Source of the DNA: a virus
Taxonomy: Duplodnaviria; Heunggongvirae; Uroviricota; Caudoviricetes
DNA length: 64,000 bases
Strand: one strand, 5' to 3'
Virus record (IMG/VR): IMGVR_UViG_3300012667_000768
Shown here: positions 1 through 64,000 of the stretch, one piece after another
How positions within the stretch are numbered: the first letter of the stretch is position 1
How the letters are laid out: every line of letters begins with the position of its first letter
Notes under the pieces: generated by a model
Seen by the model: only the letters and a program-made list of their open reading frames with translations
Told to the model about the DNA's origin: nothing
Database searches by the model: none
Position numbers and translations under genes: made by a program

Positions 1-69
1 TATTGGTACCGACTCCAGAGGAACGCCAAGTTCTTTCTAAGCCGAAAGTAGGCTTCCCCTGTTTAGCCA
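1..69 (-). CDS. 5' end of a minus-strand gene running off the window (partial)
   Basis: ATG at 67-69 (reverse complement) opens an ORF that continues past position 1; lies immediately downstream of the fibre gene stop. Confidence 0.2.
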
Positions 70-3000
70 TTATTTAGCGTCCTTGACAGCTAGTGATACA
101 ACGTATGTGCTGCCTCCATCATATGTGAATAACGACCATACATCAACAGCATTAGCTGTTGTTGTCTGTGGCGGAGCGATACCCCCATTGAACTTAAATG
201 ATGCAGGCCATGTTACCGTACGAGTTCCAGAACCGTCTTGTTTTACTATTAAAGTTAAGGCAGCCGGGAGTTGAGTAGGATTACCACTTATTGCTAGTGT
301 TGTATTACCATTGATCATCATGTAGAGTGTGTCATAAGTAGACACGTCCCATGTCTGTGTTCCAGACACATTAACTAATGAATTTAGATTAGACTTATTA
401 GCTTTTGCATCCACTGTTGTTGTTAGTGAAGATAGTCCAGAAGCAGTTGCATAATAAGAGCCGTGCTGTCCATCAAGAAGATCGGCATCAAGTCCTGATG
501 AAGCTCCATCATTGCCTGCGTGCCATATGGTGTTACCACCGTAAGTAAGAGCTCCAGTACCTGTGCGACCTAGCTGAGTTTGGTCAGCAGTACCAAATAC
601 TATATAAGCAGCCTCTGTATTCTGAACGCCTTTAATGCATACTGTATTACTTACATTAGTATCGCCAATCCAGGCATCATCACCTATTTTAATATTTTCT
701 TGAAGACCATTATTAGTCGTAAAGATCTTAACAAATGTCGGAGAATCGCTAGTTGCTACTGCTTGTCCAATAGACACAGTAGGTGACGCGCCTTCGCTGC
801 CTGATCCCGATACTGTGACACCTGTGCCAGCAGTTATACCTTCAACATAGTTGCCTGTAGTATCTGTGCCAAGCGCTACTGAATTAGCAGCAATTGTAGC
901 TGTTAGAGTTACATCAGCCGATCCATTTAAAGATACAGAACCCGAAAGGTCGCCTCCTAGTGAGATTGTTCTGGCTGTCTGCCATGCAGAAGCTGTACTA
1001 GCATTACCTGTTAGGCTGCCCTCAATATTCGCTACAAGAGTATCTATGGCAAATGTTGCATCAGTAGTAGTAATAGTAGTACTTGGTTCAGTAGTCATAC
1101 CGCTGAATAAATACCATTTATCAGCTGACGCCTTTCTTACTATGCCGGAGTGTTGGTATAGCCCATCGTTAAAGTGTCCGACAATACCTAGATCTGCAGC
1201 ATTACCAGTATTTCCAGTACCAATATAAATTAGAGGATCGGTAATAGATAAATCAGTTGTACTTACTGTAGTAGTTGTACCACTAACAGTTAAGTTTCCG
1301 TTTACTGTGATACTATTGAAAGTAACATCATCTGTAGTACCCACAGGTTGTCCAATCGCTACAGTAGGAGACCAGCCCTCGCCAGCAGTGCCAGATACTG
1401 TAACTCCTGTTCCAGCAGTTAGACCGGCAACGTAGTTGCCTGTTGTGTCAGTACCTAAAGCTACTGAGTTAGCCGCAATAGTTGTTGTAATCGCTGCGTT
1501 TGCACTTCCATTAAAAGATACTGAGCCAGTAACATCTCCTGTTAGAGAAATAGTTCTAGCAGTCTGTAAAGTAGTTGCTGTAGTAGCATTACCACTTAAT
1601 GCAGCAGTGATAATTCCAGCACTAAAATCGCCATCGCCATCTCTAGCTACTACAGTATTACCTGTATTATTTTTGGTAGCATTGACACCAAGAGTTAGTG
1701 CCGCACCTTCTGATCCTACTCCTGATCCGCCAGTAATATAAGAGCCATTAGCAATAGTTGCTACATAGTTTCCAGTTGTATCTGTCCCAAGCGCTACTGA
1801 ATTAGCAGCTACAGTAGCCGTTAATGTAGCATTAGCTGAACCATCAATAGATACAGATCCAGTAAGATCTCCACCTAATGTGATTGTTCTAGGAGTGGTC
1901 CACTTAGCCGCTGATCCTGTTATGTTATCAGAAGCTATAATAAATCCAGCTCCATTAGCTAACTGAGAAGTATTGGTCGGTATAGTTATAGCACCGGTAG
2001 TGGAGTTATAATCGCCACTTCCAGCTGTAAAAGTTAAAGCCGATCTAGCACGAGCATCAGTGAAATAAAGATTTGTTGTACCTTCTGTAATCTCGTCGGT
2101 ATTATCTTTACCCGCTACAGCAGTGTCTACATAACTCTTAGTGGCTATTGTAGAAGTATCTACCGATACCTGTCCTGTTGCAATAGTAATACCGCTTCCT
2201 GCAGTAAAGTGTGCCCTAACTTCCGAAGCACTTGGACCTGTATATGAAAATACACCAGTTCCGCTATCATAAGCTAAGCTACCATCTCCGCCATTGTCAG
2301 TTACACTAACTGCGCCTCTTGCTCTAGTATTAGTATAGTAAAGATTAGTTGTACCTTCTGTAATTTCGTCAGTATTATCTTTCCCAGATACTGCTGTATC
2401 TACATAAGAACGTGTTGCCATTACAGCAGTATCAGCAGCTACTTGTCCATCCGTGATTGTAACGCCAGCTCCAGCAGTAAAGTGTGATCTAACTTCACTC
2501 GCACTAGGGCCTGTGTATACAAGAGCCCCTGTAAGTGTATTATAAGTTAGACTACCGTCACCACTAGCATCTGTTAGTGATATAGCATTTCTGGCTCTCG
2601 AATCTGTATAGTAAAGATTAGTTGAACCTTCTGTAATTTCATCGGTGTTATCTTTTGTAGCAAGAGCAGTAGCTATATTATCTGTTACATAAGTTTTTGT
2701 AGCTACGGTTGAATCTATACTAACAGCACCGTCTGTAATAGAAATACCAGTACTTGCTGTAAAGTGTGCTCTAACATCGGAAGCACTCGGACCTACATAA
2801 GTAATAACGCCATTTGAGTATGATAGAGATCCATCACCACCAGAGTCTGTGACGCTAATCGCATCTCTTGCTCTAGCTGTTGTAAAGTAAAGATTATTTA
2901 CACCTTCTGTGATTTCGTCAGTATTATCTTTTCCAGCAACTGCATTTGTCACAGTAGTAGTAACAAAGCTCTTTGTAGCTAGTACATCTGTATCTGCTCC

Positions 3001-3225
3001 AATCACTCCAGAGTTATAAGTAATACCTGTTGTTGCTGAAAGATCATCTAAGCTAATAAAGCTGGTGATATCAGAAGCTCTAGCTAATGGATATCCTCCA
3101 TTTAAAGATCCGTCGTGTACTACTAAAGTATCCTTTGTAGTATCTACTGTTACTTCGCCTACGGCTCCAGCAAAAGTAGTATGTTCCGCGGTTGTTCCGC
3201 GTCTAAGTTGAATTTGTTTTGACAT
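70..3225 (-). CDS. large tail fibre protein with internal tandem repeat domains
   Basis: 1051 aa; N-terminal QLRRGTTAEH...GEV motif shared with the next 3 genes; 4 copies of a ~95-aa repeat (KDNTDEITEG..NLY(F/Y)T..RAR) and 3 copies of TISLxGD..GTDTTGNYV; DNA-level repeats visible. Confidence 0.75.
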   Translation of the reverse strand: MSKQIQLRRGTTAEHTTFAGAVGEVTVDTTKDTLVVHDGSLNGGYPLARASDITSFISLDDLSATTGITYNSGVIGADTDVLATKSFVTTTVTNAVAGKDNTDEITEGVNNLYFTTARARDAISVTDSGGDGSLSYSNGVITYVGPSASDVRAHFTASTGISITDGAVSIDSTVATKTYVTDNIATALATKDNTDEITEGSTNLYYTDSRARNAISLTDASGDGSLTYNTLTGALVYTGPSASEVRSHFTAGAGVTITDGQVAADTAVMATRSYVDTAVSGKDNTDEITEGTTNLYYTNTRARGAVSVTDNGGDGSLAYDSGTGVFSYTGPSASEVRAHFTAGSGITIATGQVSVDTSTIATKSYVDTAVAGKDNTDEITEGTTNLYFTDARARSALTFTAGSGDYNSTTGAITIPTNTSQLANGAGFIIASDNITGSAAKWTTPRTITLGGDLTGSVSIDGSANATLTATVAANSVALGTDTTGNYVATIANGSYITGGSGVGSEGAALTLGVNATKNNTGNTVVARDGDGDFSAGIITAALSGNATTATTLQTARTISLTGDVTGSVSFNGSANAAITTTIAANSVALGTDTTGNYVAGLTAGTGVTVSGTAGEGWSPTVAIGQPVGTTDDVTFNSITVNGNLTVSGTTTTVSTTDLSITDPLIYIGTGNTGNAADLGIVGHFNDGLYQHSGIVRKASADKWYLFSGMTTEPSTTITTTDATFAIDTLVANIEGSLTGNASTASAWQTARTISLGGDLSGSVSLNGSADVTLTATIAANSVALGTDTTGNYVEGITAGTGVTVSGSGSEGASPTVSIGQAVATSDSPTFVKIFTTNNGLQENIKIGDDAWIGDTNVSNTVCIKGVQNTEAAYIVFGTADQTQLGRTGTGALTYGGNTIWHAGNDGASSGLDADLLDGQHGSYYATASGLSSLTTTVDAKANKSNLNSLVNVSGTQTWDVSTYDTLYMMINGNTTLAISGNPTQLPAALTLIVKQDGSGTRTVTWPASFKFNGGIAPPQTTTANAVDVWSLFTYDGGSTYVVSLAVKDAK

Positions 3226-3241
3226 TTATAAATTCCAATCG

Positions 3242-4834
3242 TCAGGCGACGCTATCTGTAATCAGACCATAGTCCGCAGAAGAAGTAACTGGTCCAGTGA
3301 TAAATCCATAGTCCATAAGATCCATGATTCTTTGTTCGAATACTAACCAAGTTGTACCAGTGTAAATAAAGCTAGCATGTGTACGTATCTGGTCTAACAG
3401 AATATCATCTGCCTCATTAAGAATAGTACTACCATTTCTACCTACTGTTACGTGATTAGTATCGAAATAAGCATAAGCATCCATAATAACTACTTCATCA
3501 CCGACGCTAGGATTAGCAGGTAATGCTACAGATACAGGATTAGATCTAGTATCTACGAATACTCCTTCGTTATTACCAGTCGCGGTATAGTTAACACTAG
3601 TGCTCGTCCATACTTTTCCGCCTAGGCTAGTAGGTAAGTTATCTAAATCATTGTAGTCATTGGAAGTAGCTACTGCAGCGAGTCCTGTTACACCTATCTC
3701 TATAGAGGCATCGCCAAGAGTAATACCTATATTGTCTCCTGCGGTTATTTCAGCATTTTCGTATACGTTTAGAGTTTCGTTGCGAATAAGTATAGATCCA
3801 GCAGTATTTGTTCCACTAATCTTTACATCATGTAACTCATTAGTTTCATACCCATTCTGAATTTTTACGTAAATAACACCTACAGTAGCATGACTACGAA
3901 TACATACACCTACATACACAGCGTGATCAGGTGCCTGAGGTATAGTAGTAGTGTAGGCTCCAGGAGTAGTTGGAGATAGCCACAGCGCAGATCCTACTGG
4001 ATATGCTGATGTGTTCAACCCTGTTAAGTACCCAGTAGTGATACAGAATGAACTAGCACCACCAGTTACAGTCTTTGCTATCACACCGAAAGTTTTGGAG
4101 GACTTACTCTCTAAATTAGCTTGAGCAGGACGTACAGTTTGGTTGGCTCCTGTCGAGCCTACTGTGTATACTACTTCACCCTTAGTTAGTCCAGCATTAT
4201 CAGCGTCCCTAACTAGAATAGCGTTAGTCTGTCCTAGTTCAATAGCTAAACCACTATCATCTAATCCTAGGGATAATCCTTGTCGGTCTGCGTTCCAGTA
4301 TAACTTTCCAGTCTCAGGAACTTCAGCTGCTGTAGTATCGAATTGAATAAAGTCAAAGTGTTCGTCTTCAGTCTGATAGTAGCTTCTCCAAGTAGAGCCG
4401 GTGTATACGTATGTAACAGCTATGCCCTTTACATGGAGTACTTCATCTTCTGATACTCCTTCTACAGTTGAACTATTTCTGCTAACTGTTAGAGGATTGT
4501 CGCTAAAGTCATTGCCATCAATAATTACAACTTGAGTACCCTCAGTAGGAGTAGGTGGTAGCGTTATAGTAAAACTACCTCCAGAAGTATCTGCAATGAT
4601 TCCGTCTTTGTCAGAAGCAGTATAACTTCCCGTTTTTACAGTAAAGTCTATACCTCCTGGTTGTTGCATACCTATCTCAACAATACTTTCAGTACCGTCA
4701 TCTTTCTTAAGGTATAACTTGCCGTCATAAGTATTGATAGCAAGTTCGCCAAGTTCTAGTTGGCTAGTCTGCGGAACCTTTGTCGGTTCCGCAGATCTTC
4801 TTAATTTCAGTAAATTAGCCATATGGCTCCCCAT
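3242..4834 (-). CDS. tail fibre / receptor-binding protein
   Basis: 530 aa; N-terminal GELAINTYDGKLYLKKDDG motif typical of phage fibre proteins; position within the fibre cluster. Confidence 0.65.
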   Translation of the reverse strand: MGSHMANLLKLRRSAEPTKVPQTSQLELGELAINTYDGKLYLKKDDGTESIVEIGMQQPGGIDFTVKTGSYTASDKDGIIADTSGGSFTITLPPTPTEGTQVVIIDGNDFSDNPLTVSRNSSTVEGVSEDEVLHVKGIAVTYVYTGSTWRSYYQTEDEHFDFIQFDTTAAEVPETGKLYWNADRQGLSLGLDDSGLAIELGQTNAILVRDADNAGLTKGEVVYTVGSTGANQTVRPAQANLESKSSKTFGVIAKTVTGGASSFCITTGYLTGLNTSAYPVGSALWLSPTTPGAYTTTIPQAPDHAVYVGVCIRSHATVGVIYVKIQNGYETNELHDVKISGTNTAGSILIRNETLNVYENAEITAGDNIGITLGDASIEIGVTGLAAVATSNDYNDLDNLPTSLGGKVWTSTSVNYTATGNNEGVFVDTRSNPVSVALPANPSVGDEVVIMDAYAYFDTNHVTVGRNGSTILNEADDILLDQIRTHASFIYTGTTWLVFEQRIMDLMDYGFITGPVTSSADYGLITDSVA

Positions 4835-4863
4835 TCACGCTTATATAAGCGGGGCTTTATATA

Positions 4864-6156
4864 TTAAAATGTTCCGCCGTCAATATCACCCCATGCAGGC
4901 ACACCGCCTACTAGTTGGAGTATTTGACCCTCTGCTTGCACAGCTAAAGCAGCTAGTGTATTAGTACCTGAAGCATAGATAATGTCGCCGGCTACATAAG
5001 ATGTTAGACCTGTACCACCTTTAGTAGTAGCAATAGTTGTAGCATTCCATGTACCAGTAGCAACTGTACCTAAGGTAACAATACTAGTCTGACCTACATA
5101 GGCAGAGTCAATATCTACGCTGTCGCCATATACTACGATTCTATTTGTAGTACCTACTACATCTAGCTGATTACCAGACTTAGTAAGACCAGCGCCAGCA
5201 ATAACTTGACCAGCACCACTGAACTGAGATACAGTAACATCAGAAACACCTAGTGTTCCACCTACGTTAACTGTGATTAAATAACCATTATCTCCATTAA
5301 GAGTACCTTGCTCTACGAAGGCGAATGCACTGATAAGTTCATTCCAAGTATTAGCATCAGCGGCTCTATCCCAAGCACTAGCAGAAACTACATATATACC
5401 ATTCTGGTGAGCAGTATCTTGATTCTTTACTAGTACTCTATCTCCAGCGATAACAGCAATGCCGTCAATTGTCTGAGTGCCTGATAGTGTAATATTTGCA
5501 GTTGTAGCTACTCTTACGCTATCCTTAGGTGAGATACCTTGAACAGCGGAGTCTACATAATTCTTTGTTGCAGCATCCTGAGCATTTACAGGGTCGGCAA
5601 GACCTGTAATATTCTGTGAGTTAAAACTTACAGATGCGTTTGGCGCAGTCATCTGATCGAGGCGATTTGTACGTACCTGCGTATCGAAATCGCTGATCTT
5701 TGAAGCCGCTAAAGTAGGAATGTCACTAGCTGATAGTGTTGTTCCTGCGGTAGCACGACCCTTAGAGTCGATAGTTACTTTTGTATAAGTACCCGCAGTA
5801 ATACCAGTGTTTGCTAGTGTAATAGCAATTGAGGTCGCGCCAGTACCTGTCGCGTCACCTGTTAGAGTAATGGTTTCATTACCTGTTAGGTATGTATTAG
5901 TATCTAGTGTCCAGGTATCTGCGCCTGTTCTTTTTAGGAATCCAGTACCTGTAAGGCTAGAAATAGCGGTAAGATCAGCATCTAGTGCTTGTACTTCATC
6001 TAGTCTAGCCATTTTGACGAAGGTATTGTTGGATGTACCAATAGCAATACGACCTTCATCTGTGATTAAGTATGGCTCAGCTTGGTTTAAGGTCTGCGCT
6101 GTTATGGCAGATGCTAACTGGCTTGCAGTACCTCTTTTAATTTTTAAAAGTGTCAT
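4864..6156 (-). CDS. tail fibre protein
   Basis: 430 aa; N-terminal IKRGT...EPYLITDEGRIAIGTS motif (conserved fibre N-terminal box); Gly/Thr-rich. Confidence 0.65.
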   Translation of the reverse strand: MTLLKIKRGTASQLASAITAQTLNQAEPYLITDEGRIAIGTSNNTFVKMARLDEVQALDADLTAISSLTGTGFLKRTGADTWTLDTNTYLTGNETITLTGDATGTGATSIAITLANTGITAGTYTKVTIDSKGRATAGTTLSASDIPTLAASKISDFDTQVRTNRLDQMTAPNASVSFNSQNITGLADPVNAQDAATKNYVDSAVQGISPKDSVRVATTANITLSGTQTIDGIAVIAGDRVLVKNQDTAHQNGIYVVSASAWDRAADANTWNELISAFAFVEQGTLNGDNGYLITVNVGGTLGVSDVTVSQFSGAGQVIAGAGLTKSGNQLDVVGTTNRIVVYGDSVDIDSAYVGQTSIVTLGTVATGTWNATTIATTKGGTGLTSYVAGDIIYASGTNTLAALAVQAEGQILQLVGGVPAWGDIDGGTF

Positions 6157-6165
6157 GTATTATTC

Positions 6166-6501
6166 TCAGAATGTGCCGAAGTCAACATTCCCTACAGCTA
6201 GTTGGATGAAGCTGTTATTTATATCTTTTTGTATATTTAGGCTTTGATCGGTACGAATTATCCCGTCATTACCGCTTTCACCCCATATATATCCAGGAGT
6301 TCCATTAGGAGTAACGGCTACTTTTTCGTCCTCCAATTCTTCTAGTTTTGCAAACGACGAATAGGCGTTGGAACTGGTCCCAACGCCTAATCTATGTTCG
6401 TCAGTTATTAAGTAAGGTTCGCCGTCTCTTAGCTGATCGCTTGCAGCAGCCGCTTCAATCTGAGCTCGCGTACCTCGTTTTATCTGTATAGTATGAGTCA
6501 T
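6166..6501 (-). CDS. small tail-fibre-like protein (N-terminal box paralog)
   Basis: 111 aa; IKRGT..GEPYLITDEHRLGVGTS, the same N-terminal motif as the 4864-6156 product. Confidence 0.55.
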   Translation of the reverse strand: MTHTIQIKRGTRAQIEAAAASDQLRDGEPYLITDEHRLGVGTSSNAYSSFAKLEELEDEKVAVTPNGTPGYIWGESGNDGIIRTDQSLNIQKDINNSFIQLAVGNVDFGTF

Positions 6502-6553
6502 CTAGTATACTATAACGTACCGAAGAGTACGTGCTTGCTGCTAACCGCAGCGA

Positions 6554-6748
6554 TTAGCTACTGGATGTTGTACTAGCTACAACCATATGTAACCAGAGTA
6601 CTGCTAGCCAATTCCAAAACGTGAGTTGAATGGAAGTACCGAACAGTTGGTTTACAGCTAAAATACTTAGCCATGGTCCTAATACGAGGATTCCTACTAC
6701 AAAAAGTAGGACACCCCCTACACCAAGAGCTGGGAATATGTTTCTCAT
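6554..6748 (-). CDS. small membrane protein (2 TM)
   Basis: ATG start MRNIFPALG..; track ORF starts at an upstream TTG; two hydrophobic helices; -10 box 6 nt upstream of the ATG. Confidence 0.5.
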   Translation of the reverse strand: MRNIFPALGVGGVLLFVVGILVLGPWLSILAVNQLFGTSIQLTFWNWLAVLWLHMVVASTTSSS

Positions 6749-6754
6749 GTTTAT

Positions 6755-6783
6755 TTTATACTCCAAAACGGCATAAAAGTCAA
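6755..6783 (-). promoter_or_regulatory. host-type promoter TTGACT-N17-TATAAA
   Basis: minus strand reads cTTGACTtttatgccgttttggagTATAAAataaacATG; -10 is 6 nt before the ATG. Confidence 0.5.
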
Positions 6784-6792
6784 GTTATTTTT

Positions 6793-7158
6793 CTACGAGG
6801 CTAGGATAAAATCGCCTGTACGGTCTAGAAATTTGTAGTCTACTAGAGTAGGTTTAAACTCTTCGATAGCCGCTAAAATCGTATCAATATTGAACTCAGC
6901 ACACGAATATACATCGAGTCTCAATAGACCAGGCTCATCCTCGTCCCAAACGTGTAGAGCTATATGACTAGTCTCAATAATAGTTACGGCGGTGAGACCT
7001 CTATTACCAGGCATATCATGGTATCTAGCGTAAGGCCCATCGAGAATTTTCATCCCAATGTCTTCTACTAACTTCTTTTTCCATTGTACGATATACTCTG
7101 GATTCTTGGGTGGATCTTTTACTCTGGCATTAATAACCAGTAGGTGATGTACTAGCAT
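6793..7158 (-). CDS. speH: S-adenosylmethionine decarboxylase proenzyme (small SpeH type, pyruvoyl-dependent)
   Basis: 121 aa; IIETSHIALHVWDE matches the ESH autocleavage/pyruvoyl motif (cf. ISESHLTIHTWPE); DVYSCA resembles the DLFTCG block. Confidence 0.7.
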   Translation of the reverse strand: MLVHHLLVINARVKDPPKNPEYIVQWKKKLVEDIGMKILDGPYARYHDMPGNRGLTAVTIIETSHIALHVWDEDEPGLLRLDVYSCAEFNIDTILAAIEEFKPTLVDYKFLDRTGDFILAS

Positions 7159-7161
7159 TTC

Positions 7162-7872
7162 TTATTTTCCTTCGAGCCACTTTTTAAAGTGGGGCCGGTA
7201 TGGACGATATACGTCAACTCCATATTCTTTTAAATGATCCAGATTTCCTAGATCATACGCGTAAGCACCATCGTAATACCCGCCATATTCCTGAATATTT
7301 GGGAAATATGGTGAAGGCTCTTCGATTGGCTCAATAACATAAACCTGATAGTAGTTATACTCCTTATCAGTTACGTTACGTTTGTGTTCTAGCACGATGG
7401 CCATACAATGCCTACGAGCATGCCATACAATCTGGCCTGGCTCGAATTCTTCTCGCGCACAAGGTTCTGGAATAATTCCAGGATTGTGGTAGTCTGCTCC
7501 CACGACTTTTTGTGGAACGCCTACCCTCTCGATTACTTCTTTAACAAAAGAAGTAGAACGAAAGAGACGCTTTGAAATATCTATAATGGAATCTCCATCA
7601 AGATACCCTTCAATTACTGCTTGGATTTCAAAGGAGTTAGCTGGCTTACCCCGATTGGCAGCGCGACGACGCTGTAGCTCAGATACTTCTTCCTTATAGG
7701 TTTCAATGATCTTTGCTAGTCGCGTAGTATTATACGAAATATTAAGTATTTCGCACGCGTCCTTTTTAGAGATAGGCTTTTCAGCTTCAAGAAGCTCAAT
7801 AACCTTCTTGATATTAGCTTCGGTTAGATTCTCATGTTCCTTAGCTTTAACCTTGCCACGACCAGTAGCCAT
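7162..7872 (-). CDS. HTH DNA-binding protein, hypothetical
   Basis: 236 aa; N-terminal KKDACEILNISYNTTRLAKIIE helix-turn-helix-like segment; Shine-Dalgarno GGAGAG; own promoter. Confidence 0.5.
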   Translation of the reverse strand: MATGRGKVKAKEHENLTEANIKKVIELLEAEKPISKKDACEILNISYNTTRLAKIIETYKEEVSELQRRRAANRGKPANSFEIQAVIEGYLDGDSIIDISKRLFRSTSFVKEVIERVGVPQKVVGADYHNPGIIPEPCAREEFEPGQIVWHARRHCMAIVLEHKRNVTDKEYNYYQVYVIEPIEEPSPYFPNIQEYGGYYDGAYAYDLGNLDHLKEYGVDVYRPYRPHFKKWLEGK

Positions 7873-7898
7873 TGCTCTCTCCTTTGTAATAAAATCCG

Positions 7899-7927
7899 AT
7901 TATACTAGCCAAAGCTAGCAAAGTCAA
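7899..7927 (-). promoter_or_regulatory. promoter TTGACT-N17-TATAAT
   Basis: perfect -35 and -10 hexamers, 17-bp spacer, upstream of 7162-7872. Confidence 0.6.
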
Positions 7928-7928
7928 G

Positions 7929-8069
7929 TTAAATTTTGAAAATCCTTAGGATCTCATCGTCCAGATCGTAGTCTAGCATGTCTCCCTCTTCCCAATCAAG
8001 GTTACGAACCATGCTTTCGGGTATAATAATTCTGTATTCATCTAGATCTGAATCGTATTCAAGTTCCAT
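7929..8069 (-). CDS. small acidic hypothetical protein
   Basis: start re-assigned to MELEYDSD.. directly after the thyX stop; the track ORF 7929-8150 overlaps thyX. Confidence 0.4.
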   Translation of the reverse strand: MELEYDSDLDEYRIIIPESMVRNLDWEEGDMLDYDLDDEILRIFKI

Positions 8070-8070
8070 A

Positions 8071-8745
8071 TTATTCTCCAGGGCTTTGTGCAGCCTCTGC
8101 AACATTGGGAAAGTGTTGCTTAATGATTGTCCAACATTGTTCAGCAACAATGCGGTGTTCTTTTTGTGTTGCTTTATCCATACGTAGTTGACAGTAGTGA
8201 ATCCAACTACGTAGTGAGCCTGACATAATCATTACTGATTCTGTGCAGCCTTCAGGTAGAACTGCGCGAGCTTGTTCTTTGGCAATACCATTATCAATAG
8301 CCCACTTGTAGGCATACTCAACTTCGTTCAGTACTCGTGCTTGTCTAATATTCCAATTTTCTTCAAGTAGTTTATTATCGCCAACTTCGATTGAGTTCTG
8401 TCTGTTCTTGGCATCTTGAAGTCTGGCTTCTCGCTTAACAAATCCAAGATCTTTCGTTGGATCGGCGTAACGCTGAGAGTACTCTTGGAATGAGAAAGAA
8501 CGATGTCGCAAAATTTGGCGAGCGATATCTCGTGTGGTTTTGATTTCCATTGAGACATGGATCATCTCCAAAGGTGACCAGTGTTGATTACGAATAAGAT
8601 AACTAACTAACTTATTAGCTGTCGCTGTATTATTTTGATTTGAGGGATTAGAGACTCGTGCAGCCCATGCTACTAGTTCTTCAGCCGTAGTGCAATCAGT
8701 ATATGCGCTAGGCTTAGTAACACCAATTAGGTTTACTTCACTCAT
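8071..8745 (-). CDS. thyX: flavin-dependent thymidylate synthase ThyX
   Basis: 224 aa; ThyX signature RHRSFSFQEYSQRY (RHR-x7-S). Confidence 0.8.
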   Translation of the reverse strand: MSEVNLIGVTKPSAYTDCTTAEELVAWAARVSNPSNQNNTATANKLVSYLIRNQHWSPLEMIHVSMEIKTTRDIARQILRHRSFSFQEYSQRYADPTKDLGFVKREARLQDAKNRQNSIEVGDNKLLEENWNIRQARVLNEVEYAYKWAIDNGIAKEQARAVLPEGCTESVMIMSGSLRSWIHYCQLRMDKATQKEHRIVAEQCWTIIKQHFPNVAEAAQSPGE

Positions 8746-8939
8746 TATAGTGATTCCAATGCCTCTAGCTTGTCTTGATATTCTGCGATATGAGCAAGTT
8801 CTTCCTCAATAGCAGACATAAAGTCTGTATGGTCATGAATAGCCATAGGGTTATCTAGCATGATTTCTACGTTCATTTTGTGCTTGTTAATGTGCGCTAA
8901 GAAATGTTCACTTAGCGCGTTAATAATTTTACTTTGCAT
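8745..8939 (-). CDS. hypothetical protein
   Basis: 64-aa ORF, stop overlaps the thyX start. Confidence 0.45.
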   Translation of the reverse strand: MQSKIINALSEHFLAHINKHKMNVEIMLDNPMAIHDHTDFMSAIEEELAHIAEYQDKLEALESL

Positions 8940-9034
8940 ATTTAATTCCTAAAATTACTAGTACTACTAGCCATACTCCGAGCGGAACTTGTGCTAATAA
9001 AGCGACCAATAATATAAAATACATTATAGTAAGA

Positions 9035-9625
9035 CTAACGTCCACTAATTCTTCCCTTCTGTGCGGCTACGGCTTCGTCATCCCACCAGTCTGGCTTACC
9101 TCTACGCTTCCACGTAGCAAAAGGGCCTTTATCCAACATATAGAACTTACGATAGGATGCAACTGCATCATCTGACTTTAGTTGGTCAGGCATTGCAAGA
9201 GTTGGTGTAGACCACCCGACATTCGGAAGTCTAGTAGGTTCTGGCATACGATTGGCCTCTGCGCAGGACGCATGAGATTTATTACCACGCCACATCGTCT
9301 CCTCGTTCAAGGCATTGATGTAGTTGATAATCCAGTAGTGATGCTCTAGGCTACTACGTGCCCAAATAGCGCTTGGATGATTAATGTGAGTTGGCAGATA
9401 TCTAGTGAATAGACGTTGGTCAATAGCCGGTTCATTACGCTTATGTTCATTAATAACTCCTAATTCTTCACTTGTTAGTTTACGTGGGATAAAGCCTAGA
9501 TACTTATCTACCCATAGTGTGGTAGTCATAAGCTGTGCTGCCTCTAGTTGCATCTTACCTACGTGTTTGTCGATATGATACTCGGCACATTTATCTAGGT
9601 CATGATCTAGATAGAATAAATTCAT
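9035..9625 (-). CDS. hypothetical protein
   Basis: start re-assigned to MNLFYLDHD (ATG with GAAAGGA Shine-Dalgarno); the track start at 9673 would overlap the promoter -35. Confidence 0.5.
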   Translation of the reverse strand: MNLFYLDHDLDKCAEYHIDKHVGKMQLEAAQLMTTTLWVDKYLGFIPRKLTSEELGVINEHKRNEPAIDQRLFTRYLPTHINHPSAIWARSSLEHHYWIINYINALNEETMWRGNKSHASCAEANRMPEPTRLPNVGWSTPTLAMPDQLKSDDAVASYRKFYMLDKGPFATWKRRGKPDWWDDEAVAAQKGRISGR

Positions 9626-9644
9626 ACTAATCCTTTCTATATTT

Positions 9645-9673
9645 AATATAGCAAAACTAACAAGCGAAGTCAA
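9645..9673 (-). promoter_or_regulatory. promoter TTGACT-N17-TATATT
   Basis: upstream of 9035-9625. Confidence 0.5.
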
Positions 9674-9680
9674 GACTTAT

Positions 9681-10013
9681 TTAAACAGTTCCACCAATAA
9701 TGCTATGCTCTACAGCAATGTGTGAAAGATCTAGTTGAGTACCGCCACTCTGCGTTCTCTTTACCCAATCTTCCATTAGCTTAGCATATCCACCAATATC
9801 GTGGTAGTTATCATCATAATACTCGTCTCCGTTAAGAGTACGAGCCATCTTATCCGCTAGAGTAGTGAACCCTTGCTTGATAACAGGAGGCAGACGTTCC
9901 CACTTCTCTGGGTAAATCCGGAAAGCATCCTGAATAGCCTGTGCGATAGTAGCGTGTTCTTCGAATGAACCATATCTAGCGCCTCTTTCTTTTAGTGTGT
10001 TTTCTATTGACAT
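9681..10013 (-). CDS. hypothetical protein
   Basis: 110-aa ORF in the operon with the spanins. Confidence 0.5.
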   Translation of the reverse strand: MSIENTLKERGARYGSFEEHATIAQAIQDAFRIYPEKWERLPPVIKQGFTTLADKMARTLNGDEYYDDNYHDIGGYAKLMEDWVKRTQSGGTQLDLSHIAVEHSIIGGTV

Positions 10014-10291
10014 TTGAATTCCTTTTTATTATTGACGGAATCTCTTACACAATTATATAAGTCAATTAACTTATTTAATTGGAAAGATACTGAATTATAC
10101 TGCTTACTAGACTGTACATTAGCTTGTACTAATCCTCCCATAGTGGGATCGGTTACAGGAGGTAAAGGCTCCGCTTTCTGTGCTAGATTCTCCGGAATAG
10201 GAGGGATTTGCACTGCTGGAGCTAGTCCTGTATCTGGCTTACTGGCACAAGCGGAAACTAGTAGAGCAGTTACTATGATTAGCTTTTTCAT
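10004..10291 (-). CDS. o-spanin (outer-membrane lipoprotein, Rz1-like)
   Basis: 95 aa; signal peptide plus lipobox LVSAC; Pro-rich; overlaps the end of the preceding i-spanin gene. Confidence 0.65.
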   Translation of the reverse strand: MKKLIIVTALLVSACASKPDTGLAPAVQIPPIPENLAQKAEPLPPVTDPTMGGLVQANVQSSKQYNSVSFQLNKLIDLYNCVRDSVNNKKEFKCQ

Positions 10292-10689
10292 TGTCCCGCA
10301 CTCCTTATAGCATTTAGCTGACCTAAAACATCCATATCAGCTTTACACTCTTTATATACCGGTTTTTCCTGTATAATAGTGTTAATTTTATTCTCGTAGA
10401 TAGTTTCTTTTTCTACTCTGACTTTATCTTTTTCAGCAGCTAGTTTACCATAATCTAGTGTGCCTTGTGCTATCTGATCTGTTAGCTTTTTATTCTTTTC
10501 AGCTTCGATCTTAATTCGTTGTTCCCATTTAGCTTTTTCATTGGAAACACCTTTATTGTAATAGACATTAGATACTACAAAAAACTCTACTATAATAATT
10601 ACTACTGGAAGAACTATCTTCCAGTGCTTAATACATAGATCTAATATTTTCTTACCAAATCCTAACATTCTTAATGCAAAGAATAGCAT
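10288..10689 (-). CDS. i-spanin (Rz-like, N-terminal TM plus coiled coil)
   Basis: 133 aa; N-terminal TM helix then charged coiled coil; 4-nt overlap with the o-spanin gene. Confidence 0.65.
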   Translation of the reverse strand: MLFFALRMLGFGKKILDLCIKHWKIVLPVVIIIVEFFVVSNVYYNKGVSNEKAKWEQRIKIEAEKNKKLTDQIAQGTLDYGKLAAEKDKVRVEKETIYENKINTIIQEKPVYKECKADMDVLGQLNAIRSAGQ

Positions 10690-10756
10690 TTACTTACTCT
10701 AGGTTTTCACCTCTTGGACAAAAGCAATTAGGGTCAGGACTGTTAAGTCCCAACCC

Positions 10757-11045
10757 TTAATAGCAATTATCACATTTAGGAGACCCAAAGATAACCCTAG
10801 TAGATGGTAAAGCGCATTCCGTGCATATTCCTGCTGACATTTCTCTAGCAAACATAGCAAAAGCATCTGTGATTTTATCACCGCCATTGTATGTAATTCC
10901 TAGTAGTCCTCGCTTTACTCTGAACTCTGTATTATCAATTGGTACGCCTTTGTTAAACTCTACGTCATATTCGACCATAGTTACGAAGGCTGAAATGATA
11001 TGATCCCAAGAAGTTGGGACTTCATCAGACACGTAATAATTCATG
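10757..11045 (-). CDS. Cys-rich hypothetical protein
   Basis: start re-assigned to MNYYVSDE..; C-terminal CTECALPSTRVIFGSPKCDNCY, possible zinc ribbon. Confidence 0.45.
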
Positions 11046-11573
11046 CAGATACTTATCCTTATCTGGCGAAGTGAAGTAGGCTGTTTCTTCCTCACGAGTC
11101 AATTTTCTATGTTGGGGAATACTCTTTTTATCCTTCCAACATACATAAGTGGTCCCGTCGAAAGGTATAGTCCAGGGTTCGATACTCATCTTATCTCCTT
11201 ATTGAAATGGCCCGTTCTGTTTCTAGGTGGAACCATACCCAATGTCTTAGTGCTTACGCAGCAAGAGCAAATGCAACGTCGTTATCGTTTGCAGTTATGT
11301 TTTGTGGCACTTTGCCAGTCAATAGTCTCGGCGTTCCTATTACTCGAAAATCGATCCTAGTTCGCCCCCATCATAGATACACTGGTGTGCTACTACGCTA
11401 AAGGATTGACCGTTACCCGATGGGAACTCGAACATTGTCCAACGGCAGTAATCCACTCCTTAGACGATGGCTGCTTCTAGGCCCACGTCCCAATGTATCT
11501 ATGGTGGAGGCGGCGGGTGCTGCCCCCGCGTCTTTCCGCTTTTATTGTCGGCTGTCAGCGACTATAGTCATCA

Positions 11574-11602
11574 GATATAACAAAAGTTACTCTGAAAGTC
11601 AA
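11574..11602 (-). promoter_or_regulatory. promoter TTGACT-N17-TATATC
   Basis: fires into the 480-bp non-coding stretch 11100-11570. Confidence 0.4.
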
Positions 11603-11605
11603 GAA

Positions 11606-12280
11606 TTATTTCTTTATTGCTATGAAATTTGCTTGGTAGTGTCTAGGCGTCATAATATTTAGTCTATTTCTAGCTTCGATTAAGTTTTCACTGAGCAGTA
11701 GATCGTAGTCCTCTGCTAGTAGAAATGACGCGTTCTTGCCCATACTATACGCTTCTATAAGAAGTTTTATATAGCTATACTTTATTCCCTTATGTAAAAG
11801 AGCTATTATTGATATTAATAACCACCCAGGAGCTTTTGTCTGAGTATAAGAGAACATGGCTAAGCACATTTCGCCAATATAAGAGGTATCGTATCCAGTA
11901 AGAGTATGCCATACGTCATGAACATCAGAATATCTTCTAGCAAGCCAGCTATAAGGATGCCTGGCTTCTATCCATTCTTTTTTGCCTTTGCGATTTAATA
12001 CTGGTAAGTAATCTTCTATATTTGGATACTGAAGGTAAGTTTCCTTTCCTACAGAACCCTCTGGCCTAGAAGATAGGTTTCTGAAATAGGTAGATACTTC
12101 TTCCGAATTGTATACTACCTCTCCGCCCTTTTTACTAGATATTAGCTTATTAAGCATACTCTTCAAAGAGTAACGATTAGTGACATATATAAGATATACA
12201 CTAAACTTAGGGTTCTCTGGATTTTTATAAAGCTTTTTACTTATTTTATACGCCGATTTAAGATCTAGTTTTGGCAGCAT
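11606..12280 (-). CDS. hypothetical protein with COQ4-like HDxxH-x11-E metal-binding motif
   Basis: 224 aa; VHDVWHTLTGYDTSYIGE matches the HDxxH-(x)11-E pattern of the COQ4 family. Confidence 0.45.
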   Translation of the reverse strand: MLPKLDLKSAYKISKKLYKNPENPKFSVYLIYVTNRYSLKSMLNKLISSKKGGEVVYNSEEVSTYFRNLSSRPEGSVGKETYLQYPNIEDYLPVLNRKGKKEWIEARHPYSWLARRYSDVHDVWHTLTGYDTSYIGEMCLAMFSYTQTKAPGWLLISIIALLHKGIKYSYIKLLIEAYSMGKNASFLLAEDYDLLLSENLIEARNRLNIMTPRHYQANFIAIKK

Positions 12281-12848
12281 ATATAGTCTCCACTATCTCT
12301 ACAGCATCATTAGACTTTAGTAATGAGTGTATAGTTCTTTTTATTATGCGACTGTGTTTATGTTCATCTAAGAAATTAGTTCTTGTGCCAGATATATTAA
12401 AGTAATCTTCGTACCATATTATGGGTTTATCATTTACTTCTAGATAAGTAAGCAATCCATAGATACTTTGATATGCTAAATGCAAATACTGTATTATACC
12501 CTCGGCAGTCAAATAAGGCATAGCTTTTATGAAGAAATTGGCTACGCTAAATAAGTTATCTTCTAGACTTTTCCGTAATACGACTACATCACTAGAGTGT
12601 ACTAGTAAATGAGGGGCCTGATTACATAAAACAATATACTTATCTCTATCTGTAAGATAGGATACGAATTGAGCCTTCGTCATGTCAGGCTGGAATAACG
12701 TTTCGTGATGAGCAGCTTTTCTATTTTCTGCACCATAATCACCTATATACATCGGAGTTAGTTCTCCGACAAAAGTTAGTCCAGTACTCTGTTCTAGATC
12801 TAAACAATACTTTGTTGCCCCACATCTAGGTGGAGCACATACTAGCAT
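12258..12848 (-). CDS. hypothetical protein (degenerate P-loop-like N-terminus)
   Basis: 196 aa; CAPPRCGATKY near the N-terminus; translationally coupled to its neighbours. Confidence 0.5.
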   Translation of the reverse strand: MLVCAPPRCGATKYCLDLEQSTGLTFVGELTPMYIGDYGAENRKAAHHETLFQPDMTKAQFVSYLTDRDKYIVLCNQAPHLLVHSSDVVVLRKSLEDNLFSVANFFIKAMPYLTAEGIIQYLHLAYQSIYGLLTYLEVNDKPIIWYEDYFNISGTRTNFLDEHKHSRIIKRTIHSLLKSNDAVEIVETIYAAKTRS

Positions 12849-13012
12849 GCCTGTCTATCTGCCTTAGCACGAAGATGCTCAGCTGGCGACATTCCGTAAT
12901 CCTGATGATTGACGGAAATATTGGCTAGTATTAGTGGCCGAGGAGTGGACTTATACCACATTTCTCTACGCTTAGCCTTTCGTGCCATTTTCTGTTCGTG
13001 TGTCTCTTTCAT
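12842..13012 (-). CDS. small basic hypothetical protein (56 aa)
   Basis: not in the track (under 60 aa); strong Shine-Dalgarno AAAGGAGAAG; stop overlaps the next ATG (ATGCTAG); downstream of promoter 13059-13087. Confidence 0.4.
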   Translation of the reverse strand: MKETHEQKMARKAKRREMWYKSTPRPLILANISVNHQDYGMSPAEHLRAKADRQAC

Positions 13013-13058
13013 ATTCTTCTCCTTTTAATAGGTGGGACGTAGTTAATTTATACTGCCT

Positions 13059-13087
13059 AATATACATAAAGACACCTCAAAAGTCAA
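13059..13087 (-). promoter_or_regulatory. promoter TTGACT-N17-TATATT
   Basis: divergent partner of the plus promoter 13143-13171. Confidence 0.55.
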
Positions 13088-13142
13088 GAAATAAATTAAG
13101 CAACCCAAATAACGTATTTCTAGGCTGTGGTCAAAAAAGATC

Positions 13143-13171
13143 TTGACTTTTGGTCTGGACTACACTATATT
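13143..13171 (+). promoter_or_regulatory. promoter TTGACT-N17-TATATT (plus-strand dut/S21/hydrolase operon)
   Basis: the only plus-strand consensus promoter in the 1-29 kb region. Confidence 0.55.
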
Positions 13172-13305
13172 ACATTCATACAGCGCAAGGAATGCCTAAC
13201 GTTTCGCGAACACTAAATTAAATTGTAGAGTGCTCAAATCCGTGAAATTTAAGAGAGGCCTCTTTCTTTCGCTGTATTTTTCGTTTTAATCTAAAGGAAT
13301 TTAAC

Positions 13306-13518
13306 TTGGGTAAGAAAGTAAAGCGTAAGAAGTATAGTTCCAAGGGCGAACGTCCAAACGTATCTAATGCGAATTCGTTCAATCTATGGTCATTACTTGA
13401 TCGCGCACTATTTAAAGCCAAAGCTCGTGCGGCTGGTAAGCGGGTTTGTGAAACTATTCCAAATCCCGACAAGTCCAAGACCAATGCACGATTTATTAGG
13501 GTATGCAAGAATGGATAA
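13306..13518 (+). CDS. small highly basic protein (TTG start)
   Basis: 70 aa, Lys/Arg-rich; AAAGGA Shine-Dalgarno; first gene after plus promoter 13143-13171; preferred over the antisense ORF 13218-13538. Confidence 0.45.
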   Translation: MGKKVKRKKYSSKGERPNVSNANSFNLWSLLDRALFKAKARAAGKRVCETIPNPDKSKTNARFIRVCKNG

Positions 13519-13699
13519 TATAATTGAGTTTCCCGCAAATCGAACAGAAAGTAAGGGTGATCCAGTTATTGAATTCGTTCTTAATCAATTAATCCCTTGG
13601 GCAATGGAACAGGGATTAGATGTGCAGTCACCCCAATTTCGGCTCAATGGAGCAACTATAATGACTTGCCTACAAGGAATGTTATTGAATGACATTTGA
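13511..13699 (+). CDS. hypothetical protein
   Basis: start MDNIIEF overlaps the upstream stop (ATGGATAA); stop overlaps the dut start. Confidence 0.45.
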   Translation: MDNIIEFPANRTESKGDPVIEFVLNQLIPWAMEQGLDVQSPQFRLNGATIMTCLQGMLLNDI

Positions 13700-14099
13700 A
13701 AAACTACATGAGGATGCTATTATTCCTCATTACCAAACAATCGGATCAGTCGGTCTAGATTTACACAGTATTGAAGCAACCAGCATTGAAGCAGGTAAGC
13801 GCGGTATCGTAGGCACTGGCCTACGTATTCACTTACCACAAGGCATCGAGGGTCAAATTCGTCCTCGGTCTGGCTTGGCAGCAAAGTATGGTATTACCGT
13901 TCTCAATTCCCCTGGCACTATTGATACTGATTATGAAGGAGAACTTAGAGTTATTCTTTATAATACAGGAGATAGTACTTTTAGTATTGAGAAGGGCGAT
14001 AGAATCGCTCAGTTAGTATTGGCTCCCGTGGCTATTGATAGGGATCTTCAGCTAACAAATGTACGTGCAGATCAGGGTTTTGGATCAACAGGTCTATGA
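13689..14099 (+). CDS. dut: dUTP diphosphatase
   Basis: 136 aa; dUTPase motifs RPRSGLAAKYG, GTIDTDYEGEL, GDRIAQLV, QGFGSTG. Confidence 0.85.
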   Translation: MTFEKLHEDAIIPHYQTIGSVGLDLHSIEATSIEAGKRGIVGTGLRIHLPQGIEGQIRPRSGLAAKYGITVLNSPGTIDTDYEGELRVILYNTGDSTFSIEKGDRIAQLVLAPVAIDRDLQLTNVRADQGFGSTGL

Positions 14100-14278
14100 A
14101 AGTCGAAGTAAGAAATAATAATGTTGACCGTGCGATGCAGATTCTAAAGAGAAAGCTCATCGACGAAGGCGTCTTCAGAGAGTTACAAGAACGTCGTTTT
14201 TATGAAAAACCTAGCGATAAAAAGCGTAGGTTGAAGAGAGCGGCAATAGCCAGGGAGAGACGTAGGGAGCGCGGATAA
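14096..14278 (+). CDS. rpsU: ribosomal protein bS21 homolog
   Basis: 60 aa; RRFYEKPSDKKRR matches the conserved bS21 core (E. coli REFYEKPTTERKR); basic C-terminus. Confidence 0.7.
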   Translation: MKVEVRNNNVDRAMQILKRKLIDEGVFRELQERRFYEKPSDKKRRLKRAAIARERRRERG

Positions 14279-14294
14279 ACCGTGAAACTTACGA

Positions 14295-14630
14295 ATGGAT
14301 TGTGTAGCTGATACAGTATATTATGAAGCCAGAGGCGAAGGCACAGAAGGAATGAGGGCAGTAGCCCACGTTATTCTAAACAGAGCCGAAGAAGAGGGCG
14401 TAAGCCCGTGCATTATTGTTAGAAGAAAAGCCCAGTTTGCTACTGGCCCTTCAAGGCCAAAAGACAAGTTGTGGCAAATTGCCAAAAAGATTTCTATAAA
14501 TCCTGGCAAGGACCTAACAAGAGGCGCTACTTATTTTCATAATCGTAGTGTCAGACCATACTGGATAAAACGCCTAGTGGTATCTTTTACCTATGGCGGC
14601 CATATCTTTTATAGAAAGATTATCAAGTAA
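14295..14630 (+). CDS. cell-wall hydrolase, SleB/CwlJ family (Hydrolase_2 domain)
   Basis: 111 aa; VYYEARGEG..AVAHVILNR...QFA pattern of the SleB-type hydrolase domain. Confidence 0.65.
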   Translation: MDCVADTVYYEARGEGTEGMRAVAHVILNRAEEEGVSPCIIVRRKAQFATGPSRPKDKLWQIAKKISINPGKDLTRGATYFHNRSVRPYWIKRLVVSFTYGGHIFYRKIIK

Positions 14631-14637
14631 AAAGAGA

Positions 14638-14670
14638 CCCGTCAGGCGAAAGCTTGGCGGGTTTTTTTAT
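14638..14670 (+). terminator. intrinsic terminator
   Basis: 10-bp stem ACCCGTCAGG/CTTGGCGGGT followed by T7. Confidence 0.65.
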
Positions 14671-14727
14671 GCACGCACGTAACTTTTGAACTCAAAAAAG
14701 TTGTGTACGGCGCATACCTAAAAATAA

Positions 14728-14760
14728 AGCCCGCTTCCATTGCTGGAGGCGGGCTTTTTG
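14728..14760 (-). terminator. bidirectional intrinsic terminator
   Basis: GCCCGCTTCCA-ttgc-TGGAGGCGGGC, A-run before and T-run after. Confidence 0.6.
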
Positions 14761-15561
14761 TTAGACTTCTAAAATTTGATTCATCTTAAAGAACTTGTTC
14801 TCATTACGATATCCACGAGGATTGCAAACAACTCTAGTATCGTTAATCTTATAGTCGAAGCAGTCGTGCATATGTCCATGTGTCCATAGCTTGATTTGTG
14901 GTCGATCAATAATAAAACCATCTAGCATAGAATAGTAGCCATAGTTCATTTGAGTATCATTGTGATACTTATGATGAACACTCATAAATGATGGAGCATG
15001 ATGGCTCATGATAACGACGTTATCTAAGCCTGCGCTAGCTTCATCAAAGTATTTCAGCGTTCTACGATGAAATGCTGCTGCGTCCGAAGGGCGGAACCTT
15101 CCACCATAGCTATCATGCTTCCACTTAACAATTCGGAAGTCATTCATACCACTCATTAGGTACTGTTCAGTAATTGGATTGTTATGATTCATATCAGTCC
15201 AAAGAGTAGCACCTATAAAGGTGACGCCATTCTTTTCCCATGACTGGTTATTCATGAAATGGATGTTTGGAAACACTGAAAGAGTTTCACGAATAATATC
15301 ATCAGTAGTATCAATATACCCACGGTAGTATTCGTGATTTCCAGGAATGTAAAGCACGTCTTCATACTCATTAGAGCAGAACTGGAAAAACTTAAGAAAG
15401 TCCTGTGCCTTTATATGGTAAGGACTTTCTGGACCCTTGTTAAAAAGAGCCCCCATACAAATATCACCATTGAGCATTAGAATATCTGCTTTTTCCTCGT
15501 TCTTAGGGAAAAAGTCAGCATCGAACTCAAGGTGAAGGTCACTCATCTGTTTAATACGCAT
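14761..15561 (-). CDS. calcineurin-like metallophosphoesterase
   Basis: 266 aa; motifs SDLHLE (DxH), GDI, GNHE, GHMH. Confidence 0.75.
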   Translation of the reverse strand: MRIKQMSDLHLEFDADFFPKNEEKADILMLNGDICMGALFNKGPESPYHIKAQDFLKFFQFCSNEYEDVLYIPGNHEYYRGYIDTTDDIIRETLSVFPNIHFMNNQSWEKNGVTFIGATLWTDMNHNNPITEQYLMSGMNDFRIVKWKHDSYGGRFRPSDAAAFHRRTLKYFDEASAGLDNVVIMSHHAPSFMSVHHKYHNDTQMNYGYYSMLDGFIIDRPQIKLWTHGHMHDCFDYKINDTRVVCNPRGYRNENKFFKMNQILEV

Positions 15562-15584
15562 AAAAAATCTCCCTTGAAGCAGCC

Positions 15585-15614
15585 ATTATAGCGCCTCAAG
15601 GGAGACAAGTCAAG
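15585..15614 (-). promoter_or_regulatory. promoter TTGACT-N18-TATAAT
   Basis: upstream of the phosphoesterase gene. Confidence 0.55.
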
Positions 15615-15616
15615 TA

Positions 15617-15892
15617 TTAAATTTTATAATCTAGAACATTGACTGCGTTGAATTTTCGAGAATCCTCCCAACCCTTCAAGTAGTCGTTGTCCAGATTGAA
15701 TAGCCTTAGGTATTCTACATCATCAATTTCACGCGAAGACGTGATAATCTCGTCTAGATGAAGTTGCGAGAACTCACGAAGATTTCCATCGTTATTAAGG
15801 ACAACTTCATCACAAGCGTGAGTTTCCTCATTTGCTTCAATTACATAGCGCATACGAAACATTGAGATAGTTTCTACTAGATACTTCGGCAT
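15617..15892 (-). CDS. hypothetical protein
   Basis: 91-aa ORF. Confidence 0.5.
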   Translation of the reverse strand: MPKYLVETISMFRMRYVIEANEETHACDEVVLNNDGNLREFSQLHLDEIITSSREIDDVEYLRLFNLDNDYLKGWEDSRKFNAVNVLDYKI

Positions 15893-15901
15893 TTCAATTC
15901 C

Positions 15902-16699
15902 TTACTTGACGTTTACGATACCCTTAAAGTCGTAAGGGATAACAATGGTATTTACCTTGCCATCACGAACGGCTTCTGCAATGGTAACGATCGCGGTAGC
16001 TTCCATATAACGGGTAGCTCCAGCATTAGCGTTAAGAGCAGCAATACGCTGAGCTTCTAGCTTAGCAGTACCAACTTCTACTTCCTTACGCTTGTTCTCG
16101 TTCTGTGCCTGAACTAGCAGGTTGGCTGACTGAACGATATTAGCAGCAGGCTTTACCTGACGTACTAAAACCTGCGAAACGTCGATCTGCCCGTCTAGCT
16201 TTTCAGCAACTAGGCTTGCAACGATTTCCTGACGGATAAGCTGTTCCATTTCAGCACGATTATCTGCCATCTTTAGTGACTCGTAACGACGAGCAACCTT
16301 GTAAGCAGCATTGCGACCTAGCTGACGAATGTAGTTATACATAAGTAGAGTATCGCCTTCTTCGGTATCCGCATGGAAACCACGGTTCTTCTCAATATAG
16401 AGTTCTGCAACAGAACCTGGATTAATTGAGTAGATTACTGCCATATCAAAATCAGCTACTGTTGAGTTATCAGAAGCTAGAGGAGTCATGTCAGCAATAT
16501 CGACCTGAACGTCCTTAGTAGGGAAAGTTAGAACATCACCAAAGATAGTCTGATTAACAGTACCTGGAAGAAGTTCACTAGTTTCAATGGTCTTGTCGAA
16601 TGAACGACGAACACCTACTTCACCTGTTTCGATACGAGTACAAGCTGATGCAGTAGCCATAAGAGCAACGAGTACACCAACCTTAGCAATACGATTCAT
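15902..16699 (-). CDS. SPFH/band-7 (prohibitin-like) lipoprotein
   Basis: 265 aa; lipobox LMATASAC; SPFH-like core with a long coiled-coil, Ala-rich C-terminus. Confidence 0.6.
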   Translation of the reverse strand: MNRIAKVGVLVALMATASACTRIETGEVGVRRSFDKTIETSELLPGTVNQTIFGDVLTFPTKDVQVDIADMTPLASDNSTVADFDMAVIYSINPGSVAELYIEKNRGFHADTEEGDTLLMYNYIRQLGRNAAYKVARRYESLKMADNRAEMEQLIRQEIVASLVAEKLDGQIDVSQVLVRQVKPAANIVQSANLLVQAQNENKRKEVEVGTAKLEAQRIAALNANAGATRYMEATAIVTIAEAVRDGKVNTIVIPYDFKGIVNVK

Positions 16700-16709
16700 T
16701 TTTTAATCC

Positions 16710-16898
16710 TTAAAAGAGAAACACAATCAGAGCAATTGACATAACCGCTGCTGATGCACACATAATACTATAAAGAAGTGTCTTTGTCAACACCCATTTT
16801 TCTTTTCCTGTTAGCTGTCTGAAAACATCAATGCCAATATAGAAGAAGAAAAATACAGCTACAAATCCTAAAATAATCTTTACCATTCCGGTCCCCAT
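16710..16898 (-). CDS. small membrane protein
   Basis: 62 aa, two hydrophobic helices. Confidence 0.45.
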   Translation of the reverse strand: MGTGMVKIILGFVAVFFFFYIGIDVFRQLTGKEKWVLTKTLLYSIMCASAAVMSIALIVFLF

Positions 16899-17110
16899 GT
16901 TTTATCTGTTCGTTCATACACTTGAAACCAATCTACACCATATGCAGGGCAGACATGAATCTGCGCTGGTAGATTGTTTCGATCTTTGTCTCCGCCTTCT
17001 CCGCAGATAAAGAAGACATTACCTAGCTTGTCAGCTAGTTGATGTTGTACTATCTTCTTTAGTTTGCGAAGTTCAAAGAGTTCGCCTTCATATCCTTCGG
17101 TTTCTAGATT
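16880..17110 (-). CDS. hypothetical protein
   Basis: start re-assigned to MNLETEGYEG to avoid overlap with the upstream ORF. Confidence 0.35.
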   Translation of the reverse strand, partial: NLETEGYEGELFELRKLKKIVQHQLADKLGNVFFICGEGGDKDRNNLPAQIHVCPAYGVDWFQVYERTDKTWGPEW

Positions 17111-17225
17111 CATTAAGTGCCTCCTCTGCCATACGAGCACAGCTATAGCCTCGTCCATGTCCTTCGCCATATCCAAACTTCTGAATCTTCTCTAGAGCTT
17201 CTTCTAGAGTCTTAATTTTTGCACT
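17088..17225 (-). CDS. small hypothetical protein
   Basis: MSAKIKTLEE.. internal ATG of track ORF 17088-17330. Confidence 0.25.
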   Translation of the reverse strand, partial: SAKIKTLEEALEKIQKFGYGEGHGRGYSCARMAEEALNESRNRRI

Positions 17226-17334
17226 CATAATTTCTTCTGGATACACAATCATGACCAACGCTCCAACGCAATACAACCAACTATAACTGTTACTAATATT
17301 ACAATAAATGTCCAGCCAAAAACATACCATTCAA

Positions 17335-17514
17335 TCATTTCATACTCCTCAAAAACATGGCATCTAGATATCCATCTATCCAATCGGAATCAGCTCCAGA
17401 GCCTCTATCGTAAGGACTAGTGTTCATAGCGAGACCATCCATACAAGCCTTAGCGCCTTGATAGTAAGCGTGAGACTGCTGCTTTTTCTCTATTTCTTTT
17501 TTAAAACTAACCAT
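17335..17514 (-). CDS. small protein with ribosome-modulation-factor (RMF)-like pattern
   Basis: 59 aa, not in the track; HAYYQGAKA...SPYDRGSGADSDWIDGYLDAM parallels RMF RGYQAGIAG...CPY...SQWLGGWREAM; weak, pattern-level only. Confidence 0.3.
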   Translation of the reverse strand: MVSFKKEIEKKQQSHAYYQGAKACMDGLAMNTSPYDRGSGADSDWIDGYLDAMFLRSMK

Positions 17515-17860
17515 CAGTCCACTCCACTTGACTTATACCAGCTTCTTTAATTGCTGACTGACAAACAGGACAAGGCTTGGCATTGCCATACTCACCTTTT
17601 CTAGTAACACGGGTTACTAGGATGCGATAAGCACGACTCAAATCACGACAACGAATAATAGCATCCATTTCAGCATGGAGAAAGATCTTCTCTGGCAAGC
17701 CCACCTTATGAGCGTGTCTAGCCTGCTTTGGATGCGTTTTTACGTATGAGTTCTTGCCAAGACTAAGAACTCGTCCTTTCTTGTCATAAATAACAGCCGT
17801 GATATGCTGAGTCTGTCGCCTACTCATATTAGTCCCATAAACTACGATAATACTTTCCAA
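17507..17860 (-). CDS. cytidine/deoxycytidylate deaminase family protein
   Basis: 117 aa; zinc-binding HAEMDAI and PCPVCQ motifs. Confidence 0.7.
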   Translation of the reverse strand: MESIIVVYGTNMSRRQTQHITAVIYDKKGRVLSLGKNSYVKTHPKQARHAHKVGLPEKIFLHAEMDAIIRCRDLSRAYRILVTRVTRKGEYGNAKPCPVCQSAIKEAGISQVEWTDG

Positions 17861-18470
17861 AGAGATTTAATCCTCTCTGAATACGTTCATCATACTTCTT
17901 TCGGCCTTCAGAGTCAATATGAAAAGTATGATTTGGTCCATTATCCATTCTAGAGAACTTTCCTTCTGGGTCTTCTTCACCATGAATATTTACTGTTGTC
18001 CATACAATATCGGGAATACCGCTATGGAAAGCGTCTTCACCTGGATACTCATTTGCAATCTCGTCGAAAGTCCAGATCATTTCGTCCATAACCCATTCCC
18101 AGCGTTCCTCGCCGGAGGCATCCTTTAGGCAGGCAGTAGGTAGGTCTTCATTGTCTACACCAGCATAGCCATGATTAGTAGCTTTAAGCTGCTTTAGTCC
18201 AGGAAGAATAATAAGTGCTAGAGTGTGATCGAGACTCCAAGTATCATAGTTATCGTACTTTACTTTGACTTTACGCTTACTAAGAAACTTATTGAGGGGC
18301 TTTAGGCAGTAGTCAATACTGTCTAGAAATCCAGCTACAACTCGGTCAATCCAAGTGTACTGGCTTTCCTTAATGTCGTACCATTTATCGCCATACATAA
18401 GTTCAAGATAGTCGCACTTAATACGATGAGTAGTAAGAAGCGTTTTATATGGTCCAATATTAACTTTCAT
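17829..18470 (-). CDS. hypothetical protein
   Basis: 213-aa ORF. Confidence 0.5.
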   Translation of the reverse strand: MKVNIGPYKTLLTTHRIKCDYLELMYGDKWYDIKESQYTWIDRVVAGFLDSIDYCLKPLNKFLSKRKVKVKYDNYDTWSLDHTLALIILPGLKQLKATNHGYAGVDNEDLPTACLKDASGEERWEWVMDEMIWTFDEIANEYPGEDAFHSGIPDIVWTTVNIHGEEDPEGKFSRMDNGPNHTFHIDSEGRKKYDERIQRGLNLFGKYYRSLWD

Positions 18471-18793
18471 CGTCTCATCCTCGCAATTTCTTCCGCATCT
18501 TCCTGTTTGAAGATAGGGACTAGGTTTGATTTATGCATAATGCCAATACCAATAAGTTTATCACCAGTATATTGCATCTCTTTCTTAGCACCTATAAAAC
18601 TATCATAAGTATCACCACTAGGATACTTAGGAGTTTCACGACGATAGGTGGTTGCCTCCATCGCAGGTTTAGGGTGGCCTTTGCCGCGTGAGCGGCGTAG
18701 CTTACCTGAGCGGTAGGCTTCATACTGTGCTAGGGTCTTGGTCTTAGAACCTAGACGCTTCATGAGAGCATTATATTCATTAAACTCACGCAT
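18467..18793 (-). CDS. hypothetical protein
   Basis: ATG start MREFNEY..; the track start at 18829 is a TTG. Confidence 0.45.
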   Translation of the reverse strand: MREFNEYNALMKRLGSKTKTLAQYEAYRSGKLRRSRGKGHPKPAMEATTYRRETPKYPSGDTYDSFIGAKKEMQYTGDKLIGIGIMHKSNLVPIFKQEDAEEIARMRR

Positions 18794-18839
18794 AAACTTA
18801 TCTGTTGGCACGTTCGACTTTCCTTTCAATCATGAAGCC

Positions 18840-18868
18840 ATTATAGATAGAATTGGCACGGAAGTCAA
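18840..18868 (-). promoter_or_regulatory. promoter TTGACT-N17-TATAAT
   Basis: directly downstream of terminator 18876-18900. Confidence 0.55.
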
Positions 18869-18875
18869 CAACAAA

Positions 18876-18900
18876 AAAAGGGAAAGCTCAGCTTTCCCTT
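18876..18900 (-). terminator. intrinsic terminator
   Basis: GGGAAAGC-tca-GCTTTCCC followed by T8 on the minus strand. Confidence 0.65.
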
Positions 18901-19103
18901 CTCTTAAATATGAATCCAATTTTTGATGCTTCTGTCTGGCCAAAGATAGCCATAAGTTCCCAGCCATCTTCCATCATAGCATCTAGTGCTCTTGGTAAGT
19001 GGATTGGACTAATTGTGAGACCTCTGGCATAGGCATAGTGCTCACCTTTAATTAGATCTCCAAATCTATGATCCTGTAGTTTTGGTGGTTCCGCTAGGTC
19101 CAT
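18888..19103 (-). CDS. hypothetical protein
   Basis: start re-assigned to MDLAEPPK. Confidence 0.4.
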   Translation of the reverse strand: MDLAEPPKLQDHRFGDLIKGEHYAYARGLTISPIHLPRALDAMMEDGWELMAIFGQTEASKIGFIFKRRES

Positions 19104-19332
19104 CCTGTTCGCTCCTTTTGAATTGTCCACACCAATCCTCTTCTTCGACTTGAGGCCACTGTCCTGCTATAGGAGGCCAAAATCTACAGATATACATCGA
19201 ATCACTATGCACTCTAGTTATTACTGCACCTACTGGGTTAATGAAAGTATATTCATCACCAGCGCTTACAGCTTCTTCACAGAAGTCGCACTTTTTGCAA
19301 CTAATGGACCGTGTGGGTTTTGATTGCTCCAT
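19066..19332 (-). CDS. Cys-rich hypothetical protein
   Basis: 88 aa; CKKCDFCEE and further Cys residues. Confidence 0.45.
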   Translation of the reverse strand: MEQSKPTRSISCKKCDFCEEAVSAGDEYTFINPVGAVITRVHSDSMYICRFWPPIAGQWPQVEEEDWCGQFKRSEQDGPSGTTKTTGS

Positions 19333-19457
19333 CGAACTCTAACTCCTTAATAGCCTCTACAACATCTTCCTCTTCTATGTCTAAAAGAGTAGCGATTTCA
19401 TCCATACTGCTACAACCATTCATGAGAAGGTATAGAATACGATGCTTAGTGGGAAGA

Positions 19458-19709
19458 TTATCCATTGCCATTTCCTAGTAGGTCTAGAAGTACTGGATCA
19501 AAGTAAATGCGGCCATTGTGCCTTGAGCTTTCCATTTTAGATACTACTGTAATCTTCTTAAGGAACTCTTCTCCACGAAGCTGTGCAATGAGCTTCATAG
19601 TTCCTTTAACCATGTCATTGTTATATACAATCCAAACAATACGCTTTCCTTCTAAAGACTCCGGAAGGCTAAGAATAGCTCGTTTTTGTCGTTCATATAT
19701 ATTAAGCAT
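19458..19709 (-). CDS. hypothetical protein
   Basis: 83-aa ORF. Confidence 0.45.
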   Translation of the reverse strand: MLNIYERQKRAILSLPESLEGKRIVWIVYNNDMVKGTMKLIAQLRGEEFLKKITVVSKMESSRHNGRIYFDPVLLDLLGNGNG

Positions 19710-19998
19710 GTGATATCCTATTTATAGAGAACGTTCCGTCCTCGTTATCGATCCACTCTACAACATCATCTACATTGAATCCTAGCGCTTCTAGAACGCC
19801 TTCGTCAAATACTAGATAGTGCTCTTGAGTTTCCTCATCAAATACTACTACTGCTGCTTGCTGCTGGGTCATTATGAATCATCCACTATATAGAAGTCAG
19901 ACTCAAAAAACCAATCATCGTCTAGATGTTTATTTCGTGCTGCTTCGGCTTGAGGTTTAGAAGCGAACTCGCCTAGAAAGACTGGCTGCTTCTCTTCG

Positions 19999-20136
19999 TC
20001 ATAGATTGGGTGTCTGTACAGATAGAACATTTTCTAACTCCTCTACTCGGCTCTTTAGGTCTTCGATAAGAATAGTGTGACTCTTACAAATTTCTGCTAA
20101 AGAGGACACTAAGCTGATTAATTGTTCGTCGTACAT
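19999..20136 (-). CDS. small hypothetical protein (45 aa)
   Basis: verified by hand translation: MYDEQLISLVSSLAEICKSHTILIEDLKSRVEELENVLSVQTPNL; strong Shine-Dalgarno AAAGGAGA; downstream of promoter 20157-20185. Confidence 0.35.
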   Translation of the reverse strand: MYDEQLISLVSSLAEICKSHTILIEDLKSRVEELENVLSVQTPNL

Positions 20137-20156
20137 GACTTCTCCTTTATGTGAGT

Positions 20157-20185
20157 ATATTATCAAAAAATAGGAAGTATGTCAA
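20157..20185 (-). promoter_or_regulatory. promoter TTGACA-N17-TAATAT
   Basis: directly downstream of the tRNA-locus terminator. Confidence 0.45.
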
Positions 20186-20208
20186 GAACTATTTTTGACA
20201 AAAGAAAA

Positions 20209-20252
20209 GGGGCCGACCATCACGAAGATGATCGACCCCTACAGATGCGTGC
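20209..20252 (-). terminator. intrinsic terminator ending the tRNA locus
   Basis: GC-rich imperfect hairpin GGGGCCGACCATCA..TGATCGACCCC followed by TTTTCTTTTG on the minus strand. Confidence 0.5.
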
Positions 20253-20629
20253 CACGTTAACACGACTGCTCGTACTTTGCGAGCTGTCAACTGGTTTTTG
20301 ATTTAACTACACTTAAAACACAGTAAACAAACGCCTCGTGGTATCGTCAGAGGTTAACGCTAGTTAAAGGTGGCCTAGAACCCGACCAGTAGTCAGCTGG
20401 AACGTTTCATCGGGGCAGGCGACTACTCCTGCTGCCGTGGAAGTTTAACGCTGCTTCATCGCGACGCTTAGCGGCCCCCTTACGGTGAACCTTTCGCATA
20501 TCCCCACAGGCAAAGCCTAATTGGGGGCTAAGTTATCGACCTGTGAGATTCTCACTCACGTACCAGCCAATTAAGGGCCGGATGTTAGTCACGCTAGTAA
20601 TCTACTAGTCCACATCAAGGTCAAATCTC

Positions 20630-20703
20630 TGGAGCGGAATGCGGGAATCGAACCCGCCTCGTCAGCTTGGAAGGCTGTCATAATACCACTATACCAATCC
20701 CGC
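20630..20703 (-). tRNA. tRNA (anticodon probably UCC, Gly), CCA encoded
   Basis: reverse complement GCGGGATTGGTATAGTGGTATTATGACAGCCTTCCAAGCTGACGAGGCGGGTTCGATTCCCGCATTCCGCTCCA; 7-bp acceptor stem (one GU); T-arm GGTTCGATTCC. Confidence 0.65.
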
Positions 20704-20704
20704 G

Positions 20705-20776
20705 TACCAATGGCTAGACTCGAACTAGCGACATAAGGAATATGAGTCCTCTGTTCTACCACTGAACTACACTGGT
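20705..20776 (-). tRNA. tRNA-Met (CAU)
   Basis: reverse complement ACCAGTGTAGTTCAGTGGTAGAACAGAGGACTCATATTCCTTATGTCGCTAGTTCGAGTCTAGCCATTGGTA; anticodon loop CTCATAT; 72 nt. Confidence 0.7.
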
Positions 20777-20855
20777 GTATAAAAAGGGCCGTCCACAGGA
20801 GGTTGCAAGACACCTGCCAAACCTGTGCGTTACTGTGTTTCCAACGGAAGTTAAT

Positions 20856-20932
20856 TGGTTGCGGGGATCGGATTCGAACCGATGACCTTTAGGTTATGAG
20901 CCTAACGAGCTACCTGACTGCTCCACTCCGCG
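20856..20932 (-). tRNA. initiator-like tRNA-fMet (CAU)
   Basis: reverse complement CGCGGAGTGGAGCAGTCAGGTAGCTCGTTAGGCTCATAACCTAAAGGTCATCGGTTCGAATCCGATCCCCGCAACCA; close to E. coli tRNA-fMet, including the C1-A72 mismatch and the three G-C pairs in the anticodon stem. Confidence 0.75.
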
Positions 20933-21399
20933 TCAAATGCTATTAAAAGACACTAGTAAAGTGATAAAGGTCCAAAAAACCACGATCGCTTCTATAAATT
21001 CGGCCTTGAATGTATACTAATGTCATTTAATAGCACTCCTAAGAATGCTACGAGAAGGATGAGATTACTCCTTCTATCGGAAGTCTTTGGTCATTACCCA
21101 ATCCCTTGCGAGGATGGTTCTACCTTTATCCACCAGAACGTCTCACGACTGTTCTAGTAACTTCCAGTGCTGCTTTATTATAGTGATAGCTTTTTCACTG
21201 TCATACCATGCTACTCACTCATTATTAACCCGTCTACCTTGCGAGCAGTTCAGTTCCGCTAAGAACTTACGTTTTCACTTCGAGCGAACAAATCCAGCTT
21301 GCGACCTTCATTGCACCATCTTCTATTACTAGGATGGTATTAAGCACCTTTCACATGGCACCGAAGCGGACTTTGCGTTTTCTATATATCGTTCCATGA

Positions 21400-21472
21400 T
21401 ATACGTTATAGGATTTGAACCTATGACTCTCTAATTAATGGTTAGATGCTCTACCAACTGAGCTAAACGTAA
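21400..21472 (-). tRNA. tRNA-like gene with non-canonical anticodon loop (CCAUUAA)
   Basis: reverse complement TTACGTTTAGCTCAGTTGGTAGAGCATCTAACCATTAATTAGAGAGTCATAGGTTCAAATCCTATAACGTATA; good D- and T-arms; 1-72 mismatch; position 33 is C. Confidence 0.5.
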
Positions 21473-21933
21473 AGTTGCTAACCTACCTCGAAGTGCCACT
21501 TCCGCTGCTTCATATCCTTTTGAGATACAAAATACAACACTCCGACTGTCTTTCTCCTTGCGAGATACTAAACCATGCTTCTGGACTTTCACCCATTGCA
21601 TTGCCACTTAGCCCTTCCACGCGAATGGTCGAACACAGTGACTACCAGTTAATTGTACGCACCTCATGTTTTGGCTTGTTATGGAACAGGACGCCAATCC
21701 CTTTATCCCTCACCGACCGGCTCTGGGCATATATCCTTTCGGACCATAACAACAATCCATGCGATGATTGCCTAGCTAAATAGACAATGACACGCTTTCG
21801 GCTATAAACCGAGTCGTATCCAACGCTGGCTTGCATAGTAGGACTCTTGCGAGCGGAGGTATGTAGGAATTCCTCCGTTGGCCACATTGCTGTGGTTATC
21901 CTTTATAGAGCGCTATGCCGCTCTTGAATATCT

Positions 21934-21962
21934 TTTATAGATGATTTGACCATGAAAGTCAA
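21934..21962 (-). promoter_or_regulatory. promoter TTGACT-N17-TATAAA driving the tRNA/non-coding locus
   Basis: no ORF between it and the tRNAs. Confidence 0.55.
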
Positions 21963-22009
21963 GATCTATTTTTTGAATCCTTGGATAACTACTGAATTTC
22001 AGTATTTAT

Positions 22010-22250
22010 CAAAGGGATGGTTGTTAACGCACAACCATCCAAAGCGGGGCCGATAGGCCGATAACTGGTTTACTACTTACTCGCCTCGGTTGTCTGGCCA
22101 GACCATAGCCGATCTTATCTAGTAAGCAATGTATCCATATTCAAGAATTGTGCACGATGGAAACGAGCCAATTATCTACTAGCACGTCTTATTAGGTTCG
22201 CCTAGCTATTATCAAGAACTTTGAAGGGCATCCCGACAGGCGCTCTTGAT
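22010..22250 (-). ncRNA. candidate small RNA (promoter to hairpin, no ORF)
   Basis: minus promoter 22257-22285, then about 240 nt without an ORF, then a perfect 10-bp hairpin GGATGGTTGT/ACAACCATCC (22024-22049) followed by CTTTGAT on the minus strand. Confidence 0.3.
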
Positions 22251-22256
22251 GTAACC

Positions 22257-22285
22257 ATTATACTCATTTAAGCATTGAAAGTCAA
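22257..22285 (-). promoter_or_regulatory. promoter TTGACT-N17-TATAAT
   Basis: drives the ORF-less 22010-22250 segment. Confidence 0.55.
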
Positions 22286-22300
22286 CACTTATTTTAAGCA

Positions 22301-22462
22301 TTACTTAGCTGCTGGGTCTGTAACTTCGACTTCAGTAGTTACAGCAGCTTCTGGCTCCTGAACTGTTACGTTAGCTTCAGTTGCTTCTGGAGCGGCTTCT
22401 GTTTCTGCCTTTTGGCAAGCAGCTACTAGGACTAGTGCTACAAGTGGTAGGATCTTTTTCAT
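22301..22462 (-). CDS. small acidic lipoprotein
   Basis: MKKILPLVALVLVAAC lipobox; acidic Ala/Glu/Thr-rich tail. Confidence 0.5.
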   Translation of the reverse strand: MKKILPLVALVLVAACQKAETEAAPEATEANVTVQEPEAAVTTEVEVTDPAAK

Positions 22463-22561
22463 TATTGTGTTCCCTCTTTTTGCTTTTGGAATTCGGCTTC
22501 CAACCATGATGAATCCTCAATCCTAGTATATGAATCTAGGATAGGATTATATCTATACCAG

Positions 22562-22600
22562 AAACTGGACTCGAACCTAATAAAAGTCGAGTCCAGCTTA
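22562..22600 (-). terminator. intrinsic terminator
   Basis: 10-bp stem CTGGACTCGA/TCGAGTCCAG followed by TTTCTGGTAT on the minus strand. Confidence 0.5.
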
Positions 22601-22631
22601 ATTTCTAGTATGTCAATTACTTGAGAGTCAA

Positions 22632-22997
22632 TCACTCTGATTCTTCTTCTAGATCAATTAGATGTGCTCGTACAAAGTCTGGATTAGACAATGCCTTGTA
22701 GAGCCTCTGTAGATCTAGCTTTCCAGCCTTAGCTAGACTTGGTACTTCGATACCGAACCAGTCACCAATCTCTTTTACAAGATCTTCCTTGCGAGTAATA
22801 GGTTCACCACTCTTAGAGAGACGTGGTGGAGCCTGGTAGACGCCAGCACTAGATAGCTTTGCAATAATAGAGCGAGTACTCTTATTGTGCTCCTCTGCTA
22901 GACGATCTACAGTCGCACGTGTAGGATCGGCTTCGTACTCATCAATAATAAGTTGAGTAAGTTCTTCTGTATAACTCATTCTTCCACACTCCGGCAA
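22632..22997 (-). CDS. paralogous small-protein family member (SxRS(I/V)IAK motif)
   Basis: LAEEHNKSTRSIIAKLSSAGVY motif shared with 23864-24175, 31695-32099 and 34581-34895. Confidence 0.55.
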   Translation of the reverse strand: MPECGRMSYTEELTQLIIDEYEADPTRATVDRLAEEHNKSTRSIIAKLSSAGVYQAPPRLSKSGEPITRKEDLVKEIGDWFGIEVPSLAKAGKLDLQRLYKALSNPDFVRAHLIDLEEESE

Positions 22998-23389
22998 TAC
23001 ATACGATAAAGACCGACTTGCATACCATACGCTTCTACTTCCCAGGGACTGAAGAAATATTCTTCACTACTGGCTTCATACGCTTCGTATTTTGTACCCT
23101 TCCAGCTACAGTGCTTACCATGATCCGTTAGATCACCAGAAATATACTGTCGTGCATGAACCATCTCATGAGCAAGAATAGATAAAGGATGTTCTTCATC
23201 TTCATCTGGTTCCATCTCTAGTCCGATCATGCAATAAGGGATAATCTCCTCTTCGTGATACTCACAGTATCCAGACACAGGAAGATCAGGGTAAAGACCG
23301 ATAGCAATAATTGCTTCGTCTGGGAGACCCAGCTTCTTGGCATAGAATTCGGCAGCCTCCTTATATTCTTCGTTAATACAGATAATCAT
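22976..23389 (-). CDS. SprT-like zinc metallopeptidase
   Basis: 137 aa; LAHEMVHARQY...DHGKHCSWKG (HExxH plus downstream His). Confidence 0.6.
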   Translation of the reverse strand: MIICINEEYKEAAEFYAKKLGLPDEAIIAIGLYPDLPVSGYCEYHEEEIIPYCMIGLEMEPDEDEEHPLSILAHEMVHARQYISGDLTDHGKHCSWKGTKYEAYEASSEEYFFSPWEVEAYGMQVGLYRMYCRSVEE

Positions 23390-23475
23390 TCAGGAAGCCT
23401 TTCATTTTCAAGATGGTCATAATAGCAGGATAGAGGTCGGGTGTCAACAATTGTTTTTACCCGACCCCTATTTTA

Positions 23476-23859
23476 TTACTTAATGCCAAGCTTTTCAAGG
23501 ATTGAAGCAGCTTCTGTATTCGAAGCCGCTAGAACACGATACTTGTTATTCTCGTATTCCTGTGCGAGGATCTGCTCAAGTCGAGCGAAGAGAGCCTTCT
23601 GTTCCTTGACTACTTCATTAGTAGCATTGTACTCGTCCATAGCCTTCTGATTAAGGATGGCTACTAGAGTCTTGTGAGCCTTGGCACTAGCACCGGCATT
23701 GACTTCGATAACGCGAACGATAGCAAAGTCACTACCATTATGAGCGACCGCATGATCGCCCACAGTTACTTCTACATCGTCATTGACAAGGTAGTCGTAG
23801 GACTTTTCGGAATACGTATTAGCATACCGATTAGTGAACTTAACAGTTACAGTCTTCAT
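23476..23859 (-). CDS. hypothetical protein
   Basis: 127-aa ORF. Confidence 0.5.
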   Translation of the reverse strand: MKTVTVKFTNRYANTYSEKSYDYLVNDDVEVTVGDHAVAHNGSDFAIVRVIEVNAGASAKAHKTLVAILNQKAMDEYNATNEVVKEQKALFARLEQILAQEYENNKYRVLAASNTEAASILEKLGIK

Positions 23860-23863
23860 TTAA

Positions 23864-24175
23864 TTATGCCTTTACGATATTACGGAGCTTAACAAGATCT
23901 TCAAGAACGAGCTTGTCTAGACCCTTGAAAGTTACATTGAGAGTAGACTGAATGTCTGCAACAATGTCAGCCTTGGACTCGCCCTTAGCCTTTACAGGCT
24001 TAGGAGCATCAGCAGGCTTAGGCTGATACGCGAGTTCCATAGCACGAATCTTGGCGATTACGCTACGGATAGAGATACCATGCTTCTCTGCGAACTCATG
24101 TGCATCATCATATTTAATTACTTCAAACGAGCGAAGCTCGTCGAGCATCTTTTCAGTGTAGTTAGGCTTAGTCAT
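23864..24175 (-). CDS. paralogous small-protein family member
   Basis: EFAEKHGISIRSVIAKIRAMELAY motif; Lys-rich linker. Confidence 0.55.
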   Translation of the reverse strand: MTKPNYTEKMLDELRSFEVIKYDDAHEFAEKHGISIRSVIAKIRAMELAYQPKPADAPKPVKAKGESKADIVADIQSTLNVTFKGLDKLVLEDLVKLRNIVKA

Positions 24176-24199
24176 TCCATTTCCCCTTTCGATGTAATC

Positions 24200-24228
24200 A
24201 ATATAATCGAAATAGCATCAAAGGTCAA
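24200..24228 (-). promoter_or_regulatory. promoter TTGACC-N17-TATATT
   Basis: shares a roughly 50-bp promoter and leader module with 25250-25278. Confidence 0.5.
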
Positions 24229-24339
24229 CATCTATTTTGAGTCTTTCCAAAAAGCGATGTATGCCAGAAGTGCTACAATAATCCATTCAGCCATGTTGCC
24301 TCCAAAAAGAAATGCCGCTGAATTAACAGCGGCACTCCA

Positions 24340-24549
24340 TTACGCGCTAGGGTCGCGATACCAGTCAAGAATTAGATCTAGAGCATCAATGTGCTTTTGA
24401 ATCTGCATCTTGTCATAGATTTCATTGTGTGAGAATACCGCAGGGCGGTCACATTCCATGTCTTCTAGAAACTGTTCGCGAGTTTCCTGTAGTTCAGCAA
24501 AAACCATACGGCTGATTTGTGCACAGTCTAGTTGGATTGCTACTTGCAT
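24340..24549 (-). CDS. hypothetical protein
   Basis: start re-assigned to MQVAIQLD, just after the upstream stop. Confidence 0.4.
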   Translation of the reverse strand: MQVAIQLDCAQISRMVFAELQETREQFLEDMECDRPAVFSHNEIYDKMQIQKHIDALDLILDWYRDPSA

Positions 24550-24550
24550 C

Positions 24551-24838
24551 TTAGTTTCCTTCAAATTTGGCTTTAAGCCATTCATATTGTGCGCGGTCTG
24601 CTTCTTCCTGATAGATAGCATACTGGGCCTGTTGAGCCTTCTGTGCTTCAAGTTCAGTTTCGGTCATTGGACGTTGAAAATTCACTTCAACATAGCTGTC
24701 CTCGCCATCATAATTTACAACAAGGTAGTCCTCTACTGCGTCAGGATTCTCGTCCTTCCATGCCTGTAGAGCAATAATGGCATCAGAGACTGTCATACCA
24801 CTAATATCTAGCGTTTCATAGTTATACTTCATACTCAT
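24551..24838 (-). CDS. acidic hypothetical protein
   Basis: 95-aa ORF. Confidence 0.5.
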   Translation of the reverse strand: MSMKYNYETLDISGMTVSDAIIALQAWKDENPDAVEDYLVVNYDGEDSYVEVNFQRPMTETELEAQKAQQAQYAIYQEEADRAQYEWLKAKFEGN

Positions 24839-24843
24839 ATCAA

Positions 24844-25074
24844 TTACTCCTCAATACCATGTTCAATAAGTGCTTCTTCCCAGCCCTGTTGGAACCAAGA
24901 GTCTTTCATAGTTTCTTCAAGTTCAGTTCTAGCTGCGTGATAGCCTTCATCCCAGCCATATTCATAGCCACTGTCGTAAGAACCATCTGTCACATCAGAG
25001 ATTAGTTCAGCAATAGCTTCACGTTGTTCGGCATTGATAAAGCCGTCCTCAACCCAAGTATCTAAAATTCCCAC
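24844..25074 (-). CDS. acidic hypothetical protein
   Basis: 76-aa ORF. Confidence 0.5.
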   Translation of the reverse strand: MGILDTWVEDGFINAEQREAIAELISDVTDGSYDSGYEYGWDEGYHAARTELEETMKDSWFQQGWEEALIEHGIEE

Positions 25075-25249
25075 TTTGATTTTCCCTTCCTACAATAAAG
25101 TTTTTACGAATAACAGTCACTAAAGCTGTCCTTTTTCCGATCTTCTTCAATTTTACGCTTCCAGCGGAGTGCTCTCTGAAGCATAAGATACTTACGATAC
25201 TCATTCATGTCTTTAAATTGCTTCATGGCTTTTCCCCTTTCGATTTAAT

Positions 25250-25278
25250 AAATATAATCGAAAAGGCCACAAAGGTCA
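25250..25278 (-). promoter_or_regulatory. promoter TTGACC-N17/18-TATATT
   Basis: near-duplicate of 24200-24228, including the leader CGAAAGGGGAAA. Confidence 0.5.
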
Positions 25279-25287
25279 ATATATAAA

Positions 25288-25566
25288 TTAACGTTCTCTC
25301 TTTATAGCCTTCAAAGATAGATCGTTCTCAGTTCCTACGAGTTTAATATACTCTATAACTGTTTTCTTCCAGTTATCCAAGTCCATTGCAGTAGTCATAA
25401 CATTCTTAGCAGATACGAGTAGAATAGAGCCTAACGATAGTAGGTCTTCTTCGTCGTCACACCACATTACCATTTCACTGACGAATTCGTCTACTGATTC
25501 CATGATAATTTGTTTATCTACTAGAGAGTCTTCTTTTGACCTTTTATATGGGGGATCATGCTTCAT
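25288..25566 (-). CDS. hypothetical protein
   Basis: 92-aa ORF. Confidence 0.5.
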   Translation of the reverse strand: MKHDPPYKRSKEDSLVDKQIIMESVDEFVSEMVMWCDDEEDLLSLGSILLVSAKNVMTTAMDLDNWKKTVIEYIKLVGTENDLSLKAIKRER

Positions 25567-25765
25567 TAATACGATTTAACCTATGAAGCAGAGACATAAT
25601 CTTTGCTTCATCTTCGCGACTAAGTTCGCTATGCTGTGCATAATGCACTAGTGCTAGTCTGATAAGACTAATATCGGTTGGAGCGAAGACTCCGCCCTTA
25701 GCACGCTTTGGTTCTTTATCCATTATTGGACTCCTCATCATCATAGAAATCGAACTCACAACCAC
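25556..25765 (-). CDS. hypothetical protein
   Basis: 69-aa ORF. Confidence 0.45.
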   Translation of the reverse strand: MVVSSISMMMRSPIMDKEPKRAKGGVFAPTDISLIRLALVHYAQHSELSREDEAKIMSLLHRLNRINEA

Positions 25766-26090
25766 AGGCAGTACCCATGAGCCACTCGACCTTTTCTAGC
25801 AGTGACCATGAATCATAGGTCTCTGGCTTGAACTCAGTAGAAGTGAAGGGATTAATATCTTCTTGTAGATTTTCATCTACAATATACTTACCTTCATGAT
25901 TAATATACTCTAGCTTAGTCATCTTGCAGCTAGAACAGACGCACTGATCTAGTATCCAGAAGATCTGTTCGATATGGTTGGATTTAAACTCCCAACCGGG
26001 CATAGACATTTTATCAAGTACTAGCATTTTTATGTTCCTCACAAAGTACACGAATCCAGCCGCCACTTGTGCTGGTTCCAGGTGCTCCAC
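25716..26090 (-). CDS. Cys-rich hypothetical protein
   Basis: 124 aa with CxxC pairs. Confidence 0.5.
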   Translation of the reverse strand: MEHLEPAQVAAGFVYFVRNIKMLVLDKMSMPGWEFKSNHIEQIFWILDQCVCSSCKMTKLEYINHEGKYIVDENLQEDINPFTSTEFKPETYDSWSLLEKVEWLMGTACGCEFDFYDDEESNNG

Positions 26091-26511
26091 ATTGTTCGCA
26101 AGTGCGACCGCTCATGCTTTCAGCCATTGAAACAATACCATCAATATAAGCGTCGCCGCCTCCGAAATAGAATCGAAGTGTGCCAAACTTTTCTTTGACT
26201 TGAATAGCTACTACTTGTTCGACAGGTTCTGGAATATCTCGTGGTTCACGAGACTTCCAGCTATCCCAGTTCTCAAATCCATTCGCTAGTGCTTCTTCTA
26301 GTTCAGCATTGAACTTATGAGCACTCTTGATTTGCTCAAGACGCCAGTCGATATGACCCTGAATGTTTGAGCACATAGCTTCTAGAATATTGTACCAGCC
26401 GTCACCGACGCACATACCCCAGACCATACAAGTCTTGGACATATCTCCGTTACGATCCCGAAAGATCAGCGGATAGTCTGCACACAACTTTTCATCAAGT
26501 TCTTTACGCAT
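26014..26511 (-). CDS. Cys-rich hypothetical protein
   Basis: 165 aa; CEQCGAP..C..H cluster at the C-terminus. Confidence 0.5.
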   Translation of the reverse strand: MRKELDEKLCADYPLIFRDRNGDMSKTCMVWGMCVGDGWYNILEAMCSNIQGHIDWRLEQIKSAHKFNAELEEALANGFENWDSWKSREPRDIPEPVEQVVAIQVKEKFGTLRFYFGGGDAYIDGIVSMAESMSGRTCEQCGAPGTSTSGGWIRVLCEEHKNAST

Positions 26512-26770
26512 CTAATTTAGTCCACATATGAGAGTTGCGAGGAATGTTAGGAATAATAGTATAGTTATCCCCATCTTTAAATACTAGCCTATCATGTACG
26601 CCAGGCTTGAATGCACTAGCTGGAGCCTGCTCGCCATAATACCTAAAGATAAGATCTGATGGCTGTGGAGAGTTAGCCAGTAGAGTTTCTACTAGTTCTG
26701 CGTTGAAAGAGCGACGAGGCTTATGCTCTCCGCTCTTATTTGTCCACTCAGGAATAGTGATTCTGTACAC
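26504..26770 (-). CDS. hypothetical protein
   Basis: 88-aa ORF. Confidence 0.5.
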   Translation of the reverse strand: MYRITIPEWTNKSGEHKPRRSFNAELVETLLANSPQPSDLIFRYYGEQAPASAFKPGVHDRLVFKDGDNYTIIPNIPRNSHMWTKLDA

Positions 26771-27215
26771 GTTCTTTAATCTCCAAATAAAACTGATGAT
26801 ACTTGGCGATACGCTGAATATCCTTATCAGTTACGCCCTTTAGACGACGAATATCAGAGTTGTGACGAAGATCACACAGCTTGACTCGCATTGCATCTTC
26901 ATTCGCAAACACTTGACGCTTATATTCGTCATAGGTCTGACCACGCTGCTTCGTAAGCGAGTATATACCTGTAATTACTCTTTCACTAAAGCCAAGTTCT
27001 TTTAGCTGGTGATAAGTTACGTCTGTGTCTTCTACTAGGTCGTGACCTAGCGCAATGCACATCAGTTCTTCGTCGTCGCTTTTTAGATAGTGCATGACTT
27101 TAAGGCAGTGCATGATATAAGGCTTTCCAGCCTTATCCGTCTGCCCATCATGAGCATTGGTTGCTAGATGCAACATTTTGCTTAACATCATCAATTTCCT
27201 TTCTAATAGCTTCAT
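26748..27215 (-). CDS. HD-domain (p)ppGpp hydrolase-like protein (small alarmone hydrolase)
   Basis: AHDGQTDKAGKPYIMHCLKV...GHDLVEDT matches the RelA/SpoT-type HD hydrolase motifs; true start may be an internal Met. Confidence 0.6.
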   Translation of the reverse strand: MKLLERKLMMLSKMLHLATNAHDGQTDKAGKPYIMHCLKVMHYLKSDDEELMCIALGHDLVEDTDVTYHQLKELGFSERVITGIYSLTKQRGQTYDEYKRQVFANEDAMRVKLCDLRHNSDIRRLKGVTDKDIQRIAKYHQFYLEIKERVQNHYS

Positions 27216-27661
27216 GGAGCATCTGAAATACGTGCTTGTTAAAGCACTGGTTTAGGTGAAGCATAGCCTCTCCGAAAGTCAGTTCGGTTTTATCCCGCAT
27301 ATCCATTATACCATCTCCTCAACGATTCCTAGAATTTCTGCGAACACAAGTAGAAGACCAGCGGCAACGAAGTTGCCAGCGATAAGTGACCCACCAGCTA
27401 CAATGCGAAGAACGCTCTTAATTAGAGACACATAGAAGTGGCCCTTGCTAGTATCTTTAGGTTGAATGTCCATTAGTTAAACTCCTTGCTAAGATGCTGC
27501 ATTACACCTAACCAGAACTTCTTAAAGTCCGGATTCTTGGCACGACGATAGGCTTGGTAGGCATTATACCAACGATACTCTGGTGATTGAATAAACATTG
27601 TCTTTTCTCCTTATGGCCCATGATACAAAAAATGGGGCCTGTTGTCAAGCCCCATTTTCGA

Positions 27662-27934
27662 TTATGCTAAAGCTTCGATGCGTTCCAGCAGTGAAGTAAT
27701 ATCTTCTGGCGTTAGGAAACCTATTACGTCATCAGTGATTTCTGTAGTATAGCAGAGATCCCAGCTATAATCCTCATTCATCTTTATGACTCCAAGTTCA
27801 TAGAGATCCTCACTACCGCCGTAGCTTCCCTGGCCTTTAATTATAGAAGCACCATAGCCATTGCTAAAGAAGGCAAGTGCTTGAATACCTGGAAGAAACT
27901 TACGTGCCTCAAATTTTAGATCATCAAAAGTCAA
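27662..27934 (-). CDS. hypothetical protein
   Basis: 90-aa ORF. Confidence 0.5.
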   Translation of the reverse strand: MTFDDLKFEARKFLPGIQALAFFSNGYGASIIKGQGSYGGSEDLYELGVIKMNEDYSWDLCYTTEITDDVIGFLTPEDITSLLERIEALA

Positions 27935-28075
27935 TTATAATTCCTTTCACGTGTCACAAAAGGATCAAGCTTGTCGTAAAGCAAGTTCTTAAGCTGATCC
28001 CAGTCATCATTTTCATCTAGTGTGCAGCCTAGGTCTACTAGTAGATCAAACACTGCTAGTGCGAGGCGGTCAATA

Positions 28076-28333
28076 TCATCGGGACTCATAGAAATGCTCC
28101 GCTAAGTCTGAAAGAAAGGTATAACGCTGATGACCCTCTAGTCGAACACTAGAGTTATGTCCATTGAGATTGCACTCTGCATTAGACAGATAGCTTTTAT
28201 CCGCAAATGCGTCAAAGAGTTTCTTGGCTTCCTGTGGCGAAAGACTATCAAAATAAATATTAAGCATTGTTAATTCCCTAAAATAAAAAGTAGTGAAAAG
28301 ATGACTGTAACCATAGTGGCAATCGCAGCCCAA
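28076..28333 (-). CDS. hypothetical protein
   Basis: 85-aa ORF; true start possibly MLNIYFD. Confidence 0.4.
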   Translation of the reverse strand: MGCDCHYGYSHLFTTFYFRELTMLNIYFDSLSPQEAKKLFDAFADKSYLSNAECNLNGHNSSVRLEGHQRYTFLSDLAEHFYESR

Positions 28334-28342
28334 ACTTCTTCT

Positions 28343-28546
28343 TCAGCCACGATATTCAACCCCTATTTCTTGCGCCCACTGACGAGCTTCTGCTTCTGCT
28401 GATTCGCGAGTCTTATAGATACCCCAGCTGTCTTTATGAAACTCGCAAAATGGTCCATCGACACCTTCTTCATCTTCTTCACGCCAAATATGCACTGCGA
28501 AGAAGCCCTTTGTGCCTTCGAGTATAGTAATGAAATCCTTAGTCAT
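28343..28546 (-). CDS. hypothetical protein
   Basis: 67-aa ORF. Confidence 0.5.
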   Translation of the reverse strand: MTKDFITILEGTKGFFAVHIWREEDEEGVDGPFCEFHKDSWGIYKTRESAEAEARQWAQEIGVEYRG

Positions 28547-28737
28547 TTCCTGCCTCTCACAATAAATAGTTCTTTAGCTGGTACGAATGAGGTCTTACCT
28601 TCATACTCTACTTGAGCATACTGAACACCATTCTTTGACCCAGCTATTTTAATAAAGGTGACTGGAATATCGTAGTCTTTATTACGCCATACATACTTAC
28701 GAGGCCCATAAAGAAGATCAAATAAAATGTTAATCAT
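28543..28737 (-). CDS. hypothetical protein
   Basis: start re-assigned to MINILFD; overlaps the upstream stop. Confidence 0.45.
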   Translation of the reverse strand: MINILFDLLYGPRKYVWRNKDYDIPVTFIKIAGSKNGVQYAQVEYEGKTSFVPAKELFIVRGRK

Positions 28738-28885
28738 ATCCATTCTCCTCCAGGACTTGACACAACTTACAGAAGAAGTAACGCTTACACGCCTGGTCAA
28801 AGAAGGTCTTAGCCTCGTCATAATACTCAAACTGCATTTGAGCAATTGGACCACAACTATCTTCTCGCATTAGTACAATATACAT
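28730..28885 (-). CDS. small Cys-rich protein (51 aa)
   Basis: not in the track; Shine-Dalgarno GGTAAGGAGA; CGP...CKRYFFCKLC; follows promoter 28906-28934. Confidence 0.35.
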   Translation of the reverse strand: MYIVLMREDSCGPIAQMQFEYYDEAKTFFDQACKRYFFCKLCQVLEENGYD

Positions 28886-28905
28886 CTCTATCTCCTTACC
28901 CAATC

Positions 28906-28934
28906 ATAATACTTGAATGGACAGTGAAAGTCAA
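28906..28934 (-). promoter_or_regulatory. promoter TTGACT-N17-TATTAT
   Basis: upstream of 28730-28885. Confidence 0.5.
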
Positions 28935-28942
28935 GGCTTTAT

Positions 28943-29497
28943 TTAAACTGACTTTAAGAATGGTACTAGCCAATGCTTGTGTTTACCCCAAAAGCGTCTA
29001 GCCTTCAAGCCCTCTAGCTGAGCCATGTCTCTGCCTTCTGCTGATAGAAACCACTCTTTAGTATTGTAGGAACATCCAAACTGAACGTGACCATCATCAT
29101 AGACGGTGATTGGGTAATCTAGACCATCTAGTTGCACTGGTGGACGATTTATAATTCCTTTAGCCCACTCTACTTGCTGAATGTTTGCATCTTTAAGGTC
29201 AACATTAGAAAGCATACTGTCCTTAAAAGATGTGTGAATAAGCTGCGACTTAGCAAAGCTAGAGCAGAATACATATGCGTTTCTAATAGACGTTTGAATG
29301 AACGAACACTCAATAAACTGAGCACCACATAGGTAGCCCTGATCCATTAAAGCAGCATCAAAGTTGCATCTAGTAAAGATTGCACCTAGATACTCGGCTT
29401 TCTCTAGTGATGCCGACGTGAAGTCACAATCTGTGTACTCTGCGTGAGTGAAGTCAAAGCGATGAAGATCGCGACCATAGAATGATTCATTTTTCAT
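28943..29497 (-). CDS. pentapeptide-repeat protein
   Basis: tandem A(D/N)LxX-type pentapeptide repeats; start MKNESFYG lies 6 nt after a TATAAT box. Confidence 0.6.
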   Translation of the reverse strand: MKNESFYGRDLHRFDFTHAEYTDCDFTSASLEKAEYLGAIFTRCNFDAALMDQGYLCGAQFIECSFIQTSIRNAYVFCSSFAKSQLIHTSFKDSMLSNVDLKDANIQQVEWAKGIINRPPVQLDGLDYPITVYDDGHVQFGCSYNTKEWFLSAEGRDMAQLEGLKARRFWGKHKHWLVPFLKSV

Positions 29498-29503
29498 AAG
29501 CCC

Positions 29504-29532
29504 ATTATATATAAAAACTAACCTATTGTCAA
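29504..29532 (-). promoter_or_regulatory. promoter TTGACA-N17-TATAAT, leaderless (ATG 6 nt after -10)
   Basis: minus strand reads cTTGACAataggttagtttttataTATAATgggcttATG. Confidence 0.55.
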
Positions 29533-29564
29533 GCTTTAAAACAGGACTCCCTCGCAAATAAAAC

Positions 29565-29593
29565 TTGACAATGAGTTATTTTTATAGTATATA
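29565..29593 (+). promoter_or_regulatory. promoter TTGACA-N17-TATATA, leaderless (ATG 7 nt after -10)
   Basis: divergent from 29504-29532. Confidence 0.55.
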
Positions 29594-29600
29594 TTTACTC

Positions 29601-30065
29601 ATGGCAAACAATCTTATAAACAGCACCAAGTGGACTAAAGATGAGGAAGAGCGCCTCATGAATATCTATAGTCAGTATGACTCCCTCAAGGACGTCCCTT
29701 TTCACCTACTGAACTTTCCAGGACGCACAGAAAAAGCACTCAAAGCTAAACTCAATCGACTTATTACTAGTCACAATCTTACTTATTCTTGGACTAAGGA
29801 AGAGTCTAGAGAAGTCTTTCGCCAGTATCTACAAGGTGTCGCACTCAAAGACATTGAGACTGAAGCTTCCCTCAATGAACTCGAATCTGAACTCAAACGT
29901 CAGCGCGATAAAGCAGAGCAGATTGTTAGAGCTTACGCCGAAGAGCGTGGACTACAAGTCAACAAATATCTCTCACTAGAGACACTCAATCTCTTTCGCA
30001 ATAATTACAATACTACTAGTGACTTCACTAGAAAAGCACTACATAACAGGATTCAAAATGGCTAA
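29601..30065 (+). CDS. Myb/SANT-like DNA-binding protein
   Basis: WTKDEEERL and WTKEESREVF repeats; ATG 7 nt after the -10 box (leaderless); the track start is a TTG inside the -35. Confidence 0.5.
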   Translation: MANNLINSTKWTKDEEERLMNIYSQYDSLKDVPFHLLNFPGRTEKALKAKLNRLITSHNLTYSWTKEESREVFRQYLQGVALKDIETEASLNELESELKRQRDKAEQIVRAYAEERGLQVNKYLSLETLNLFRNNYNTTSDFTRKALHNRIQNG

Positions 30066-30381
30066 ACGCTGGACCAAAGAAGAAGATGCACTACTGCTCA
30101 AACTAAGACAAGAGGGTCTAAGCTCTAAAGAACTAGCATTCCATATCAAACGCTCCGCAGGAGCTATTCGTATGAGACTCTCAGCACTAGGAGCCGATCT
30201 AGTGTCTAAGCCTTGGTCCTCACAAGATAAGGCACTAGCTTGGCAACTTAAAGAAGCTGGACACTCTACTAAATACATTGCTAGAAAACTGCAACGCACA
30301 ACCGCTGCCATTACTTCCTTTCTTTCAAGAGATGAAGCTAATCATTACAGTAATAGCATACCTCTAGAAAATAGTTCTTGA
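30058..30381 (+). CDS. Myb/SANT-like DNA-binding protein
   Basis: WTKEEDALLLKLRQEG and WSSQDKALAWQLKEAG; start overlaps the upstream stop (ATGGCTAA). Confidence 0.5.
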   Translation: MAKRWTKEEDALLLKLRQEGLSSKELAFHIKRSAGAIRMRLSALGADLVSKPWSSQDKALAWQLKEAGHSTKYIARKLQRTTAAITSFLSRDEANHYSNSIPLENSS

Positions 30382-30406
30382 TTTTTTACAAAGCTTATGA
30401 TATAAT
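30378..30406 (+). promoter_or_regulatory. promoter TTGATT-N17-TATAAT into the 700-bp non-coding region
   Basis: follows the stop of 30058-30381. Confidence 0.4.
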
Positions 30407-30544
30407 CTACTATAAGCTAAAGCGAAGTAGGAAGATCGTTAGATATTCCGCAGCGCTGGGGCGTCGGTTCCCAAGACCGATACGACCCATGCGCTGCAAG
30501 AATTTATCTTAAACTAAAGCAAGCTTTAATCCAAATTACAACGT

Positions 30545-30843
30545 AGTTGTCAGATTAAGTAACCCAATGAAACGAAGTTTCAAGTCAGAGGACGAAGTCC
30601 TCTTGTTTGTTACATACTAAGATAACTGCGTGTTGTTGCCGAGAGTCGAATTGTATCTACCTCAAAAGTAAGAAAAATTGTTGGATTGGAACACAATTCA
30701 TCATGGTTTGTTGAGTTCCTGGTCAAACTTTACATAAATCGTACTAGTCGCGCCCCGCTCCTTCTAGCTCGTACCAGAGTTATGCGACGTAGTAATACTA
30801 GGAACGAAGTTCCTTAGCTCTAGTTAGACAACGTAGTTGTCTT
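30545..30843 (+). repeat. four short triloop hairpins, including the direct repeat ACAACGTAGTTGT
   Basis: ACAAC-GTA-GTTGT (30545), AGAGGAC-GAA-GTCCTCT (30590), AGGAAC-GAA-GTTCCT (30803), GACAAC-GTA-GTTGTC (30829). Confidence 0.45.
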
Positions 30844-31035
30844 TATTGCCTGCTGCTTAATTGCAGTGGGCTATTTTTGTGTCTAAATTTCACTTAATTA
30901 TATTAGATTGTTGTGGTGGCGATTGAATTTGCACTAGATGCGGCGAAGACCGCAAAGTTGTGCTCCGGTACCGCCACAAGCCAAAAAAATCGGCGCAATT
31001 TGCCTTTCGGTGCAGCAAAAACAACAAAAAACCCG

Positions 31036-31075
31036 CTCAGAGTTGCCTCCAAGCGGGTTTTTCTCTATTTATCTA
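31036..31075. terminator. bidirectional intrinsic terminator
   Basis: ACCCGCT..AGCGGGT with T-runs on both strands. Confidence 0.6.
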
Positions 31076-31087
31076 AGATTAACTCGA

Positions 31088-31339
31088 TTAATCCACGTTT
31101 TCGTCAGAAAAGATCTCAAATGCGACAAAAAGGTCACTTCCGAGCGTCGCTTCACCGATTACTAGCTCACTCTCGTCAGACTCGACGAAAACAATATCCC
31201 AAGAGCCAAGCAGACCATCTTCGTGGTAAGGCACCAGTTCGATAGACTCAACGTCATAGTCTAGAAAGACTTCGGGAATGGCTTTCACCATTTCTAGAAT
31301 TACTACTTCAATATCTTCACGAATAGAAATATTACGCAT
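31088..31339 (-). CDS. acidic hypothetical protein
   Basis: start re-assigned to MRNISIRE with Shine-Dalgarno AGAGGAGG; the track start lies upstream. Confidence 0.45.
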   Translation of the reverse strand: MRNISIREDIEVVILEMVKAIPEVFLDYDVESIELVPYHEDGLLGSWDIVFVESDESELVIGEATLGSDLFVAFEIFSDENVD

Positions 31340-31370
31340 AGAACCTCCTCTTTTTGCTTGTTGAATTGTT

Positions 31371-31399
31371 ACTATACTGCGAATGAGCTCCGAAGTCAA
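31371..31399 (-). promoter_or_regulatory. promoter TTGACT-N17-TATAGT
   Basis: upstream of 31088-31339. Confidence 0.5.
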
Positions 31400-31455
31400 C
31401 ACAAAATTTGGGGAGACTTTGGCACGAAGATGCCCAGGTTTGGTAAAATTTGTAC

Positions 31456-31491
31456 TTGACATTGAGTTGAAACTGTACTAAAATCGGCGCC
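31456..31491 (+). promoter_or_regulatory. class A module: TTGACA-N17-TAAAAT followed directly by CGGCGCC
   Basis: transcript would end at terminator 31505-31548 after about 60 nt. Confidence 0.55.
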
Positions 31492-31504
31492 TTTGGCTTG
31501 GGCG

Positions 31505-31548
31505 CAAAAAAGCCCGCTGCAGATGGGCTGCAGCAGGCTATTTTCGTA
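31505..31548. terminator. bidirectional intrinsic terminator
   Basis: GCCCGCTGCAG-atgg-GCTGCAGCAGGC with flanking A6 and T4. Confidence 0.6.
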
Positions 31549-31694
31549 CTAAGCCGATCCGTGTGGAGACTCTGTTACAAGGGACTAAGCGTCCGCGGGT
31601 GAATAACAGGTACTCGGCGGGAGCCGGTCGTGTACTGATTGCTTCCGGAAGGGGGTGTGGAAGTTATCTACTGCCTCGCCCCTTCCTTTATTGC

Positions 31695-32099
31695 TTATGC
31701 ACTCAACTTAGAGCGGATTGCAATAAGCGACTGCTTCGAAGCCTTTTCGAGGCCTTCGAGGTTCTTGCCAACGATCTGGGCAATGTCAGCAACAATTGCT
31801 TCCTTGCTTTCGATCTTGCCACCAGTCTTGGAAACCTTTTCCTTCGACTTGTAGATGCCCATACGGACAGCCTTAGCGCGGATAGAACGCACGTCCTTAC
31901 CGAACTTAGCGGCGAACTCGATAGCAGCGTCATTGTCGATAACGCCTGCAGCAAGCATTTCGGCTTCCTGTGCTTCCGAGTAGTTCTTTGTTACTTCCTT
32001 AGTCATATCAACGTTCCCTTCCGTGTCTTGATGATTAGTTATACCAATGTCAGAGGAAGAAGTCAAGAACAATTTTCTCAATGCTGAAATAATTTTCAT
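31695..32099 (-). CDS. paralogous small-protein family member
   Basis: EFAAKFGKDVRSIRAKAVRMGIY; start MKIISAL with Shine-Dalgarno GGAAGGGAGAAGGAA. Confidence 0.55.
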   Translation of the reverse strand: MKIISALRKLFLTSSSDIGITNHQDTEGNVDMTKEVTKNYSEAQEAEMLAAGVIDNDAAIEFAAKFGKDVRSIRAKAVRMGIYKSKEKVSKTGGKIESKEAIVADIAQIVGKNLEGLEKASKQSLIAIRSKLSA

Positions 32100-32123
32100 T
32101 TCCTTCTCCCTTCCGACCCATTC

Positions 32124-32152
32124 TTTATAGCGGAATGGGCAGGAGAGATCAA
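32124..32152 (-). promoter_or_regulatory. promoter TTGATC-N17-TATAAA
   Basis: proximal promoter for 31695-32099. Confidence 0.4.
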
Positions 32153-32195
32153 GTGCAATTTTTGCATGTGGCCGGAGCAGTTGCAAAAAAAGCAC

Positions 32196-32224
32196 TTGAC
32201 ACGGCGTTGATTTCTCACTATACT
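32196..32224 (+). promoter_or_regulatory. promoter TTGACA-N17-TATACT, followed by TTGGCGCA
   Basis: first of two tandem plus-strand promoters. Confidence 0.5.
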
Positions 32225-32287
32225 TTTGGCGCAACGCGCTTTAACCAAATGGGTTAAAAATTTTTTCAAATTTAACCAAAAAATCGC

Positions 32288-32316
32288 TTGACACGAGGTC
32301 GTTTTCGCACTATAAT
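32288..32316 (+). promoter_or_regulatory. promoter TTGACA-N17-TATAAT, followed by TGGCGCA
   Basis: upstream of the palindromes at 32373-32436. Confidence 0.55.
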
Positions 32317-32372
32317 TGGCGCACGTAAGTTTTGTACTTGTAACTTTTGCACTCTGGCGCGGTAGCGCTGAT

Positions 32373-32436
32373 ATGATATATCATAACGATATGATATATC
32401 ATATCATTGGCTTATGTGATGATATAACATATCATC
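32373..32436. repeat. three perfect palindromes: ATGATATATCAT twice, and GATGATAT-aac-ATATCATC
   Basis: 32373-32384 and 32391-32402 are identical 12-bp self-complementary sites; 32418-32436 is an 8-bp inverted repeat with a 3-nt spacer sharing the ATGATAT half-site. Confidence 0.7.
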
Positions 32437-32526
32437 CAAATCTGCCTCGGCCAGCCCTCCCTCCCACCCTTATAGGGTAGCAATAAAATTTTACCCTGTC
32501 AAGCGCAAATAAAAATAAATTTTCTC

Positions 32527-32562
32527 TTGACAAACGTGTAGAAACCTGCTAAAATCGGCGCC
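32527..32562 (+). promoter_or_regulatory. class A module: TTGACA-N17-TAAAAT-CGGCGCC
   Basis: GGCGCC-N11-GGCGCC lies between this -10 and the -10 of the facing promoter. Confidence 0.55.
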
Positions 32563-32588
32563 TCCCCGATTTCGGCGCCAGCAGCCCT

Positions 32589-32617
32589 ATTATAGCAGGG
32601 TTCGGCTGGCGTGTCAA
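32589..32617 (-). promoter_or_regulatory. facing promoter TTGACA-N17-TATAAT
   Basis: convergent with 32527-32562; the two -10 boxes are about 33 bp apart. Confidence 0.5.
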
Positions 32618-32640
32618 GCGAAAAAATCGCAAAAACAAAA

Positions 32641-32686
32641 AAAAAATCCGCCCAGTTTTACTTGGGCGGACTCTCGTTTTACTTTG
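32641..32686. terminator. bidirectional intrinsic terminator
   Basis: TCCGCCCA-gttttact-TGGGCGGA; T10 on the minus side. Confidence 0.65.
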
Positions 32687-32689
32687 CCT

Positions 32690-33415
32690 TTACTTAACCT
32701 TGAAATGGTCTCGGACAGCAAAAGCGCGGTAATTGTATGGTGGCGGCGACATATATTCTTTTGGTGAAGTATTCTTAACAAGAGCAGTAAGAATAGGAAC
32801 CTCATAAAATTTGGCATCTTCTAAAGCAGTGTGCGGCTCGTCTGCTAGTCCAATGCCTAGCAAGTATTTCGCCATAACGTCCGCATTAGTTTTAATTCCC
32901 ATGTGGCCCGTTTTATTTGTGCGATTTCCGAAAAAGTGATTCTCTAGTGCAAATTGCTTGAAAGCCTTAGTATTTCCCCATTTGGCAACACTAGCGTGCC
33001 ATAGGCAAAAAGAATCGGGAAACAATTCATTTGCGATAATGCCCGAATTGTCCATGACATTTGCGTCAAAAGCCAAGTTATAGGCGGTCAATGTCGGGTT
33101 ATACTTTGCCTTTACTTTAGACAAAAAACGATTGACAGCGCCAACGCTTGCCAGAACGCGCCTGCCATCCTGCAACATTTGTTCATAGGCAGCGTAACGC
33201 TTAGGCAATGAAGCGGCAGAAAAAATGTCGTTTTTATCGCCGTAAACGTGAAACAGCGGATGCGTTTCGCGGTCGCTGAAAAAATCGCCAATAAGGATTC
33301 CAGCCTCGTGGTGGATATTGCCCTTGCGGTCGGACACAACGATTCCAATGTCGGCAACCTTGCCATCTTGTGTTGTTTCAGTGTCAATCGTGACAAAGTA
33401 TTTCTTAGCAGCCAT
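32690..33415 (-). CDS. DEDDh 3'-5' exonuclease (DnaQ-like)
   Basis: Exo I FVTIDTETT, Exo II YNLAFDANV, Exo III HTALEDA; start MAAKKYF with Shine-Dalgarno AAGGAAAAA. Confidence 0.7.
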   Translation of the reverse strand: MAAKKYFVTIDTETTQDGKVADIGIVVSDRKGNIHHEAGILIGDFFSDRETHPLFHVYGDKNDIFSAASLPKRYAAYEQMLQDGRRVLASVGAVNRFLSKVKAKYNPTLTAYNLAFDANVMDNSGIIANELFPDSFCLWHASVAKWGNTKAFKQFALENHFFGNRTNKTGHMGIKTNADVMAKYLLGIGLADEPHTALEDAKFYEVPILTALVKNTSPKEYMSPPPYNYRAFAVRDHFKVK

Positions 33416-33532
33416 TTTCGGTTTTTCCTTTTTCCGTTTCCGATGATTCGTTCTACCAGATTGCACGATTGATGCAAGAAAAATCGACATAAAAAATGCG
33501 AAACCTGTGGATAACTTTTTTCATTTTTCTTC

Positions 33533-33591
33533 ATTTTCCCTATTGACAGCACCCGCCCGCGCATGGTATAATTAGAGTAGCGTTTAAAAAT
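33533..33591 (+). promoter_or_regulatory. class B module: TTGACA-N18-TATAAT, then GTAGCG..AAATTTTCGGCGCC
   Basis: antisense to the minus-strand genes at 33646-34322. Confidence 0.5.
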
Positions 33592-33645
33592 TTTCGGCGC
33601 CTTTGGCGTGTTACCTGAGTAACACACCTCCGGCCTATTCATCCG

Positions 33646-33805
33646 CTAAGGTGATTTCCAGCGGCTCGCCGCTATATAGTTTATTCAATAGCCGCATGAA
33701 TCCAAACAATTCATCGAATTGTGTTTCCGATAAATCGCAATGGCAGACTATTTCGTCTATTTCGCCATAAAGCAAATTTATTGTTTCTTTTGACATTTGC
33801 ATTGC
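33646..33805 (-). CDS. small hypothetical protein (about 53 aa)
   Basis: not in the track; Shine-Dalgarno AAGGGGAAT; follows 33814-34005. Confidence 0.3.
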
Positions 33806-33813
33806 GATTCCCC

Positions 33814-34005
33814 TTAAATGACAGTCATTTCTTGTATAGAAACAAGGTGTTGTTCCTGTAGTGACTCAAAATTTAATTCCTCTTTATCATCTTCGCTTGC
33901 GTCGACGATAAAGTCCAAAGTATTAAACCAGTCTATTGCATTTTGTCGTGAAGTAAAGATAATGTTATCTTGCCCATAATCCCATTCTAGCCAAAGTCTA
34001 AACAT
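33814..34005 (-). CDS. hypothetical protein
   Basis: 63-aa ORF. Confidence 0.45.
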   Translation of the reverse strand: MFRLWLEWDYGQDNIIFTSRQNAIDWFNTLDFIVDASEDDKEELNFESLQEQHLVSIQEMTVI

Positions 34006-34016
34006 AGTAATTCCCC

Positions 34017-34322
34017 TTAGTATTGTGGATAAACAATTAGAGCCAAAAGAATAGTATTTACGAAAAAACCGAATCCGTTGGATACCATATACAAAACATC
34101 TTTATTCTTGTAAGCGCGGACAAAGTAAAGCGCCAAGCCAGCCCAAACTAGCAGAACCATTGAAAGCGGCGGCAGCTTGTCGCTATAACCTAGCAGAACC
34201 GAAATTGTGGTTGGCAATGTTGCGGATTGCACAAGAATCATTCCAGCCCAGCCGGACAATTCAGCCAATGGCATTGCTTTAATTTTCTTAATCATTTTCT
34301 TGTTTCCTTGCTTCGTTTCCAT
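34017..34322 (-). CDS. membrane protein
   Basis: several hydrophobic helices; Shine-Dalgarno AAGGGGAC. Confidence 0.5.
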   Translation of the reverse strand: METKQGNKKMIKKIKAMPLAELSGWAGMILVQSATLPTTISVLLGYSDKLPPLSMVLLVWAGLALYFVRAYKNKDVLYMVSNGFGFFVNTILLALIVYPQY

Positions 34323-34413
34323 GTCCCCTTATCGGCTATTTTTTGCCCTATTGCAAGAAGTTTATTTATGGAAAAAACCGATTAATAAAATTTGTTTAAT
34401 CGAATTTTTTCGC

Positions 34414-34449
34414 TTGACAGGCTAAAATAAATCTGCTAAAATCGGCGCC
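34414..34449 (+). promoter_or_regulatory. class A module: TTGACA-N17-TAAAAT-CGGCGCC
   Basis: GGCGCC-N16-GGCGCC lies between the facing -10 boxes. Confidence 0.55.
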
Positions 34450-34480
34450 TCTGGCCTCAATTTTCGGCGCCCATCGCCCC

Positions 34481-34510
34481 ATTATAACATGGCGGCGTGG
34501 GCCTTGTCAA
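34481..34510 (-). promoter_or_regulatory. facing promoter TTGACA-N18-TATAAT
   Basis: likely promoter of the 34017-34322 operon. Confidence 0.5.
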
Positions 34511-34529
34511 TAGGAAAAATGCACAAAAA

Positions 34530-34572
34530 ACAAAAAAAAAGCGGGGAACAAGTCCCCGCTTCGTTTCTATCT
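34530..34572. terminator. bidirectional intrinsic terminator
   Basis: GCGGGGA-acaag-TCCCCGC; T9 on the minus side. Confidence 0.65.
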
Positions 34573-34580
34573 TAAAGCCT

Positions 34581-34895
34581 TTAGGCTGCGAGCTTTTCCC
34601 GCAGAACCTGCAAAACCAGCTTGGGAGCCTTTTCGAGACCGTCAAGATTCTTGCCAACAATCGAAGCAATATCTTCTACAATCTTTTCCTTAGATTCGAT
34701 TTTACCGCCAGTCTTGCTGACCTTTTCAGCGGCTTTGTAAATGCCAAGGCGAACCGCCTTAGCGCGAATCGAGCGGACATCTTTACCGAATTTCGCAGCA
34801 AAGTCGAGAGCCTTAGCATTGTCAATAATGCCAGCGGCAAGCAATTCAGCTTCTTGCGATTCAGTGTAGTTTTTAGGTGTTTCAGTCTTAGCCAT
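34581..34895 (-). CDS. paralogous small-protein family member
   Basis: about 75% identical to the 31695-32099 product (DFAAKFGKDVRSIRAKAVRLGIY). Confidence 0.55.
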   Translation of the reverse strand: MAKTETPKNYTESQEAELLAAGIIDNAKALDFAAKFGKDVRSIRAKAVRLGIYKAAEKVSKTGGKIESKEKIVEDIASIVGKNLDGLEKAPKLVLQVLREKLAA

Positions 34896-35038
34896 GATAG
34901 TATTTCCTTTGTTATCGCGAGAGGCCCATCCCCTCTTGATGTCCCCTTATACCGCCGCTTTAGTAATCGTGCAAGAAAAAAATTCACGAAAAGCGAAAAA
35001 TGCGACGAACCGTTCATCGCATTTTTTCATTTAAGGGA

Positions 35039-35096
35039 TTGACAGGCCCCAGCCGCACGTGCTATAATGGTAGTAGCGACCCAAATTTTCGGCGCC
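35039..35096 (+). promoter_or_regulatory. class B module: TTGACA-N18-TATAAT, then GTAGCG..AAATTTTCGGCGCC
   Basis: transcript would end at terminator 35145-35175. Confidence 0.5.
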
Positions 35097-35114
35097 TTTT
35101 GGGCGCATCAGTCC

Positions 35115-35143
35115 ATTTTAACATATCCTGAATTTTGTGTCAA
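35115..35143 (-). promoter_or_regulatory. facing promoter TTGACA-N17-TAAAAT
   Basis: convergent with 35039-35096; leads toward 34581-34895. Confidence 0.5.
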
Positions 35144-35144
35144 A

Positions 35145-35175
35145 TAAAAAAAGAGGCTTTCGCCTCTTTTCTTTA
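35145..35175. terminator. bidirectional intrinsic terminator
   Basis: AGAGGC-tttc-GCCTCT with A7 before and T-run after. Confidence 0.6.
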
Positions 35176-35646
35176 GGCCGCAAGCCTTTCGTTTATCTTG
35201 GTTGCGTCATAGCATTTTATGCCGATTGAAACCATTGCATCAATAACCTTTAGGTTATCGTCAAACATGATTGCCTTAGCATCGGCAGCGCAATTGAAAC
35301 CTTCACCAATGAAATAGGTTTCAAGCAAACGAATCTTAAGGCTTGCATCGGATTCCATATTGCCCATTTCACGATGCAGCAAAGCGTCATAGGGAAGGCG
35401 ATTAACAGCAAGAAAAATCTTATCGGCTGGCTGGACTGCCCGCGCTGTGCAAACAATAACCTTATGCCCGATTGAAACCATAGCGCGCATTGACTCGGCT
35501 AAAGGCAAAAGCGAATCGGACATAATCTTTTCTGCGGTATTGTTAGCGAACCAATGGTCAAGGTCAAGCGAGCCATCGGCTTTAGTCGCTTGGCGATGCG
35601 TCGAATCAATCACAGTGCCATCTAGGTCAAAAATAATGTAAGCCAT
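35173..35646 (-). CDS. HAD-superfamily hydrolase/phosphatase
   Basis: motif I FDLDGTVIDS, motif II VCTAR, motif IV MFDDN. Confidence 0.7.
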   Translation of the reverse strand: MAYIIFDLDGTVIDSTHRQATKADGSLDLDHWFANNTAEKIMSDSLLPLAESMRAMVSIGHKVIVCTARAVQPADKIFLAVNRLPYDALLHREMGNMESDASLKIRLLETYFIGEGFNCAADAKAIMFDDNLKVIDAMVSIGIKCYDATKINERLAA

Positions 35647-35738
35647 TTGTTATTCCCTTTCGTCTTGATAAACAATCCTTAGCCGATATTGCGCCCTAGT
35701 GTCAACGAAAAAAATCGCAAAAATAAAAAATAAATGCT

Positions 35739-35796
35739 ATTGACAGGCCCTAGTCATACGTGATATATTTAAGGTAGCGTGCAAAATTTTTGGCGC
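35739..35796 (+). promoter_or_regulatory. class B module: TTGACA-N18-TATATT, then GTAGCG..AAATTTTTGGCGCC
   Basis: antisense to 35809-36009. Confidence 0.5.
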
Positions 35797-35808
35797 CAAT
35801 TGGCGGCC

Positions 35809-36009
35809 TTAATAGACCGCCAATCCAAAGGCTTCTAAGCCTTCCTCCCCATATTCGTTTTCGATTGCGGTAATGACCGCTTCCGTTGGCGAGTCGCCCG
35901 ATTCAAACATATTCCAATAGTCTTGGTCGGGCCACGTATCGCGGTCTAGGCCAGTGATACGTTGAAAGGCTTTGTCGACAGCGATAAGCCAAGATTCGAA
36001 ATTAATCAT
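35809..36009 (-). CDS. hypothetical protein
   Basis: 66-aa ORF. Confidence 0.45.
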   Translation of the reverse strand: MINFESWLIAVDKAFQRITGLDRDTWPDQDYWNMFESGDSPTEAVITAIENEYGEEGLEAFGLAVY

Positions 36010-36021
36010 ATTCGTTTCCCC

Positions 36022-36204
36022 TTATGGTAGATTCTGAAACATAGTAGCGCCAAGCCACATTGTAACCATGAAAGCAATTGAGGCAACAGTAAAAAACCAA
36101 ACCATCTTACGTTCTTCGCGCATTGCAACCATGCCCCACAGACACGTGAACACGCCAGCGATAGAGGCAAAGTAAATGATAAGAGCAACAACATATTCAA
36201 CCAT
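36022..36204 (-). CDS. small membrane protein
   Basis: two hydrophobic helices; minus promoter 36234-36262 upstream. Confidence 0.45.
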   Translation of the reverse strand: MVEYVVALIIYFASIAGVFTCLWGMVAMREERKMVWFFTVASIAFMVTMWLGATMFQNLP

Positions 36205-36233
36205 AGTCTTATTCCTTTTCGTCTTGATGCACC

Positions 36234-36262
36234 CTTATACCAATGGGCAATCACCTTGTCAA
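36234..36262 (-). promoter_or_regulatory. promoter TTGACA-N17-TATAAG
   Basis: upstream of 36022-36204. Confidence 0.45.
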
Positions 36263-36296
36263 CAATAAAAAATAAAATAAAAATAAAAATTTGCTA

Positions 36297-36325
36297 TTGA
36301 CATTGCGTTGGAGCTATGCTATAGG
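36297..36325 (+). promoter_or_regulatory. TTGACA-N17-TATAGG with an upstream A-tract
   Basis: weak -10; A-tract AATAAAA x4 upstream. Confidence 0.3.
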
Positions 36326-36410
36326 GAGGGCGGTTATTAGACTAGTTGGTTCCACGCACGCTGGGACTACTCCGCACGTACTACTTTGGGTAAAAACGCC
36401 CAACAAGGTG

Positions 36411-36839
36411 CTATTTAGAGTCGGCAGTAGCCTTGTTCACCAAGTCTTTATACCCGCGCCATGAAGGGTGAATATGGTCCGGTTGCAAATAAGTCGTCGA
36501 AATTATTCGGTCGCCATAGCTCACCGCCACGCTTCGAACCATCGCGTTCACGCCCAACTTACAAAATCTCACATTGCAAGGAGGCATAATCCAAACTACT
36601 CTAGACCCCCGAGGAATGCGCTTTCTAATCTTTAGCAACTCCACATCGGTCTTCACACCCACGTGATCATTCGTCCCCAAACTTATGATAATCGTTTTAG
36701 CCGAGACAGGATTCATTCCCCAGCGCTGATTCCACTGCCAAGAGTTTATTCCGCCCTTAGCATATGCCACACACTCCTGAGGTGCAAACATCTTTGTACC
36801 AACAGCGATCGAGTCGCCCATAATCAAACATTCTAGCAT
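36411..36839 (-). CDS. SGNH/GDSL hydrolase
   Basis: block I IMGDSIAVG, block III GTND, block V DHIHP. Confidence 0.65.
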   Translation of the reverse strand: MLECLIMGDSIAVGTKMFAPQECVAYAKGGINSWQWNQRWGMNPVSAKTIIISLGTNDHVGVKTDVELLKIRKRIPRGSRVVWIMPPCNVRFCKLGVNAMVRSVAVSYGDRIISTTYLQPDHIHPSWRGYKDLVNKATADSK

Positions 36840-37111
36840 TCGTCTACCTCATCCCCAAATTCAAAAGCTACCTTAGACACCTTCACATTTAACCAAGGCT
36901 TCGCCGTTTTTAGCCATACTACCTTTTTCGCGTCAATCTTCCTGCGAAGTTGCCGAAGCTCGCTCTCCGAAGTCAAATTGTCTAAGTTTATCAAAACCGT
37001 TCCGCCTTTAATACCTCGTCCACCAGATCCCCGACTTACTTCACAGTGTACTAGTGACACCATTTGTGTTCCCGAGGAGATCAAGCCATCCATCATTAAA
37101 CATTCTATCAT
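36833..37111 (-). CDS. degenerate N-terminal paralog of the SGNH hydrolase
   Basis: MIECLMMDGLISSGT aligns with MLECLIMGDSIAVGT, but the catalytic Ser is replaced. Confidence 0.4.
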   Translation of the reverse strand: MIECLMMDGLISSGTQMVSLVHCEVSRGSGGRGIKGGTVLINLDNLTSESELRQLRRKIDAKKVVWLKTAKPWLNVKVSKVAFEFGDEVDEC

Positions 37112-37420
37112 AAAATCTCCATTTAAAAAATCGCGTTGCGAAACCGAATTAGTCCCTCAAAAGCCAGCTTGCAATCACTCGAACGCATTCGTTGCCACGA
37201 TAGAAGAAGCTGTATCCATTTCTATCCTCCCTACGAAGACCTTCTAGGCTCCAGCCCTCACGATTACCCGCTAGTACGTATTTCACCGATTAACTCCTGA
37301 TAAGCTGCCTCTAGTTCGTACTCGTCATAGACTTCTTCTAGTGAGCATCCCATACGCTGCATCCAGTTTCCTGACTCAAAGCGATAATACTCCTCACCTT
37401 TCCACTCGATAATCTCGAAC

Positions 37421-37687
37421 TTAGCTTCGTGAAGTTTTTGCATATTGTTGTCCTAGCTTGAAGAGACCGATTGCTGGAAGGCTAATTGGCCAGAGAAGTG
37501 CAAAGGGTATTGAAAGTACTATGAACTTAAAAATCTTGTCACCGTCTAGCTCCAGATCTTCCTTTTTCTTCTTACGATATGTAATATCGTATTCGCTTGG
37601 TGGGCTATAAAATAGTTCCCGTTGCTTTGCGCCAGCGTAGGTTACTCTCGCCGCTAGTATTACTAGAAGTCCAGTTGTATAAATCAT
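37421..37687 (-). CDS. membrane protein
   Basis: 88 aa, two TM helices. Confidence 0.45.
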   Translation of the reverse strand: MIYTTGLLVILAARVTYAGAKQRELFYSPPSEYDITYRKKKKEDLELDGDKIFKFIVLSIPFALLWPISLPAIGLFKLGQQYAKTSRS

Positions 37688-37890
37688 TTAATAAAACCTT
37701 TCAATAGTGTACGAAATTCACGTTCGTGTCTGTAAAAGAGGTCGTCGACCTCACGCTTCTGTTCTGGCGTGAGAACTTGCTCAATCTGTACTGTTTGTGA
37801 GATACAGTCTACGATTCCATTATCAATTTGCCCATGCATAATATACTTTTCGTGATTAATGCAGGCAATGTCTAGCCATTCATTTTCCAA
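37684..37890 (-). CDS. hypothetical protein (TTG start)
   Basis: 68-aa ORF. Confidence 0.4.
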   Translation of the reverse strand: MENEWLDIACINHEKYIMHGQIDNGIVDCISQTVQIEQVLTPEQKREVDDLFYRHEREFRTLLKGFIK

Positions 37891-38036
37891 TTATATACTC
37901 CTCTATATGTTTCCAGAATTGCTTAGCATCTTCTGATATGTTTTCTGATAGTCCTGTTACTTCGCCCGTCTCACAGTGAACTTTTACATTACCGAAGGTT
38001 ATGTAAATGGGCTTATTAATAGCTGGTACGATACTA

Positions 38037-38381
38037 TTATTCATAAAACATTCTCTTTTCTATTTCTTCTAGTGCTAGTTTAGCTTCTTCGAAGTTACGA
38101 TCGTAGAGATTGTACTGCGCCTTGGTTAGAAGATGACGAAACTCTCCGAAGATTAACTCGGTGACTGATCGCTTAATGATTCGCATAGCCTGTTCGCGTT
38201 GGTCTGGTACAGAGTCATCGACCTTTACCGTGTGTCCTAGCTTAACGCCGACGAAGTACTCTGTAAGAAATGCTTGGTCGACTGGCTGATGCATTTCCAC
38301 TGTCGTGAATAATAGTGGGGATGTTTGGGCGTACCTGGTGCCAGTCATGCTGGCTTCGATCTTTTTAATAATCTCGCTCAT
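38037..38381 (-). CDS. hypothetical protein
   Basis: 114-aa ORF. Confidence 0.5.
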   Translation of the reverse strand: MSEIIKKIEASMTGTRYAQTSPLLFTTVEMHQPVDQAFLTEYFVGVKLGHTVKVDDSVPDQREQAMRIIKRSVTELIFGEFRHLLTKAQYNLYDRNFEEAKLALEEIEKRMFYE

Positions 38382-38577
38382 ACTTTTCCTTTATTGGAAT
38401 TTGCTTCCATAGTTTTCTTGGGTTGCCACAGATCAGACAACGTGGGTTGCCACAATCGAGTGCGTGTTTCTTTTTAAATTTACCTGCTACTACATTAAGA
38501 ATACCTCGGAGTTTAGCAAGCCTAAGCTGCTTAGCTACGAATTTCTTAGTATTAGCGCGTCTCTCTGCTCTTTTCAT
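38365..38577 (-). CDS. small basic protein, possible zinc finger
   Basis: CGNPRCLICGNPR. Confidence 0.45.
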   Translation of the reverse strand: MKRAERRANTKKFVAKQLRLAKLRGILNVVAGKFKKKHALDCGNPRCLICGNPRKLWKQIPIKEKYERDY

Positions 38578-38660
38578 TTCATCACATTACTATAAATGGG
38601 TAGAGAAGTCAAGAAAAATTTATTGAATGGTGAGGAAGCGGTACCTCCTGTAAAAATAGC

Positions 38661-38689
38661 TTGACCCACGATCCCCTTGCTGGTATAAT
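38661..38689 (+). promoter_or_regulatory. promoter TTGACC-N17-TATAAT opening the plus-strand late region, leaderless (ATG 7 nt after -10)
   Basis: marks the strand-switch point. Confidence 0.55.
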
Positions 38690-38696
38690 TCGACTT

Positions 38697-39119
38697 ATGA
38701 CTCAAATTGCACTAAGACCAGAAGACATAGATATCGCAAATGCTTATTTGACCTATGGTTCTGCCAAGGATACGGCGGACCAATTAGGTGTGCCCGAATA
38801 CCAAGTCGTGCAGATTCTAGAGCGTTCGGATGTAAAAGACTATATAACAGGCGTCTATTTAGACAGAGGCTATAGGAATAGAAATAAACTAGGCCAAGTT
38901 CTCGATAAAATGATAGATGCCAAGCTAGAGGAAGCAGAAGAAAGCGGAATCTATACTTCGAAAGATTTGCTAGAGCTTTTACAGTTCGCTCACAAGATGA
39001 GAATGGACGAGCTAAAGAACGAGCAAGCAAATACAGGTCCGACAGTTAACATTGCCAATTTTGGGCAAGGCAACTACGGACAGTTAATGGAACGCCTGCT
39101 TAATAATGAAGGCAAGTAA
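38697..39119 (+). CDS. terminase small subunit-like HTH protein
   Basis: ANAYLTYGSAKDTADQLGVPEYQVVQILERSDVKDYI resembles the N-terminal HTH of P27-type small terminases; ATG 7 nt after the -10 box. Confidence 0.45.
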   Translation: MTQIALRPEDIDIANAYLTYGSAKDTADQLGVPEYQVVQILERSDVKDYITGVYLDRGYRNRNKLGQVLDKMIDAKLEEAEESGIYTSKDLLELLQFAHKMRMDELKNEQANTGPTVNIANFGQGNYGQLMERLLNNEGK

Positions 39120-39144
39120 GTAATATACTTATCGGAAAAAGATA

Positions 39145-39354
39145 ATGGAAGTATTTAGAAAAAGAGGTTCAGTGAGCTGGACTGATGAAAACGGTGTTTA
39201 TTACCGTGTAAGCGAAGCCGAATATGACGCTATGATGGCGGGTAATAGAGTTACTGTTGTTACTGAGGCGGAGGAAGTAGTTCCTACCGTTGAAGAGCCA
39301 GTAATTCCAGAAGAACCTACTACAGAGGAAGGTATCTCAAGTCTATTCTCATGA
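39145..39354 (+). CDS. hypothetical protein
   Basis: 69-aa acidic ORF. Confidence 0.45.
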   Translation: MEVFRKRGSVSWTDENGVYYRVSEAEYDAMMAGNRVTVVTEAEEVVPTVEEPVIPEEPTTEEGISSLFS

Positions 39355-39668
39355 ATTGGTTGGGCTTAGAGACTAATGAAAGAAAGAATCTAGCCCTTTG
39401 GATGCTGTTTGGCGGAGCAATTATTTTTACTGCTTACGCTACTGCTGGTTTATGGCTCACAGCAAGCGAACCGACTTATGTATTCTGGCTAGCAATAGCC
39501 GCTCATATCCAGATCTTTACAATTATGACTGGATATGTTGCACAATTAGTAAAAAGGAGACTACACGTAGGCCGAGACGGTATCGACATAACTGATGCCG
39601 TGGACACTCAATATGAAGAGTACACTGATAGCAGTGACAGCAATGATGATGTTAGCAGGATGCACTGA
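39351..39668 (+). CDS. membrane protein (3 TM)
   Basis: hydrophobic helices. Confidence 0.5.
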   Translation: MNWLGLETNERKNLALWMLFGGAIIFTAYATAGLWLTASEPTYVFWLAIAAHIQIFTIMTGYVAQLVKRRLHVGRDGIDITDAVDTQYEEYTDSSDSNDDVSRMH

Positions 39669-39882
39669 AGCATACCGCTATCCATGTCAAGATCCAAAGA
39701 ATGTAGCTAACAAAGAATGTATCCCACCACAGTGTGAGATAGAAGGTGGCTGCAGTTGGCAACTATTAGGAAAAGAAGACCCTAAAGTTGTAGAAGAAGA
39801 AACCGCTCCTGTAGCAGAAGAAGAAGCTGTAGAGAGCAATGTAGAAGTTGATACCCAGGAGGATCAAGATGGAAATGAATGA
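39613..39882 (+). CDS. lipoprotein
   Basis: MKSTLIAVTAMMMLAGC lipobox; Cys-rich, acidic tail. Confidence 0.45.
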   Translation: MKSTLIAVTAMMMLAGCTEAYRYPCQDPKNVANKECIPPQCEIEGGCSWQLLGKEDPKVVEEETAPVAEEEAVESNVEVDTQEDQDGNE

Positions 39883-40189
39883 CGAAAAGCTACGATTTAT
39901 CGTAGGAATCACCTTAGCTGTAACACTAGTTTTAATCGTAATGACAGTATTGTACAGCTTAGTATTTGTAGTGCAGCCGATCGGCGTGCAGGCACCTAAT
40001 GATGCCGAGTTCTTTAAGCTAATTAATCCTATTGCAACCTTTATCGTAGGTGCATTAGCCGGTCTTATGGCTAATGGCAATAAGAAGCCAGAAGATACTA
40101 CTACCCCTGAACCAACAGTAACTGCTCCAACAGAGCCAGATCTTCTACCAGCTCCTGCTGAAGATGAAGAAGAGCACGGACCATTCTAA
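39869..40189 (+). CDS. holin-like membrane protein (2 TM)
   Basis: Shine-Dalgarno GGAGGA; two TM helices and a charged C-terminus; upstream of the endolysin. Confidence 0.45.
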   Translation: MEMNDEKLRFIVGITLAVTLVLIVMTVLYSLVFVVQPIGVQAPNDAEFFKLINPIATFIVGALAGLMANGNKKPEDTTTPEPTVTAPTEPDLLPAPAEDEEEHGPF

Positions 40190-40434
40190 TGTTGAGCTTA
40201 TGTATCGCACTAGGACTAATACTCGCATCAGGTATCCTGATAGGAGTGGTAGTAGCCTGTAAAAAATTTGGTGATCTAAATAAAGATGGTAAAGTAGATA
40301 TTGATGATGCTAAGATTGTAGCAGATATTAATAAGGATGGTAAGGTAGATCAGGCAGACTTAGATATTGCTAAGAATGCTATGAAAGAAGCAGCTAAGCA
40401 AGTAACAGCTGTACTAGGTGAGAAAAAGAAATGA
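40189..40434 (+). CDS. holin-like membrane protein (1 TM)
   Basis: 81 aa; one TM helix and a KDGKVD repeat tail; overlaps the endolysin start. Confidence 0.45.
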   Translation: MLSLCIALGLILASGILIGVVVACKKFGDLNKDGKVDIDDAKIVADINKDGKVDQADLDIAKNAMKEAAKQVTAVLGEKKK

Positions 40435-41618
40435 AATTAACAGAGCACTTCACATTAGAAGAGTTAACTGTATCTCCTACTGCGAAGAAGCTTGGTATTC
40501 CTAATACGCCTACTCCAGAACATATTGAAAATATGAGATATGTCTGTGAGAAGATTCTAGAACCTGTTCGTGCACACTTTGGAAAGGCTGTAACGATTAA
40601 TTCGTCTTACAGATCTCCAGCAGTAAACGCAAAAGTTGGTGGATCAAAGACTTCGCAACACTGTAATGGTGAAGCAGTAGACTTTGAGATCCAGGGCATA
40701 TCCAATAAGGCATTAGCCGATTGGGTAGGTGATAACTTAGAGTTCGACCAAGTAATTCTAGAGTTCTGGTCTTCGAAAGAAGGAGCCAATTCAGGTTGGG
40801 TACACGCTTCTATTAAGCGCAACGGAAAGAACAGAAAGCAGAGATTAATCGCTACAAAGAAAGGTGGTAAGACTACTTATACTCCGGTAGCAGATTTCGA
40901 TCCTTCTACTGTTCCGGGCGAAGTAAAGCATATTGCAGCTATTGCTAAGCAAGCTGCCGCTGTACCAACCAAAGAGATTGCAGCTACTACAGTAAAGAGT
41001 ACTAATCCTATAGCAGCACTTCAGGAAAAAGCTGGAGTAGCCGCGGACGGAATCTTTGGTCCAGGCACAATGAAAGCCTCAGCTGATTATTACAAGATGT
41101 CAAAGGCTAGAGCAGCTCACTTCTTTGCACAAACTGCTCATGAGACTGGAAACTACAAAGCTTTTAGCGAAAATCTAAACTACTCAGCAGACGGACTAAA
41201 TAAAATCTTCCCTAAGTATTTCATCAAAGCTGGCAGAAATGCAGCTAACTATGCTAGAAATCCTGAGAAGATCGCAAATGTTGTGTACGCTGGTAGAATG
41301 GGCAATGGCCCAGAAGCTTCTGGAGACGGATGGAAGTATCGCGGACGCGGTGCTCTACAGTTAACAGGCAAGGACAACTACGCAGCTTTCTCAAAGTTCT
41401 GTAATAGACCAGATGTTATGGACAATCCGGATATAGTAGCGGGTGAACTCGCTTTTGAATCAGCATTGTTCTTCTTCGAAAGAAATAAATTATGGTCAGT
41501 ATGTGACTTAGGCGTTAATGACGCAGTAATTCTAGCACTAACCAAAAAGATTAATGGCGGAACACACGGTCTAGAAGATCGTAAAGCCAAAACTAAAAAA
41601 TTCTTCTCTCAATTATAA
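40431..41618 (+). CDS. multidomain endolysin: M15 peptidase, peptidoglycan-binding domain, GH19 lysozyme-like domain
   Basis: FTLEEL..SSYRSP..SQHCNGEAVDF (M15-type peptidase); IAALQEKAGVAADGIFGPGT (peptidoglycan-binding); AHETGNYKAFSE...GDGWKYRGRGALQLTG (GH19). Confidence 0.75.
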   Translation: MKLTEHFTLEELTVSPTAKKLGIPNTPTPEHIENMRYVCEKILEPVRAHFGKAVTINSSYRSPAVNAKVGGSKTSQHCNGEAVDFEIQGISNKALADWVGDNLEFDQVILEFWSSKEGANSGWVHASIKRNGKNRKQRLIATKKGGKTTYTPVADFDPSTVPGEVKHIAAIAKQAAAVPTKEIAATTVKSTNPIAALQEKAGVAADGIFGPGTMKASADYYKMSKARAAHFFAQTAHETGNYKAFSENLNYSADGLNKIFPKYFIKAGRNAANYARNPEKIANVVYAGRMGNGPEASGDGWKYRGRGALQLTGKDNYAAFSKFCNRPDVMDNPDIVAGELAFESALFFFERNKLWSVCDLGVNDAVILALTKKINGGTHGLEDRKAKTKKFFSQL

Positions 41619-41705
41619 AGAGGTTTAAATGATTAACGCAAGTTAAGTCTAGTATGCTCTTGGGTATATTAGGCACAGAGGGTAAATATACCCAAGAGAC
41701 TATGC

Positions 41706-43103
41706 ATGAAAAAAATTGCGATTAGTCTTATGGTAACGGCGGCTCTCCTGCCCACAATGCAGGTAGCCGCCCAAACCTATGACTCTACTACTTTAGTAGA
41801 TAGTAACAATACTTCTACTAGTACTGTTACATCAACAAATACAAATAACAATACTAATGAAAATACCAATGTCAATACTTCCACAAATACAAACTACAAT
41901 GTAAATAGTGGTACTACAACAAGTAATACTAATAACGTAAATACTTCGACAAATTCCAATACAAATACTAGTACAAACACTAATTACAATTATGGTGAGA
42001 CTACTAATAACTCAGTAATGTCTGGAAGTGTGACGTATAATAACAATAATACGACTACTGGTACAAATACTAATTATAACTACGGAGAGACAACTAGTAA
42101 CTCGGTAATGTCAGGAAGTGTTACGTATAACAATAATAACGCTTCAACTTCTTCAAATACAAACAATAACACCAACTATAACTACGGAGAGACAACTAGT
42201 AACTCGGTAATGTCAGGAAGTGTTACGTATAACAATAATAACGCCTCTACCAGTACAAACACAAATAACAATACAAACTATAGTTATGGAGAAGTTACTA
42301 ATAATAACGTATTATCTGGAAGTGTAAATTATAATAACAACAATACTACAAACGCTACAAATTATAATTATGGCGAAACTACTGTAAACAGTAATTTAAG
42401 TGGTACAGTTAATTATAATAATAATAATGTAAACACAAATACAAATAATACTACAAGTAATAATACTAATTATAACTACGGGGAAACGACCACTAATAAC
42501 AAGTTAAGTGGTAATGTAACGTATAATAACAATAATAATGTGAATTCAACCAGTAATAACACAAATACTAATATTAGTACAGGAAGTATGGTAACTAATA
42601 ATACCAATAACTCAACTAGTAATAATACAAACACAAATGTTAATACTGGTGACATGACTAATAGAAATATTAATACTTCTAATAGTACATCAAATGTAGC
42701 CACAGATAATAAAAATACTAATATAAATAAGAACGAGTCAACTATGAAAGTAGTGCAACCACCTCCAACAGCTATCGCACCATCTATGATGAGTGGTGGT
42801 AACGGTGATCTATGTACTACTGGCGTATCAGGAGCAGCTCAAACACAAGTTCTTGGTATTTCAATGGGGGCTACACGTACAGATACTAATTGTGAAAGAC
42901 TAAAGCTTTCTAAGACTTTATTTGATATGGGCATGAAAGTAGCAGCTGTCGCTACGCTATGTCAAGATCGTAGAGTATTTGATGCTATGATGGCCGCAGG
43001 CACACCATGTCCTTACGAAGGTAAGATTGGTGAAGCTGCTAAGACTCTATGGGAAGAAAACCCTGAGAACAAGCCAGGCGAAAAGAAGAAGAAAAAGAAG
43101 TGA
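41706..43103 (+). CDS. secreted Asn/Thr-rich repeat protein
   Basis: signal peptide; about 7 copies of NYNYGETTSNSVMSGSVTYNNNN; Cys-containing C-terminal domain; poly-Lys tail. Confidence 0.55.
   Translation: MKKIAISLMVTAALLPTMQVAAQTYDSTTLVDSNNTSTSTVTSTNTNNNTNENTNVNTSTNTNYNVNSGTTTSNTNNVNTSTNSNTNTSTNTNYNYGETTNNSVMSGSVTYNNNNTTTGTNTNYNYGETTSNSVMSGSVTYNNNNASTSSNTNNNTNYNYGETTSNSVMSGSVTYNNNNASTSTNTNNNTNYSYGEVTNNNVLSGSVNYNNNNTTNATNYNYGETTVNSNLSGTVNYNNNNVNTNTNNTTSNNTNYNYGETTTNNKLSGNVTYNNNNNVNSTSNNTNTNISTGSMVTNNTNNSTSNNTNTNVNTGDMTNRNINTSNSTSNVATDNKNTNINKNESTMKVVQPPPTAIAPSMMSGGNGDLCTTGVSGAAQTQVLGISMGATRTDTNCERLKLSKTLFDMGMKVAAVATLCQDRRVFDAMMAAGTPCPYEGKIGEAAKTLWEENPENKPGEKKKKKK
42076..42244 (+). repeat. 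perfect direct repeat of about 68 bp (period about 101 bp) inside the Asn-rich protein gene
   Basis: ATAACTACGGAGAGACAACTAGTAACTCGGTAATGTCAGGAAGTGTTACGTATAACAATAATAACGC occurs at 42076 and 42177. Confidence 0.7.
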
Positions 43104-45100
43104 AAAGGCTTTTAGCCTTAATTCTAGTTTTACAGTCTAGCACTTCTTTGGCTCAGACAGCTACGGAGCCAGAGGCTACGACTGTTAGGATGGGCGACGA
43201 TGGATATGTCGAAGTCCCTCTAGAGTTTGAGTTCCCTTTATTTCAGGAACTATTCTCCACTTCTTGGATGTATGACAACGGTATAATAAGTTTTATACAA
43301 CCAGGACAACCTGGTAGTATATCTCCTTACCAATGGAGTGCATTGCCGATAGATCAGGTTGGTGCTAATTATTTTATCGCTTCTTTATGGGCAGATATAG
43401 CGCCAAATTCTTCTACTAAGTATACGTATAGCGGGGACGCTACACAAATGAAATATACCTGGACTAATATAGCAGAGTTCTATAGTGCAGGGAGTTCCTC
43501 ACCTAGGTATAGTACTTTTAGTACAACTATAAAGCCAGATGGTTCAATAGGTACTAGTTTCGCTTCTGTCAATCTACAGACTTCTAATGTATCTTCTGGT
43601 GTAGTAGGAAATAAGTCGTCCGGAGAGTTTCAGTCATTTTATTATAGCTCTTATGGCAGCCCTGTTAATATAAGCGACTGGACGTACGTAGGTACTTATG
43701 TGCCTCCTCCGCCTCCACCACCACCACCGCCAGAGCCGCCTCCATTACCACCAGATCCTATACCGGTACAAGAGTTTGTTGAAGAACCAACCGTGTATGA
43801 GCCTGTAGCTCCGCAGGAATCTGCTCCACCAGCACCTGTAGCTGAGCCGCCTCCTACTCAGACAGTAGCAGCAGCAGCAGCAGAAACACCTACTCAGCAA
43901 GTAGTGCAGCAATTAATGGCACCTACGCCAGAAACTAGCATTTCTCAAACTACTCAAGCACTACCCTCAGTTTCCGCACAAGCATCCTCTGATAAGAAAA
44001 TTGTATCAGTAGATGCTCAATCAATCGCTAAAAATAATCAAAGAAACTTAGCGGCATTAACGGATTCTGTAGTGTCGACTTCTATTCAGGGTTCCATGGA
44101 ATCTGGAACAAAGTCAGCCGAGTCTAGTATGTCTTCTAGTTCTACTTCAGTATCAGGTACTAGTATCAAGGTAGGCGAACAAACTATAGCAAACGCTGTA
44201 GATAGTGTAAATCAAACTCAAAATCAGACACAAAGCATCTCTTCAGCTACGTCAGATTCTAGTAAGTCTACTTCAGCTAGCGCGACTACTTCTTCTACTC
44301 AACAAAGTAGAAATCAAACTTCGAAAGTATCTGAGGGAGGCTCAGAGCAGTCGTCTAGTTCTATGACACAGAATAGTGAGAATCAAACTCAGTCAACTTC
44401 AAAAGTATATTCGGAAGTAGCACTTGTTTCTACAAACACTACGGCTACTCAAGATCTTTCGAGTCAAATGCAGTCCACAGGACAACAGGAGACTTATCAA
44501 GCTACAGCTGTAGATCAGTATGCTTCCTTGATACAGCCACCTGTGTTCACACAGGAGCAGCAAGAGGATACTCAAGTAGTTGAACCTACTATTCAAAGTC
44601 TAGAAGATACTTTAGCTATGTTTAAACCTTATGCAGGCGCGTCCGATGTTTCATCGGAGACAGCACAAGATTTTATCAATAGTCAAATAGACGAACAGAC
44701 TTCAATTGCTAATGTAAGCACTGAAGTGGCTAATATATCGGTTACAGATGATATAAATCCTACCAGTATAAGAAGCTTATCAAATGCAGTACTAGCAATG
44801 AGAGCTATCGAGGAAGAGGAACAAAAGAAAGAAGTCGCTGATAAAGTTCCAGATAATGACCCTGCATTAGCAGAATTAGCAGAATCAGGAGCTAAACTAG
44901 AGGCCTTACAAGTAGTTCCAGTTGGATACTTTAACTATCTGAATTTAGCGTATAAAGATGTGGCTTTCTATAAAGATAGAAAAATTTACAGAAAACAAAA
45001 GGTTGTAGACAACCTAAGAATTCTTAGAGCAATCAATGCAAGAGACAATAAGACGTTCTCTAGTATGATAAATTCTCAATATAATTTAGAGGATTTCTAA
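43100..45100 (+). CDS. secreted protein with poly-Pro linker and Ser/Thr-rich region
   Basis: signal peptide; PPPPPPPPPPEPPPLPP; long Ser/Thr/Gln-rich stretch. Confidence 0.55.
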   Translation: MKRLLALILVLQSSTSLAQTATEPEATTVRMGDDGYVEVPLEFEFPLFQELFSTSWMYDNGIISFIQPGQPGSISPYQWSALPIDQVGANYFIASLWADIAPNSSTKYTYSGDATQMKYTWTNIAEFYSAGSSSPRYSTFSTTIKPDGSIGTSFASVNLQTSNVSSGVVGNKSSGEFQSFYYSSYGSPVNISDWTYVGTYVPPPPPPPPPPEPPPLPPDPIPVQEFVEEPTVYEPVAPQESAPPAPVAEPPPTQTVAAAAAETPTQQVVQQLMAPTPETSISQTTQALPSVSAQASSDKKIVSVDAQSIAKNNQRNLAALTDSVVSTSIQGSMESGTKSAESSMSSSSTSVSGTSIKVGEQTIANAVDSVNQTQNQTQSISSATSDSSKSTSASATTSSTQQSRNQTSKVSEGGSEQSSSSMTQNSENQTQSTSKVYSEVALVSTNTTATQDLSSQMQSTGQQETYQATAVDQYASLIQPPVFTQEQQEDTQVVEPTIQSLEDTLAMFKPYAGASDVSSETAQDFINSQIDEQTSIANVSTEVANISVTDDINPTSIRSLSNAVLAMRAIEEEEQKKEVADKVPDNDPALAELAESGAKLEALQVVPVGYFNYLNLAYKDVAFYKDRKIYRKQKVVDNLRILRAINARDNKTFSSMINSQYNLEDF

Positions 45101-45118
45101 GGGTTTGGAGTACTCAGT

Positions 45119-45625
45119 ATGAGTGATGAAGAAGAAAAAGAAGGTACCTCTCTAGAAATTGGTGGTATAAAGTTTACTGGGGGGAAGATGTTTGCAATCC
45201 TTACAGCTTTATCCGCCGCAGTCGGTACTTTGTATGGCGGTTTCGAAGTATATAAAGATTACATGGACATGAAGCAACAGATTCAAGAATATGTTGCTCC
45301 TGATCTAAGTAAGTACGATACTGAGCTTGGTGTCATGAACCAGAGAATGGAAAACACCGAGCGACTAACTAGAAGTAATAGTGAAATGCTAGGTATGATG
45401 AGCGACAGCATGCAAAGAGGCGTATCTAGTGCTATGAGAAGCGTTGACGTTATGGATACTAGAACTCGTGAAAACGATAGAGCCATGTCTGTAGCCAATA
45501 GAGAGCTAATGAACGAGCTGAAATCTTTCGACAGAGAGAATCAAGCTCGCATGAAGCAACTAGAAGCATCAACAGAAGAAAGAATACAAAAAACATTAGC
45601 TAACCCATTAGCTGATGATGAATAA
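45119..45625 (+). CDS. membrane-anchored coiled-coil protein
   Basis: one TM helix followed by coiled coil; directly upstream of the large terminase gene. Confidence 0.5.
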   Translation: MSDEEEKEGTSLEIGGIKFTGGKMFAILTALSAAVGTLYGGFEVYKDYMDMKQQIQEYVAPDLSKYDTELGVMNQRMENTERLTRSNSEMLGMMSDSMQRGVSSAMRSVDVMDTRTRENDRAMSVANRELMNELKSFDRENQARMKQLEASTEERIQKTLANPLADDE

Positions 45626-45641
45626 GGAAGTTTATACCTAA

Positions 45642-46928
45642 ATGTTAGTAAGTAGAGCAGATATTCCCACAGACGTAATCGTCCAGTACCCTCAGGCATT
45701 TATGAAGGTACCTATCGGTAATTATCTAAAAGAATTAGACGTAGACCCATTGCCATCACAGATAGCACTAGTAAATGGTATAAATAATCCAAAGTACCGC
45801 TTTGGATGTGCTGCTCTATCTCGACGTCAAGGTAAAACTTATATAGCAAATATTGTGGGCCAGGTAGTAGCTTTAGTACCTGGCTCACATGTGCTTATCA
45901 TGGCTCCAAACTATTCTCTATCTCAGATTTCTTTTGATCTACAAAGAAACCTAATAAAGAAGTTCGGACTAGAGGTAACTAAAGATAATGCTAAAGACAA
46001 AGTTATTGAGCTATCTAACGGCTCCACTGTCAGAATCGGTTCAGTCAATCAAGTTGACAGTTGCGTTGGTCGTTCATACGATCTTATCATTTTTGACGAA
46101 GCCGCGCTAACAGATGGGATGGAAGCTTTCAATGTAGCACTTCGTCCTACACTTGATAAGCCTAATTCAAAGGCGCTATTTATTTCGACTCCTCGTGGTA
46201 AAAACAATTGGTTCTCAACTCTCTTCGATAGAGGATTTAGAGACGATTTCCCCGAGTGGTTCTCTGTAAAAGCGACTTGGAAAGATAATCCAAGAATGAC
46301 AGAGAGCGACGTTGCCGAAGCTCGTCGCTCCATGAGCGAAGCTGAATTCCGTCAGGAATATGAAGCCGACTTCTCAATCTTCGAAGGTAAGATTTGGCAA
46401 GTACAATCAGAGTGTATACGTCCATTTGAACTTAATTTTAAGAAATGCGATGTGTTCGCAGGGCTCGACCTTGGATTTAGAGATCCTACTGCGATGTGTG
46501 TAGTAGCCTTCTCATGGGAAGATGAAAACTTCTACCTATTAGATGAGTATCTAAATAATGAAGAAGTTACTTCCGGACATGCGCGAGAGATAAAGAAGCT
46601 AATAGATAAGTGGAACATCGACTATATCTATATCGACTCTGCCAACCAGCAGCAGAGATATGACTTCGCACAAGAATACGATATACCTACTACTAATGCT
46701 AAGAAATCAGTATTAGACGGAATAGGCTATATTGCCTCATTGGCAGATAATAACAAAATTATTATCGACCCAGAATTACATCACGTGCTTCACGCATTCG
46801 ACCAATATCAGTGGGATCCGAATGGAGCACTACAAAGGGAAAAGCCCTTACATAATGATGCCTCGCACATGGCCGACGCTCTTAGGTACGCGCTTTATAG
46901 TTATAAAACTAACGTAGGAGGTTTTTAA
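45642..46928 (+). CDS. terL: terminase large subunit
   Basis: Walker A SRRQGKTY, Walker B YDLIIFDEA; C-terminal nuclease-like acidic residues. Confidence 0.75.
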   Translation: MLVSRADIPTDVIVQYPQAFMKVPIGNYLKELDVDPLPSQIALVNGINNPKYRFGCAALSRRQGKTYIANIVGQVVALVPGSHVLIMAPNYSLSQISFDLQRNLIKKFGLEVTKDNAKDKVIELSNGSTVRIGSVNQVDSCVGRSYDLIIFDEAALTDGMEAFNVALRPTLDKPNSKALFISTPRGKNNWFSTLFDRGFRDDFPEWFSVKATWKDNPRMTESDVAEARRSMSEAEFRQEYEADFSIFEGKIWQVQSECIRPFELNFKKCDVFAGLDLGFRDPTAMCVVAFSWEDENFYLLDEYLNNEEVTSGHAREIKKLIDKWNIDYIYIDSANQQQRYDFAQEYDIPTTNAKKSVLDGIGYIASLADNNKIIIDPELHHVLHAFDQYQWDPNGALQREKPLHNDASHMADALRYALYSYKTNVGGF

Positions 46929-47245
46929 TGATCGTTTTGATGCAAGGAGAGAGTCTTCTCCTACCTGCTACTGTTACTGGATCTAAATCGCAAATAGAAA
47001 ATCTAACAGTAGAACTAAAGAGATCTACACGTGGAGAAGTTCCACCAGAATCAGCGGCTACAGTAGCTACACTAGCTATCCAAAATTATACCGCCGATGA
47101 AATAACAAATGGCTACTTATTCAGCCTAGATAACACTACTACTCTAGCATTAGGGATCTACTATGTTAACTATTCATATGAAGTAGGTAATAGGATTTAT
47201 AAAGGTACGCCATTAAGAGTAGTAGTTAAAGAGAGCGTTATATGA
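46928..47245 (+). CDS. hypothetical protein
   Basis: 105-aa ORF. Confidence 0.5.
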   Translation: MIVLMQGESLLLPATVTGSKSQIENLTVELKRSTRGEVPPESAATVATLAIQNYTADEITNGYLFSLDNTTTLALGIYYVNYSYEVGNRIYKGTPLRVVVKESVI

Positions 47246-47401
47246 TTGTACTACAGCCTCAGATAGACGCTAGAGCAGTAAAAGTAGATTGGTACTTTGC
47301 TGACGAGAGACCTAAGGTGGATGACGGATCCCCTAGAGAAGTTCATCCAAGCTTTATTTTAAACGAGAGATACGAAGTTTGGTCTTCTACGGAGTGGTAA
47401 T

Positions 47402-47593
47402 ATGGCATATGTAAGATTTTTTAAAGTAACTAGTTTGCCCGTTACTCCAGAGCCAGATGCATTTTATTATGTGGAAAACGATGAGTACGCAGAAGCTTAT
47501 CTCACCGATACTTCAGGTGTAGCAAAAAAGATTGGTAATACAGATATGATTGAAGAATTAACGCAAGACATTAATGCGGGATTCTTCAGTTAA
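47402..47593 (+). CDS. hypothetical protein
   Basis: 63-aa ORF. Confidence 0.45.
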   Translation: MAYVRFFKVTSLPVTPEPDAFYYVENDEYAEAYLTDTSGVAKKIGNTDMIEELTQDINAGFFS

Positions 47594-47626
47594 CAAAATA
47601 TTACCGTACCATCGGCAATTTGCACC

Positions 47627-47655
47627 TTGACTTTCGATCCTCAAACTAATATAAT
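47627..47655 (+). promoter_or_regulatory. promoter TTGACT-N17-TATAAT upstream of the HNH gene
   Basis: perfect hexamers. Confidence 0.55.
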
Positions 47656-47678
47656 TGCAAATAACAAAAGGAGAAAAA

Positions 47679-48071
47679 ATGTCTGGAACAGCATTATTGC
47701 GCGACCCTATCAAATATGTTAGGGACCGAGCAAAGGCCAGATACAAAAAAGGATCTCATTGTGAAATTTGTGAGACCACAGATAACCTTGACTTTCACCA
47801 CTATTATACGATGACTCCATTGTTTAATAAGTGGTGCAAGATTAAGGGATATACAGTAAAAATTGTTGACGATATCTTAAACATTAGAGATGAATTTATC
47901 AAAGAAGAAGAGGATAAAGTCTACAACAAAACAGTAACTCTGTGCCACGAACATCATATGAAGCTCCACAGTGTATATGGAAAAGACCCAGCTCTGACTA
48001 CCGCTGAAAAGCAGATGAATTGGGTACGGATTCAAAGGGAGAAGTATGAAGCTAGGAAGTTGGCTAGTTGA
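47679..48071 (+). CDS. HNH endonuclease
   Basis: CEICETTDNLDFHHYY...TLCHEHHMKLH; Shine-Dalgarno AAAGGAGAAAAA; own promoter; between the terminase and portal genes. Confidence 0.7.
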   Translation: MSGTALLRDPIKYVRDRAKARYKKGSHCEICETTDNLDFHHYYTMTPLFNKWCKIKGYTVKIVDDILNIRDEFIKEEEDKVYNKTVTLCHEHHMKLHSVYGKDPALTTAEKQMNWVRIQREKYEARKLAS

Positions 48072-49227
48072 AAAGTTAAATCCGGCTCAACGATGGATAG
48101 CTCAAGAAAACCCTGAGAGTTCCACAACAGAGCCAGAACGCACATATATTTTCTACTATGAAGCCTTAGAAATCGTTAACCGAGCAGTTAATATGGTTGT
48201 AGATGATGCAGCAGAAATTAACTACGCAATCGGCACAGAAAAAATCGGGTTTCCAGTAGTAAGCGGGGTTAAGAGAAAAACAGTTGAGACACTGTTAAAT
48301 GTTCAACCTAACCCCTATCAAGATATTCATTCGTTTAGACGAAATCTTATAATGGATTTCCTACTAGACGGAAACATGTTTATGTATTTTGATGGAGTAT
48401 ATCTCTATCACTTACCAGCAAATAAAGTCACAATTCATGCCGATCCAGAAACATACGTGGAAAGATATGAATTTGACGGAAGATTAGACTATTTCCCTAA
48501 TGAAATAATTCATATTAAGGATAATAGTTCACAATCAATATACAGAGGATCATCTAGACTAAGACCAGCTGTCAGAACTATGAAGCTGATGAAGTCTATG
48601 AGAGATTTTCAGGATAACTTCTTTAAGAACGGGGCAGTACCTGGACTTGTAATCAAGCACCCAGATACTCTTAGCCAACGTATTAAAGATCGTATGAAAG
48701 AAGATTGGAAACAAGCCTATAGACCTCAGTCTGGCGGCAGAAACCCAATGATTCTAGACGGCGGCATGGAGGTAGATTCTATCTCGAATGTTAATTTCAA
48801 GGATCTAGACTTCGGTGCATCAATTGATGCCAACGAAAAGATTATTCTAAAGGCTCTTGGAGTTCCTCCTGTTCTCATTGATAGTGGAAATAACGCTAAT
48901 CTAAGACCAAATCACAGATTATATTATCTCGAAACAATTATTCCAGTAATAAAGAAGTTAAACTCTGCATACCAGATGTTCTTTGGATTCGAGATTTTTG
49001 AAGACGTAGCCGGTATTCCAGCTCTTCAACCAGAATTAAGAGATGAAGCAGCTTATTACTCCACACTAGTTAATGGCGGAATTATTACTCCGAATGAGGC
49101 TAGAAAGGGAATGGGCATGGACCCTCTCGCTACAGATGGTGATGAGATCCGCATACCGCAAAATATTGCGGGTAGTGCGGCGAATCCAAGTACAGGCGGA
49201 AGACCCGCAGGGGATAATAATGAGTAG
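48046..49227 (+). CDS. portal protein
   Basis: 393 aa, position between the large terminase and the protease-capsid gene. Confidence 0.6.
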   Translation: MKLGSWLVEKLNPAQRWIAQENPESSTTEPERTYIFYYEALEIVNRAVNMVVDDAAEINYAIGTEKIGFPVVSGVKRKTVETLLNVQPNPYQDIHSFRRNLIMDFLLDGNMFMYFDGVYLYHLPANKVTIHADPETYVERYEFDGRLDYFPNEIIHIKDNSSQSIYRGSSRLRPAVRTMKLMKSMRDFQDNFFKNGAVPGLVIKHPDTLSQRIKDRMKEDWKQAYRPQSGGRNPMILDGGMEVDSISNVNFKDLDFGASIDANEKIILKALGVPPVLIDSGNNANLRPNHRLYYLETIIPVIKKLNSAYQMFFGFEIFEDVAGIPALQPELRDEAAYYSTLVNGGIITPNEARKGMGMDPLATDGDEIRIPQNIAGSAANPSTGGRPAGDNNE

Positions 49228-49501
49228 ACAAATTTTAATCGAAACATTAAAAGATTACTTTACCGCAAAAGGTAAGTTTCTTACAATGGACGAGTACAAA
49301 GAACAAGCAGACGCTCCTTACCGCTTTCAGATTGTTAAAAGAACAGTAGGAAGTTGGAGCCGTCTAAAAGGTTTAATAGGTGATATTTCAGCTCCAGTAG
49401 CTGCAGTAGCTCCAAAGCAACCAGCACCTAAACCAGTAGCTGCTAAACCAGCTCCTGCTGCTCCAGAAGCAGAAGCAGGAGCGACAGAAGCTAATGGCTA
49501 A
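49220..49501 (+). CDS. hypothetical protein (Ala/Pro-rich C-terminus)
   Basis: start MSRQILIE overlaps the portal stop. Confidence 0.4.
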   Translation: MSRQILIETLKDYFTAKGKFLTMDEYKEQADAPYRFQIVKRTVGSWSRLKGLIGDISAPVAAVAPKQPAPKPVAAKPAPAAPEAEAGATEANG

Positions 49502-52280
49502 AGTAGGTGGAGAGGAAATAAGCCTCACCCCTACAGACAGCATGGCTAGTGAAGCACAAAGAGGGCTTGACTGGAGAGAAGATGGATTTGACGGAGGTAC
49601 GCCAATTGGTTTAGCTAGAGCTAGACAATTAGTGAATAGACAAGAGCTATCACCAAGTACCGTACGAAGAATGCACAGCTTCTTCAGCAGACATGAGGTG
49701 GATAAACAAGGCGAAGGATTTAGTCCTGGTGAGCCTGGTTATCCTTCAAATGGCAGAGTAGCCTGGGCTTTATGGGGTGGTGACGCCGGTCAGACATGGG
49801 CAAGAGCAAAATCAGCAACTCTAGATAGACTAGAAGGTAAATCTATAGACTATACTAAAGAGTTTTCAGAAGATTTTGGCTCTTCATGTCCAGCAGTTAC
49901 ACATGACGAATTACTCAACGTACAGAATCATTTAGTAACAATACAAGAAGCAAATTTAGGACCAGCAGATCCTACAGCTCCAGAGAACGAGTTCTGGGCC
50001 AATATGGCCGAGACATGGTCTATGTCAGAGCAGGAAGCAAGAGCTCGTCAGTGTCAAAACTGCGAATACTATAAGAATAGTCCTAAAATAATTGACTGCT
50101 TAAATTCTTCTGAATTTAAAGCATCAATGCTTCCAGTAGAGCCTAAGTGGGCAGATACAGATCCAGTAAGTGGATACTGTACTAAGTTTGACATAACTTG
50201 CTCTGCTAGACGTACTTGCTCAGAATGGGATAAACAAAAGTTTATGCCAGAAGATGAAGATGAGGAAGGTCAAGACGAGTCTTCAATGATGGAGCTAAGT
50301 GCTAGAGGAAAAGCTATGAACAAGATTTTTAAGTTAGATTCTTCTATTAAATCTATTAAAGAAGATGAAGACGAACTAAAAATTACAGGTTACGCAAGTA
50401 CAAATGCTATGGATAGATCATGCGATCGCATACTTCCAACAGCTTGGACTAAAGGCGGACTAAAGAATTTCAAAACAAATCCTATACTATTATTTAATCA
50501 TAACTATGACAAGCCAATAGGCAAAGTAATAGCAATGGGTACGGACAGTAAAGGGCTACAGATTAAAGGAGTCATCAGTAAAAGCGCTGGCGACGTCTAT
50601 AATCTTGTGAAGGAAGGTGTTTTATCAACTTTCTCAGTCGGATTTTTAATCAAAGACGCAGAATACGATAAACAGGTCGATGGGCTAGTTGTTAAAGACG
50701 CCGAACTCTTAGAGGTATCAGTAGTATCTGTACCTTGCAACCAAGATGCTACATTCTCGGTAGCTAAGTCATTCGATAATCAGGATGATTATCTAAAATT
50801 TAAACAACAATTTTTTGACAATGCTCTAGGTGGTCAGCCTCTCGCTGAAGAAACCAGAGGCTCATCAGAGGACGCTGCAAAAGAAAAGGCGTCAAGGAAA
50901 TTAACAATGGACGAACAAAACGATATGATTCAGAAGGCCGTAGCTGCTGCTCTAGAAGCCTCAGATAAGGCTCGCGCCGAAAAGGCTGCTGCTGAGCAAG
51001 CAGAAAAGAAGGCTGCTGAAGAAATGGAAGCTAAGGTTGCTACTGCTACTGCAAAGGTACTAGCTTCTTCAGAAGAAAAACTTTATGCTGAACTAGAAAA
51101 GCGCTTCCAGGATAAGGAAGTAAACCTAGAAAAGGCTCTAGAAGGTCTACGTGGCGAACTAGCTGAAAAGTCAGTTGAACTACAGGCTATCAGCCAGTCA
51201 AAGAGAGTATTCTCAGACCGTAACGATAACGGAAGCTGGAAGAAGACTTTCGCTCCTGATATGGAAAATGCATACCTACTAGGACGCATCACAAAGAAGG
51301 GATATGACACAAACTTTGGTCGCTCACTTCTAGAAAAGGTAAACGCTCACTCATCAGTTCAGGTCTCATCAGCAGACTTCGAACAGGAAGTTTCATCAAA
51401 CATCGAACGCGACATTCAGAACGAACTAATCCTCGCTCCAATGTTCCGTGAAATCGCGATGAACACAGCTTCAATGATCCTACCAATCATGCCAGATAGC
51501 GGCTACGCCGAAATCACAGGTAATGCTGGATCAACAGACGCAACAAATCCAAATGGTACACTAGAATCACGCGGCGGAACAAACCGTGGCGGTATCGCTC
51601 TAAGCGAAGTCGAACTACGTACTGTAAAGATGGTTGCAAAGAGCTATCTAGGCAACGAAACAGAAGAAGATGCAATTCTTCCTATTCTTCCACTACTACG
51701 TGAAGCAATGATCCGCTCACACGCACGTGGCGTAGAAAATATGATCCTACTTGGTGGACACGCAGACGGCGCTTACTCAAGCATCACAGCTGCTTCAGGT
51801 CTTCTAAAGTATGCATCAAGCAGCTCACGTGATGTAGCTGCTGCCGGTACTGCAACAGCTCTAACAGCTGCTGCGCTACTTGGTCTACGTAAGCAGATGG
51901 GCAAGTATGGCCTACGTGCTAATGATGTTGCTTACATCGTTTCACAACAGTGCTACTTTGAACTACTAGAAGATGCTGAGTTCCAGGACTTCAACCTAGT
52001 TAACACCCAAGCAACAAAGCTAACTGGTGAAGTTGGTCAGGTATTCGGTTCAGCAGTAATGGTATGTGACGAGTTCCCAACAGCAGCCGCCGGTAAGTAT
52101 CACGCTCTAGCTGTCAACAAGCGCAACTTCGTAATCCCACGTCAACGTGGTGTTACTGTAGAAAGCGACTACCTAGTTGAAGATCAGCACAGAGTGCTTG
52201 TAACTTCACAGCGTCTTGGCTTCAAGGAAATCATCCCAGGTGCTAAGTCTGTAATCGGTCTAAAGTACGCTGCTTCATAA
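49494..52280 (+). CDS. prohead protease, scaffold-like coiled coil and HK97-fold major capsid fusion protein, with an extra Cys-rich N-terminal domain
   Basis: 928 aa; protease-like block KITGYASTNAMDRSCDRILP...LLFNHNYDKPIG; coiled-coil, Ala/Glu/Lys-rich middle; capsid-like C-terminus; strong terminator follows. Confidence 0.6.
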   Translation: MAKVGGEEISLTPTDSMASEAQRGLDWREDGFDGGTPIGLARARQLVNRQELSPSTVRRMHSFFSRHEVDKQGEGFSPGEPGYPSNGRVAWALWGGDAGQTWARAKSATLDRLEGKSIDYTKEFSEDFGSSCPAVTHDELLNVQNHLVTIQEANLGPADPTAPENEFWANMAETWSMSEQEARARQCQNCEYYKNSPKIIDCLNSSEFKASMLPVEPKWADTDPVSGYCTKFDITCSARRTCSEWDKQKFMPEDEDEEGQDESSMMELSARGKAMNKIFKLDSSIKSIKEDEDELKITGYASTNAMDRSCDRILPTAWTKGGLKNFKTNPILLFNHNYDKPIGKVIAMGTDSKGLQIKGVISKSAGDVYNLVKEGVLSTFSVGFLIKDAEYDKQVDGLVVKDAELLEVSVVSVPCNQDATFSVAKSFDNQDDYLKFKQQFFDNALGGQPLAEETRGSSEDAAKEKASRKLTMDEQNDMIQKAVAAALEASDKARAEKAAAEQAEKKAAEEMEAKVATATAKVLASSEEKLYAELEKRFQDKEVNLEKALEGLRGELAEKSVELQAISQSKRVFSDRNDNGSWKKTFAPDMENAYLLGRITKKGYDTNFGRSLLEKVNAHSSVQVSSADFEQEVSSNIERDIQNELILAPMFREIAMNTASMILPIMPDSGYAEITGNAGSTDATNPNGTLESRGGTNRGGIALSEVELRTVKMVAKSYLGNETEEDAILPILPLLREAMIRSHARGVENMILLGGHADGAYSSITAASGLLKYASSSSRDVAAAGTATALTAAALLGLRKQMGKYGLRANDVAYIVSQQCYFELLEDAEFQDFNLVNTQATKLTGEVGQVFGSAVMVCDEFPTAAAGKYHALAVNKRNFVIPRQRGVTVESDYLVEDQHRVLVTSQRLGFKEIIPGAKSVIGLKYAAS

Positions 52281-52295
52281 TTGAAATAGCTGGGA

Positions 52296-52330
52296 AGGGG
52301 GTTGCTGCTACCAGCAGCCCCCTTTCTTAT
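52296..52330 (+). terminator. intrinsic terminator after the capsid gene
   Basis: GC-rich hairpin GGGGGTTGCTGC..GCAGCCCCC followed by TTTCTTATT. Confidence 0.6.
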
Positions 52331-52343
52331 TGGAGTAAAATAA

Positions 52344-52907
52344 ATGACAGCATTAATTAGTTTAGCAGATTATAAATCCTATAAGAAGATCGTCAAAACG
52401 GATAGTGATGAGGAACTAACAAGTCTTATAGAATCTATAAATGCTCTAGTTAAAACATATTGCGGTCATTCATTTATTGATTACTACTCTACTCCAAAAG
52501 TAGAGACATTCAATATAAAAGAGTCCCAGCACGCTATTTTATTAAATGAGTGGCCCGTAAGACAAGTACAATCAGTACAAGTTAGAACAGCCTATAACGA
52601 ACCTTATGAGACAGTCAATGCCAGTGAGTATTTTGTAGATTCTACTATAGATACTATATTTATGCATAGTGGCTATTGGCAATCAGGATTCGGAGCTGTA
52701 AAAGTTACGTATACAGCAGGGTATGATGATACTCCAGCGGACGTAAGAGTAGCTGCACTAGACCTAGTACACCACTACTTTAAAGAAGAATATAAAGAAA
52801 GAAAGTCAATTGGCACCGCTTCTATTGATACTGGACTTAGTAAAATGGGAACGTCTAAGTGGCCTCCTCATGTAATGAGGGTCCTGGATCTCTATAGAAA
52901 TGGCTAA
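52344..52907 (+). CDS. head-tail connector/adaptor
   Basis: position directly after the capsid gene; size typical of a gp6-like connector. Confidence 0.45.
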   Translation: MTALISLADYKSYKKIVKTDSDEELTSLIESINALVKTYCGHSFIDYYSTPKVETFNIKESQHAILLNEWPVRQVQSVQVRTAYNEPYETVNASEYFVDSTIDTIFMHSGYWQSGFGAVKVTYTAGYDDTPADVRVAALDLVHHYFKEEYKERKSIGTASIDTGLSKMGTSKWPPHVMRVLDLYRNG

Positions 52908-54303
52908 GAAAAATCTAGAAGAACTACTAGGACTTATAACTAAAAAGGTAGAGAAAAAAGATGCAAATCGAGAGTCTCTAAACTTAAAGAGCCATAAGTA
53001 TGTTGTTTCTTTCTCTCAAGTTCTGAATGAAGTGTACGACCAAGTAATTGGAAGCGAAACTTCAAAAAAGATTGATATACCTAGAAGTATATTGATTGAT
53101 CCTGTAAAAACATATTGTGAAGGATTATATAGTACTTTTCAAACTTTTCAGTCAAAAGAAACTAAATTTAATGTAAACGTAGTTGGCGTATCAGATAAGT
53201 TATTCACAGTATTTATTAGTACCAGAGTCGAAGGTTCTGGTGACGTGTTTAAAACTGCTATTAAGAATAGAAGATTACCTCACCTTAAAAAGCTCAGAGA
53301 AGATGTTTACGAGGCTGTTAAACAGCACCTTATATCTACTAATCAATATAAAACTAAACAAAGAAATCTTTATCGAAGAGTGAAGGGCTTCAAAGATACT
53401 AGAGGAGTAGTCCAAGGAGGGCTACTAGATCTAGGTCATATGGAAGGCACTAGCGTAATTGAGAAAGAACTTTTACCTAGCCAAGATAAGTTTATAAACG
53501 TAATAAATTCTCTACCTCCTACAAGATTAAAAGTAGCAAAAGAAGTATTAGCAAAACTAGACTTTAAAATGTCTACTAATAAAGGACCTACTATGAGAGA
53601 TGGTATACTATATGTTACTGTCTTTGACCAAAGTAGAGACAGAAATAGTAGGCAAGCGAAAGAAGAAAGGCAATTAAGATCGAAATTCACTACGGCCATA
53701 ACGGAAGTTTTGAATAGCGTAGACTTTATAGACTTCGAGTCTTCCCCTAGTGTTAGAACTATAACCAAAGGAATACTACACAGATCTTTCGAAAATACTA
53801 AAGTAGGTAAAGTAAAAGGCGTGGACAAACAAGCAGTGCGTGCCTCTAAAAAGAGTTATACTTCATCTGCTACGAAAGAGATTAGTAGTAAAATTACTAC
53901 TTCTCAGCAAAATGAAACACTATCGGATAGTGTAAAAGTAAATAAGTGGAGCGGGCAGACACAAGAAGAAACCCCTCAACGTCAAAACTGGTCAAGTCTT
54001 TTACCAATACTTAACGCTAAACTTCCTCCAAGAGTAATTGCTAATATGAAGTATCCATCTCTAGTAAATAGAACTGGTACTTTCGGTAATTCCGCAAAAA
54101 TAGTTAATGTAGAACAAACAAGGGAAGGATTTCCTACTTTTGTTTTTGACTACGAAAGAGATCCATACGATGTATTCGATCGAACTTTAGGTCGCTCCCC
54201 TTGGAACACTCCTCAAAGAGACCCAAGAGCTTTAGTAGATAAATCAGTCAGAGAGCTTGTCAGGGAGATGGCAATTGGCAGATTCTATACAAGGAGAGCC
54301 TAA
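52900..54303 (+). CDS. structural protein, hypothetical
   Basis: 467 aa, between the connector and the tail genes. Confidence 0.5.
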   Translation: MAKKNLEELLGLITKKVEKKDANRESLNLKSHKYVVSFSQVLNEVYDQVIGSETSKKIDIPRSILIDPVKTYCEGLYSTFQTFQSKETKFNVNVVGVSDKLFTVFISTRVEGSGDVFKTAIKNRRLPHLKKLREDVYEAVKQHLISTNQYKTKQRNLYRRVKGFKDTRGVVQGGLLDLGHMEGTSVIEKELLPSQDKFINVINSLPPTRLKVAKEVLAKLDFKMSTNKGPTMRDGILYVTVFDQSRDRNSRQAKEERQLRSKFTTAITEVLNSVDFIDFESSPSVRTITKGILHRSFENTKVGKVKGVDKQAVRASKKSYTSSATKEISSKITTSQQNETLSDSVKVNKWSGQTQEETPQRQNWSSLLPILNAKLPPRVIANMKYPSLVNRTGTFGNSAKIVNVEQTREGFPTFVFDYERDPYDVFDRTLGRSPWNTPQRDPRALVDKSVRELVREMAIGRFYTRRA

Positions 54304-54743
54304 TGAATAAAACAAGACGAAGCTCTATTATAGAAGCTTTAACAACGAAGCTAAAAGGCATAAGCCTTGTTAATGGCTTCTCAACAGATCTAGGTGAACA
54401 AGCCTTTTCAAGAATGAGATTCTGGGATGAAATATCCGAATTTCCTTGTCTATGTATTGTAGCCGGACCAGAGTCTATCGTTCATCAAGCCGCAGGGCTT
54501 AAGGATAGATATCTAGATGTAACTCTTCGAGCATACGTGAACGAAGAAGACTCTATATTAGCTCTAGAACGACTTCTCGAAGATGTCGAAATAATCTTAG
54601 ATAACAATGGCAGGTTGGCATACGAAGACTCTTCAGGCAATCTGAGCTATACAAGAGACATAATCATAACTTTAATTGATACAGATCAGGGAGCTCTAGC
54701 ACCATTAGGTGTAGGAGAAATGACCCTACAAGTTAAGTACTAA
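54303..54743 (+). CDS. tail/neck assembly protein, hypothetical
   Basis: 146 aa; start overlaps the upstream stop. Confidence 0.45.
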   Translation: MNKTRRSSIIEALTTKLKGISLVNGFSTDLGEQAFSRMRFWDEISEFPCLCIVAGPESIVHQAAGLKDRYLDVTLRAYVNEEDSILALERLLEDVEIILDNNGRLAYEDSSGNLSYTRDIIITLIDTDQGALAPLGVGEMTLQVKY

Positions 54744-54767
54744 AAGTAGTACTTAGGAGAAATAAAA

Positions 54768-55895
54768 ATGGCAGTAGGTGACTCAAACCTTTATTTCAGT
54801 AGAGATACTAAGGTATTCCTATCAAAGAATGGCACTATCTGGGAGATCCCTGTTCTAAACGGATATTCGTTCTCTCAAACTACAAATTCAAGCACAATCA
54901 CACTATCAGAAATGTCTGATGCTACAGGTGCTAGCCGTCGTGGTCAGCGCGTGTTCAACGACTCAGTTTCACCATCAGAGTGGAGCTTCGATGTATACGT
55001 ACGTCCAACACTAAATACAACTGTTAAGGCTGTGGAAGAAGCACTATGGGCTAACTTTGTTGCAGCTAACACATACGCTACAGGCGAATGGACAAAGGCA
55101 GTAACTCGCGATGCAGATGCTCTAGACTTTGACTTTGCTGATTCAAACGTATCTGAACTAGGTACCTTCGATCTATACTTCGTACTTGGTGGAAACCAAG
55201 CAGGTGCAGGTCCACAGAATTACACTGCAAGTGATGTTACAACAATCTACAAGATTCCAGGTTGCGTAGCAAACGAAGCTACAGTTAACTTCGAAGTAGA
55301 CGGTATCTCAATGATCTCATGGTCAGGTATGGGTGGTAGTATTGCGGAACAAGCTTCATTCGACGCTTCAGCAGCTATTACAACTGGTATTACTTCAACA
55401 AGTAACTACATCCGTAACCGTCTAACTGCTCTTAAGGCAGTAAGCTCGGTTTCAGGTAGCTCAAAGACTTACAATATCGTTCTAACAGGCGGTAGCTTAA
55501 CTCTAAGCAACAACATCAGCTTCCTGACACCAGAAAGCATCGGCGTTGTTAACCAGCCAATTGGTCACATTACAGGTACTCGTTCAGTATCAGGTTCATT
55601 CACTTGCTACCTAGACGAAGCTACTAACGGATCAATCGACTTACTATCTGATCTACAAGGCGCTCTAACAACAGTTACAAACTCCTTCGCATTGGACTTC
55701 TATGTCGGTGGTAAGGATGGAGTAAATGATGCTCCTGTAGGTCCTGGCGTACAGTTTAAGATGGGACAGTGCCACCTTGAAATTCCAACCATTAACAATG
55801 ACGATGTTATTGCTCTAGAGGTTAATTTCACGGCGCTACCATCCAATATCAGTGGTACGAACGAAATCCAGAAGATTTCTTACGTAGCTGCCTGA
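54768..55895 (+). CDS. major tail (tube) protein
   Basis: strong Shine-Dalgarno AGGAGAAATAAAA; highly expressed-type codon usage; followed by an 11-bp-stem terminator. Confidence 0.55.
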   Translation: MAVGDSNLYFSRDTKVFLSKNGTIWEIPVLNGYSFSQTTNSSTITLSEMSDATGASRRGQRVFNDSVSPSEWSFDVYVRPTLNTTVKAVEEALWANFVAANTYATGEWTKAVTRDADALDFDFADSNVSELGTFDLYFVLGGNQAGAGPQNYTASDVTTIYKIPGCVANEATVNFEVDGISMISWSGMGGSIAEQASFDASAAITTGITSTSNYIRNRLTALKAVSSVSGSSKTYNIVLTGGSLTLSNNISFLTPESIGVVNQPIGHITGTRSVSGSFTCYLDEATNGSIDLLSDLQGALTTVTNSFALDFYVGGKDGVNDAPVGPGVQFKMGQCHLEIPTINNDDVIALEVNFTALPSNISGTNEIQKISYVAA

Positions 55896-55918
55896 TAAAG
55901 GTCATAGAAAAATAGTTC

Positions 55919-55947
55919 TTGACTTTTAGAACCATACAATTTATAAT
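55919..55947 (+). promoter_or_regulatory. promoter TTGACT-N17-TATAAT immediately upstream of the terminator hairpin
   Basis: perfect hexamers; predicted transcription start is about 5 nt before the hairpin. Confidence 0.45.
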
Positions 55948-55958
55948 TGGATAAATTC

Positions 55959-55992
55959 GGGGAGCAAAAGTTCATTTTGCTCCCCCTTTTTG
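55959..55992 (+). terminator. intrinsic terminator after the major tail gene
   Basis: 11-bp stem GGGGAGCAAAA/TTTTGCTCCCC followed by T5. Confidence 0.65.
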
Positions 55993-55998
55993 TAGGAT

Positions 55999-56859
55999 AT
56001 GTACAACTTTAAACGTAATTCAAAACTGTATTTAGTTTATGAGGGACTAAAATATAGGTTGGAGGTATATCCTGATCTTTCTGTATCACAAACCTTTAGT
56101 GAACAAGGAGTACCTAGAAAGACTTTACATACTCAAACTGACCTGCATGAACATGCAGTTATTACTAGAGCTAATGTAGCAAGTTTTTCTTTTACAGTAC
56201 CTTTTTTCGACCAAAGTACTATACAAAAAGAATTGGAGTTATCAACCTCATATACTAATGGAGTTACTCCATACTTTGACTTATACATTGAGTCAGACAA
56301 CATTATTTATAAATTAGAGAAGGCAGTCTTCGAGACTACTACTTTTAATTTAAGTAGAGACGCACCGATAACAGTAAGCTTATCTGGTAGTGGATCTAGG
56401 ATTTCCAAAGTAACGACAATACCCGGTACTTTACAAACAACACCTACTAGAGAATACACTAGAGTATCTACCTTAGGCACTATAATAGATAGTACTACTT
56501 TAACTTCAGTAATTAATATAAATATAGAAGTAGTCAATAAAATATCGTGGACAAAGAATGATACGATAAATCAAACTTTAAACGGCAATATAATATATCC
56601 GACAAGTTTTGTATTATCAGGCAGAGAAGTAAGAGGTTCTGTTGCGCACTTCGTGACAGACGATAATAAAGAAGAGTTATCCGATCTAAGTACAGAAGGA
56701 GAACTCGAATTACTTATTAACTCTACTCTACTATCTTTCGTATTACCCTCAGTAGTGTTTACTAGAAGAGACGATCTTAACGATCTAATATCAAGAACAT
56801 ATGACTTCCGATTAAATACAAATTCTCAGGAAGTCAAACCTATATATAAAGGAGTTTAA
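55999..56859 (+). CDS. tail protein, hypothetical
   Basis: 286-aa ORF. Confidence 0.5.
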   Translation: MYNFKRNSKLYLVYEGLKYRLEVYPDLSVSQTFSEQGVPRKTLHTQTDLHEHAVITRANVASFSFTVPFFDQSTIQKELELSTSYTNGVTPYFDLYIESDNIIYKLEKAVFETTTFNLSRDAPITVSLSGSGSRISKVTTIPGTLQTTPTREYTRVSTLGTIIDSTTLTSVININIEVVNKISWTKNDTINQTLNGNIIYPTSFVLSGREVRGSVAHFVTDDNKEELSDLSTEGELELLINSTLLSFVLPSVVFTRRDDLNDLISRTYDFRLNTNSQEVKPIYKGV

Positions 56860-56866
56860 TTAAATT

Positions 56867-57313
56867 ATGCAACTAAGCGATCTAATGGTTGATACTAAGT
56901 CAGCATGGGTAGAATACCCAGCATTTAGCGGATTCGAAGTAGAATTAGTAAACCTAGCACGCCCAGAACTCACAGCACTACGTAAGCGCTGTGTAACTAC
57001 AAAGTTCGATAAGAACACACGTAAGCCAGTCGAAGAATTAAATGAAGATAAGTTCATTGAAGAGTTCACTAAGGCTACAATTAAGAACTGGAAGGGCTTC
57101 AAGCTAAAGTTCCTAGAGTCATTCATGCTAGTAGATCTATCGAAGGTTGATCCAGAAGCTGAACTACCCTACTCACAGGAAAATGCAAAGCACTTAATCA
57201 CAAACTCAGCCGAGTTTGATACTTGGGTAAACGAAACGGTGTTCGATCTAGACAATTTTCGTACAGGAACAAAAAGAGCTCCTGTGGAAAAGACTGGAAA
57301 AGTGGCAGAATAA
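56867..57313 (+). CDS. tail assembly chaperone-like protein
   Basis: one of a small-gene pair immediately upstream of the tape measure. Confidence 0.4.
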   Translation: MQLSDLMVDTKSAWVEYPAFSGFEVELVNLARPELTALRKRCVTTKFDKNTRKPVEELNEDKFIEEFTKATIKNWKGFKLKFLESFMLVDLSKVDPEAELPYSQENAKHLITNSAEFDTWVNETVFDLDNFRTGTKRAPVEKTGKVAE

Positions 57314-57326
57314 TTTTGATGTTGGC

Positions 57327-57659
57327 ATGACGAAAGATAAGTATCTTTCGTTGTGCGAACAACTTAAGCAGGAGCCAAAAGAAGAGAAATGCCCTCCTGG
57401 CTATGAAGACTTCCCGGAGCCAGTACAACAAGCTATAGAAGTTTTTAATAAGCTGGGTGATAGAGTTTACCCAGAAATAGGATATATGGGTAAAGACTAT
57501 ACCTCTATAAACCTTCATATGGAGGTCGTAGGTGTCACCCAAAAAGACATATTTTTAGATACTCTGGTAAGGCTAGACGCCTTCATGATTAAAAAATCAG
57601 CAGAGCAGCTAAAGAAAGCACGGGATTCCGTCAAAAAGAAGGGACATGGCAACAAATAA
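57327..57659 (+). CDS. tail assembly chaperone-like protein
   Basis: 110 aa, overlaps the tape measure start. Confidence 0.4.
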   Translation: MTKDKYLSLCEQLKQEPKEEKCPPGYEDFPEPVQQAIEVFNKLGDRVYPEIGYMGKDYTSINLHMEVVGVTQKDIFLDTLVRLDAFMIKKSAEQLKKARDSVKKKGHGNK

Positions 57660-60600
57660 ATTAGTTTTTGAGGTAGTAGTATCAGATGGCGGAACAGCCA
57701 AGATAACTCAAAAAGGACTTGAGAATGTTGGTAACGCCGCCGAGAATGTAACTAGAAAGACTAAACAAGCTGGCAAGGCACAAGACGAACTCAATTATAA
57801 ATTAAACCAAGGTACTACTGGAGTCTCCAGTGCTGCTAAAAGTTTTTCAAAGCTAAATCAGGCTATTGGGAGTGGTCCCAATGGCCTTGTTGGCGCGTAT
57901 GCAACACTCGCAGCTAATGCGTTCGCAGTAAGTGCTGCTTTTAATGTATTAAAAAATGCTTCGCAAGTAGAGCAGCTTTTCGCAGGGCTAGAAGCACAGG
58001 GAGCAAGAACAGGTAGATCACTAACTGGAGTGGCTAAAGATCTGAAAGAAATTACTGGTGCGGCTATATCCTCAGCAGACGCTATGCGAGCAGTAGCTCA
58101 AGCTAGTACTTCTGGCATTAAATCAGATGATATTCGTAGATTAACAGAAGTAGCTACAGCATCTGCAAAAGCTCTCGGTAGAGATGTTCCGGATTCTCTA
58201 AATAGATTAATACTAGGTGTAACTAAAGCGGAACCAGAATTAGTAGACGAACTAGGTCTTACTATTAAACTTACTGAATCCATGGATATGTACGCTAGAC
58301 AAACAGGTAAAACAGCCTCTAGTCTAAGCAGATTAGAAAAGCAACAAGCGCTAGTTAATGCTTGGGCTACTCAAGGTGAAGCAAAGTTTGGTGCTTTATC
58401 AGAATCTGTAGATGCAAATCCATACGCTCAATTAGCTTCTGCTTTCACTGACCTTACTAATACTATTCTCAATTTTGCAAATAATGCAGGACTAGCCTCT
58501 CTGGTTTCTTTCTTAGCTAATGATAAATTTGCTCTTACAGCAGCAATACTATTTTTCGTTAGTACAATTAAAAATCAATTACTACCTGTTTTTACAGAGG
58601 CGTCAAAAGCTGCAAAAGATTTTGCTAAAGCAAGAGTATCAGGTCTTCAAGATGAAAAAAATGCACTAGATAAATCTCAAGCAAGTCTTCTAGCGCATAA
58701 AAAAGCTAATGAGGATCTGTTAAAAGGTCTTGGCGATGTAAAAACCTTACCTAAGTACTATGGTCAATGGGTACAGGCAGAAAGAGAAGGTACAGAAGCT
58801 ACTGTAGAGCATGAGAAAGCCCTTAGAAGCTTAACAGCTTCACAATCACGATTTAAGAGCCTGTCCGAAAAAGCTATTGAAGCTGGTGACACGGAAGCAG
58901 CTGATAAATATAAAGTTCTACAAGAAGAACGTGGTAGGGATATAACTAATTTACAGGGATACGCTACCAAAAAATTAGCTATAGAAACAGGAATAAAAGA
59001 ACAAGAACTAGCAAATGTTGGGCTATTAACACAGATTAAGAGAGAAGAATCACTAATAACTGCTCAGACAGCTAGAGCAGATGCGATAGAAGCTCTAGCT
59101 AAAGGCGAATTAAAAGCTTCAATTAATTCCCTGATGATTAGTACTAAAGCCTATAACCAGCAATTAATACAAGAAATAGTACTGAAAGCAGAAGTAGCTG
59201 GAGTAACAGACCTAGCAGCTGTTGCAAATAATGCACAAGCATCTTCGCTATTAAAATTAAGAGTAGCTGGATTCGCAGCAAGTACTGGTATCAAAGCAGT
59301 AGGGTCAGCTATATTGACTGCACTCCCTTGGATAGGTTTAATAACTCTAGGGTTAGATCTATTATGGGAAGCTCTCCAATTCGTTATTCCAGACTCATGG
59401 AAAAAACAGTGGGAAGCATTCGAAAAACTACAAGAGAATGTTGAGAATACCAGTAAAAAAATCGAAGCGTATAACAAGATAATAAATACTAGTGGTGATA
59501 TAACTCAAAAATCTATAGCTGCATTAACAAATAGAACTAATACTTTATCTGAAGCAATAGAAGCATATGAGGAGTACAACAAAGCCATAGTAGAGTCAGA
59601 AGCAGCTCAATTATCTGGAGAACAGCAACAACAAAGAGCTAATAAGTATCTAATAGCCAGCGTAATACCTGGATTAGATCTAGCTATGAGAGGTTGGGAT
59701 GCATGGGCTGACTCTACGAATCAAGAATTAGGGATTCCATTAAGTTCTCTTACCTATCAATTAATGCAAATTACTCCCGCATCTTCTGATGCATCAAAAA
59801 GTGCAGCTTCTATGCTAGCTGTGTTTGAAAAAACATTACCAGGAACTGTTAAGGAATTTGCGAAATTAAATAATAATTTCGAAGAGATGGATGAAAATAC
59901 TAGAAACTCTGCTATACAAGAGTTTGCTGAGAGAATTTCTCCAGTAATAGAAAGAGCAAGAGATAGTGTCGACGAATTATCTGGATCTTTAACAGAGTTA
60001 AGCAATAATTGGGCTGACTTTATAAGATCTATAACTCCCACAACTCCGTATGATAAATTAACTGGTTCTATTGATACTACTTTGAGAGCTATACAGAATT
60101 TCAAATCTAATGTAGCTAATGGAGTCATTAATCAAGAGGATGTTAATACACTACTACAGCAAGTTAATGAAGCCTCATCAGCTTTACCAGGAGCTATTCT
60201 GGGAGAGCAAGGTATAGCAATTAGAGATACAATACAAGAAACAGATAATGCTATAGTTAAATTAAGACAACAGCAAGGTGGCTTATCTTCTGATTCCGAA
60301 GCATACTTAACCATACAAAGACAAATTAGTAATCTAGAAACAGATAGACTAAGTCTAGGTAACAAATTAGGTGCCATTACTTCAGAGAATTTAACTACAT
60401 TACAGGCTCAGGTTAGTACCTCTCAGTTAGATAATATAACACTTCAAAGTAGTATAGCTCTGGCTCAAGCTAGGTTAGGGGTAATACAAAGACAAGGTAA
60501 AATATCTGTACAAGATGTTAGAAACGAAATAGCAGCAAAAAATCGAGTTGTGGACTTACAAGTACAGCAGATCCGCGCAAATAGAGTATACCTAGAAATA

Positions 60601-63600
60601 GAACACAACAAGAAAGTTCTAGAACTAGAGTCAGCTACTAGAAGAGCTGAAGAATTACGTGATTTAGCCGATAGAAACCAAAAAGAGCTAGAAGGTTACG
60701 AAATACTACTTAAAGGCGTTAAAATTCGACTTCAGATGGAAAAGCAATCAAGTGCTATAGTGTCACGAATTGCTGAAATAGATAGACAGCTTACGACTAT
60801 TGGCGATTCTGGTGCTCAAAAAGAAAATCTACAAGCAGCAGCAGATGAAGCGGATAGAAGAGTTGAAGCAGCAGAAAGAGCCGAGCAGTTAGCAGCAGCA
60901 GCTCTAAAAGCTAACGATGCAGCAGCAACAGCAGCTGGCATGGGAAGAGTTACTACTGCTGAAGAAACTTACCAAGTTAATCAACAGTTACTACAAATAG
61001 AGCAGGAAAGCTGGAACCTACAAAAACGAATAAACGATGCAAGTCTAGAAAGATATGTATTAAGTAGGAATCTACTAGATATTCAACAAGAAGGTCTCGG
61101 TGCAGAAACTAGACAGTTTGAGATTATAAAAGAACAAGCTAGAGTTAAGCGACTAGACGAAGAAAAAAGATTCAACTTTGAAAGAAGATCTCTACAAATA
61201 GAGAGAGATAAAGCTTCCGCAGAAGGCAGATCCGACGCAGTAGCAATACTGCAGCGTAGAATAGCACTATTAGATCAAGCAAGAGTAATAGAAATAAGTA
61301 ATTCAAAAACTCAAGAAGAAGTATCAATCTTATCTAAGATGGATCTAGATACTCAACAGAAAAAAATTGAATTAGTACAAAAATCATTAGAAGTACTACT
61401 AAAAGAAGCCGATCTAAGACAAACTCTATTAGAAAAAGAGCAAGAGTTAGTAACTCTGAGACAGAGAAATGCTGTAGGTGGAAGAGAGCTTAGTGAAACC
61501 GCCCAAAGAGCAGTAGCATATAGAGTCGCTCAAGAACAACTAAAGCTAGCTAAGGAGCAGGCAGATCTTAGAAGACAAAGTATAATAGCTGAGTATACTT
61601 TATTAGAAGCTCAAAGAGCTTTATTACAAGATCAATTAGGTGCTCGTAAAACCGAAGCCGATTTACTAGCTACTACTGCCCAAGATCCTGCAACAAGAGC
61701 TGCAGCTCAAGGAATATCTAATGTTCTTGCAGAATCTATTAATAATTTAAATGCCGTATCTTATAGTACGCTTAAACAAAATGCACTAAGAATAGCAGAC
61801 CTTGATATTAATATATTAGAGGAAAGAGCTAGGTTAGCCTATAATGAAATTATAGGAGGATTCTTAGAAGAAGTACTAGGAAGAAATAATCCAGCATGGA
61901 AAATGAACAAAGCTATAGAAGATACTGCGATTATAATTAATCAACTAAAAGCAGGAAAAAGCATAGAACAAGCCTCTACTAATCTAGACCCAAGTACTAG
62001 GGCTACTATTGATTCTATAGATGCTACTACAGCCGCGTCTAATAGTACGACAGCTGCAGTAAATAGACTACATGATACTGTGCGAAATCAATCACAGGCT
62101 CCTCAGACACAACAGGCTGGCAATGCCGTAGAAGAAGCTGCTGCTTTATCATCAGCGTTAATTAGGCTGCCAGCATTTAGAAGTGCATTCGAGATGAGCT
62201 CAGGGTTTGGTACCAGATCGAGACCTACCAGAGGAGCTTCAAGAAATCATCAAGGAGTAGACTATAAGTATCCAGAAGGAACTTCACTAACAGCTCAACT
62301 GCCTGGAGTAGTAAAATTCTCTGGTGCCATGGGCGGCTTCGGAAATGTAGTTGATGTATATGTAGGCGAATTAGAAGATGGAACAAAGATCTTTCGTAGA
62401 TTTGCTCACATGCTTGATACAGCAGTTAAAGCTGGAGACAGAGTAAATGCGAATACTGTTATAGGTAGAACCGGAAACACTGGAACTAGTACCGGGGCAC
62501 ACTTACACCAAGGTACCTATATGGAAGATCAAAGAGGCAGAACAACCGCAATGTCTCCAAACTGGCAGCCTATGGTACGTCAGTATGGTGCAGAAGCATC
62601 TGAAGAAGCCTCTGATCAGATAATAGTCACCGCACGAGCGTCGAAGGCAGCTATGGATGCTATAGCAGCAGGATGGTCTGATAGTATAAAGATGGCTAGG
62701 ACGGAAGTAGCAGCTGGCGGGGAAGAAATAAAACTTAGTTTTATTGAAAGTCTAGCTGCGGTGTCTCCTATCATAAACCAGATGACTGAACAGCTACGTA
62801 CACTAGGACCTCAGGGTGAGCTGGTAGCAAGTATTAATGAAGGTATGATGACTATTTCTACTTCAATTGCTACTATAGTGCAATCCTTAAGTACTGGATT
62901 CAGCGAAGGATACACTAAATATATAGAAGAGGCCCAGAAAAAGCTTCAAGAAACCGGAGATCTAAATGTAGAGTCAATGGCTAAACTACAGACTCAGGGA
63001 GAATATACAGCGGGTAAGTTAGCTGTCGCATTTAGTGCTGCTTCTGCAGCAATAGGGGCTATAGCCCAAATGTTAAATGCCTCTTCAGAAAGTAGGATGG
63101 CTAATATTGATAAGGAAATAGCCGCCGAACAAAAGCGTGATGGTAAGTCTAAAGAAAGTGTTGCCAAGATAGATGCTATGGAGAAAAAGAAAGACTCCAT
63201 AGCTAGAAAATCTTTTAATACTAACAAAAAACTTATGATGGCACAAGCTGTTATGTCTACGGCAGCGGGTATAGCTGGTGTATTAGCACATAGTGCTGAA
63301 TATGGTCCAATTCTAACTCCTATTTTAGCTGGCATGATTGGTGCTATGGGTCTTGCTCAAATCGCAATTATCTCTGGTACACAGTATGAGAGTAGTTACG
63401 CACCAAAATCTGTAGAAACTCCATCAGCGATATCTGTAGGTAAAAGATCGGATACAATAAACTTAGCTATGGGTCCAAATGCTAACGCAGGCGGAGAAGT
63501 AGGCTACTTAAGAGGTGCAGCTGGTACAGGAAGCTCAGCTTCCAACTATAACTCTATCGGTTCTGCCTATGGTGGTGATCTTTCAAGAGGTTATGGAAAT

Positions 63601-63876
63601 AGAGGATTCATCGTCGGAGAGAAAGGCCCAGAGCTAATCACTCCAGAGACTCCAATTAACGTAACTCCTGCGAATGAGAATGCAGCATCTAACCCTGTAA
63701 ATGCTACAATCAACATCCAAGCAATCGACTCACAAGGTGTCCAAGACGTACTAGTCGCGCAGAAGGGTAACATCATTCAGATGCTACGTCAAGCCGCTAA
63801 TGCTAATGGACAACGTTTCCTAGAAGATGTAAACGTTAATGTTTACACAAGACCAAGTGTAGGTAAATTACTATGA
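57646..63876 (+). CDS. tape measure protein with embedded M23 (LytM) peptidase domain
   Basis: 2076 aa; extended coiled coils; HQGVDY...GAHLHQG M23 motifs near 62.2-62.5 kb; hydrophobic segments near the C-terminus. Confidence 0.8.
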   Translation: MATNKLVFEVVVSDGGTAKITQKGLENVGNAAENVTRKTKQAGKAQDELNYKLNQGTTGVSSAAKSFSKLNQAIGSGPNGLVGAYATLAANAFAVSAAFNVLKNASQVEQLFAGLEAQGARTGRSLTGVAKDLKEITGAAISSADAMRAVAQASTSGIKSDDIRRLTEVATASAKALGRDVPDSLNRLILGVTKAEPELVDELGLTIKLTESMDMYARQTGKTASSLSRLEKQQALVNAWATQGEAKFGALSESVDANPYAQLASAFTDLTNTILNFANNAGLASLVSFLANDKFALTAAILFFVSTIKNQLLPVFTEASKAAKDFAKARVSGLQDEKNALDKSQASLLAHKKANEDLLKGLGDVKTLPKYYGQWVQAEREGTEATVEHEKALRSLTASQSRFKSLSEKAIEAGDTEAADKYKVLQEERGRDITNLQGYATKKLAIETGIKEQELANVGLLTQIKREESLITAQTARADAIEALAKGELKASINSLMISTKAYNQQLIQEIVLKAEVAGVTDLAAVANNAQASSLLKLRVAGFAASTGIKAVGSAILTALPWIGLITLGLDLLWEALQFVIPDSWKKQWEAFEKLQENVENTSKKIEAYNKIINTSGDITQKSIAALTNRTNTLSEAIEAYEEYNKAIVESEAAQLSGEQQQQRANKYLIASVIPGLDLAMRGWDAWADSTNQELGIPLSSLTYQLMQITPASSDASKSAASMLAVFEKTLPGTVKEFAKLNNNFEEMDENTRNSAIQEFAERISPVIERARDSVDELSGSLTELSNNWADFIRSITPTTPYDKLTGSIDTTLRAIQNFKSNVANGVINQEDVNTLLQQVNEASSALPGAILGEQGIAIRDTIQETDNAIVKLRQQQGGLSSDSEAYLTIQRQISNLETDRLSLGNKLGAITSENLTTLQAQVSTSQLDNITLQSSIALAQARLGVIQRQGKISVQDVRNEIAAKNRVVDLQVQQIRANRVYLEIEHNKKVLELESATRRAEELRDLADRNQKELEGYEILLKGVKIRLQMEKQSSAIVSRIAEIDRQLTTIGDSGAQKENLQAAADEADRRVEAAERAEQLAAAALKANDAAATAAGMGRVTTAEETYQVNQQLLQIEQESWNLQKRINDASLERYVLSRNLLDIQQEGLGAETRQFEIIKEQARVKRLDEEKRFNFERRSLQIERDKASAEGRSDAVAILQRRIALLDQARVIEISNSKTQEEVSILSKMDLDTQQKKIELVQKSLEVLLKEADLRQTLLEKEQELVTLRQRNAVGGRELSETAQRAVAYRVAQEQLKLAKEQADLRRQSIIAEYTLLEAQRALLQDQLGARKTEADLLATTAQDPATRAAAQGISNVLAESINNLNAVSYSTLKQNALRIADLDINILEERARLAYNEIIGGFLEEVLGRNNPAWKMNKAIEDTAIIINQLKAGKSIEQASTNLDPSTRATIDSIDATTAASNSTTAAVNRLHDTVRNQSQAPQTQQAGNAVEEAAALSSALIRLPAFRSAFEMSSGFGTRSRPTRGASRNHQGVDYKYPEGTSLTAQLPGVVKFSGAMGGFGNVVDVYVGELEDGTKIFRRFAHMLDTAVKAGDRVNANTVIGRTGNTGTSTGAHLHQGTYMEDQRGRTTAMSPNWQPMVRQYGAEASEEASDQIIVTARASKAAMDAIAAGWSDSIKMARTEVAAGGEEIKLSFIESLAAVSPIINQMTEQLRTLGPQGELVASINEGMMTISTSIATIVQSLSTGFSEGYTKYIEEAQKKLQETGDLNVESMAKLQTQGEYTAGKLAVAFSAASAAIGAIAQMLNASSESRMANIDKEIAAEQKRDGKSKESVAKIDAMEKKKDSIARKSFNTNKKLMMAQAVMSTAAGIAGVLAHSAEYGPILTPILAGMIGAMGLAQIAIISGTQYESSYAPKSVETPSAISVGKRSDTINLAMGPNANAGGEVGYLRGAAGTGSSASNYNSIGSAYGGDLSRGYGNRGFIVGEKGPELITPETPINVTPANENAASNPVNATINIQAIDSQGVQDVLVAQKGNIIQMLRQAANANGQRFLEDVNVNVYTRPSVGKLL

Positions 63877-64000
63877 CAACATTTAGTACATTCTCGGATC
63901 TTTTACCAGATCCAAACAATAAAATAAATGCTGCTGGGGCTACCGACGCTAGTGGCTCTGCCGGTCCAGGATTCGCCAAAGTGAAGTTTAGTTCTCAGAA
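63873..64000 (+). CDS. distal tail protein, partial (runs off the window)
   Basis: ATG overlaps the tape measure stop (ATGACAACA). Confidence 0.4.
   Translation, partial: MTTFSTFSDLLPDPNNKINAAGATDASGSAGPGFAKVKFSSQ

Follow-up and report, generated by a model that had tools for sequence, protein, structure and literature searches.

Predicted leaderless mRNAs at two divergent promoter hubs of an uncultivated T5-like freshwater phage

The DNA analysed here, referred to as the window, is a stretch of 64,000 nt from a tailed phage (IMG/VR record IMGVR_UViG_3300012667_000768). Two of its intergenic regions, 103 bp and 119 bp in length, harbor back-to-back promoter-like sequences, and the ATG of the first gene on each side lies only 6 or 7 nt past the -10 box (Table 1). 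The gene for a pentapeptide-repeat protein opens a long block on the minus strand, and the gene for the small terminase subunit (terS) opens the packaging/structural block on the plus strand. At 29497, 29601, 38577, and 38697, the 6–7 nt ahead of the ATG contain no GGAG-like motif. An earlier note had described the sequences ahead of the ATGs at 6748, 29497, 29601, and 38697 as promoters with a -10-to-ATG gap of 6–7 nt, and re-reading of the four loci proved this description correct. The gene starting at 38577(-) was absent from that list; with its addition, both hubs have leaderless candidates on either side. Based on these sequence features and the comparisons below, we consider it likely that the genes starting at 29497(-), 29601(+), 38577(-), and 38697(+) are expressed from leaderless mRNAs.

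Table 1. Promoter-like sites and genes of the window. Promoters are given as -35 box, spacer length in bp, and -10 box; gap, number of nucleotides separating the -10 box from the ATG; SD, Shine-Dalgarno sequence.
Feature	Position	Strand	Remarks
64-aa hydrophobic (membrane) protein gene	6554..6748	-	leaderless reading unsupported
Promoter-like site of this gene	6755..6783	-	TTGACT-17-TATAAA-ataaac-ATG, gap 6
Ribosomal protein bS21 homologue	14096..14278	+	PF01165, 63.4 bits (cutoff 27), residues 2–54 of 60
Pentapeptide-repeat protein gene, 184 aa	28943..29497	-	Pfam PF13599/PF00805; ATG 6 nt past -10, no SD
Promoter of pentapeptide-repeat gene	29504..29532	-	TTGACA-17-TATAAT-gggctt-ATG, gap 6; 12/12 versus sigma-70 consensus
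Promoter of Myb-like gene	29565..29593	+	TTGACA-17-TATATA-tttactc-ATG, gap 7; weak -10 (4/6, lacks final T)
Myb/SANT-like DNA-binding protein gene, 154 aa	29601..30065	+	weak Pfam matches; ATG 7 nt past -10, no SD
70-aa basic protein gene (MKRAERR...)	38365..38577	-	ATG 6 nt past -10, no SD
Promoter of gene divergent from terS	38584..38612	-	TTGACT-17-TAATGT; weak -10 in the window
terS promoter	38661..38689	+	TTGACC-17-(TGg)TATAAT-tcgactt-ATG, gap 7; extended -10
Small terminase subunit gene (terS), 140 aa	38697..39119	+	ATG 7 nt past -10, no SD

At the first hub, relatives of the pentapeptide-repeat gene retain the promoter as TTGACA-17-TATAAT (L033, L034, L040) or TTGACA-17-TATGAT (L041, L042). 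The gap in these relatives is either 7 nt (ggcgtct), with an N-terminus 9 aa longer, or 6 nt (gcagtc) in a protein of 53% identity, and in L041 there is not a single in-frame start codon upstream. One homologue of this protein has been annotated with a differing N-terminus. For the Myb-like gene, two alternative -10 boxes were dropped, as TATAGT needs a spacer of 12 nt and TATATT one of 19 nt. Its promoter is identical across all near relatives, so that conservation is uninformative among them. More distant homologues vary in arrangement: the one in L036 (58% identical) has a 25-nt leader carrying AAGGAGG, another (47%) occupies the second position of an operon, and a paralogue at a third hub in relatives likewise has a gap of 6. 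In the window, this third hub heads the block containing the S21 gene. The relatives of the Myb-like and pentapeptide-repeat proteins were found via a large protein database; scans of viral contigs with both proteins yielded nothing.

At the second hub, the terS promoter is conserved in L001–L013, L015, and L023. The gap of 6–7 is kept in 14 related loci (L001–L013 and L015; 82–88% identity) across eight different gap sequences, and terS of L023, at 46% identity, has a gap of 6 as well. An upstream in-frame start is absent in L009 and L023, and in several relatives the reading frame is closed by a stop codon shortly ahead of the ATG. Orthologues that possess a leader do have a Shine-Dalgarno sequence (SD), as in L017/L018, where the same promoter is followed by a 22-nt leader with GAGGAG. 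On the other side of this hub, the gene starting at 38577 has an in-frame stop codon 9 nt upstream of its ATG, and its orthologues have the promoter TTGACT-17-TAATAT (L005, L112–115). This type of gene lacks an SD at the head of the operon and carries one (GGGAGGA or GGAGAA) in second position. The latter arrangement occurs in L116–L119, where an inserted first gene of 41 aa sits 6 nt past the -10 box.

As the earlier note had stated, the list of open reading frames gives two of the genes a wrong start, using a TTG that forms part of the -35 box, namely at 29565 and 38661. This results from geometry alone, since 6+17+6+7 = 36 nt places the TTG in frame with the ATG. Conversely, the promoters might be real and translation might begin at an in-frame codon farther downstream, the first codons of the reading frame being an untranslated leader. 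In-frame GTG, TTG, and ATG codons do exist, in terS for example TTG at 38748 and GTG at 38790, but they lack a good SD. Moreover, the first residues of TerS (MTQIAL...) are conserved as protein while the codons vary at the third position (ACT/ACA/ACC, CAA/CAG, ATT/ATC), and tblastn matches to terS of T5-like phages extend from residue 5–6 through the end. We therefore regard a downstream start as very improbable and take the listed ATGs as the probable start codons.

The earlier note had also described the arrangement as recurrent, and the counts revealed an excess of gaps of 6–7 beyond chance in the window and related loci, restricted to ATG. The count set comprised the window and 388 kb of related contigs (107 related loci). 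Among 302 distinct promoter-like sites, 39 were followed by an ATG-started reading frame at gap 6 (22 sites) or gap 7 (17 sites), compared to 0–5 for every other gap up to 19. The 39 sites span 14 protein families; since the related loci are not independent of one another, the value of 39 inflates the tally of separate events and 14 is to be preferred, although some short reading frames among them may not be genes. GUG and UUG are poor start codons at a 5′ end; at the same gaps GTG was found at no site and TTG at one, and within this site set no peak at gap 6–7 occurred for GTG, TTG, or the control triplets CTG, ATA, ACG, and AAG. In a cultured T5-like phage, phiR2-01, used as control, 0 of 46 promoter-like sites had a gap of 6–7. 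Considering only window promoters with a score of at least 10/12, the distance to an ATG-started reading frame was 6–7 nt (four cases) or 19–39 nt, and none fell in between. Sigma-70-type sites, with TTGACA and TATAAT hexamers 16–18 bp apart, were abundant between positions 22000 and 41000 of the window (56 versus 38.7 ± 6.1 expected), six of them matching at 12/12. A pyrimidine precedes the ATG in 32 of the 39 sites, and A at position +4 is modestly enriched (25/39 of the leaderless set versus 37/83). Compared with the leadered reading frames, the leaderless ones showed no significant reduction in structure at their 5′ ends (p = 0.07).

An alternative explanation is that the ATGs are true starts located on longer transcripts, with SD-less internal or coupled initiation, and that the vicinity of the promoters is incidental. 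A clear SD is also missing at several other genes of the window, and the locus at 6748 suits this explanation well. There, the preceding gene is only 44 nt away, and a GGAG precedes the ATG by 12 nt, at 6761–6764 in minus-strand sense, within the promoter spacer. In relatives of this locus the gap is 4 (L026, L027) or 2 (L025), which would place the predicted transcription start within or beyond the ATG, and GGAG or AAGG is conserved 8–12 nt ahead of the ATG. For 6748, initiation from an SD on a transcript reading through from upstream is thus the better fit, and the leaderless reading of this gene is not supported. Two further sites were dropped: 6501(-), which reads TATAGT-atactag-ATG, lacks a -35 box and is located in a hairpin, and at 6156(-) the -10-like hexamer directly abuts the ATG. 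At both hubs, however, the upstream neighbor lies on the opposite strand, so that no nearby same-strand transcript enters them. In addition, neither the sharp, ATG-specific peak at gap 6–7 nor the gain of an SD whenever a gene shifts away from its promoter would be expected if the adjacency were incidental. For the hub genes we consider initiation on longer transcripts unlikely. The earlier proposal of leaderless expression thus stood for 29497, 29601, and 38697, where the gap is conserved in relatives, and fell for 6748, where the gap varies and the GGAG/AAGG is kept.

For the four hub genes, the preferred reading remains that of leaderless transcripts. Host sigma-70 RNA polymerase would bind the near-consensus TTGAC(A)-17 bp-TATAAT, in some cases with an upstream TG, and transcription would begin 7–8 nt beyond the -10 box, which corresponds to the A of the ATG; at gap 7, it could begin one base ahead of that A. 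A start at the A would be favored by the pyrimidine that usually precedes it. The predicted transcript would carry AUG at its 5′ end and lack both a 5′ UTR and an SD, so that initiation would have to occur by direct binding of the terminal AUG by ribosome and initiator tRNA, along a 70S or 30S-IF2 route, similar to lambda cI. The later genes of these operons, as well as those behind other promoters, would use ordinary AAGGAG-type sites, with leaders of 19–39 nt. Both the start-site choice of the host polymerase and the capacity of the host for leaderless translation are assumed here.

A leaderless gene at the head of an operon is already known from lambda cI; the predicted use of this design is unusually frequent in the T5-like freshwater phage studied here, which is uncultivated, and in the related contigs. 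The lambda PRM-cI junction, read here as TAGATT-taacgt-ATG, likewise has a gap of 6 and no SD. Its promoter region is likewise compact and divergent, and cI encodes a DNA-binding protein, as the gene at 29601 probably does. In lambda, however, a single regulatory gene is served by a weak, activator-dependent PRM and the partner PR yields SD-led cro, whereas the phage studied here has near-consensus promoters, two hubs predicted to be leaderless on both sides, and a small terminase subunit among the genes concerned. Gene finders such as GeneMarkS-2 include a class of leaderless genes. In Lactococcus cremoris, leader lengths are bimodal, being about 0 or more than about 15–20 nt, with none between about 4 and 14 nt (PMC10986495). 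This species, mycobacteria, and Caulobacter share with our candidates a -10-like box just before the start and a start codon that is strictly AUG; they differ in that cellular transcriptomes were measured, while the leaderless genes of this uncultivated phage lineage are predicted.

The packaging proteins resemble those of T5-like phages (Demerecviridae), at 35–37% protein identity for TerS, 47–49% for TerL, and 42–43% for the portal protein. This phage and the T5-like phages also have in common clusters of tRNA genes, an abundance of strong sigma-70-type promoters, and a genome size of about 100 kb. In contrast, terS of the cultured T5-like phages is SD-led or coupled, and the gap 6–7 peak is absent from phiR2-01. 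A megablast comparison of positions 28000–40000 of the window with cultured phages gave no nucleotide-level match. As the relationship is distant, apparent in proteins and not at the DNA level, we did not assign the phage to the Demerecviridae. The packaging genes presumably point toward T5-like phages of Gammaproteobacteria. The tmRNA gene matches the alpha-type tmRNA of Rfam, and we take this match and the tmRNA tag to suggest an alphaproteobacterial origin of that gene. A genome scan with the S21 alignment and a degenerate search for the tag ANDNDVAFALAA returned no candidate host.

The S21 gene reported in the earlier note was confirmed by its Pfam match (Table 1). It overlaps the stop codon of the dUTPase gene that precedes it. 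A tblastn search supported the identification as well, and 64 related viral loci were found. Bacteroidetes phages bearing S21 have genomes of 293–331 kb and are not related to this phage. With pelagiphage HTVC008M and the freshwater members of that group it has in common a short S21 with a clear Pfam match and an aquatic source (PMC6375957, PMC9723584). Both publications suggest that phage transcripts are selected at the initiation step, and the word 'leaderless' is absent from PMC9723584. The earlier note had seen a coherent theme in the joint presence of S21 and leaderless genes. Phage S21 might enter host ribosomes and change how well leaderless phage mRNAs are translated relative to SD-led ones; leaderless operon heads could, for example, be translated first and SD-led genes be favored as S21 builds up. 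Consistent with such a role, the gap 6–7 peak also appears in loci reached via S21 homologues (50–57% identity), published work positions bS21 at the anti-SD, and phage bS21 is able to enter ribosomes (PMC6375957). E. coli ribosomes without uS2 and bS21 translate the leaderless lambda cI mRNA better (PMC10491246), which implies that extra S21 does not obviously promote leaderless translation. Co-occurrence of S21 and terS was inspected on one long contig (L058 and L019), and there S21 is present but terS is coupled to an upstream gene and has no promoter. Furthermore, terS, presumably a late gene, is among the leaderless candidates, which does not fit a simple early/late split. The tests performed thus gave no support for the theme, and such an effect of S21 appears unlikely. 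Quite unlikely, in our view, is the broader scheme of an S21-encoding freshwater lineage in which the head gene of each transcription unit is leaderless and the remaining genes are SD-led, and in which the phage's bS21 shifts host ribosomes from one initiation mode to the other during infection; if true, this would represent a phage-driven switch of ribosome specificity.

Since gene callers mis-start such genes, phage annotation in this lineage needs a leaderless model. If terS and other essential genes require leaderless initiation, the host must handle 5′-AUG mRNAs well. The same gene is leaderless or SD-led, as judged from its upstream region, among close relatives, and these phages evidently swap between the two modes freely. 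The resulting pairs of leaderless and SD-led orthologues represent natural constructs for comparing modes of initiation. S21 genes are common among viruses of aquatic habitats, and this lineage makes the question of S21 function at initiation testable.

An earlier note had described four loci as leaderless, with the -10 box ending 6–7 nt before the ATG. At all four the sequences read as claimed. The two genes said to be mis-started at a TTG of the -35 box were also found in the ORF list, at 29565 and 38661, because 6+17+6+7 = 36 nt keeps this TTG in frame with the ATG. For the genes at 29497, 29601, and 38697, we predict that the mRNA begins at the AUG; the claim did not hold for 6748.

Features of the window (promoters as -35, spacer in nt, -10, gap, and start; score of 12, match to sigma-70 consensus hexamers)
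Feature	Position	Strand	Remarks
Mtd_N proteins (N-terminal domain of major tropism determinant), two, large	70-3225 and 4864-6156	-	
Membrane protein gene	ATG 6748	-	TTGACT-17-TATAAA-ataaac-ATG; GGAG 12 nt upstream of ATG
speD-like (S-adenosylmethionine decarboxylase-like) auxiliary gene	6793-7158	-	
Permuted (two-piece) alpha-type tmRNA	11206-11606	-	Rfam, 108 bits
Three further tRNAs	20630-20932		
GOLLD RNA	21056-21545	-	201.7 bits (gathering score 150)
tRNA inside GOLLD RNA	21398-21473		
Pentapeptide gene	ATG 29497	-	TTGACA-17-TATAAT-gggctt-ATG; 12/12
Myb-like gene	ATG 29601	+	TTGACA-17-TATATA-tttactc-ATG; weak -10
70-aa gene divergent from terS	ATG 38577	-	TTGACT-17-TAATGT-gatgaa-ATG; weak -10
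terS	38697-39119	+	TTGACC-17-TGgTATAAT-tcgactt-ATG
terL	45642-46928		
Portal gene	48046-49227		

The 64-aa membrane protein gene at 6748 is real, since relatives conserve the hydrophobic region of its product. Its gap, counted from the end of the -10 box up to the ATG, measures 4 nt in L026 and L027 and 2 nt in L025, so that transcription starting 7 nt past the box would miss the ATG in these loci. GGAG or AAGG occurs 8–12 nt before the ATG in all four sequences, and the gene follows the speD-like gene on the same strand, 44 nt behind. The short gaps and the conserved GGAG/AAGG do not support 6748 as a leaderless locus; a Shine-Dalgarno (SD)-led start on a read-through transcript is the better reading.

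The terS arrangement, cTTGAC-17-TGnTATAAT with the ATG 6 or 7 nt behind it, is kept in 14 related loci (L001-L013, L015), where third positions vary in the coding sequence after the ATG. Eight gap sequences occur: tcgactt (window), ccgaatt, tcacact, tcgtatt, ccatatt, tcgagt, gcaaatt, and gcacatt. Even at only 46% identity, terS of L023 has TTGACA-17-TGaTATAAT-tcaaat-ATG, and both there and in L009 the frame is closed by a stop just 5' of the ATG. The same promoter occurs in L017 and L018, yet with a 22-nt leader containing GAGGAG. In L014, L016, and L019-L021, terS lacks a promoter and is joined to the gene upstream; in cultured T5-like phages it is SD-led or coupled.

At the pentapeptide/Myb-like hub, a back-to-back promoter region, pentapeptide genes of 84% identity (L033, L034, L040) have TTGACA-17-TATAAT-ggcgtct-ATG and an N-terminus 9 residues longer, and those of 53% identity (L041, L042) have TTGACA-17-TATGAT-gcagtc-ATG. 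Near relatives are uninformative on the Myb-like gap because their promoter region is identical. In L036, the Myb-like homologue (58% identity) carries AAGGAGG in a leader of 25 nt; homologues at 47% identity are second in an operon. Compared with window 29470-29640, L041 and L042 are nearly identical in the Myb-side promoter and gene start, next to their 53% identical pentapeptide gene; this mosaic suggests recombination inside the 103-bp hub.

The 70-aa gene at 38577, absent from the earlier note, lacks an SD, and a stop codon 9 nt before its ATG closes the frame. Its orthologues in L005 and L112-L115 have TTGACT-17-TAATAT-aagcatt-ATG. In L116-L119, an inserted 41-aa gene is now first, 6 nt past TATATT or TACATT, and the 38577-type gene, now second, has GGGAGGA or GGAGAA upstream. 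Thus, the promoter-adjacent gene lacks an SD at gap 6–7, and the same gene gains one when moved away. With this gene added to the three loci of the earlier note, the two hubs (29497/29601 and 38577/38697) are each predicted to be leaderless in both directions. Near 13012/13143 lies a third hub, which is leadered in the window and, in L044-L055, predicted leaderless on both sides. In relatives (L044 520-715), a 55-aa Myb-like ORF starts 6 nt after TTGACT-17-TATATT; at window 13143-13310(+), this promoter precedes an ATA where the ATG would stand, and the frame stops after 12 codons, leaving a leader of ~135 nt before the next gene. By this sequence comparison, the Myb-like gene was lost from the window.

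In the window, we looked for ORFs that start with ATG, are 40 aa or longer, and lie behind promoters with a score of 10/12 or more. Gaps of 6 or 7 occurred in four cases and all others were 19–39, with no case at 0–5 or 8–18; longer-leader genes carry clear AAGGAG-type sites. Applied with the same criteria to the window together with 107 related loci (388 kb), the scan gave 302 distinct promoter-like sites, with 22 ATG-ORFs at gap 6, 17 at gap 7, and 0–5 at each other gap up to 19. GTG, TTG, CTG, ATA, ACG, and AAG gave no gap peak in these loci. The 39 gap 6–7 sites represent 14 protein families, in which related loci are not independent samples and a few short ORFs may be spurious. A pyrimidine directly precedes the A of the ATG at 32 of the 39, the usual preference at transcription starts. 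In the T5-like phage phiR2-01, none of 46 promoter-like sites within the first 50 kb lay at gap 6–7. In the window and related loci, 5' structure did not differ significantly between gap 6–7 and leadered genes.

The S21 gene named in the earlier note is real, with homologues in 64 related viral loci; its link to the leaderless design is speculation. All scanned loci came from the S21-bearing group or from terS relatives. In E. coli, lambda cI is translated better by ribosomes lacking uS2 and bS21 (PMC10491246). Papers on phage S21 propose general selection of phage transcripts at initiation (PMC6375957, PMC9723584); the word 'leaderless' is absent from the one of the pair that was checked. Contig 3300023174_000099 combines S21 (L058) with a terS lacking an adjacent promoter (L019). 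One of the predicted leaderless genes is terS, presumably expressed late, which is at odds with a simple early/late split.

The window has a GC content of ~41%, four tRNA genes, and an endolysin gene. TerS, TerL, and portal are 35–49% identical to T5-like phage proteins; no DNA-level match to cultured phages was found, and many IMG/VR contigs carry terS relatives at 81–88% identity. The tmRNA tag peptide, ANDNDVAFALAA, had no match in 185,579 species genomes (degenerate search). The dUTPase, S21, and cell-wall hydrolase genes, auxiliary like the speD-like gene, form a small plus-strand island, 13689-14630(+), within a minus-strand block. Between the Mtd_N genes, a 530-aa protein has a depolymerase-like match slightly under the Pfam cutoff; these are probably receptor-binding tail proteins. 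A 465-aa ORF, 41706-43103(+), has no Pfam match, and over its C-terminal ~100 residues it shares 55–62% identity with hypothetical proteins from several Pelagibacter phages. Near-perfect sigma-70 promoters are densely arrayed at 31400-35800 in three repeat families of 40–65 nt, with strong terminators close by and few convincing ORFs in 32100-32690. Three facing pairs (32555/32589, 34442/34481, 35068/35115) have -10 boxes only 33–46 nt apart, with one or two copies of GGCGCC between them, as in TAAAATCGGCGCCTCCCCGATTTCGGCGCCAGCAGCCCTATTATA.

The promoter-ATG observation is real, and stronger and wider than the earlier note stated. We infer from lambda cI and leaderless mRNAs generally (PMC10491246) that host sigma-70 polymerase would begin the transcript at the A of the ATG and that ribosomes would bind the 5'-AUG mRNA directly, without SD pairing. 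Lambda PRM-cI, TAGATT-taacgt-ATG, has the same geometry as the phage loci. Leader lengths measured in Lactococcus cremoris are bimodal, with none between about 4 and 14 nt (PMC10986495), matching the distribution predicted from sequence here. The predicted leaderless design is lineage-wide, has its centre in the first genes of divergent promoter hubs, and belongs to a kind of mechanism already known.

Follow-up and report, generated by a model that had tools for sequence, protein, structure and literature searches.

One open reading frame on the minus strand of the window (the whole stretch of viral DNA analyzed here, 64,000 nucleotides long) is a real gene whose product has the fold of S-adenosylmethionine decarboxylase (AdoMetDC), retains the conserved catalytic residues, and belongs to the TSH/WDE subfamily of this fold (Table 1). 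By analogy with assayed relatives, the product is probably a self-processing pyruvoyl-dependent arginine decarboxylase (ADC), a reading to which we give a probability of roughly 55%. For this window, the gene is an ordinary auxiliary metabolic gene of an already described kind. An initial annotation had proposed that it makes decarboxylated S-adenosylmethionine (SAM) or depletes SAM. That role is probably wrong, because the protein failed the AdoMetDC equivalog cut-off with a score like that of pelagiphage HTVC201P, its phage relatives were all of the pelagiphage type rather than the AdoMetDCs of cyanophages, Thermus phages, or Croceibacter phages, the tested members of the group decarboxylate arginine and fail to complement a speD deletion, a proline that bona fide AdoMetDCs are reported to conserve is missing, and a bacterial operon carries a canonical SpeD between the WDE-type gene and SpeE.

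Table 1. Features of the gene and of the predicted chains of its product, in positions of the window
Feature	Position	Strand	Remarks
Complete coding sequence, class 1b AdoMetDC-fold proenzyme, TSH/WDE subfamily	6793..7158	-	121 aa plus stop; ATG start
RBS-like GAAGGA	7168..7173	-	By sequence inspection; 9 nt upstream of the ATG
Core motif IIETSHIALHVWDE, residues 60-73	6940..6981	-	Thr63-Ser64 predicted cleavage site, His69, Asp72 for the canonical Pro, Glu73
Predicted beta chain, residues 1-63, ~7.2 kDa, C-terminal Thr63	6970..7158	-	Processing Ser placed by alignment to T. maritima SpeD and by family alignments
Predicted alpha chain, residues 64-121, ~6.6 kDa, N-terminal Ser64 as putative pyruvoyl precursor	6796..6969	-	By alignment
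Cys86 codon, counterpart of catalytic Cys83 of T. maritima AdoMetDC	6901..6903	-	Invariant column

The reading frame was under strong purifying selection, with dN/dS values of 0.06 to 0.18 relative to homologues at 70 to 81% nucleotide identity. An identical protein was present on 17 metagenomic contigs, flanked by the same genes, and the 121-aa protein had 1,347 homologues at an E value of ≤1e-3. Since the upstream gene (7162 to 7872) stops 3 nt ahead of the start codon, the pair is translationally close-packed. The gene was solitary within a replication and nucleotide-metabolism module that also contained ThyX and dUTPase, and its carrier was a T5-like siphovirus-type genome of >64 kb with 41% G+C. 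A search for DNA nearly identical to positions 5000 to 9000 among phage records gave no match, which suggests a phage without a close sequenced relative.

The protein matched the Pfam AdoMet_dc model (PF02675) with 47.4 bits (gathering score, 25; E value, 2.8e-12) over profile positions 15 to 106 of 107, and PHROG 3125, labeled "S-adenosylmethionine decarboxylase," with an E value of 1.9e-12. Its AlphaFold2 model (pLDDT, 97; pTM, 0.89) superposed on Thermotoga maritima AdoMetDC (1TLU/1VR7) with TM scores of 0.73 to 0.75. The best five PDB matches were the AdoMetDCs of T. maritima and A. aeolicus (TM, 0.61 to 0.75), followed by plant, human, and trypanosome AdoMetDCs. With canonical class 1b enzymes such as S-PM2 SpeD and T. 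maritima SpeD, the protein thus shares the fold as well as the Ser/His/Cys set, and these too are small self-processing proenzymes (processing is predicted for our protein), which marine phages likewise carry as solitary genes. A search with the AdoMet_dc model was one of the checks proposed in the initial annotation, and because the match lay above threshold and the fold was of class 1b, membership in the class 1 family was borne out, as were the reading frame and the quoted core peptide to the letter; it is the named activity that is probably mistaken.

The residues essential in T. maritima AdoMetDC are S63, H68, and C83 (PMC10407285). Ser64 was invariant in family alignments of 78 and 77 sequences and aligned to S63, while the likewise invariant His69 and Cys86 aligned to H68 and C83. 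Opposite the Glu of T. maritima SpeD (viSESHltiHtWPE) stood Thr63, and cleavage is predicted between Thr63 and Ser64. The ESH motif described initially as intact actually reads E62-T63-S64-H65, with Thr instead of Glu before the residue predicted to form the pyruvoyl group. Ser64, His69, and Cys86 are retained, but the Pro of HxWPE is replaced by Asp72 (H69-V-W-D72-E). Both substitutions were typical of the family, Thr occupying position Ser-1 in 255 and Asp position Ser+8 in 232 of 260 relatives. The protein is further set apart from canonical AdoMetDCs, to which it showed 18 to 25% identity, by additional residues ahead of GNRG and behind WDE.

The NCBIfam AdoMetDC equivalog model (TIGR03330) gave a score of 39.3, against a cut-off of 75.65. 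HTVC201P, a proven ADC, scored 38.4, HTVC115P 40.5, and cellular WDE-type proteins 36 to 52, whereas canonical SpeDs reached 129 to 144 (S-PM2, 133.1; the operon SpeD, 133.8; a viral SpeD, 128.7; MaAM05 speH_2, 143.9). A score one third of that of the canonical enzymes argues against a bona fide AdoMetDC of a divergent subfamily, which would supply a host aminopropyltransferase with decarboxylated SAM or act as a SAM drain; we regard this reading as unlikely. TIGR03330 is, however, an imperfect discriminator, in that the bona fide phage AdoMetDCs of phiN3 (28.9), P2559S (63.3), and phiYS40 (70.3) all fell below the cut-off. The same applies to the signature residues. The Pro of HxWPE is reported to be fully conserved in bona fide AdoMetDCs and lost in ADCs (PMC10407285), but phiN3 and phiYS40 likewise do not have it, and phiN3, a proven AdoMetDC, does not have Glu-Ser either. 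Moreover, giant-virus contigs carried a SpeD homologue with Thr-Ser and retained Pro adjoining SpeE, which is consistent with SAM decarboxylation despite the Thr, and the AdoMet_dc fold and catalytic residues are themselves what an AdoMetDC would have. Also in keeping with this alternative, Glu73 (four residues past His69) and the aromatic Tyr46 are kept at what we take to be the ribose-binding and adenine-stacking positions of AdoMetDC.

Carriers of the TSH/WDE subfamily were pelagiphages, >525 viral contigs in IMG/VR, and many marine bacteria. The initial view that such a gene is rare beyond certain marine phages is wrong, given this number of contigs and the presence of canonical speD in 150 phage records. 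By tblastn, 14 of 50,697 phage records were matched, namely, 11 pelagiphages and 1 uncultured Pelagivirus phage (44 to 54% identity) plus 2 weak cyanophage matches; when a canonical AdoMetDC domain was used as the query, the 150 records recovered were other phages, with no pelagiphage among them. The closest annotated proteins were those of HTVC115P and HTVC103P (QGZ18262 and QGZ17908), with 50 to 54% identity and the near-identical core GNRGLTAVTIIETSHIAMHVWDEDNP; their name "S-adenosylmethionine decarboxylase" is a database annotation only. HTVC103P is part of a published tree (PMC9992855). In our neighbor-joining tree, a split with 79% bootstrap set the TSH/WDE family apart from the core AdoMetDCs, and 73% of replicates recovered the family itself. 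The protein was joined first by its metagenomic relatives and next by cellular homologues, the HTVC201P clade lying outside, with weak support for these internal branches. Besides our gene, this mainstream clade comprised viral contigs by the hundred and genes on the chromosomes of marine bacteria, among them SUP05/Thioglobus-type and Pelagibacteraceae-type ones; five GTDB matches (L019, L041, L051, L061, and L075) were phage contigs binned into metagenome-assembled genomes and were excluded from the cellular count. The comparisons left aside the tested phage ornithine decarboxylases (ODCs) LBP and UCP01 to UCP04 (ATV46410, QMP83838, CAB5221556, CAB4131572, and CAB4162964), the ADC BAR31446, and the SpeE-linked phage SpeD CAB4129969.

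The arginine decarboxylase reading draws on published experiments with relatives. The HTVC201P protein (AXH71538; "SpeDA" of Li et al. 2023, PMC9992855) did not restore spermidine in an E. coli BL21 speD deletion strain and decarboxylates L-arginine (Km, 0.87 mM; kcat/Km, 290 M-1 s-1); ornithine and lysine were not substrates (PMC9992855). BAR31446 behaved in the same way, making agmatine and failing to complement the speD deletion (PMC9992855), which S-PM2 SpeD does complement. Both failures count against an AdoMetDC. HTVC201P and our protein were of nearly the same length (122 versus 121 aa) and 41 to 44% identical, with a common core, IETSHIAxHxWDEDEP...LDVYxC, near-identical TIGR03330 scores, Thr before the processing Ser, Asp for Pro, and two insertions relative to canonical SpeD. 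Both genes are also solitary in a replication and nucleotide-metabolism module, which contains RNR in the pelagiphages. They differ in their carriers, HTVC201P being a 41-kb podovirus. In addition, the HTVC201P clade departs from our protein and the rest of the subfamily at conserved positions, having DT for GP, Gln at Ser-5, Ser at Ser+6, and NYLTLDR for YKFLDR. At all eight columns at which this clade deviates from spermidine-synthase-linked cellular homologues, our protein had the cellular state. HTVC201P is thus a derived outlier and its activity transferable at the subfamily level only, and the eight columns may be counted in favor of an AdoMetDC. Activity assays on the subfamily have to date been confined to this atypical podophage branch. 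That the mainstream clade as a whole is not isofunctional with the HTVC201P clade, its members being either Pro-less true AdoMetDCs (with which phages would consume SAM or feed host aminopropyltransferases) or enzymes for a substrate new to this fold, seems to us a doubtful prospect.

At five GTDB loci, a WDE-type gene was followed, with tight spacing, by a canonical SpeD (133.8 bits) and then by SpeE (394.6 bits), so that a second AdoMetDC would be redundant there. Loci of "delta" bacteria had been taken to have a WDE-type gene directly beside SpeE; this was rejected when tblastn and ORF listing placed a canonical SpeD between the two, which reversed the inference and removed this support for an AdoMetDC. 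A WDE-type gene beside SpeD and SpeE matches the two-paralogue arrangement for which ADC or ODC activity of the divergent copy has been demonstrated. Among 48 viral SpeE loci, 26 had a SpeD homologue, and each of these kept the Pro; no WDE-type gene was found within 6 kb of SpeE at any of the 48, and SpeE was found within 10 kb of none of 80 viral WDE-type loci. Within the window, which covers part of the phage only, tblastn and Pfam scans detected no SpeE, and no other polyamine genes were found in the window or near relatives. Pointing the other way, 23 gammaproteobacterial loci had a WDE-type gene beside a divergently transcribed SpeE-like gene, with no canonical SpeD within 16 kb, and the WDE-type gene could be the AdoMetDC of these loci. 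SAR11-type hosts possess an aminopropyltransferase (PMC11107197) that decarboxylated SAM could feed, but SAR11 already has a functional canonical AdoMetDC, fused to that enzyme.

Another enzyme type to compare is SpeDC, a pyruvoyl-dependent L-ornithine decarboxylase derived from the AdoMetDC fold (PMC10407285), which would yield putrescine directly. That our protein is an enzyme of this type or, like UCP01, acts on both arginine and ornithine is quite unlikely in our estimation. Five freshwater phage homologues described as HTVC201P-like are ODCs, one of them dual (PMC9992855), and a published tree places HTVC201P with the SpeDC clade (PMC10407285). SpeDC and our protein share Thr before the processing Ser, and the order of a divergent paralogue followed by SpeD and SpeE, as at the five GTDB loci, recurs for SpeDC in Anaerolinea, Atribacteria, and 9 viral contigs, where SpeDC, like the TSH/WDE genes, is an extra paralogue beside SpeD and SpeE. 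A motif scan for agmatinase- or arginase-family ORFs in the window and at 160 related loci found none, which would fit direct putrescine formation and counts against the arginine decarboxylase reading. The diagnostic residues of SpeDC, however, are Gln, Thr, Phe, and Tyr (PMC10407285), and when these were mapped to Ser-5, Ser-1, Ser+6, and Cys-6 by inference from Fig. S5 of that paper and from viral SpeDC sequences, only the Thr agreed with our protein (T59, T63, V70, and R80; one of four). Among the 260 relatives, Gln at Ser-5 was present in HTVC201P only, and Phe at Ser+6 in 11. SpeDC further differs by Ser-Leu in place of Ser-His and by loss of the WxE segment (QLIETSLVSGHFAN), and the identity of SpeDC domains to our protein was only 20 to 22%.

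Activity on some other substrate, or a noncatalytic or regulatory remnant, appears improbable and is the least likely of the readings considered. Bacterial WDE-type genes often neighbor genes unrelated to polyamines, which would fit a different substrate, but the substrate of every characterized neofunctionalized member is arginine or ornithine, in no case lysine. The invariance of Ser, His, and Cys together with strong purifying selection argues against a remnant.

What follows for the preferred arginine decarboxylase, from its self-processing to its substrate and physiological role, is inferred. The proenzyme would cut itself between Thr63 and Ser64, Ser64 becoming a covalently bound pyruvoyl group at the N terminus of the alpha chain, which would remain associated with the beta chain. 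To judge from the crenarchaeal AdoMetDC/ADC pair, the beta chain is presumably the seat of the substrate-specificity determinants. The pyruvoyl group would bind the substrate's alpha-amino group as a Schiff base and serve as the electron sink when decarboxylation takes place, and His69 and Cys86 would be the acid/base residues. L-Arginine rather than SAM is the most likely substrate, as for the SpeDA-type enzyme of HTVC201P. Agmatine made during infection could then be converted to putrescine and (homo)spermidine by host enzymes or, alternatively, be aminopropylated directly by a spermidine synthase. ADC and SpeE represent consecutive steps of this N1-aminopropylagmatine route, which was feasible for 17 of 18 tested bacterial spermidine synthases (PMC11107197). 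Most likely, then, the phage gene supplies more polyamine precursors, and the net effect would be a larger polyamine supply for translation and genome packaging.

The "S-adenosylmethionine decarboxylase" label in databases thus most likely misnames the reaction: the likely conversion, of arginine to agmatine, is the entry step of polyamine synthesis and not the aminopropyl-donor step. The predicted effect on the host would shift accordingly, with the supply of diamine and agmatine raised and SAM not consumed. The gene would be one more case of the neofunctionalized SpeD homologues described in 2023. Given how common the subfamily is in viral contigs and in many abundant marine bacterial lineages, the activity of a mainstream member would re-annotate thousands of sequences.

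At Thioglobus-like loci, a CN-hydrolase gene downstream of the WDE-type gene was considered as a candidate N-carbamoylputrescine amidase and rejected, as its product was nitrilase-like (TIGR04048, 221 bits, versus 57 bits for aguB); these loci therefore lend no support to an agmatine pathway. Among the non-polyamine genes often found beside bacterial WDE-type genes were those for a nitrilase-like CN hydrolase, a glutamine-synthetase-like protein, and an ectoine-hydrolase-like M24 protein.

Inspection of the sequence found GAAGGA 9 nt 5' of the ATG of the decarboxylase-like gene, whose exact protein recurred on 17 metagenomic contigs with conserved neighbors. Since its dN/dS was 0.06 to 0.18 against homologous genes of 70 to 81% nucleotide identity, the gene is real and under constraint. 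The initial annotation had read it as an S-adenosylmethionine decarboxylase (AdoMetDC). With regard to the fold, this held: the Pfam AdoMet_dc family was matched with 47.4 bits (gathering score, 25), assignment to PHROG 3125 was consistent with this match, and an AlphaFold2 model (pLDDT 97, pTM 0.89; alignment of 77 sequences) had T. maritima and A. aeolicus AdoMetDCs of class 1b as its top PDB matches (TM, 0.61 to 0.75; identity, 19 to 22%), followed by eukaryotic AdoMetDCs. In T. maritima, S63, H68, and C83 are essential to self-processing and catalysis (PMC10407285). Their counterparts, S64, H69, and C86, were invariant across family alignments. Placement in the pyruvoyl-enzyme fold is well supported, and the product is a pyruvoyl decarboxylase of the AdoMetDC fold that presumably cleaves itself. 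The reaction named in the annotation is probably wrong, as judged from tested relatives, the NCBIfam model TIGR03330, a missing proline, and operon structure.

The annotation had also described an intact ESH motif within residues 60 to 73 (IIETSHIALHVWDE), which is inaccurate because the sequence reads E-T-S-H. In the alignment with T. maritima SpeD, Thr63 replaces the Glu preceding the processing serine, and Asp72 stands at the Pro of HTWPE. This proline is conserved in bona fide AdoMetDCs, not in arginine decarboxylases (PMC10407285). The same core was common to homologs (the 150 best of 759 50%-identity cluster representatives at E ≤ 1e-3, plus the 120 best close homologs), with Thr before Ser in 255/260 and Asp at the canonical Pro in 232/260. 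These TSH/WDE (WDE-type) proteins carried additional residues before GNRG and after WDE. A neighbor-joining tree separated core AdoMetDCs from all else (79% bootstrap) and recovered the TSH/WDE family (73%). When 50,697 phage records were searched in translation, the protein matched 14: 11 pelagiphages and one uncultured Pelagivirus phage, at 44 to 54% identity, and two cyanophages, weakly. A canonical AdoMetDC domain, searched identically, matched a separate set of 150 records, among them cyanophages, Thermus, and Croceibacter but no pelagiphage.

Phage genes of this kind and their neofunctionalization were already described in 2023. When Li et al. expressed phage speD homologs in speD-deleted E. 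coli BL21, spermidine was restored by those of S-PM2, phiYS40, phiN3, and P2559S and not by the HTVC201P protein (AXH71538); BAR31446, a close marine relative, did not complement either and raised agmatine (PMC9992855). Purified HTVC201P protein decarboxylated L-arginine as its sole substrate (Km, 0.87 mM; kcat/Km, 290 M-1 s-1), and five homologs from freshwater phages had ornithine decarboxylase activity (PMC9992855). Our protein shared 41 to 53% identity with pelagiphage proteins and 18 to 25% with proven AdoMetDCs and domains of SpeDC, the pyruvoyl ornithine decarboxylase. We assign it, with a probability of roughly 55%, as an L-arginine decarboxylase resembling SpeDA, the arginine-specific counterpart. 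It is not a close ortholog of the HTVC201P protein: in trees, its nearest neighbors were members of its own metagenomic clade, cellular homologs joined next, and the HTVC201P clade lay outside, and it had the cellular state at 8/8 columns separating that clade from SpeE-linked cellular proteins. The genomic slot of HTVC201P is also filled in HTVC109P and a related podophage contig, yet their sequences look "mainstream" (the clade of our protein and the cellular ones), which suggests that this type may be able to carry the HTVC201P function. Any wider value lies in this abundant mainstream WDE clade, the activity of which is so far predicted from sequence.

Ornithine decarboxylation, as in the freshwater phage homologs, is quite unlikely. 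SpeDC enzymes have four common diagnostic residues, Gln, Thr, Phe, and Tyr (PMC10407285), which we placed at Ser-5, Ser-1, Ser+6, and Cys-6 using the Fig. S5 domains of that study and SpeDC genes on viral contigs. Our protein has T, T, V, and R there, sharing only the Thr (1/4), and HTVC201P has Q, T, S, and Q; the ornithine decarboxylases compared were the SpeDC sequences from these two sources. Some other activity is less probable still.

Against the AdoMetDC equivalog TIGR03330 (cutoff, 75.65 bits), our protein, with its sequence-based assignment, scored 39.3 bits. Scores were 38.4 bits for HTVC201P, a proven arginine decarboxylase, 40.5 for HTVC115P and 36 to 52 for cellular WDE-type proteins (both of putative activity), 23.2 for a SpeDC of the ornithine decarboxylase type, and 129 to 144 for canonical SpeDs, which are AdoMetDCs. 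Because the proven AdoMetDCs of phiYS40 (70.3 bits), P2559S (63.3 bits), and phiN3 (28.9 bits) also fall below the cutoff, the low score is evidence against AdoMetDC activity, not proof.

Scanning GTDB species genomes yielded 128 relatives. Among the 80 loci kept, 5 were phage contigs binned into MAGs and the rest were chromosomal, including Thioglobus/Pseudothioglobus, Pelagibacteraceae, and other marine lineages. At 23 gammaproteobacterial loci, the WDE-type gene lay divergent from an adjoining SpeE-like (spermidine synthase-like) gene, in a conserved order of porin-like gene, PII, AmtB, SpeE-like gene, WDE-type gene, HAD hydrolase, ArgS, and PriA, with no canonical SpeD within 16 kb. The SpeE-like gene is short (240 aa) and divergent in sequence (128 bits against Pfam Spermine_synth; 200 bits against its NCBIfam model, which has a cutoff of 260). 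Taken alone, these pairs would favor an AdoMetDC role, and they are the chief finding at odds with an arginine decarboxylase. Overall, true AdoMetDC activity is unlikely. At five GTDB loci from "Deltaproteobacteria" and unclassified marine MAGs, a WDE-type gene was followed at tight spacing by a canonical SpeD (133.8 bits) and a true SpeE (394.6 bits), an operon for which we found no description for the TSH/WDE subfamily in the literature searched. It shares the layout of loci with two SpeD homologs and one SpeE, at which the divergent copy has proved to decarboxylate arginine or ornithine. Placing an arginine decarboxylase next to SpeE also makes biochemical sense, since 17/18 bacterial spermidine synthases aminopropylate agmatine (PMC11107197). 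SAR11 hosts already possess a functional canonical AdoMetDC, fused to an aminopropyltransferase.

Relatives were present on >525 IMG/VR contigs, the best 80 loci of which (916 kb) contained neither SpeE nor a second SpeD homolog. Recurrent neighbors at these 80 loci were ribonucleotide reductase, ThyX, an RNase H-like nuclease, glutaredoxin, and homing endonucleases; in the window, they were ThyX, dUTPase, and a deaminase. A motif scan of the window and 160 related loci found no agmatinase nearby. A SpeD homolog lay within 6 kb of SpeE at 26/48 viral SpeE loci; all of these homologs kept the Pro, and none was WDE-type. Canonical SpeD, a SpeDC-type ornithine decarboxylase (MTQLIETSLVSGHFAN), and SpeE occurred together at nine viral loci (L179, L181-L186, L189, and L218), similar to speH_2, speH_1, and speE of Microcystis phage MaAM05. 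Seven subfamily proteins (P0130, P0138, P0165, P0194, P0213, P0234, and P0258) ended in a GIY-YIG-like homing-endonuclease fusion (…YVVYKTTNLINGKxYIGVH…), and a stand-alone GIY-YIG-like ORF lay directly upstream of the decarboxylase gene at 24/80 viral loci, so that the locus looks like a homing-endonuclease hot spot.

Features of the window and of compared loci
Feature	Location	Strand	Details
Decarboxylase-like ORF	6793-7158	-	ATG start, 121 aa
Upstream gene	7162-7872		PHROG "helicase" family; stop codon 3 nt before decarboxylase start
Mtd_N ORFs	73-3225, 4867-6156, 6169-6501	-	56.8, 20.3, 23.3 bits
530-aa ORF	3245-4834		between first two Mtd_N ORFs
Alphaproteobacterial two-piece (permuted) tmRNA	11206-11606	-	Rfam alpha_tmRNA RF01849, 108 bits (gathering 50), full model
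Coq4-like ORF, 224 aa	11609-12280	-	Pfam Coq4 (ubiquinone biosynthesis protein), E 4.8e-17, 62.4 bits vs 22.9
SPFH/Band 7 protein	15905-16699	-	49.5 bits; auxiliary-looking
tRNA cluster	20633-20932		Gly-tcc, two Met-cat; adjoins GOLLD RNA
GOLLD RNA, full-length	21056-21545	-	Rfam RF02032, 201.7 bits (gathering 150), model 1-416
tRNA nested in GOLLD RNA	21400-21472		Asn-att (ARAGORN)
HD-domain protein	26751-27215	-	27.9 bits, barely over threshold; auxiliary-looking
Pentapeptide-repeat protein	28946-29497	-	52 bits; auxiliary-looking
T5-like structural module	45642-63876	+	large terminase, portal, major tail protein, 2076-aa ORF
Gammaproteobacterial synteny	L054-L097 (23 loci), e.g., L063 7218-8375		marine group
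L046 operon (also L039, L042, L043, L048)	7998-8420; 8449-8904; 8891-9748		WDE-type; canonical SpeD; SpeE
Viral SpeD/SpeDC/SpeE module	e.g., L181 5217-6729		IMG/VR

The phage-borne tmRNA hints at an alphaproteobacterial host; it also matched tmRNA_permuted (RF04321, 93 bits), with a tag peptide predicted by ARAGORN as ANDNDVAFALAA. Directly adjoining it is the Coq4-like gene, unusual in a phage; L003, a related contig, carries this gene too. Immediately downstream of the decarboxylase gene, three ORFs start with a Major-tropism-determinant N-terminal domain (Mtd_N), above threshold only in 73-3225, and probably form a paralogous set of tail-fiber or receptor-binding proteins. A search for near-identical DNA (window positions 5000-9000) against phage records found no close sequenced relative. 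The T5-like module includes a 928-aa prohead protease-major capsid fusion with 33 to 40% identity to Demerecviridae-type phages.

Follow-up and report, generated by a model that had tools for sequence, protein, structure and literature searches.

A phage-encoded ribosomal protein bS21 in a conserved predicted operon with dUTPase and a SleB-like cell-wall hydrolase, beside a two-piece tmRNA

Introduction

A 60-amino acid open reading frame (ORF) of an uncultivated tailed phage raises two questions: whether it encodes ribosomal protein bS21, and what a phage would do with such a protein. In bacteria, bS21 joins the 30S platform late in assembly, close to the 3' end of 16S rRNA, where it is bound loosely and can be exchanged; natural mRNAs require it to bind via the interaction between Shine-Dalgarno (SD) and anti-SD sequences (PMC6375957). 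Viral bS21 is the commonest ribosomal protein in viromes: it makes up 88% of the ribosomal proteins detected in uncultivated viruses, in 1,310 genomes or contigs of which 90% are aquatic and nearly all apparently lytic (PMC6375957), and its gene context has been profiled for 900 published bS21 phages (PMC9723584). A demonstration of what it does during infection is not known from any natural host. The bS21 of Pelagibacter phage HTVC008M is the only virus-encoded copy tested experimentally; it was incorporated into E. coli 70S ribosomes, and these ribosomes had only ~5% of wild-type activity in vitro (Mizuno et al., 2019; PMC6375957).

Virus-encoded bS21 is thus a well-documented protein, to which the locus described here adds one more lineage and its genomic context. 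The ORF lies in a 64,000-nucleotide stretch of a Caudoviricetes genome (IMG/VR record IMGVR_UViG_3300012667_000768), hereafter called the window. We describe the identity of the encoded protein, the anatomy and conservation of the operon around it and the phage that carries it, and weigh the roles that the protein may have.

Results

The ORF at 14096-14278 (+ strand, ATG to TAA) encodes a bS21 homologue of 60 amino acids, MKVEVRNNNVDRAMQILKRKLIDEGVFRELQERRFYEKPSDKKRRLKRAAIARERRRERG, with 21 lysine and arginine against 10 aspartate and glutamate residues and a net charge of +11. An initial annotation made from the sequence had proposed a 60-amino acid bS21 at this position; the ORF is exact, and the bS21 core quoted there, RRFYEKPSDKKRR, is present as residues 33-45, with FYEKPS at residues 35-40. 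That annotation had named a search with the Ribosomal_S21 profile as the deciding check, a missing match counting against it. Pfam PF01165 (Ribosomal_S21; gathering score 27) matches the protein with 63.4 bits (E 1.6e-17) over model positions 1-54 of 55, the NCBIfam S21p equivalog model TIGR00030 (cutoff 28.95) matches with 56.5 bits over positions 1-58 of 58, and PHROG 21469, "ribosomal protein S21", matches with E 6.6e-15. In a phmmer search over all PDB chains, 37 of 37 matches were bS21 or bS21m (bacterial, plastid and mitochondrial), the top one being E. coli bS21 (E 4.6e-6); by BLASTP, the phage protein and E. coli RpsU are 38% identical over 48 amino acids that include the FYEKP core.

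An AlphaFold2 model built from 30 homologues (mean pLDDT 81.7) has helices at residues 10-24, 26-34 and 39-59. Searched against the PDB with Foldseek, it returned seven matches, all of them bacterial or mitochondrial bS21 chains; the statistics of the top match (probability 0.99, E 0.017, TM ~0.5, rmsd ~5 Å) are weak because the protein is short (60 residues) and helical. The small size (bS21 proteins have about 55-75 amino acids), the strongly basic composition and the (F/Y)-x-K-P-(S/T) core are likewise those of the family. The ORF is a phage-encoded bS21.

Scanning IMG/VR gave 64 viral loci (L001-L064) that carry relatives of S21, and the whole cassette that surrounds the gene in the window is common to 15 of these contigs (L001-L015). 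S21 is the fourth gene of five on a small plus-strand island in a region that is otherwise minus-strand. The first gene (13306..13518, +; 70 amino acids, very basic product) starts with TTG and has an AAGGA SD motif 7 nt upstream of the start; gene calls of near-identical contigs include it, its start codon and SD motif are conserved, and its product is 57-73% identical over the full length in L001-L015. The second gene (13511..13699, +; 62 amino acids), also called in relatives, forms the C-terminal part of a 110-amino acid ORF at 13367-13699. We rejected this longer ORF as a single gene, since the gene calls of public contigs and the pattern of conservation (C-terminal 60 amino acids kept at 48-74% identity, N-terminal 50 weakly or not conserved) give the 70- and 62-amino acid genes instead. 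Neither of these two genes, nor several of the neighbours, has a Pfam or PHROG match.

The third gene is dut (13689..14099, +), encoding a dUTPase of 136 amino acids (PF00692, 106 bits; TIGR00576, 155 bits). Its TGA stop overlaps the ATG of S21 as ATGA, and does so in all 15 relatives. S21 lacks a canonical SD motif and is preceded by only a weak AGGT at -6 to -3, which makes translational coupling to dUTPase likely; S21 is probably translated by coupling through the ATGA overlap. A gap of 16 nt separates S21 from the fifth gene (14295..14630, +), which encodes a SleB-like cell-wall hydrolase of 111 amino acids (Hydrolase_2, PF07486, 56.9 bits; phrog_938). The dUTPase and the lytic enzyme that had been read as neighbours of S21 are therefore both in place. 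The term "lysin" used for the latter holds in so far as the product is a cell-wall hydrolase, but it is of the small SleB-like type typical of the T5-like early region, and a separate endolysin of 395 amino acids is encoded at 40431-41618 (PHROG).

A sigma-70-type promoter is predicted upstream of the five genes at 13143..13171 (+), consisting of TTGACT, a spacer of 17 nt and TATATT (promoter score 10/12). Its -35 element, CTTGACTTT, is invariant in 11 relatives, in 9 of which the -10 element is also kept (it is degenerate in L004 and L011); the leader from the promoter to the first gene differs in length among relatives. With at most one mismatch allowed, the window has 14 copies of TTGACT-N17-TATATT where 0.83 would be expected, each on the strand of the nearby genes. 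At the other end, a putative intrinsic terminator at 14631..14668 (+) forms a hairpin followed by a U7 tract; its predicted fold of -26.2 kcal/mol has a z score of -5.8, and none of 200 shuffled sequences folded as well. A second hairpin at ~14726-14760 closes the convergent minus-strand gene. Another terminator-like site, at 13994-14010 inside the dUTPase gene, was judged a chance match, the scan having given 2 sites against 1.7 expected. Co-transcription of S21 with the dUTPase and the hydrolase, as the initial annotation had proposed, is well supported by this structure as read from the sequence, that is by the ATGA overlap, the 16-nt gap, one promoter, one terminator and a layout kept in 15 relatives; the predicted operon also takes in the two further genes upstream.

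A divergent sigma-70-type promoter, again TTGACT, 17 nt and TATATT, is predicted at 13059..13087 (-) and would drive the minus-strand genes leading toward a tmRNA gene. The reverse complement of its -35 element, AAGTCAAG, is visible in four relatives (L002, L007, L014 and L015), which are those whose aligned flank shows the element. The tmRNA, detected by ARAGORN and Rfam at 11163..11606 (-) and lying outside the S21 operon, is of the two-piece (permuted) alpha type, with the tag ANDNDVAFALAA and Rfam scores of 108 bits for alpha_tmRNA (gathering score 50) and 93.2 bits for tmRNA_permuted. Of 12 relatives scanned, 11 have it beside the cassette; its tags are conserved, and in relatives it comes directly after the first minus-strand gene of the divergent promoter. 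A promoter-like match at 11574-11602 (-) overlaps the predicted 5' end of the tmRNA gene and was not assigned as a dedicated tmRNA promoter. Short segments of the tmRNA recur in tmRNA-like regions of Erythrobacter and Sinorhizobium phages. We rejected the tmRNA as an unreliable guide to the host, as phage Melnitz has an alpha-type tmRNA yet infects the non-alphaproteobacterium OM43.

Other translation-related features lie elsewhere in the window. Four tRNA genes and a full-length GOLLD RNA (201.7 bits) are found at 20.6-21.5 kb, ~6.5-7 kb from the S21 gene. The Rfam scan gave no riboswitch above threshold, and a Pfam scan of 30 window ORFs gave neither SmpB nor an initiation factor. Of 98 ORFs, 56 are preceded by an SD-like motif (control positions, 21.2 +/- 3.9), and 28 by one of at least 5 nt (control positions, 6.9 +/- 2.4). 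By this enrichment the phage, and presumably its host as well, uses SD-dependent initiation. The more distant S21 loci (L016-L064) have no tmRNA within their flanks, and many have a tRNA gene, often Arg(tct), just upstream of S21.

Among the genes of the cassette, S21 is the most constrained. Protein identity between the window and L001-L015 is 77-97% for S21, 66-77% for the dUTPase, 52-81% for the hydrolase and 41-54% for the upstream frame. Compared with its close relatives, the window S21 has a dN of 0.02-0.05 at a dS of 0.18-0.65, giving dN/dS ratios of 0.04-0.11 (NG86, Nei-Gojobori method; distant pairs are saturated at synonymous sites); 48 unsaturated pairs have a median of 0.087. These ratios are the lowest in the cassette; the dUTPase has ~0.16, the hydrolase 0.15 and the 110-amino acid upstream frame 0.42. 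Across 30 homologues of 60-65 amino acids, residues 1-53 are nearly invariant and the FYEKPS core is invariant; both the sequence and the length of the C-terminal tail differ among them.

The gene is also widespread. A search of 5.8 billion proteins found 192 S21 relatives, on related contigs of up to 106 kb, and the identical 60-amino acid protein occurs on at least 21 contigs; the six occurrences listed trace to six different samples. S21 is stably kept under selection in a widespread phage lineage. When bacterial genomes were scanned for a cellular S21 similar to the phage copy, which might point to a donor or host, the matches listed came down to one from Treponema parvum, which at 41% identity over 34 amino acids is uninformative. 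Among cultured phages, 15 of 50,697 records match the S21 query (pelagiphages, Salicola phage SCTP-2 and PA5oct-like Pseudomonas phages), and no cultured T5-like phage is among the matches. The statement that phage S21 copies are rare is accordingly borne out for cultured isolates, but not for uncultivated viruses, with their 1,310 genomes and contigs (PMC6375957).

The window is phage DNA and carries hallmark genes. PHROG scans identified, besides the endolysin, tail-fibre proteins (70-6156, -), the large terminase (TerL; 45642-46928), a portal protein (48046-49227) and a protease/major-capsid protein (49494-52280). S21 has as neighbours, beyond the dUTPase and the hydrolase, genes for a metallophosphatase (14761-15561), an SPFH/Band_7 protein (15902-16699) and a deaminase (17507-17860); ThyX is encoded at 8071-8745 and, with the dUTPase, the deaminase and the metallophosphatase, counts among the nucleotide-metabolism genes near S21. 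A near-identity DNA search with the 12-17 kb region gave no match in 50,697 phage records, so the window does not come from an isolate already sequenced.

TerL is 47-49% identical to that of T5-like phages (Vibrio phage vB_VpS_PG07 and Pectobacterium phage My1). Among cultured phages the SleB-like hydrolase is best matched, at ~40% amino acid identity, by the "cell wall hydrolase" of T5-like Demerecviridae, and the layout of hydrolase, SPFH protein and tRNA is as in the region of Salmonella phage oselot with a hydrolase, an SPFH/band-7 lipoprotein gene and a tRNA gene. In the 64 kb seen, the terminase and the early-region layout thus appear closest to T5-like Demerecviridae, at low identities. 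Synteny would place the S21 gene in the early-type region of a T5-like genome. The TTGACT-N17-TATATT motif is also found in the structural region, and as a motif it does not discriminate timing.

Discussion

The best overall explanation, in which we have moderate confidence, is that the gene yields a functional phage bS21 made from a host-type promoter, and that this protein replaces or supplements host bS21 in the 30S subunit. Host RNA polymerase would transcribe the operon from the consensus-like sigma-70 promoter and stop at the intrinsic terminator, and the phage bS21 would then enter host 30S subunits, where it would replace or top up the host protein. Ribosomes would in this way stay able to initiate on SD-led phage mRNAs after the shut-off of host gene expression, and the phage tmRNA (by ribosome rescue) and tRNAs would act alongside phage bS21 to the same end. 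That the protein is incorporated into ribosomes is suggested by precedent, namely the pelagiphage bS21 in E. coli 70S ribosomes; that it is expressed early is suggested by T5-like synteny and the type of promoter. We infer that the phage benefits from its bS21. Because ribosomes with the pelagiphage protein were nearly inactive in vitro, incorporation need not mean support of translation, and selective re-programming and inhibition remain live rivals. The late expression of bS21 in Bacteroidetes phages (PMC9723584) weighs against early timing, and the absence of SmpB and initiation factors among the 30 ORFs scanned with Pfam weighs against the explanation as a whole.

Re-programming would mean that phage bS21 shifts the initiation preference of the ribosome, such that modified 30S subunits favour phage over host leaders, a mechanism proposed for viral bS21 before (PMC6375957, PMC7162821, PMC9723584). 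It would fit the extreme conservation of N-terminal and core residues next to a C-terminal tail that differs between sub-lineages and that, in bS21, faces the mRNA and the anti-SD sequence; it would also fit a phage S21 family just 38% identical to E. coli bS21, and a genome-collection scan in which no close bacterial S21 copy is among the matches listed. However, the phage genes carry ordinary SD motifs, and the protein has no N-terminal extension like that noted in huge-phage S21 (PMC7162821). We consider such specialisation possible but rather doubtful; it is compatible with replacement or supplementation of host bS21 and does not exclude it, and the data fit maintenance and selectivity alike. 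Inhibition is less probable, and we think it unlikely that the phage protein fills the bS21 site early in infection in order to lower ribosome activity on host messages, or overall, and so shut off the host. The ~5% in vitro activity of E. coli ribosomes with pelagiphage bS21 (PMC6375957) would fit such poisoning, as would the place of the S21 gene, which follows a strong promoter of host type in a region of early type, but that low activity may merely reflect incompatibility between a pelagiphage protein and an E. coli ribosome. A phage with SD-led genes needs the same ribosomes, and the carriage of tmRNA and tRNAs points to support of translation rather than a block.

Two further readings take the protein out of the ribosome or out of the phage. 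An extremely basic protein (net charge +11) that is genetically linked to a tmRNA in this lineage, with a GOLLD RNA ~7 kb away, might have been re-used to bind or chaperone RNA in general, for example the tmRNA and mRNAs of the phage or the GOLLD RNA. We hold this to be very unlikely: conservation tracks the bS21 profile over the whole length, FYEKPS core included, distant viral S21 genes have no nearby tmRNA, which makes the linkage lineage-specific, and the experimental precedent is incorporation into ribosomes. Ribosomal genes in viral contigs can also reflect cellular contamination, and for that reason we considered a bacterial rpsU joined by assembly chimerism, or a recent capture decaying neutrally. 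No evidence supporting either was found. S21 lies between phage genes in a cassette kept in 15 independent IMG/VR contigs and several other assemblies, dN/dS is well below 1 despite diverged synonymous sites (dS 0.18-0.65 in close pairs), and a bacterial rpsU-dnaG-rpoD context is not present; the artefact or passenger reading is effectively refuted.

Replacement or supplementation of host bS21 could also be part of something larger. S21 and the two-piece tmRNA, transcribed divergently from one conserved pair of host-type promoters, may form a coordinated early module for ribosome upkeep and rescue together with the tRNAs and the GOLLD RNA nearby. The tmRNA would release ribosomes that have stalled on host mRNAs undergoing degradation, and phage bS21 would make the 30S subunits recovered in this way ready for phage messages. 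This proposal is speculative, and we give it a low probability. If true, it would assign phage bS21 an early role, distinct from the late role proposed for the bS21 phages of Bacteroidetes. The lineage has a compact, well-bounded and strongly conserved operon with host-type signals and a linked phage tmRNA, on an apparently T5-like backbone, a type whose genetics and timing classes are well known. If its host is found, it would be a tractable system in which to ask whether viral bS21 sustains, redirects or inhibits translation.

Comparison with known bS21 systems sets the locus apart in several respects. HTVC008M provides the best cultured-phage match to S21 (53.7% identity over amino acids 1-41), and the two systems have in common a full-length virus-encoded bS21, an aquatic phage of lytic type, purifying selection and a presumed replacement of host bS21. 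HTVC008M is, however, a T4-like Kyanoviridae myovirus of 147 kb with CobS and Hsp20 beside its bS21, whereas the window has a T5-like terminase and early region, with the dUTPase and the SleB-like hydrolase as neighbours.

The bS21 phages of Bacteroidetes from freshwater lakes (Chen et al., 2022; PMC9723584) are likewise uncultivated and metagenomic, with a conserved bS21 context and a proposed ribosome substitution. Their bS21 is on the reverse strand inside the block of TerL, major capsid protein (MCP), protease and portal genes and is expressed late (PMC9723584). The trait of that clade, bS21 within 2-6 genes of MCP and protease, is not found in the window, where S21 is at 14.1 kb, 31 kb from TerL (45.6 kb), and the protease/MCP gene is at 49.5 kb. 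Bacteroidetes-phage bS21 also keeps an aromatic residue at the position of F. johnsoniae Tyr54, which blocks the anti-SD sequence (PMC9723584); the window S21 is without it, having no aromatic residue past Tyr36 (EKPSDKKRRLKRAAIARERRRERG). The phmmer alignment of S21 to 7jil_z stops at query residue 51. Unlike the Bacteroidetes bS21-phage clades, the window phage uses SD motifs.

The presence of S21 together with tmRNAs has been noted in huge phages (PMC7162821). OM43 phage Melnitz and Pelagibacter phage Mosig (bioRxiv 10.1101/2021.08.24.457595) are marine myophages with rpsU and a two-piece alpha-type tmRNA, and they resemble the window in combining bS21, a permuted alpha-type tmRNA and tRNAs in one phage genome. 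They differ in being T4-like, in having rpsU just downstream of tRNA-Arg(tct), as in many of the loci L016-L064, and in a tmRNA that carries a glutamine riboswitch, of which the window has none at the Rfam threshold. In the window, by contrast, S21 is in a dUTPase operon and the tmRNA is its divergent neighbour. A backbone that appears T5-like, the dUTPase and SleB-like hydrolase as partners and the tight, conserved tmRNA linkage are specific to the window locus.

Compared with E. coli bS21 (RpsU), known from solved 70S ribosomes, the phage protein has the same family and three-helix basic architecture, and at 60 against 71 amino acids it stops ~11 residues short of the end of the C-terminal tail in E. 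coli. T5 promoters are strong sigma-70 promoters, and strong sigma-70-type promoters are likewise found in the window, related contigs of which reach about 100-106 kb. Cultured T5-like relatives infect Gammaproteobacteria, and the window lineage carries in addition the alpha-type tmRNA and the GOLLD RNA.

A two-piece (permuted) tmRNA gene of alphaproteobacterial type, encoding the tag ANDNDVAFALAA, lies at 11163-11606 on the minus strand (Rfam alpha_tmRNA, 108 bits). The same gene adjoins the S21 cassette, which carries the bS21 gene with its dUTPase and SleB-like hydrolase neighbors, in 11 of the 12 related viral contigs scanned (L001, L003-L007, L009, L011 and L013-L015), and the tags read across the window and these relatives are ANDNDVAFALAA, ANDNDVAFAVAA, ANDNVAFALAA and ANDNNAYEGLALAA. 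No SmpB was detected among the 30 window ORFs scanned with Pfam. Both in the window and in the relatives nearest to it, two minus-strand genes within 11606-12848 separate the tmRNA from a small 56-aa minus-strand gene on that side of the S21 operon: one is Coq4-like (PF05019, 62.5 bits), and the other encodes a 196-aa protein of unknown function. These two genes are missing from L001-L015, which are more distant relatives and in which the 56-aa gene is followed directly by the tmRNA.

At its other end, the S21 operon converges with a metallophosphatase gene, and the two are separated by a bidirectional terminator, a GC-rich hairpin at 14726-14760 flanked by T-runs on both strands, which folds well in either orientation (-28.0 and -23.9 kcal/mol). 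The window contains 14 copies of a sigma-70 promoter motif close to consensus, TTGACT-N17-TATA(A/T)T, versus 0.83 expected, and all 14 are on the same strand as the local genes; examples are found at 7899-7927, 9645-9673 and 15585-15613 (minus strand), and at 47627-47655 and 55919-55947 (plus strand). This enrichment and strand agreement suggest that the phage depends on host RNA polymerase for its non-structural and structural regions alike.

A full-length GOLLD RNA is encoded at 21056-21545 on the minus strand (RF02032, 201.7 bits, E = 1.9e-55), bordering the tRNA cluster, and relative L013 carries another at 11373-11818, also on the minus strand (210.8 bits). The variable 5' region of the window copy holds an embedded tRNA-like element (21398-21473, minus strand), called by ARAGORN as tRNA-Asn with anticodon ATT. 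Because its anticodon loop, CCAUUAA, has C instead of U at position 33, this tRNA may be non-canonical or mis-assigned. In the near-identical relative L066, the position of the window's tRNA-Gly(tcc) is occupied by a tRNA with anticodon CTA (17361-17435, minus strand), labeled "tRNA-Pyl" by ARAGORN, that resembles an amber suppressor.

In the structural block, a single plus-strand ORF of 928 aa (49494-52280) matches both prohead protease and major capsid protein families (phrog_80 and phrog_617), and is an apparent protease-capsid fusion, unlike in T5, where the two proteins are encoded separately. The block ends with a 2076-aa ORF (57646-63876, plus strand), possibly a tape-measure or tail protein. 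Other auxiliary genes, all on the minus strand and assigned by Pfam, encode an S-adenosylmethionine decarboxylase-like protein (6793-7158), an HD_4 domain protein (26748-27215; 27.9 bits, barely over the cutoff of 27.2), a pentapeptide-repeat protein (28943-29557) and a PNKP-phosphatase-like protein (35173-35646).
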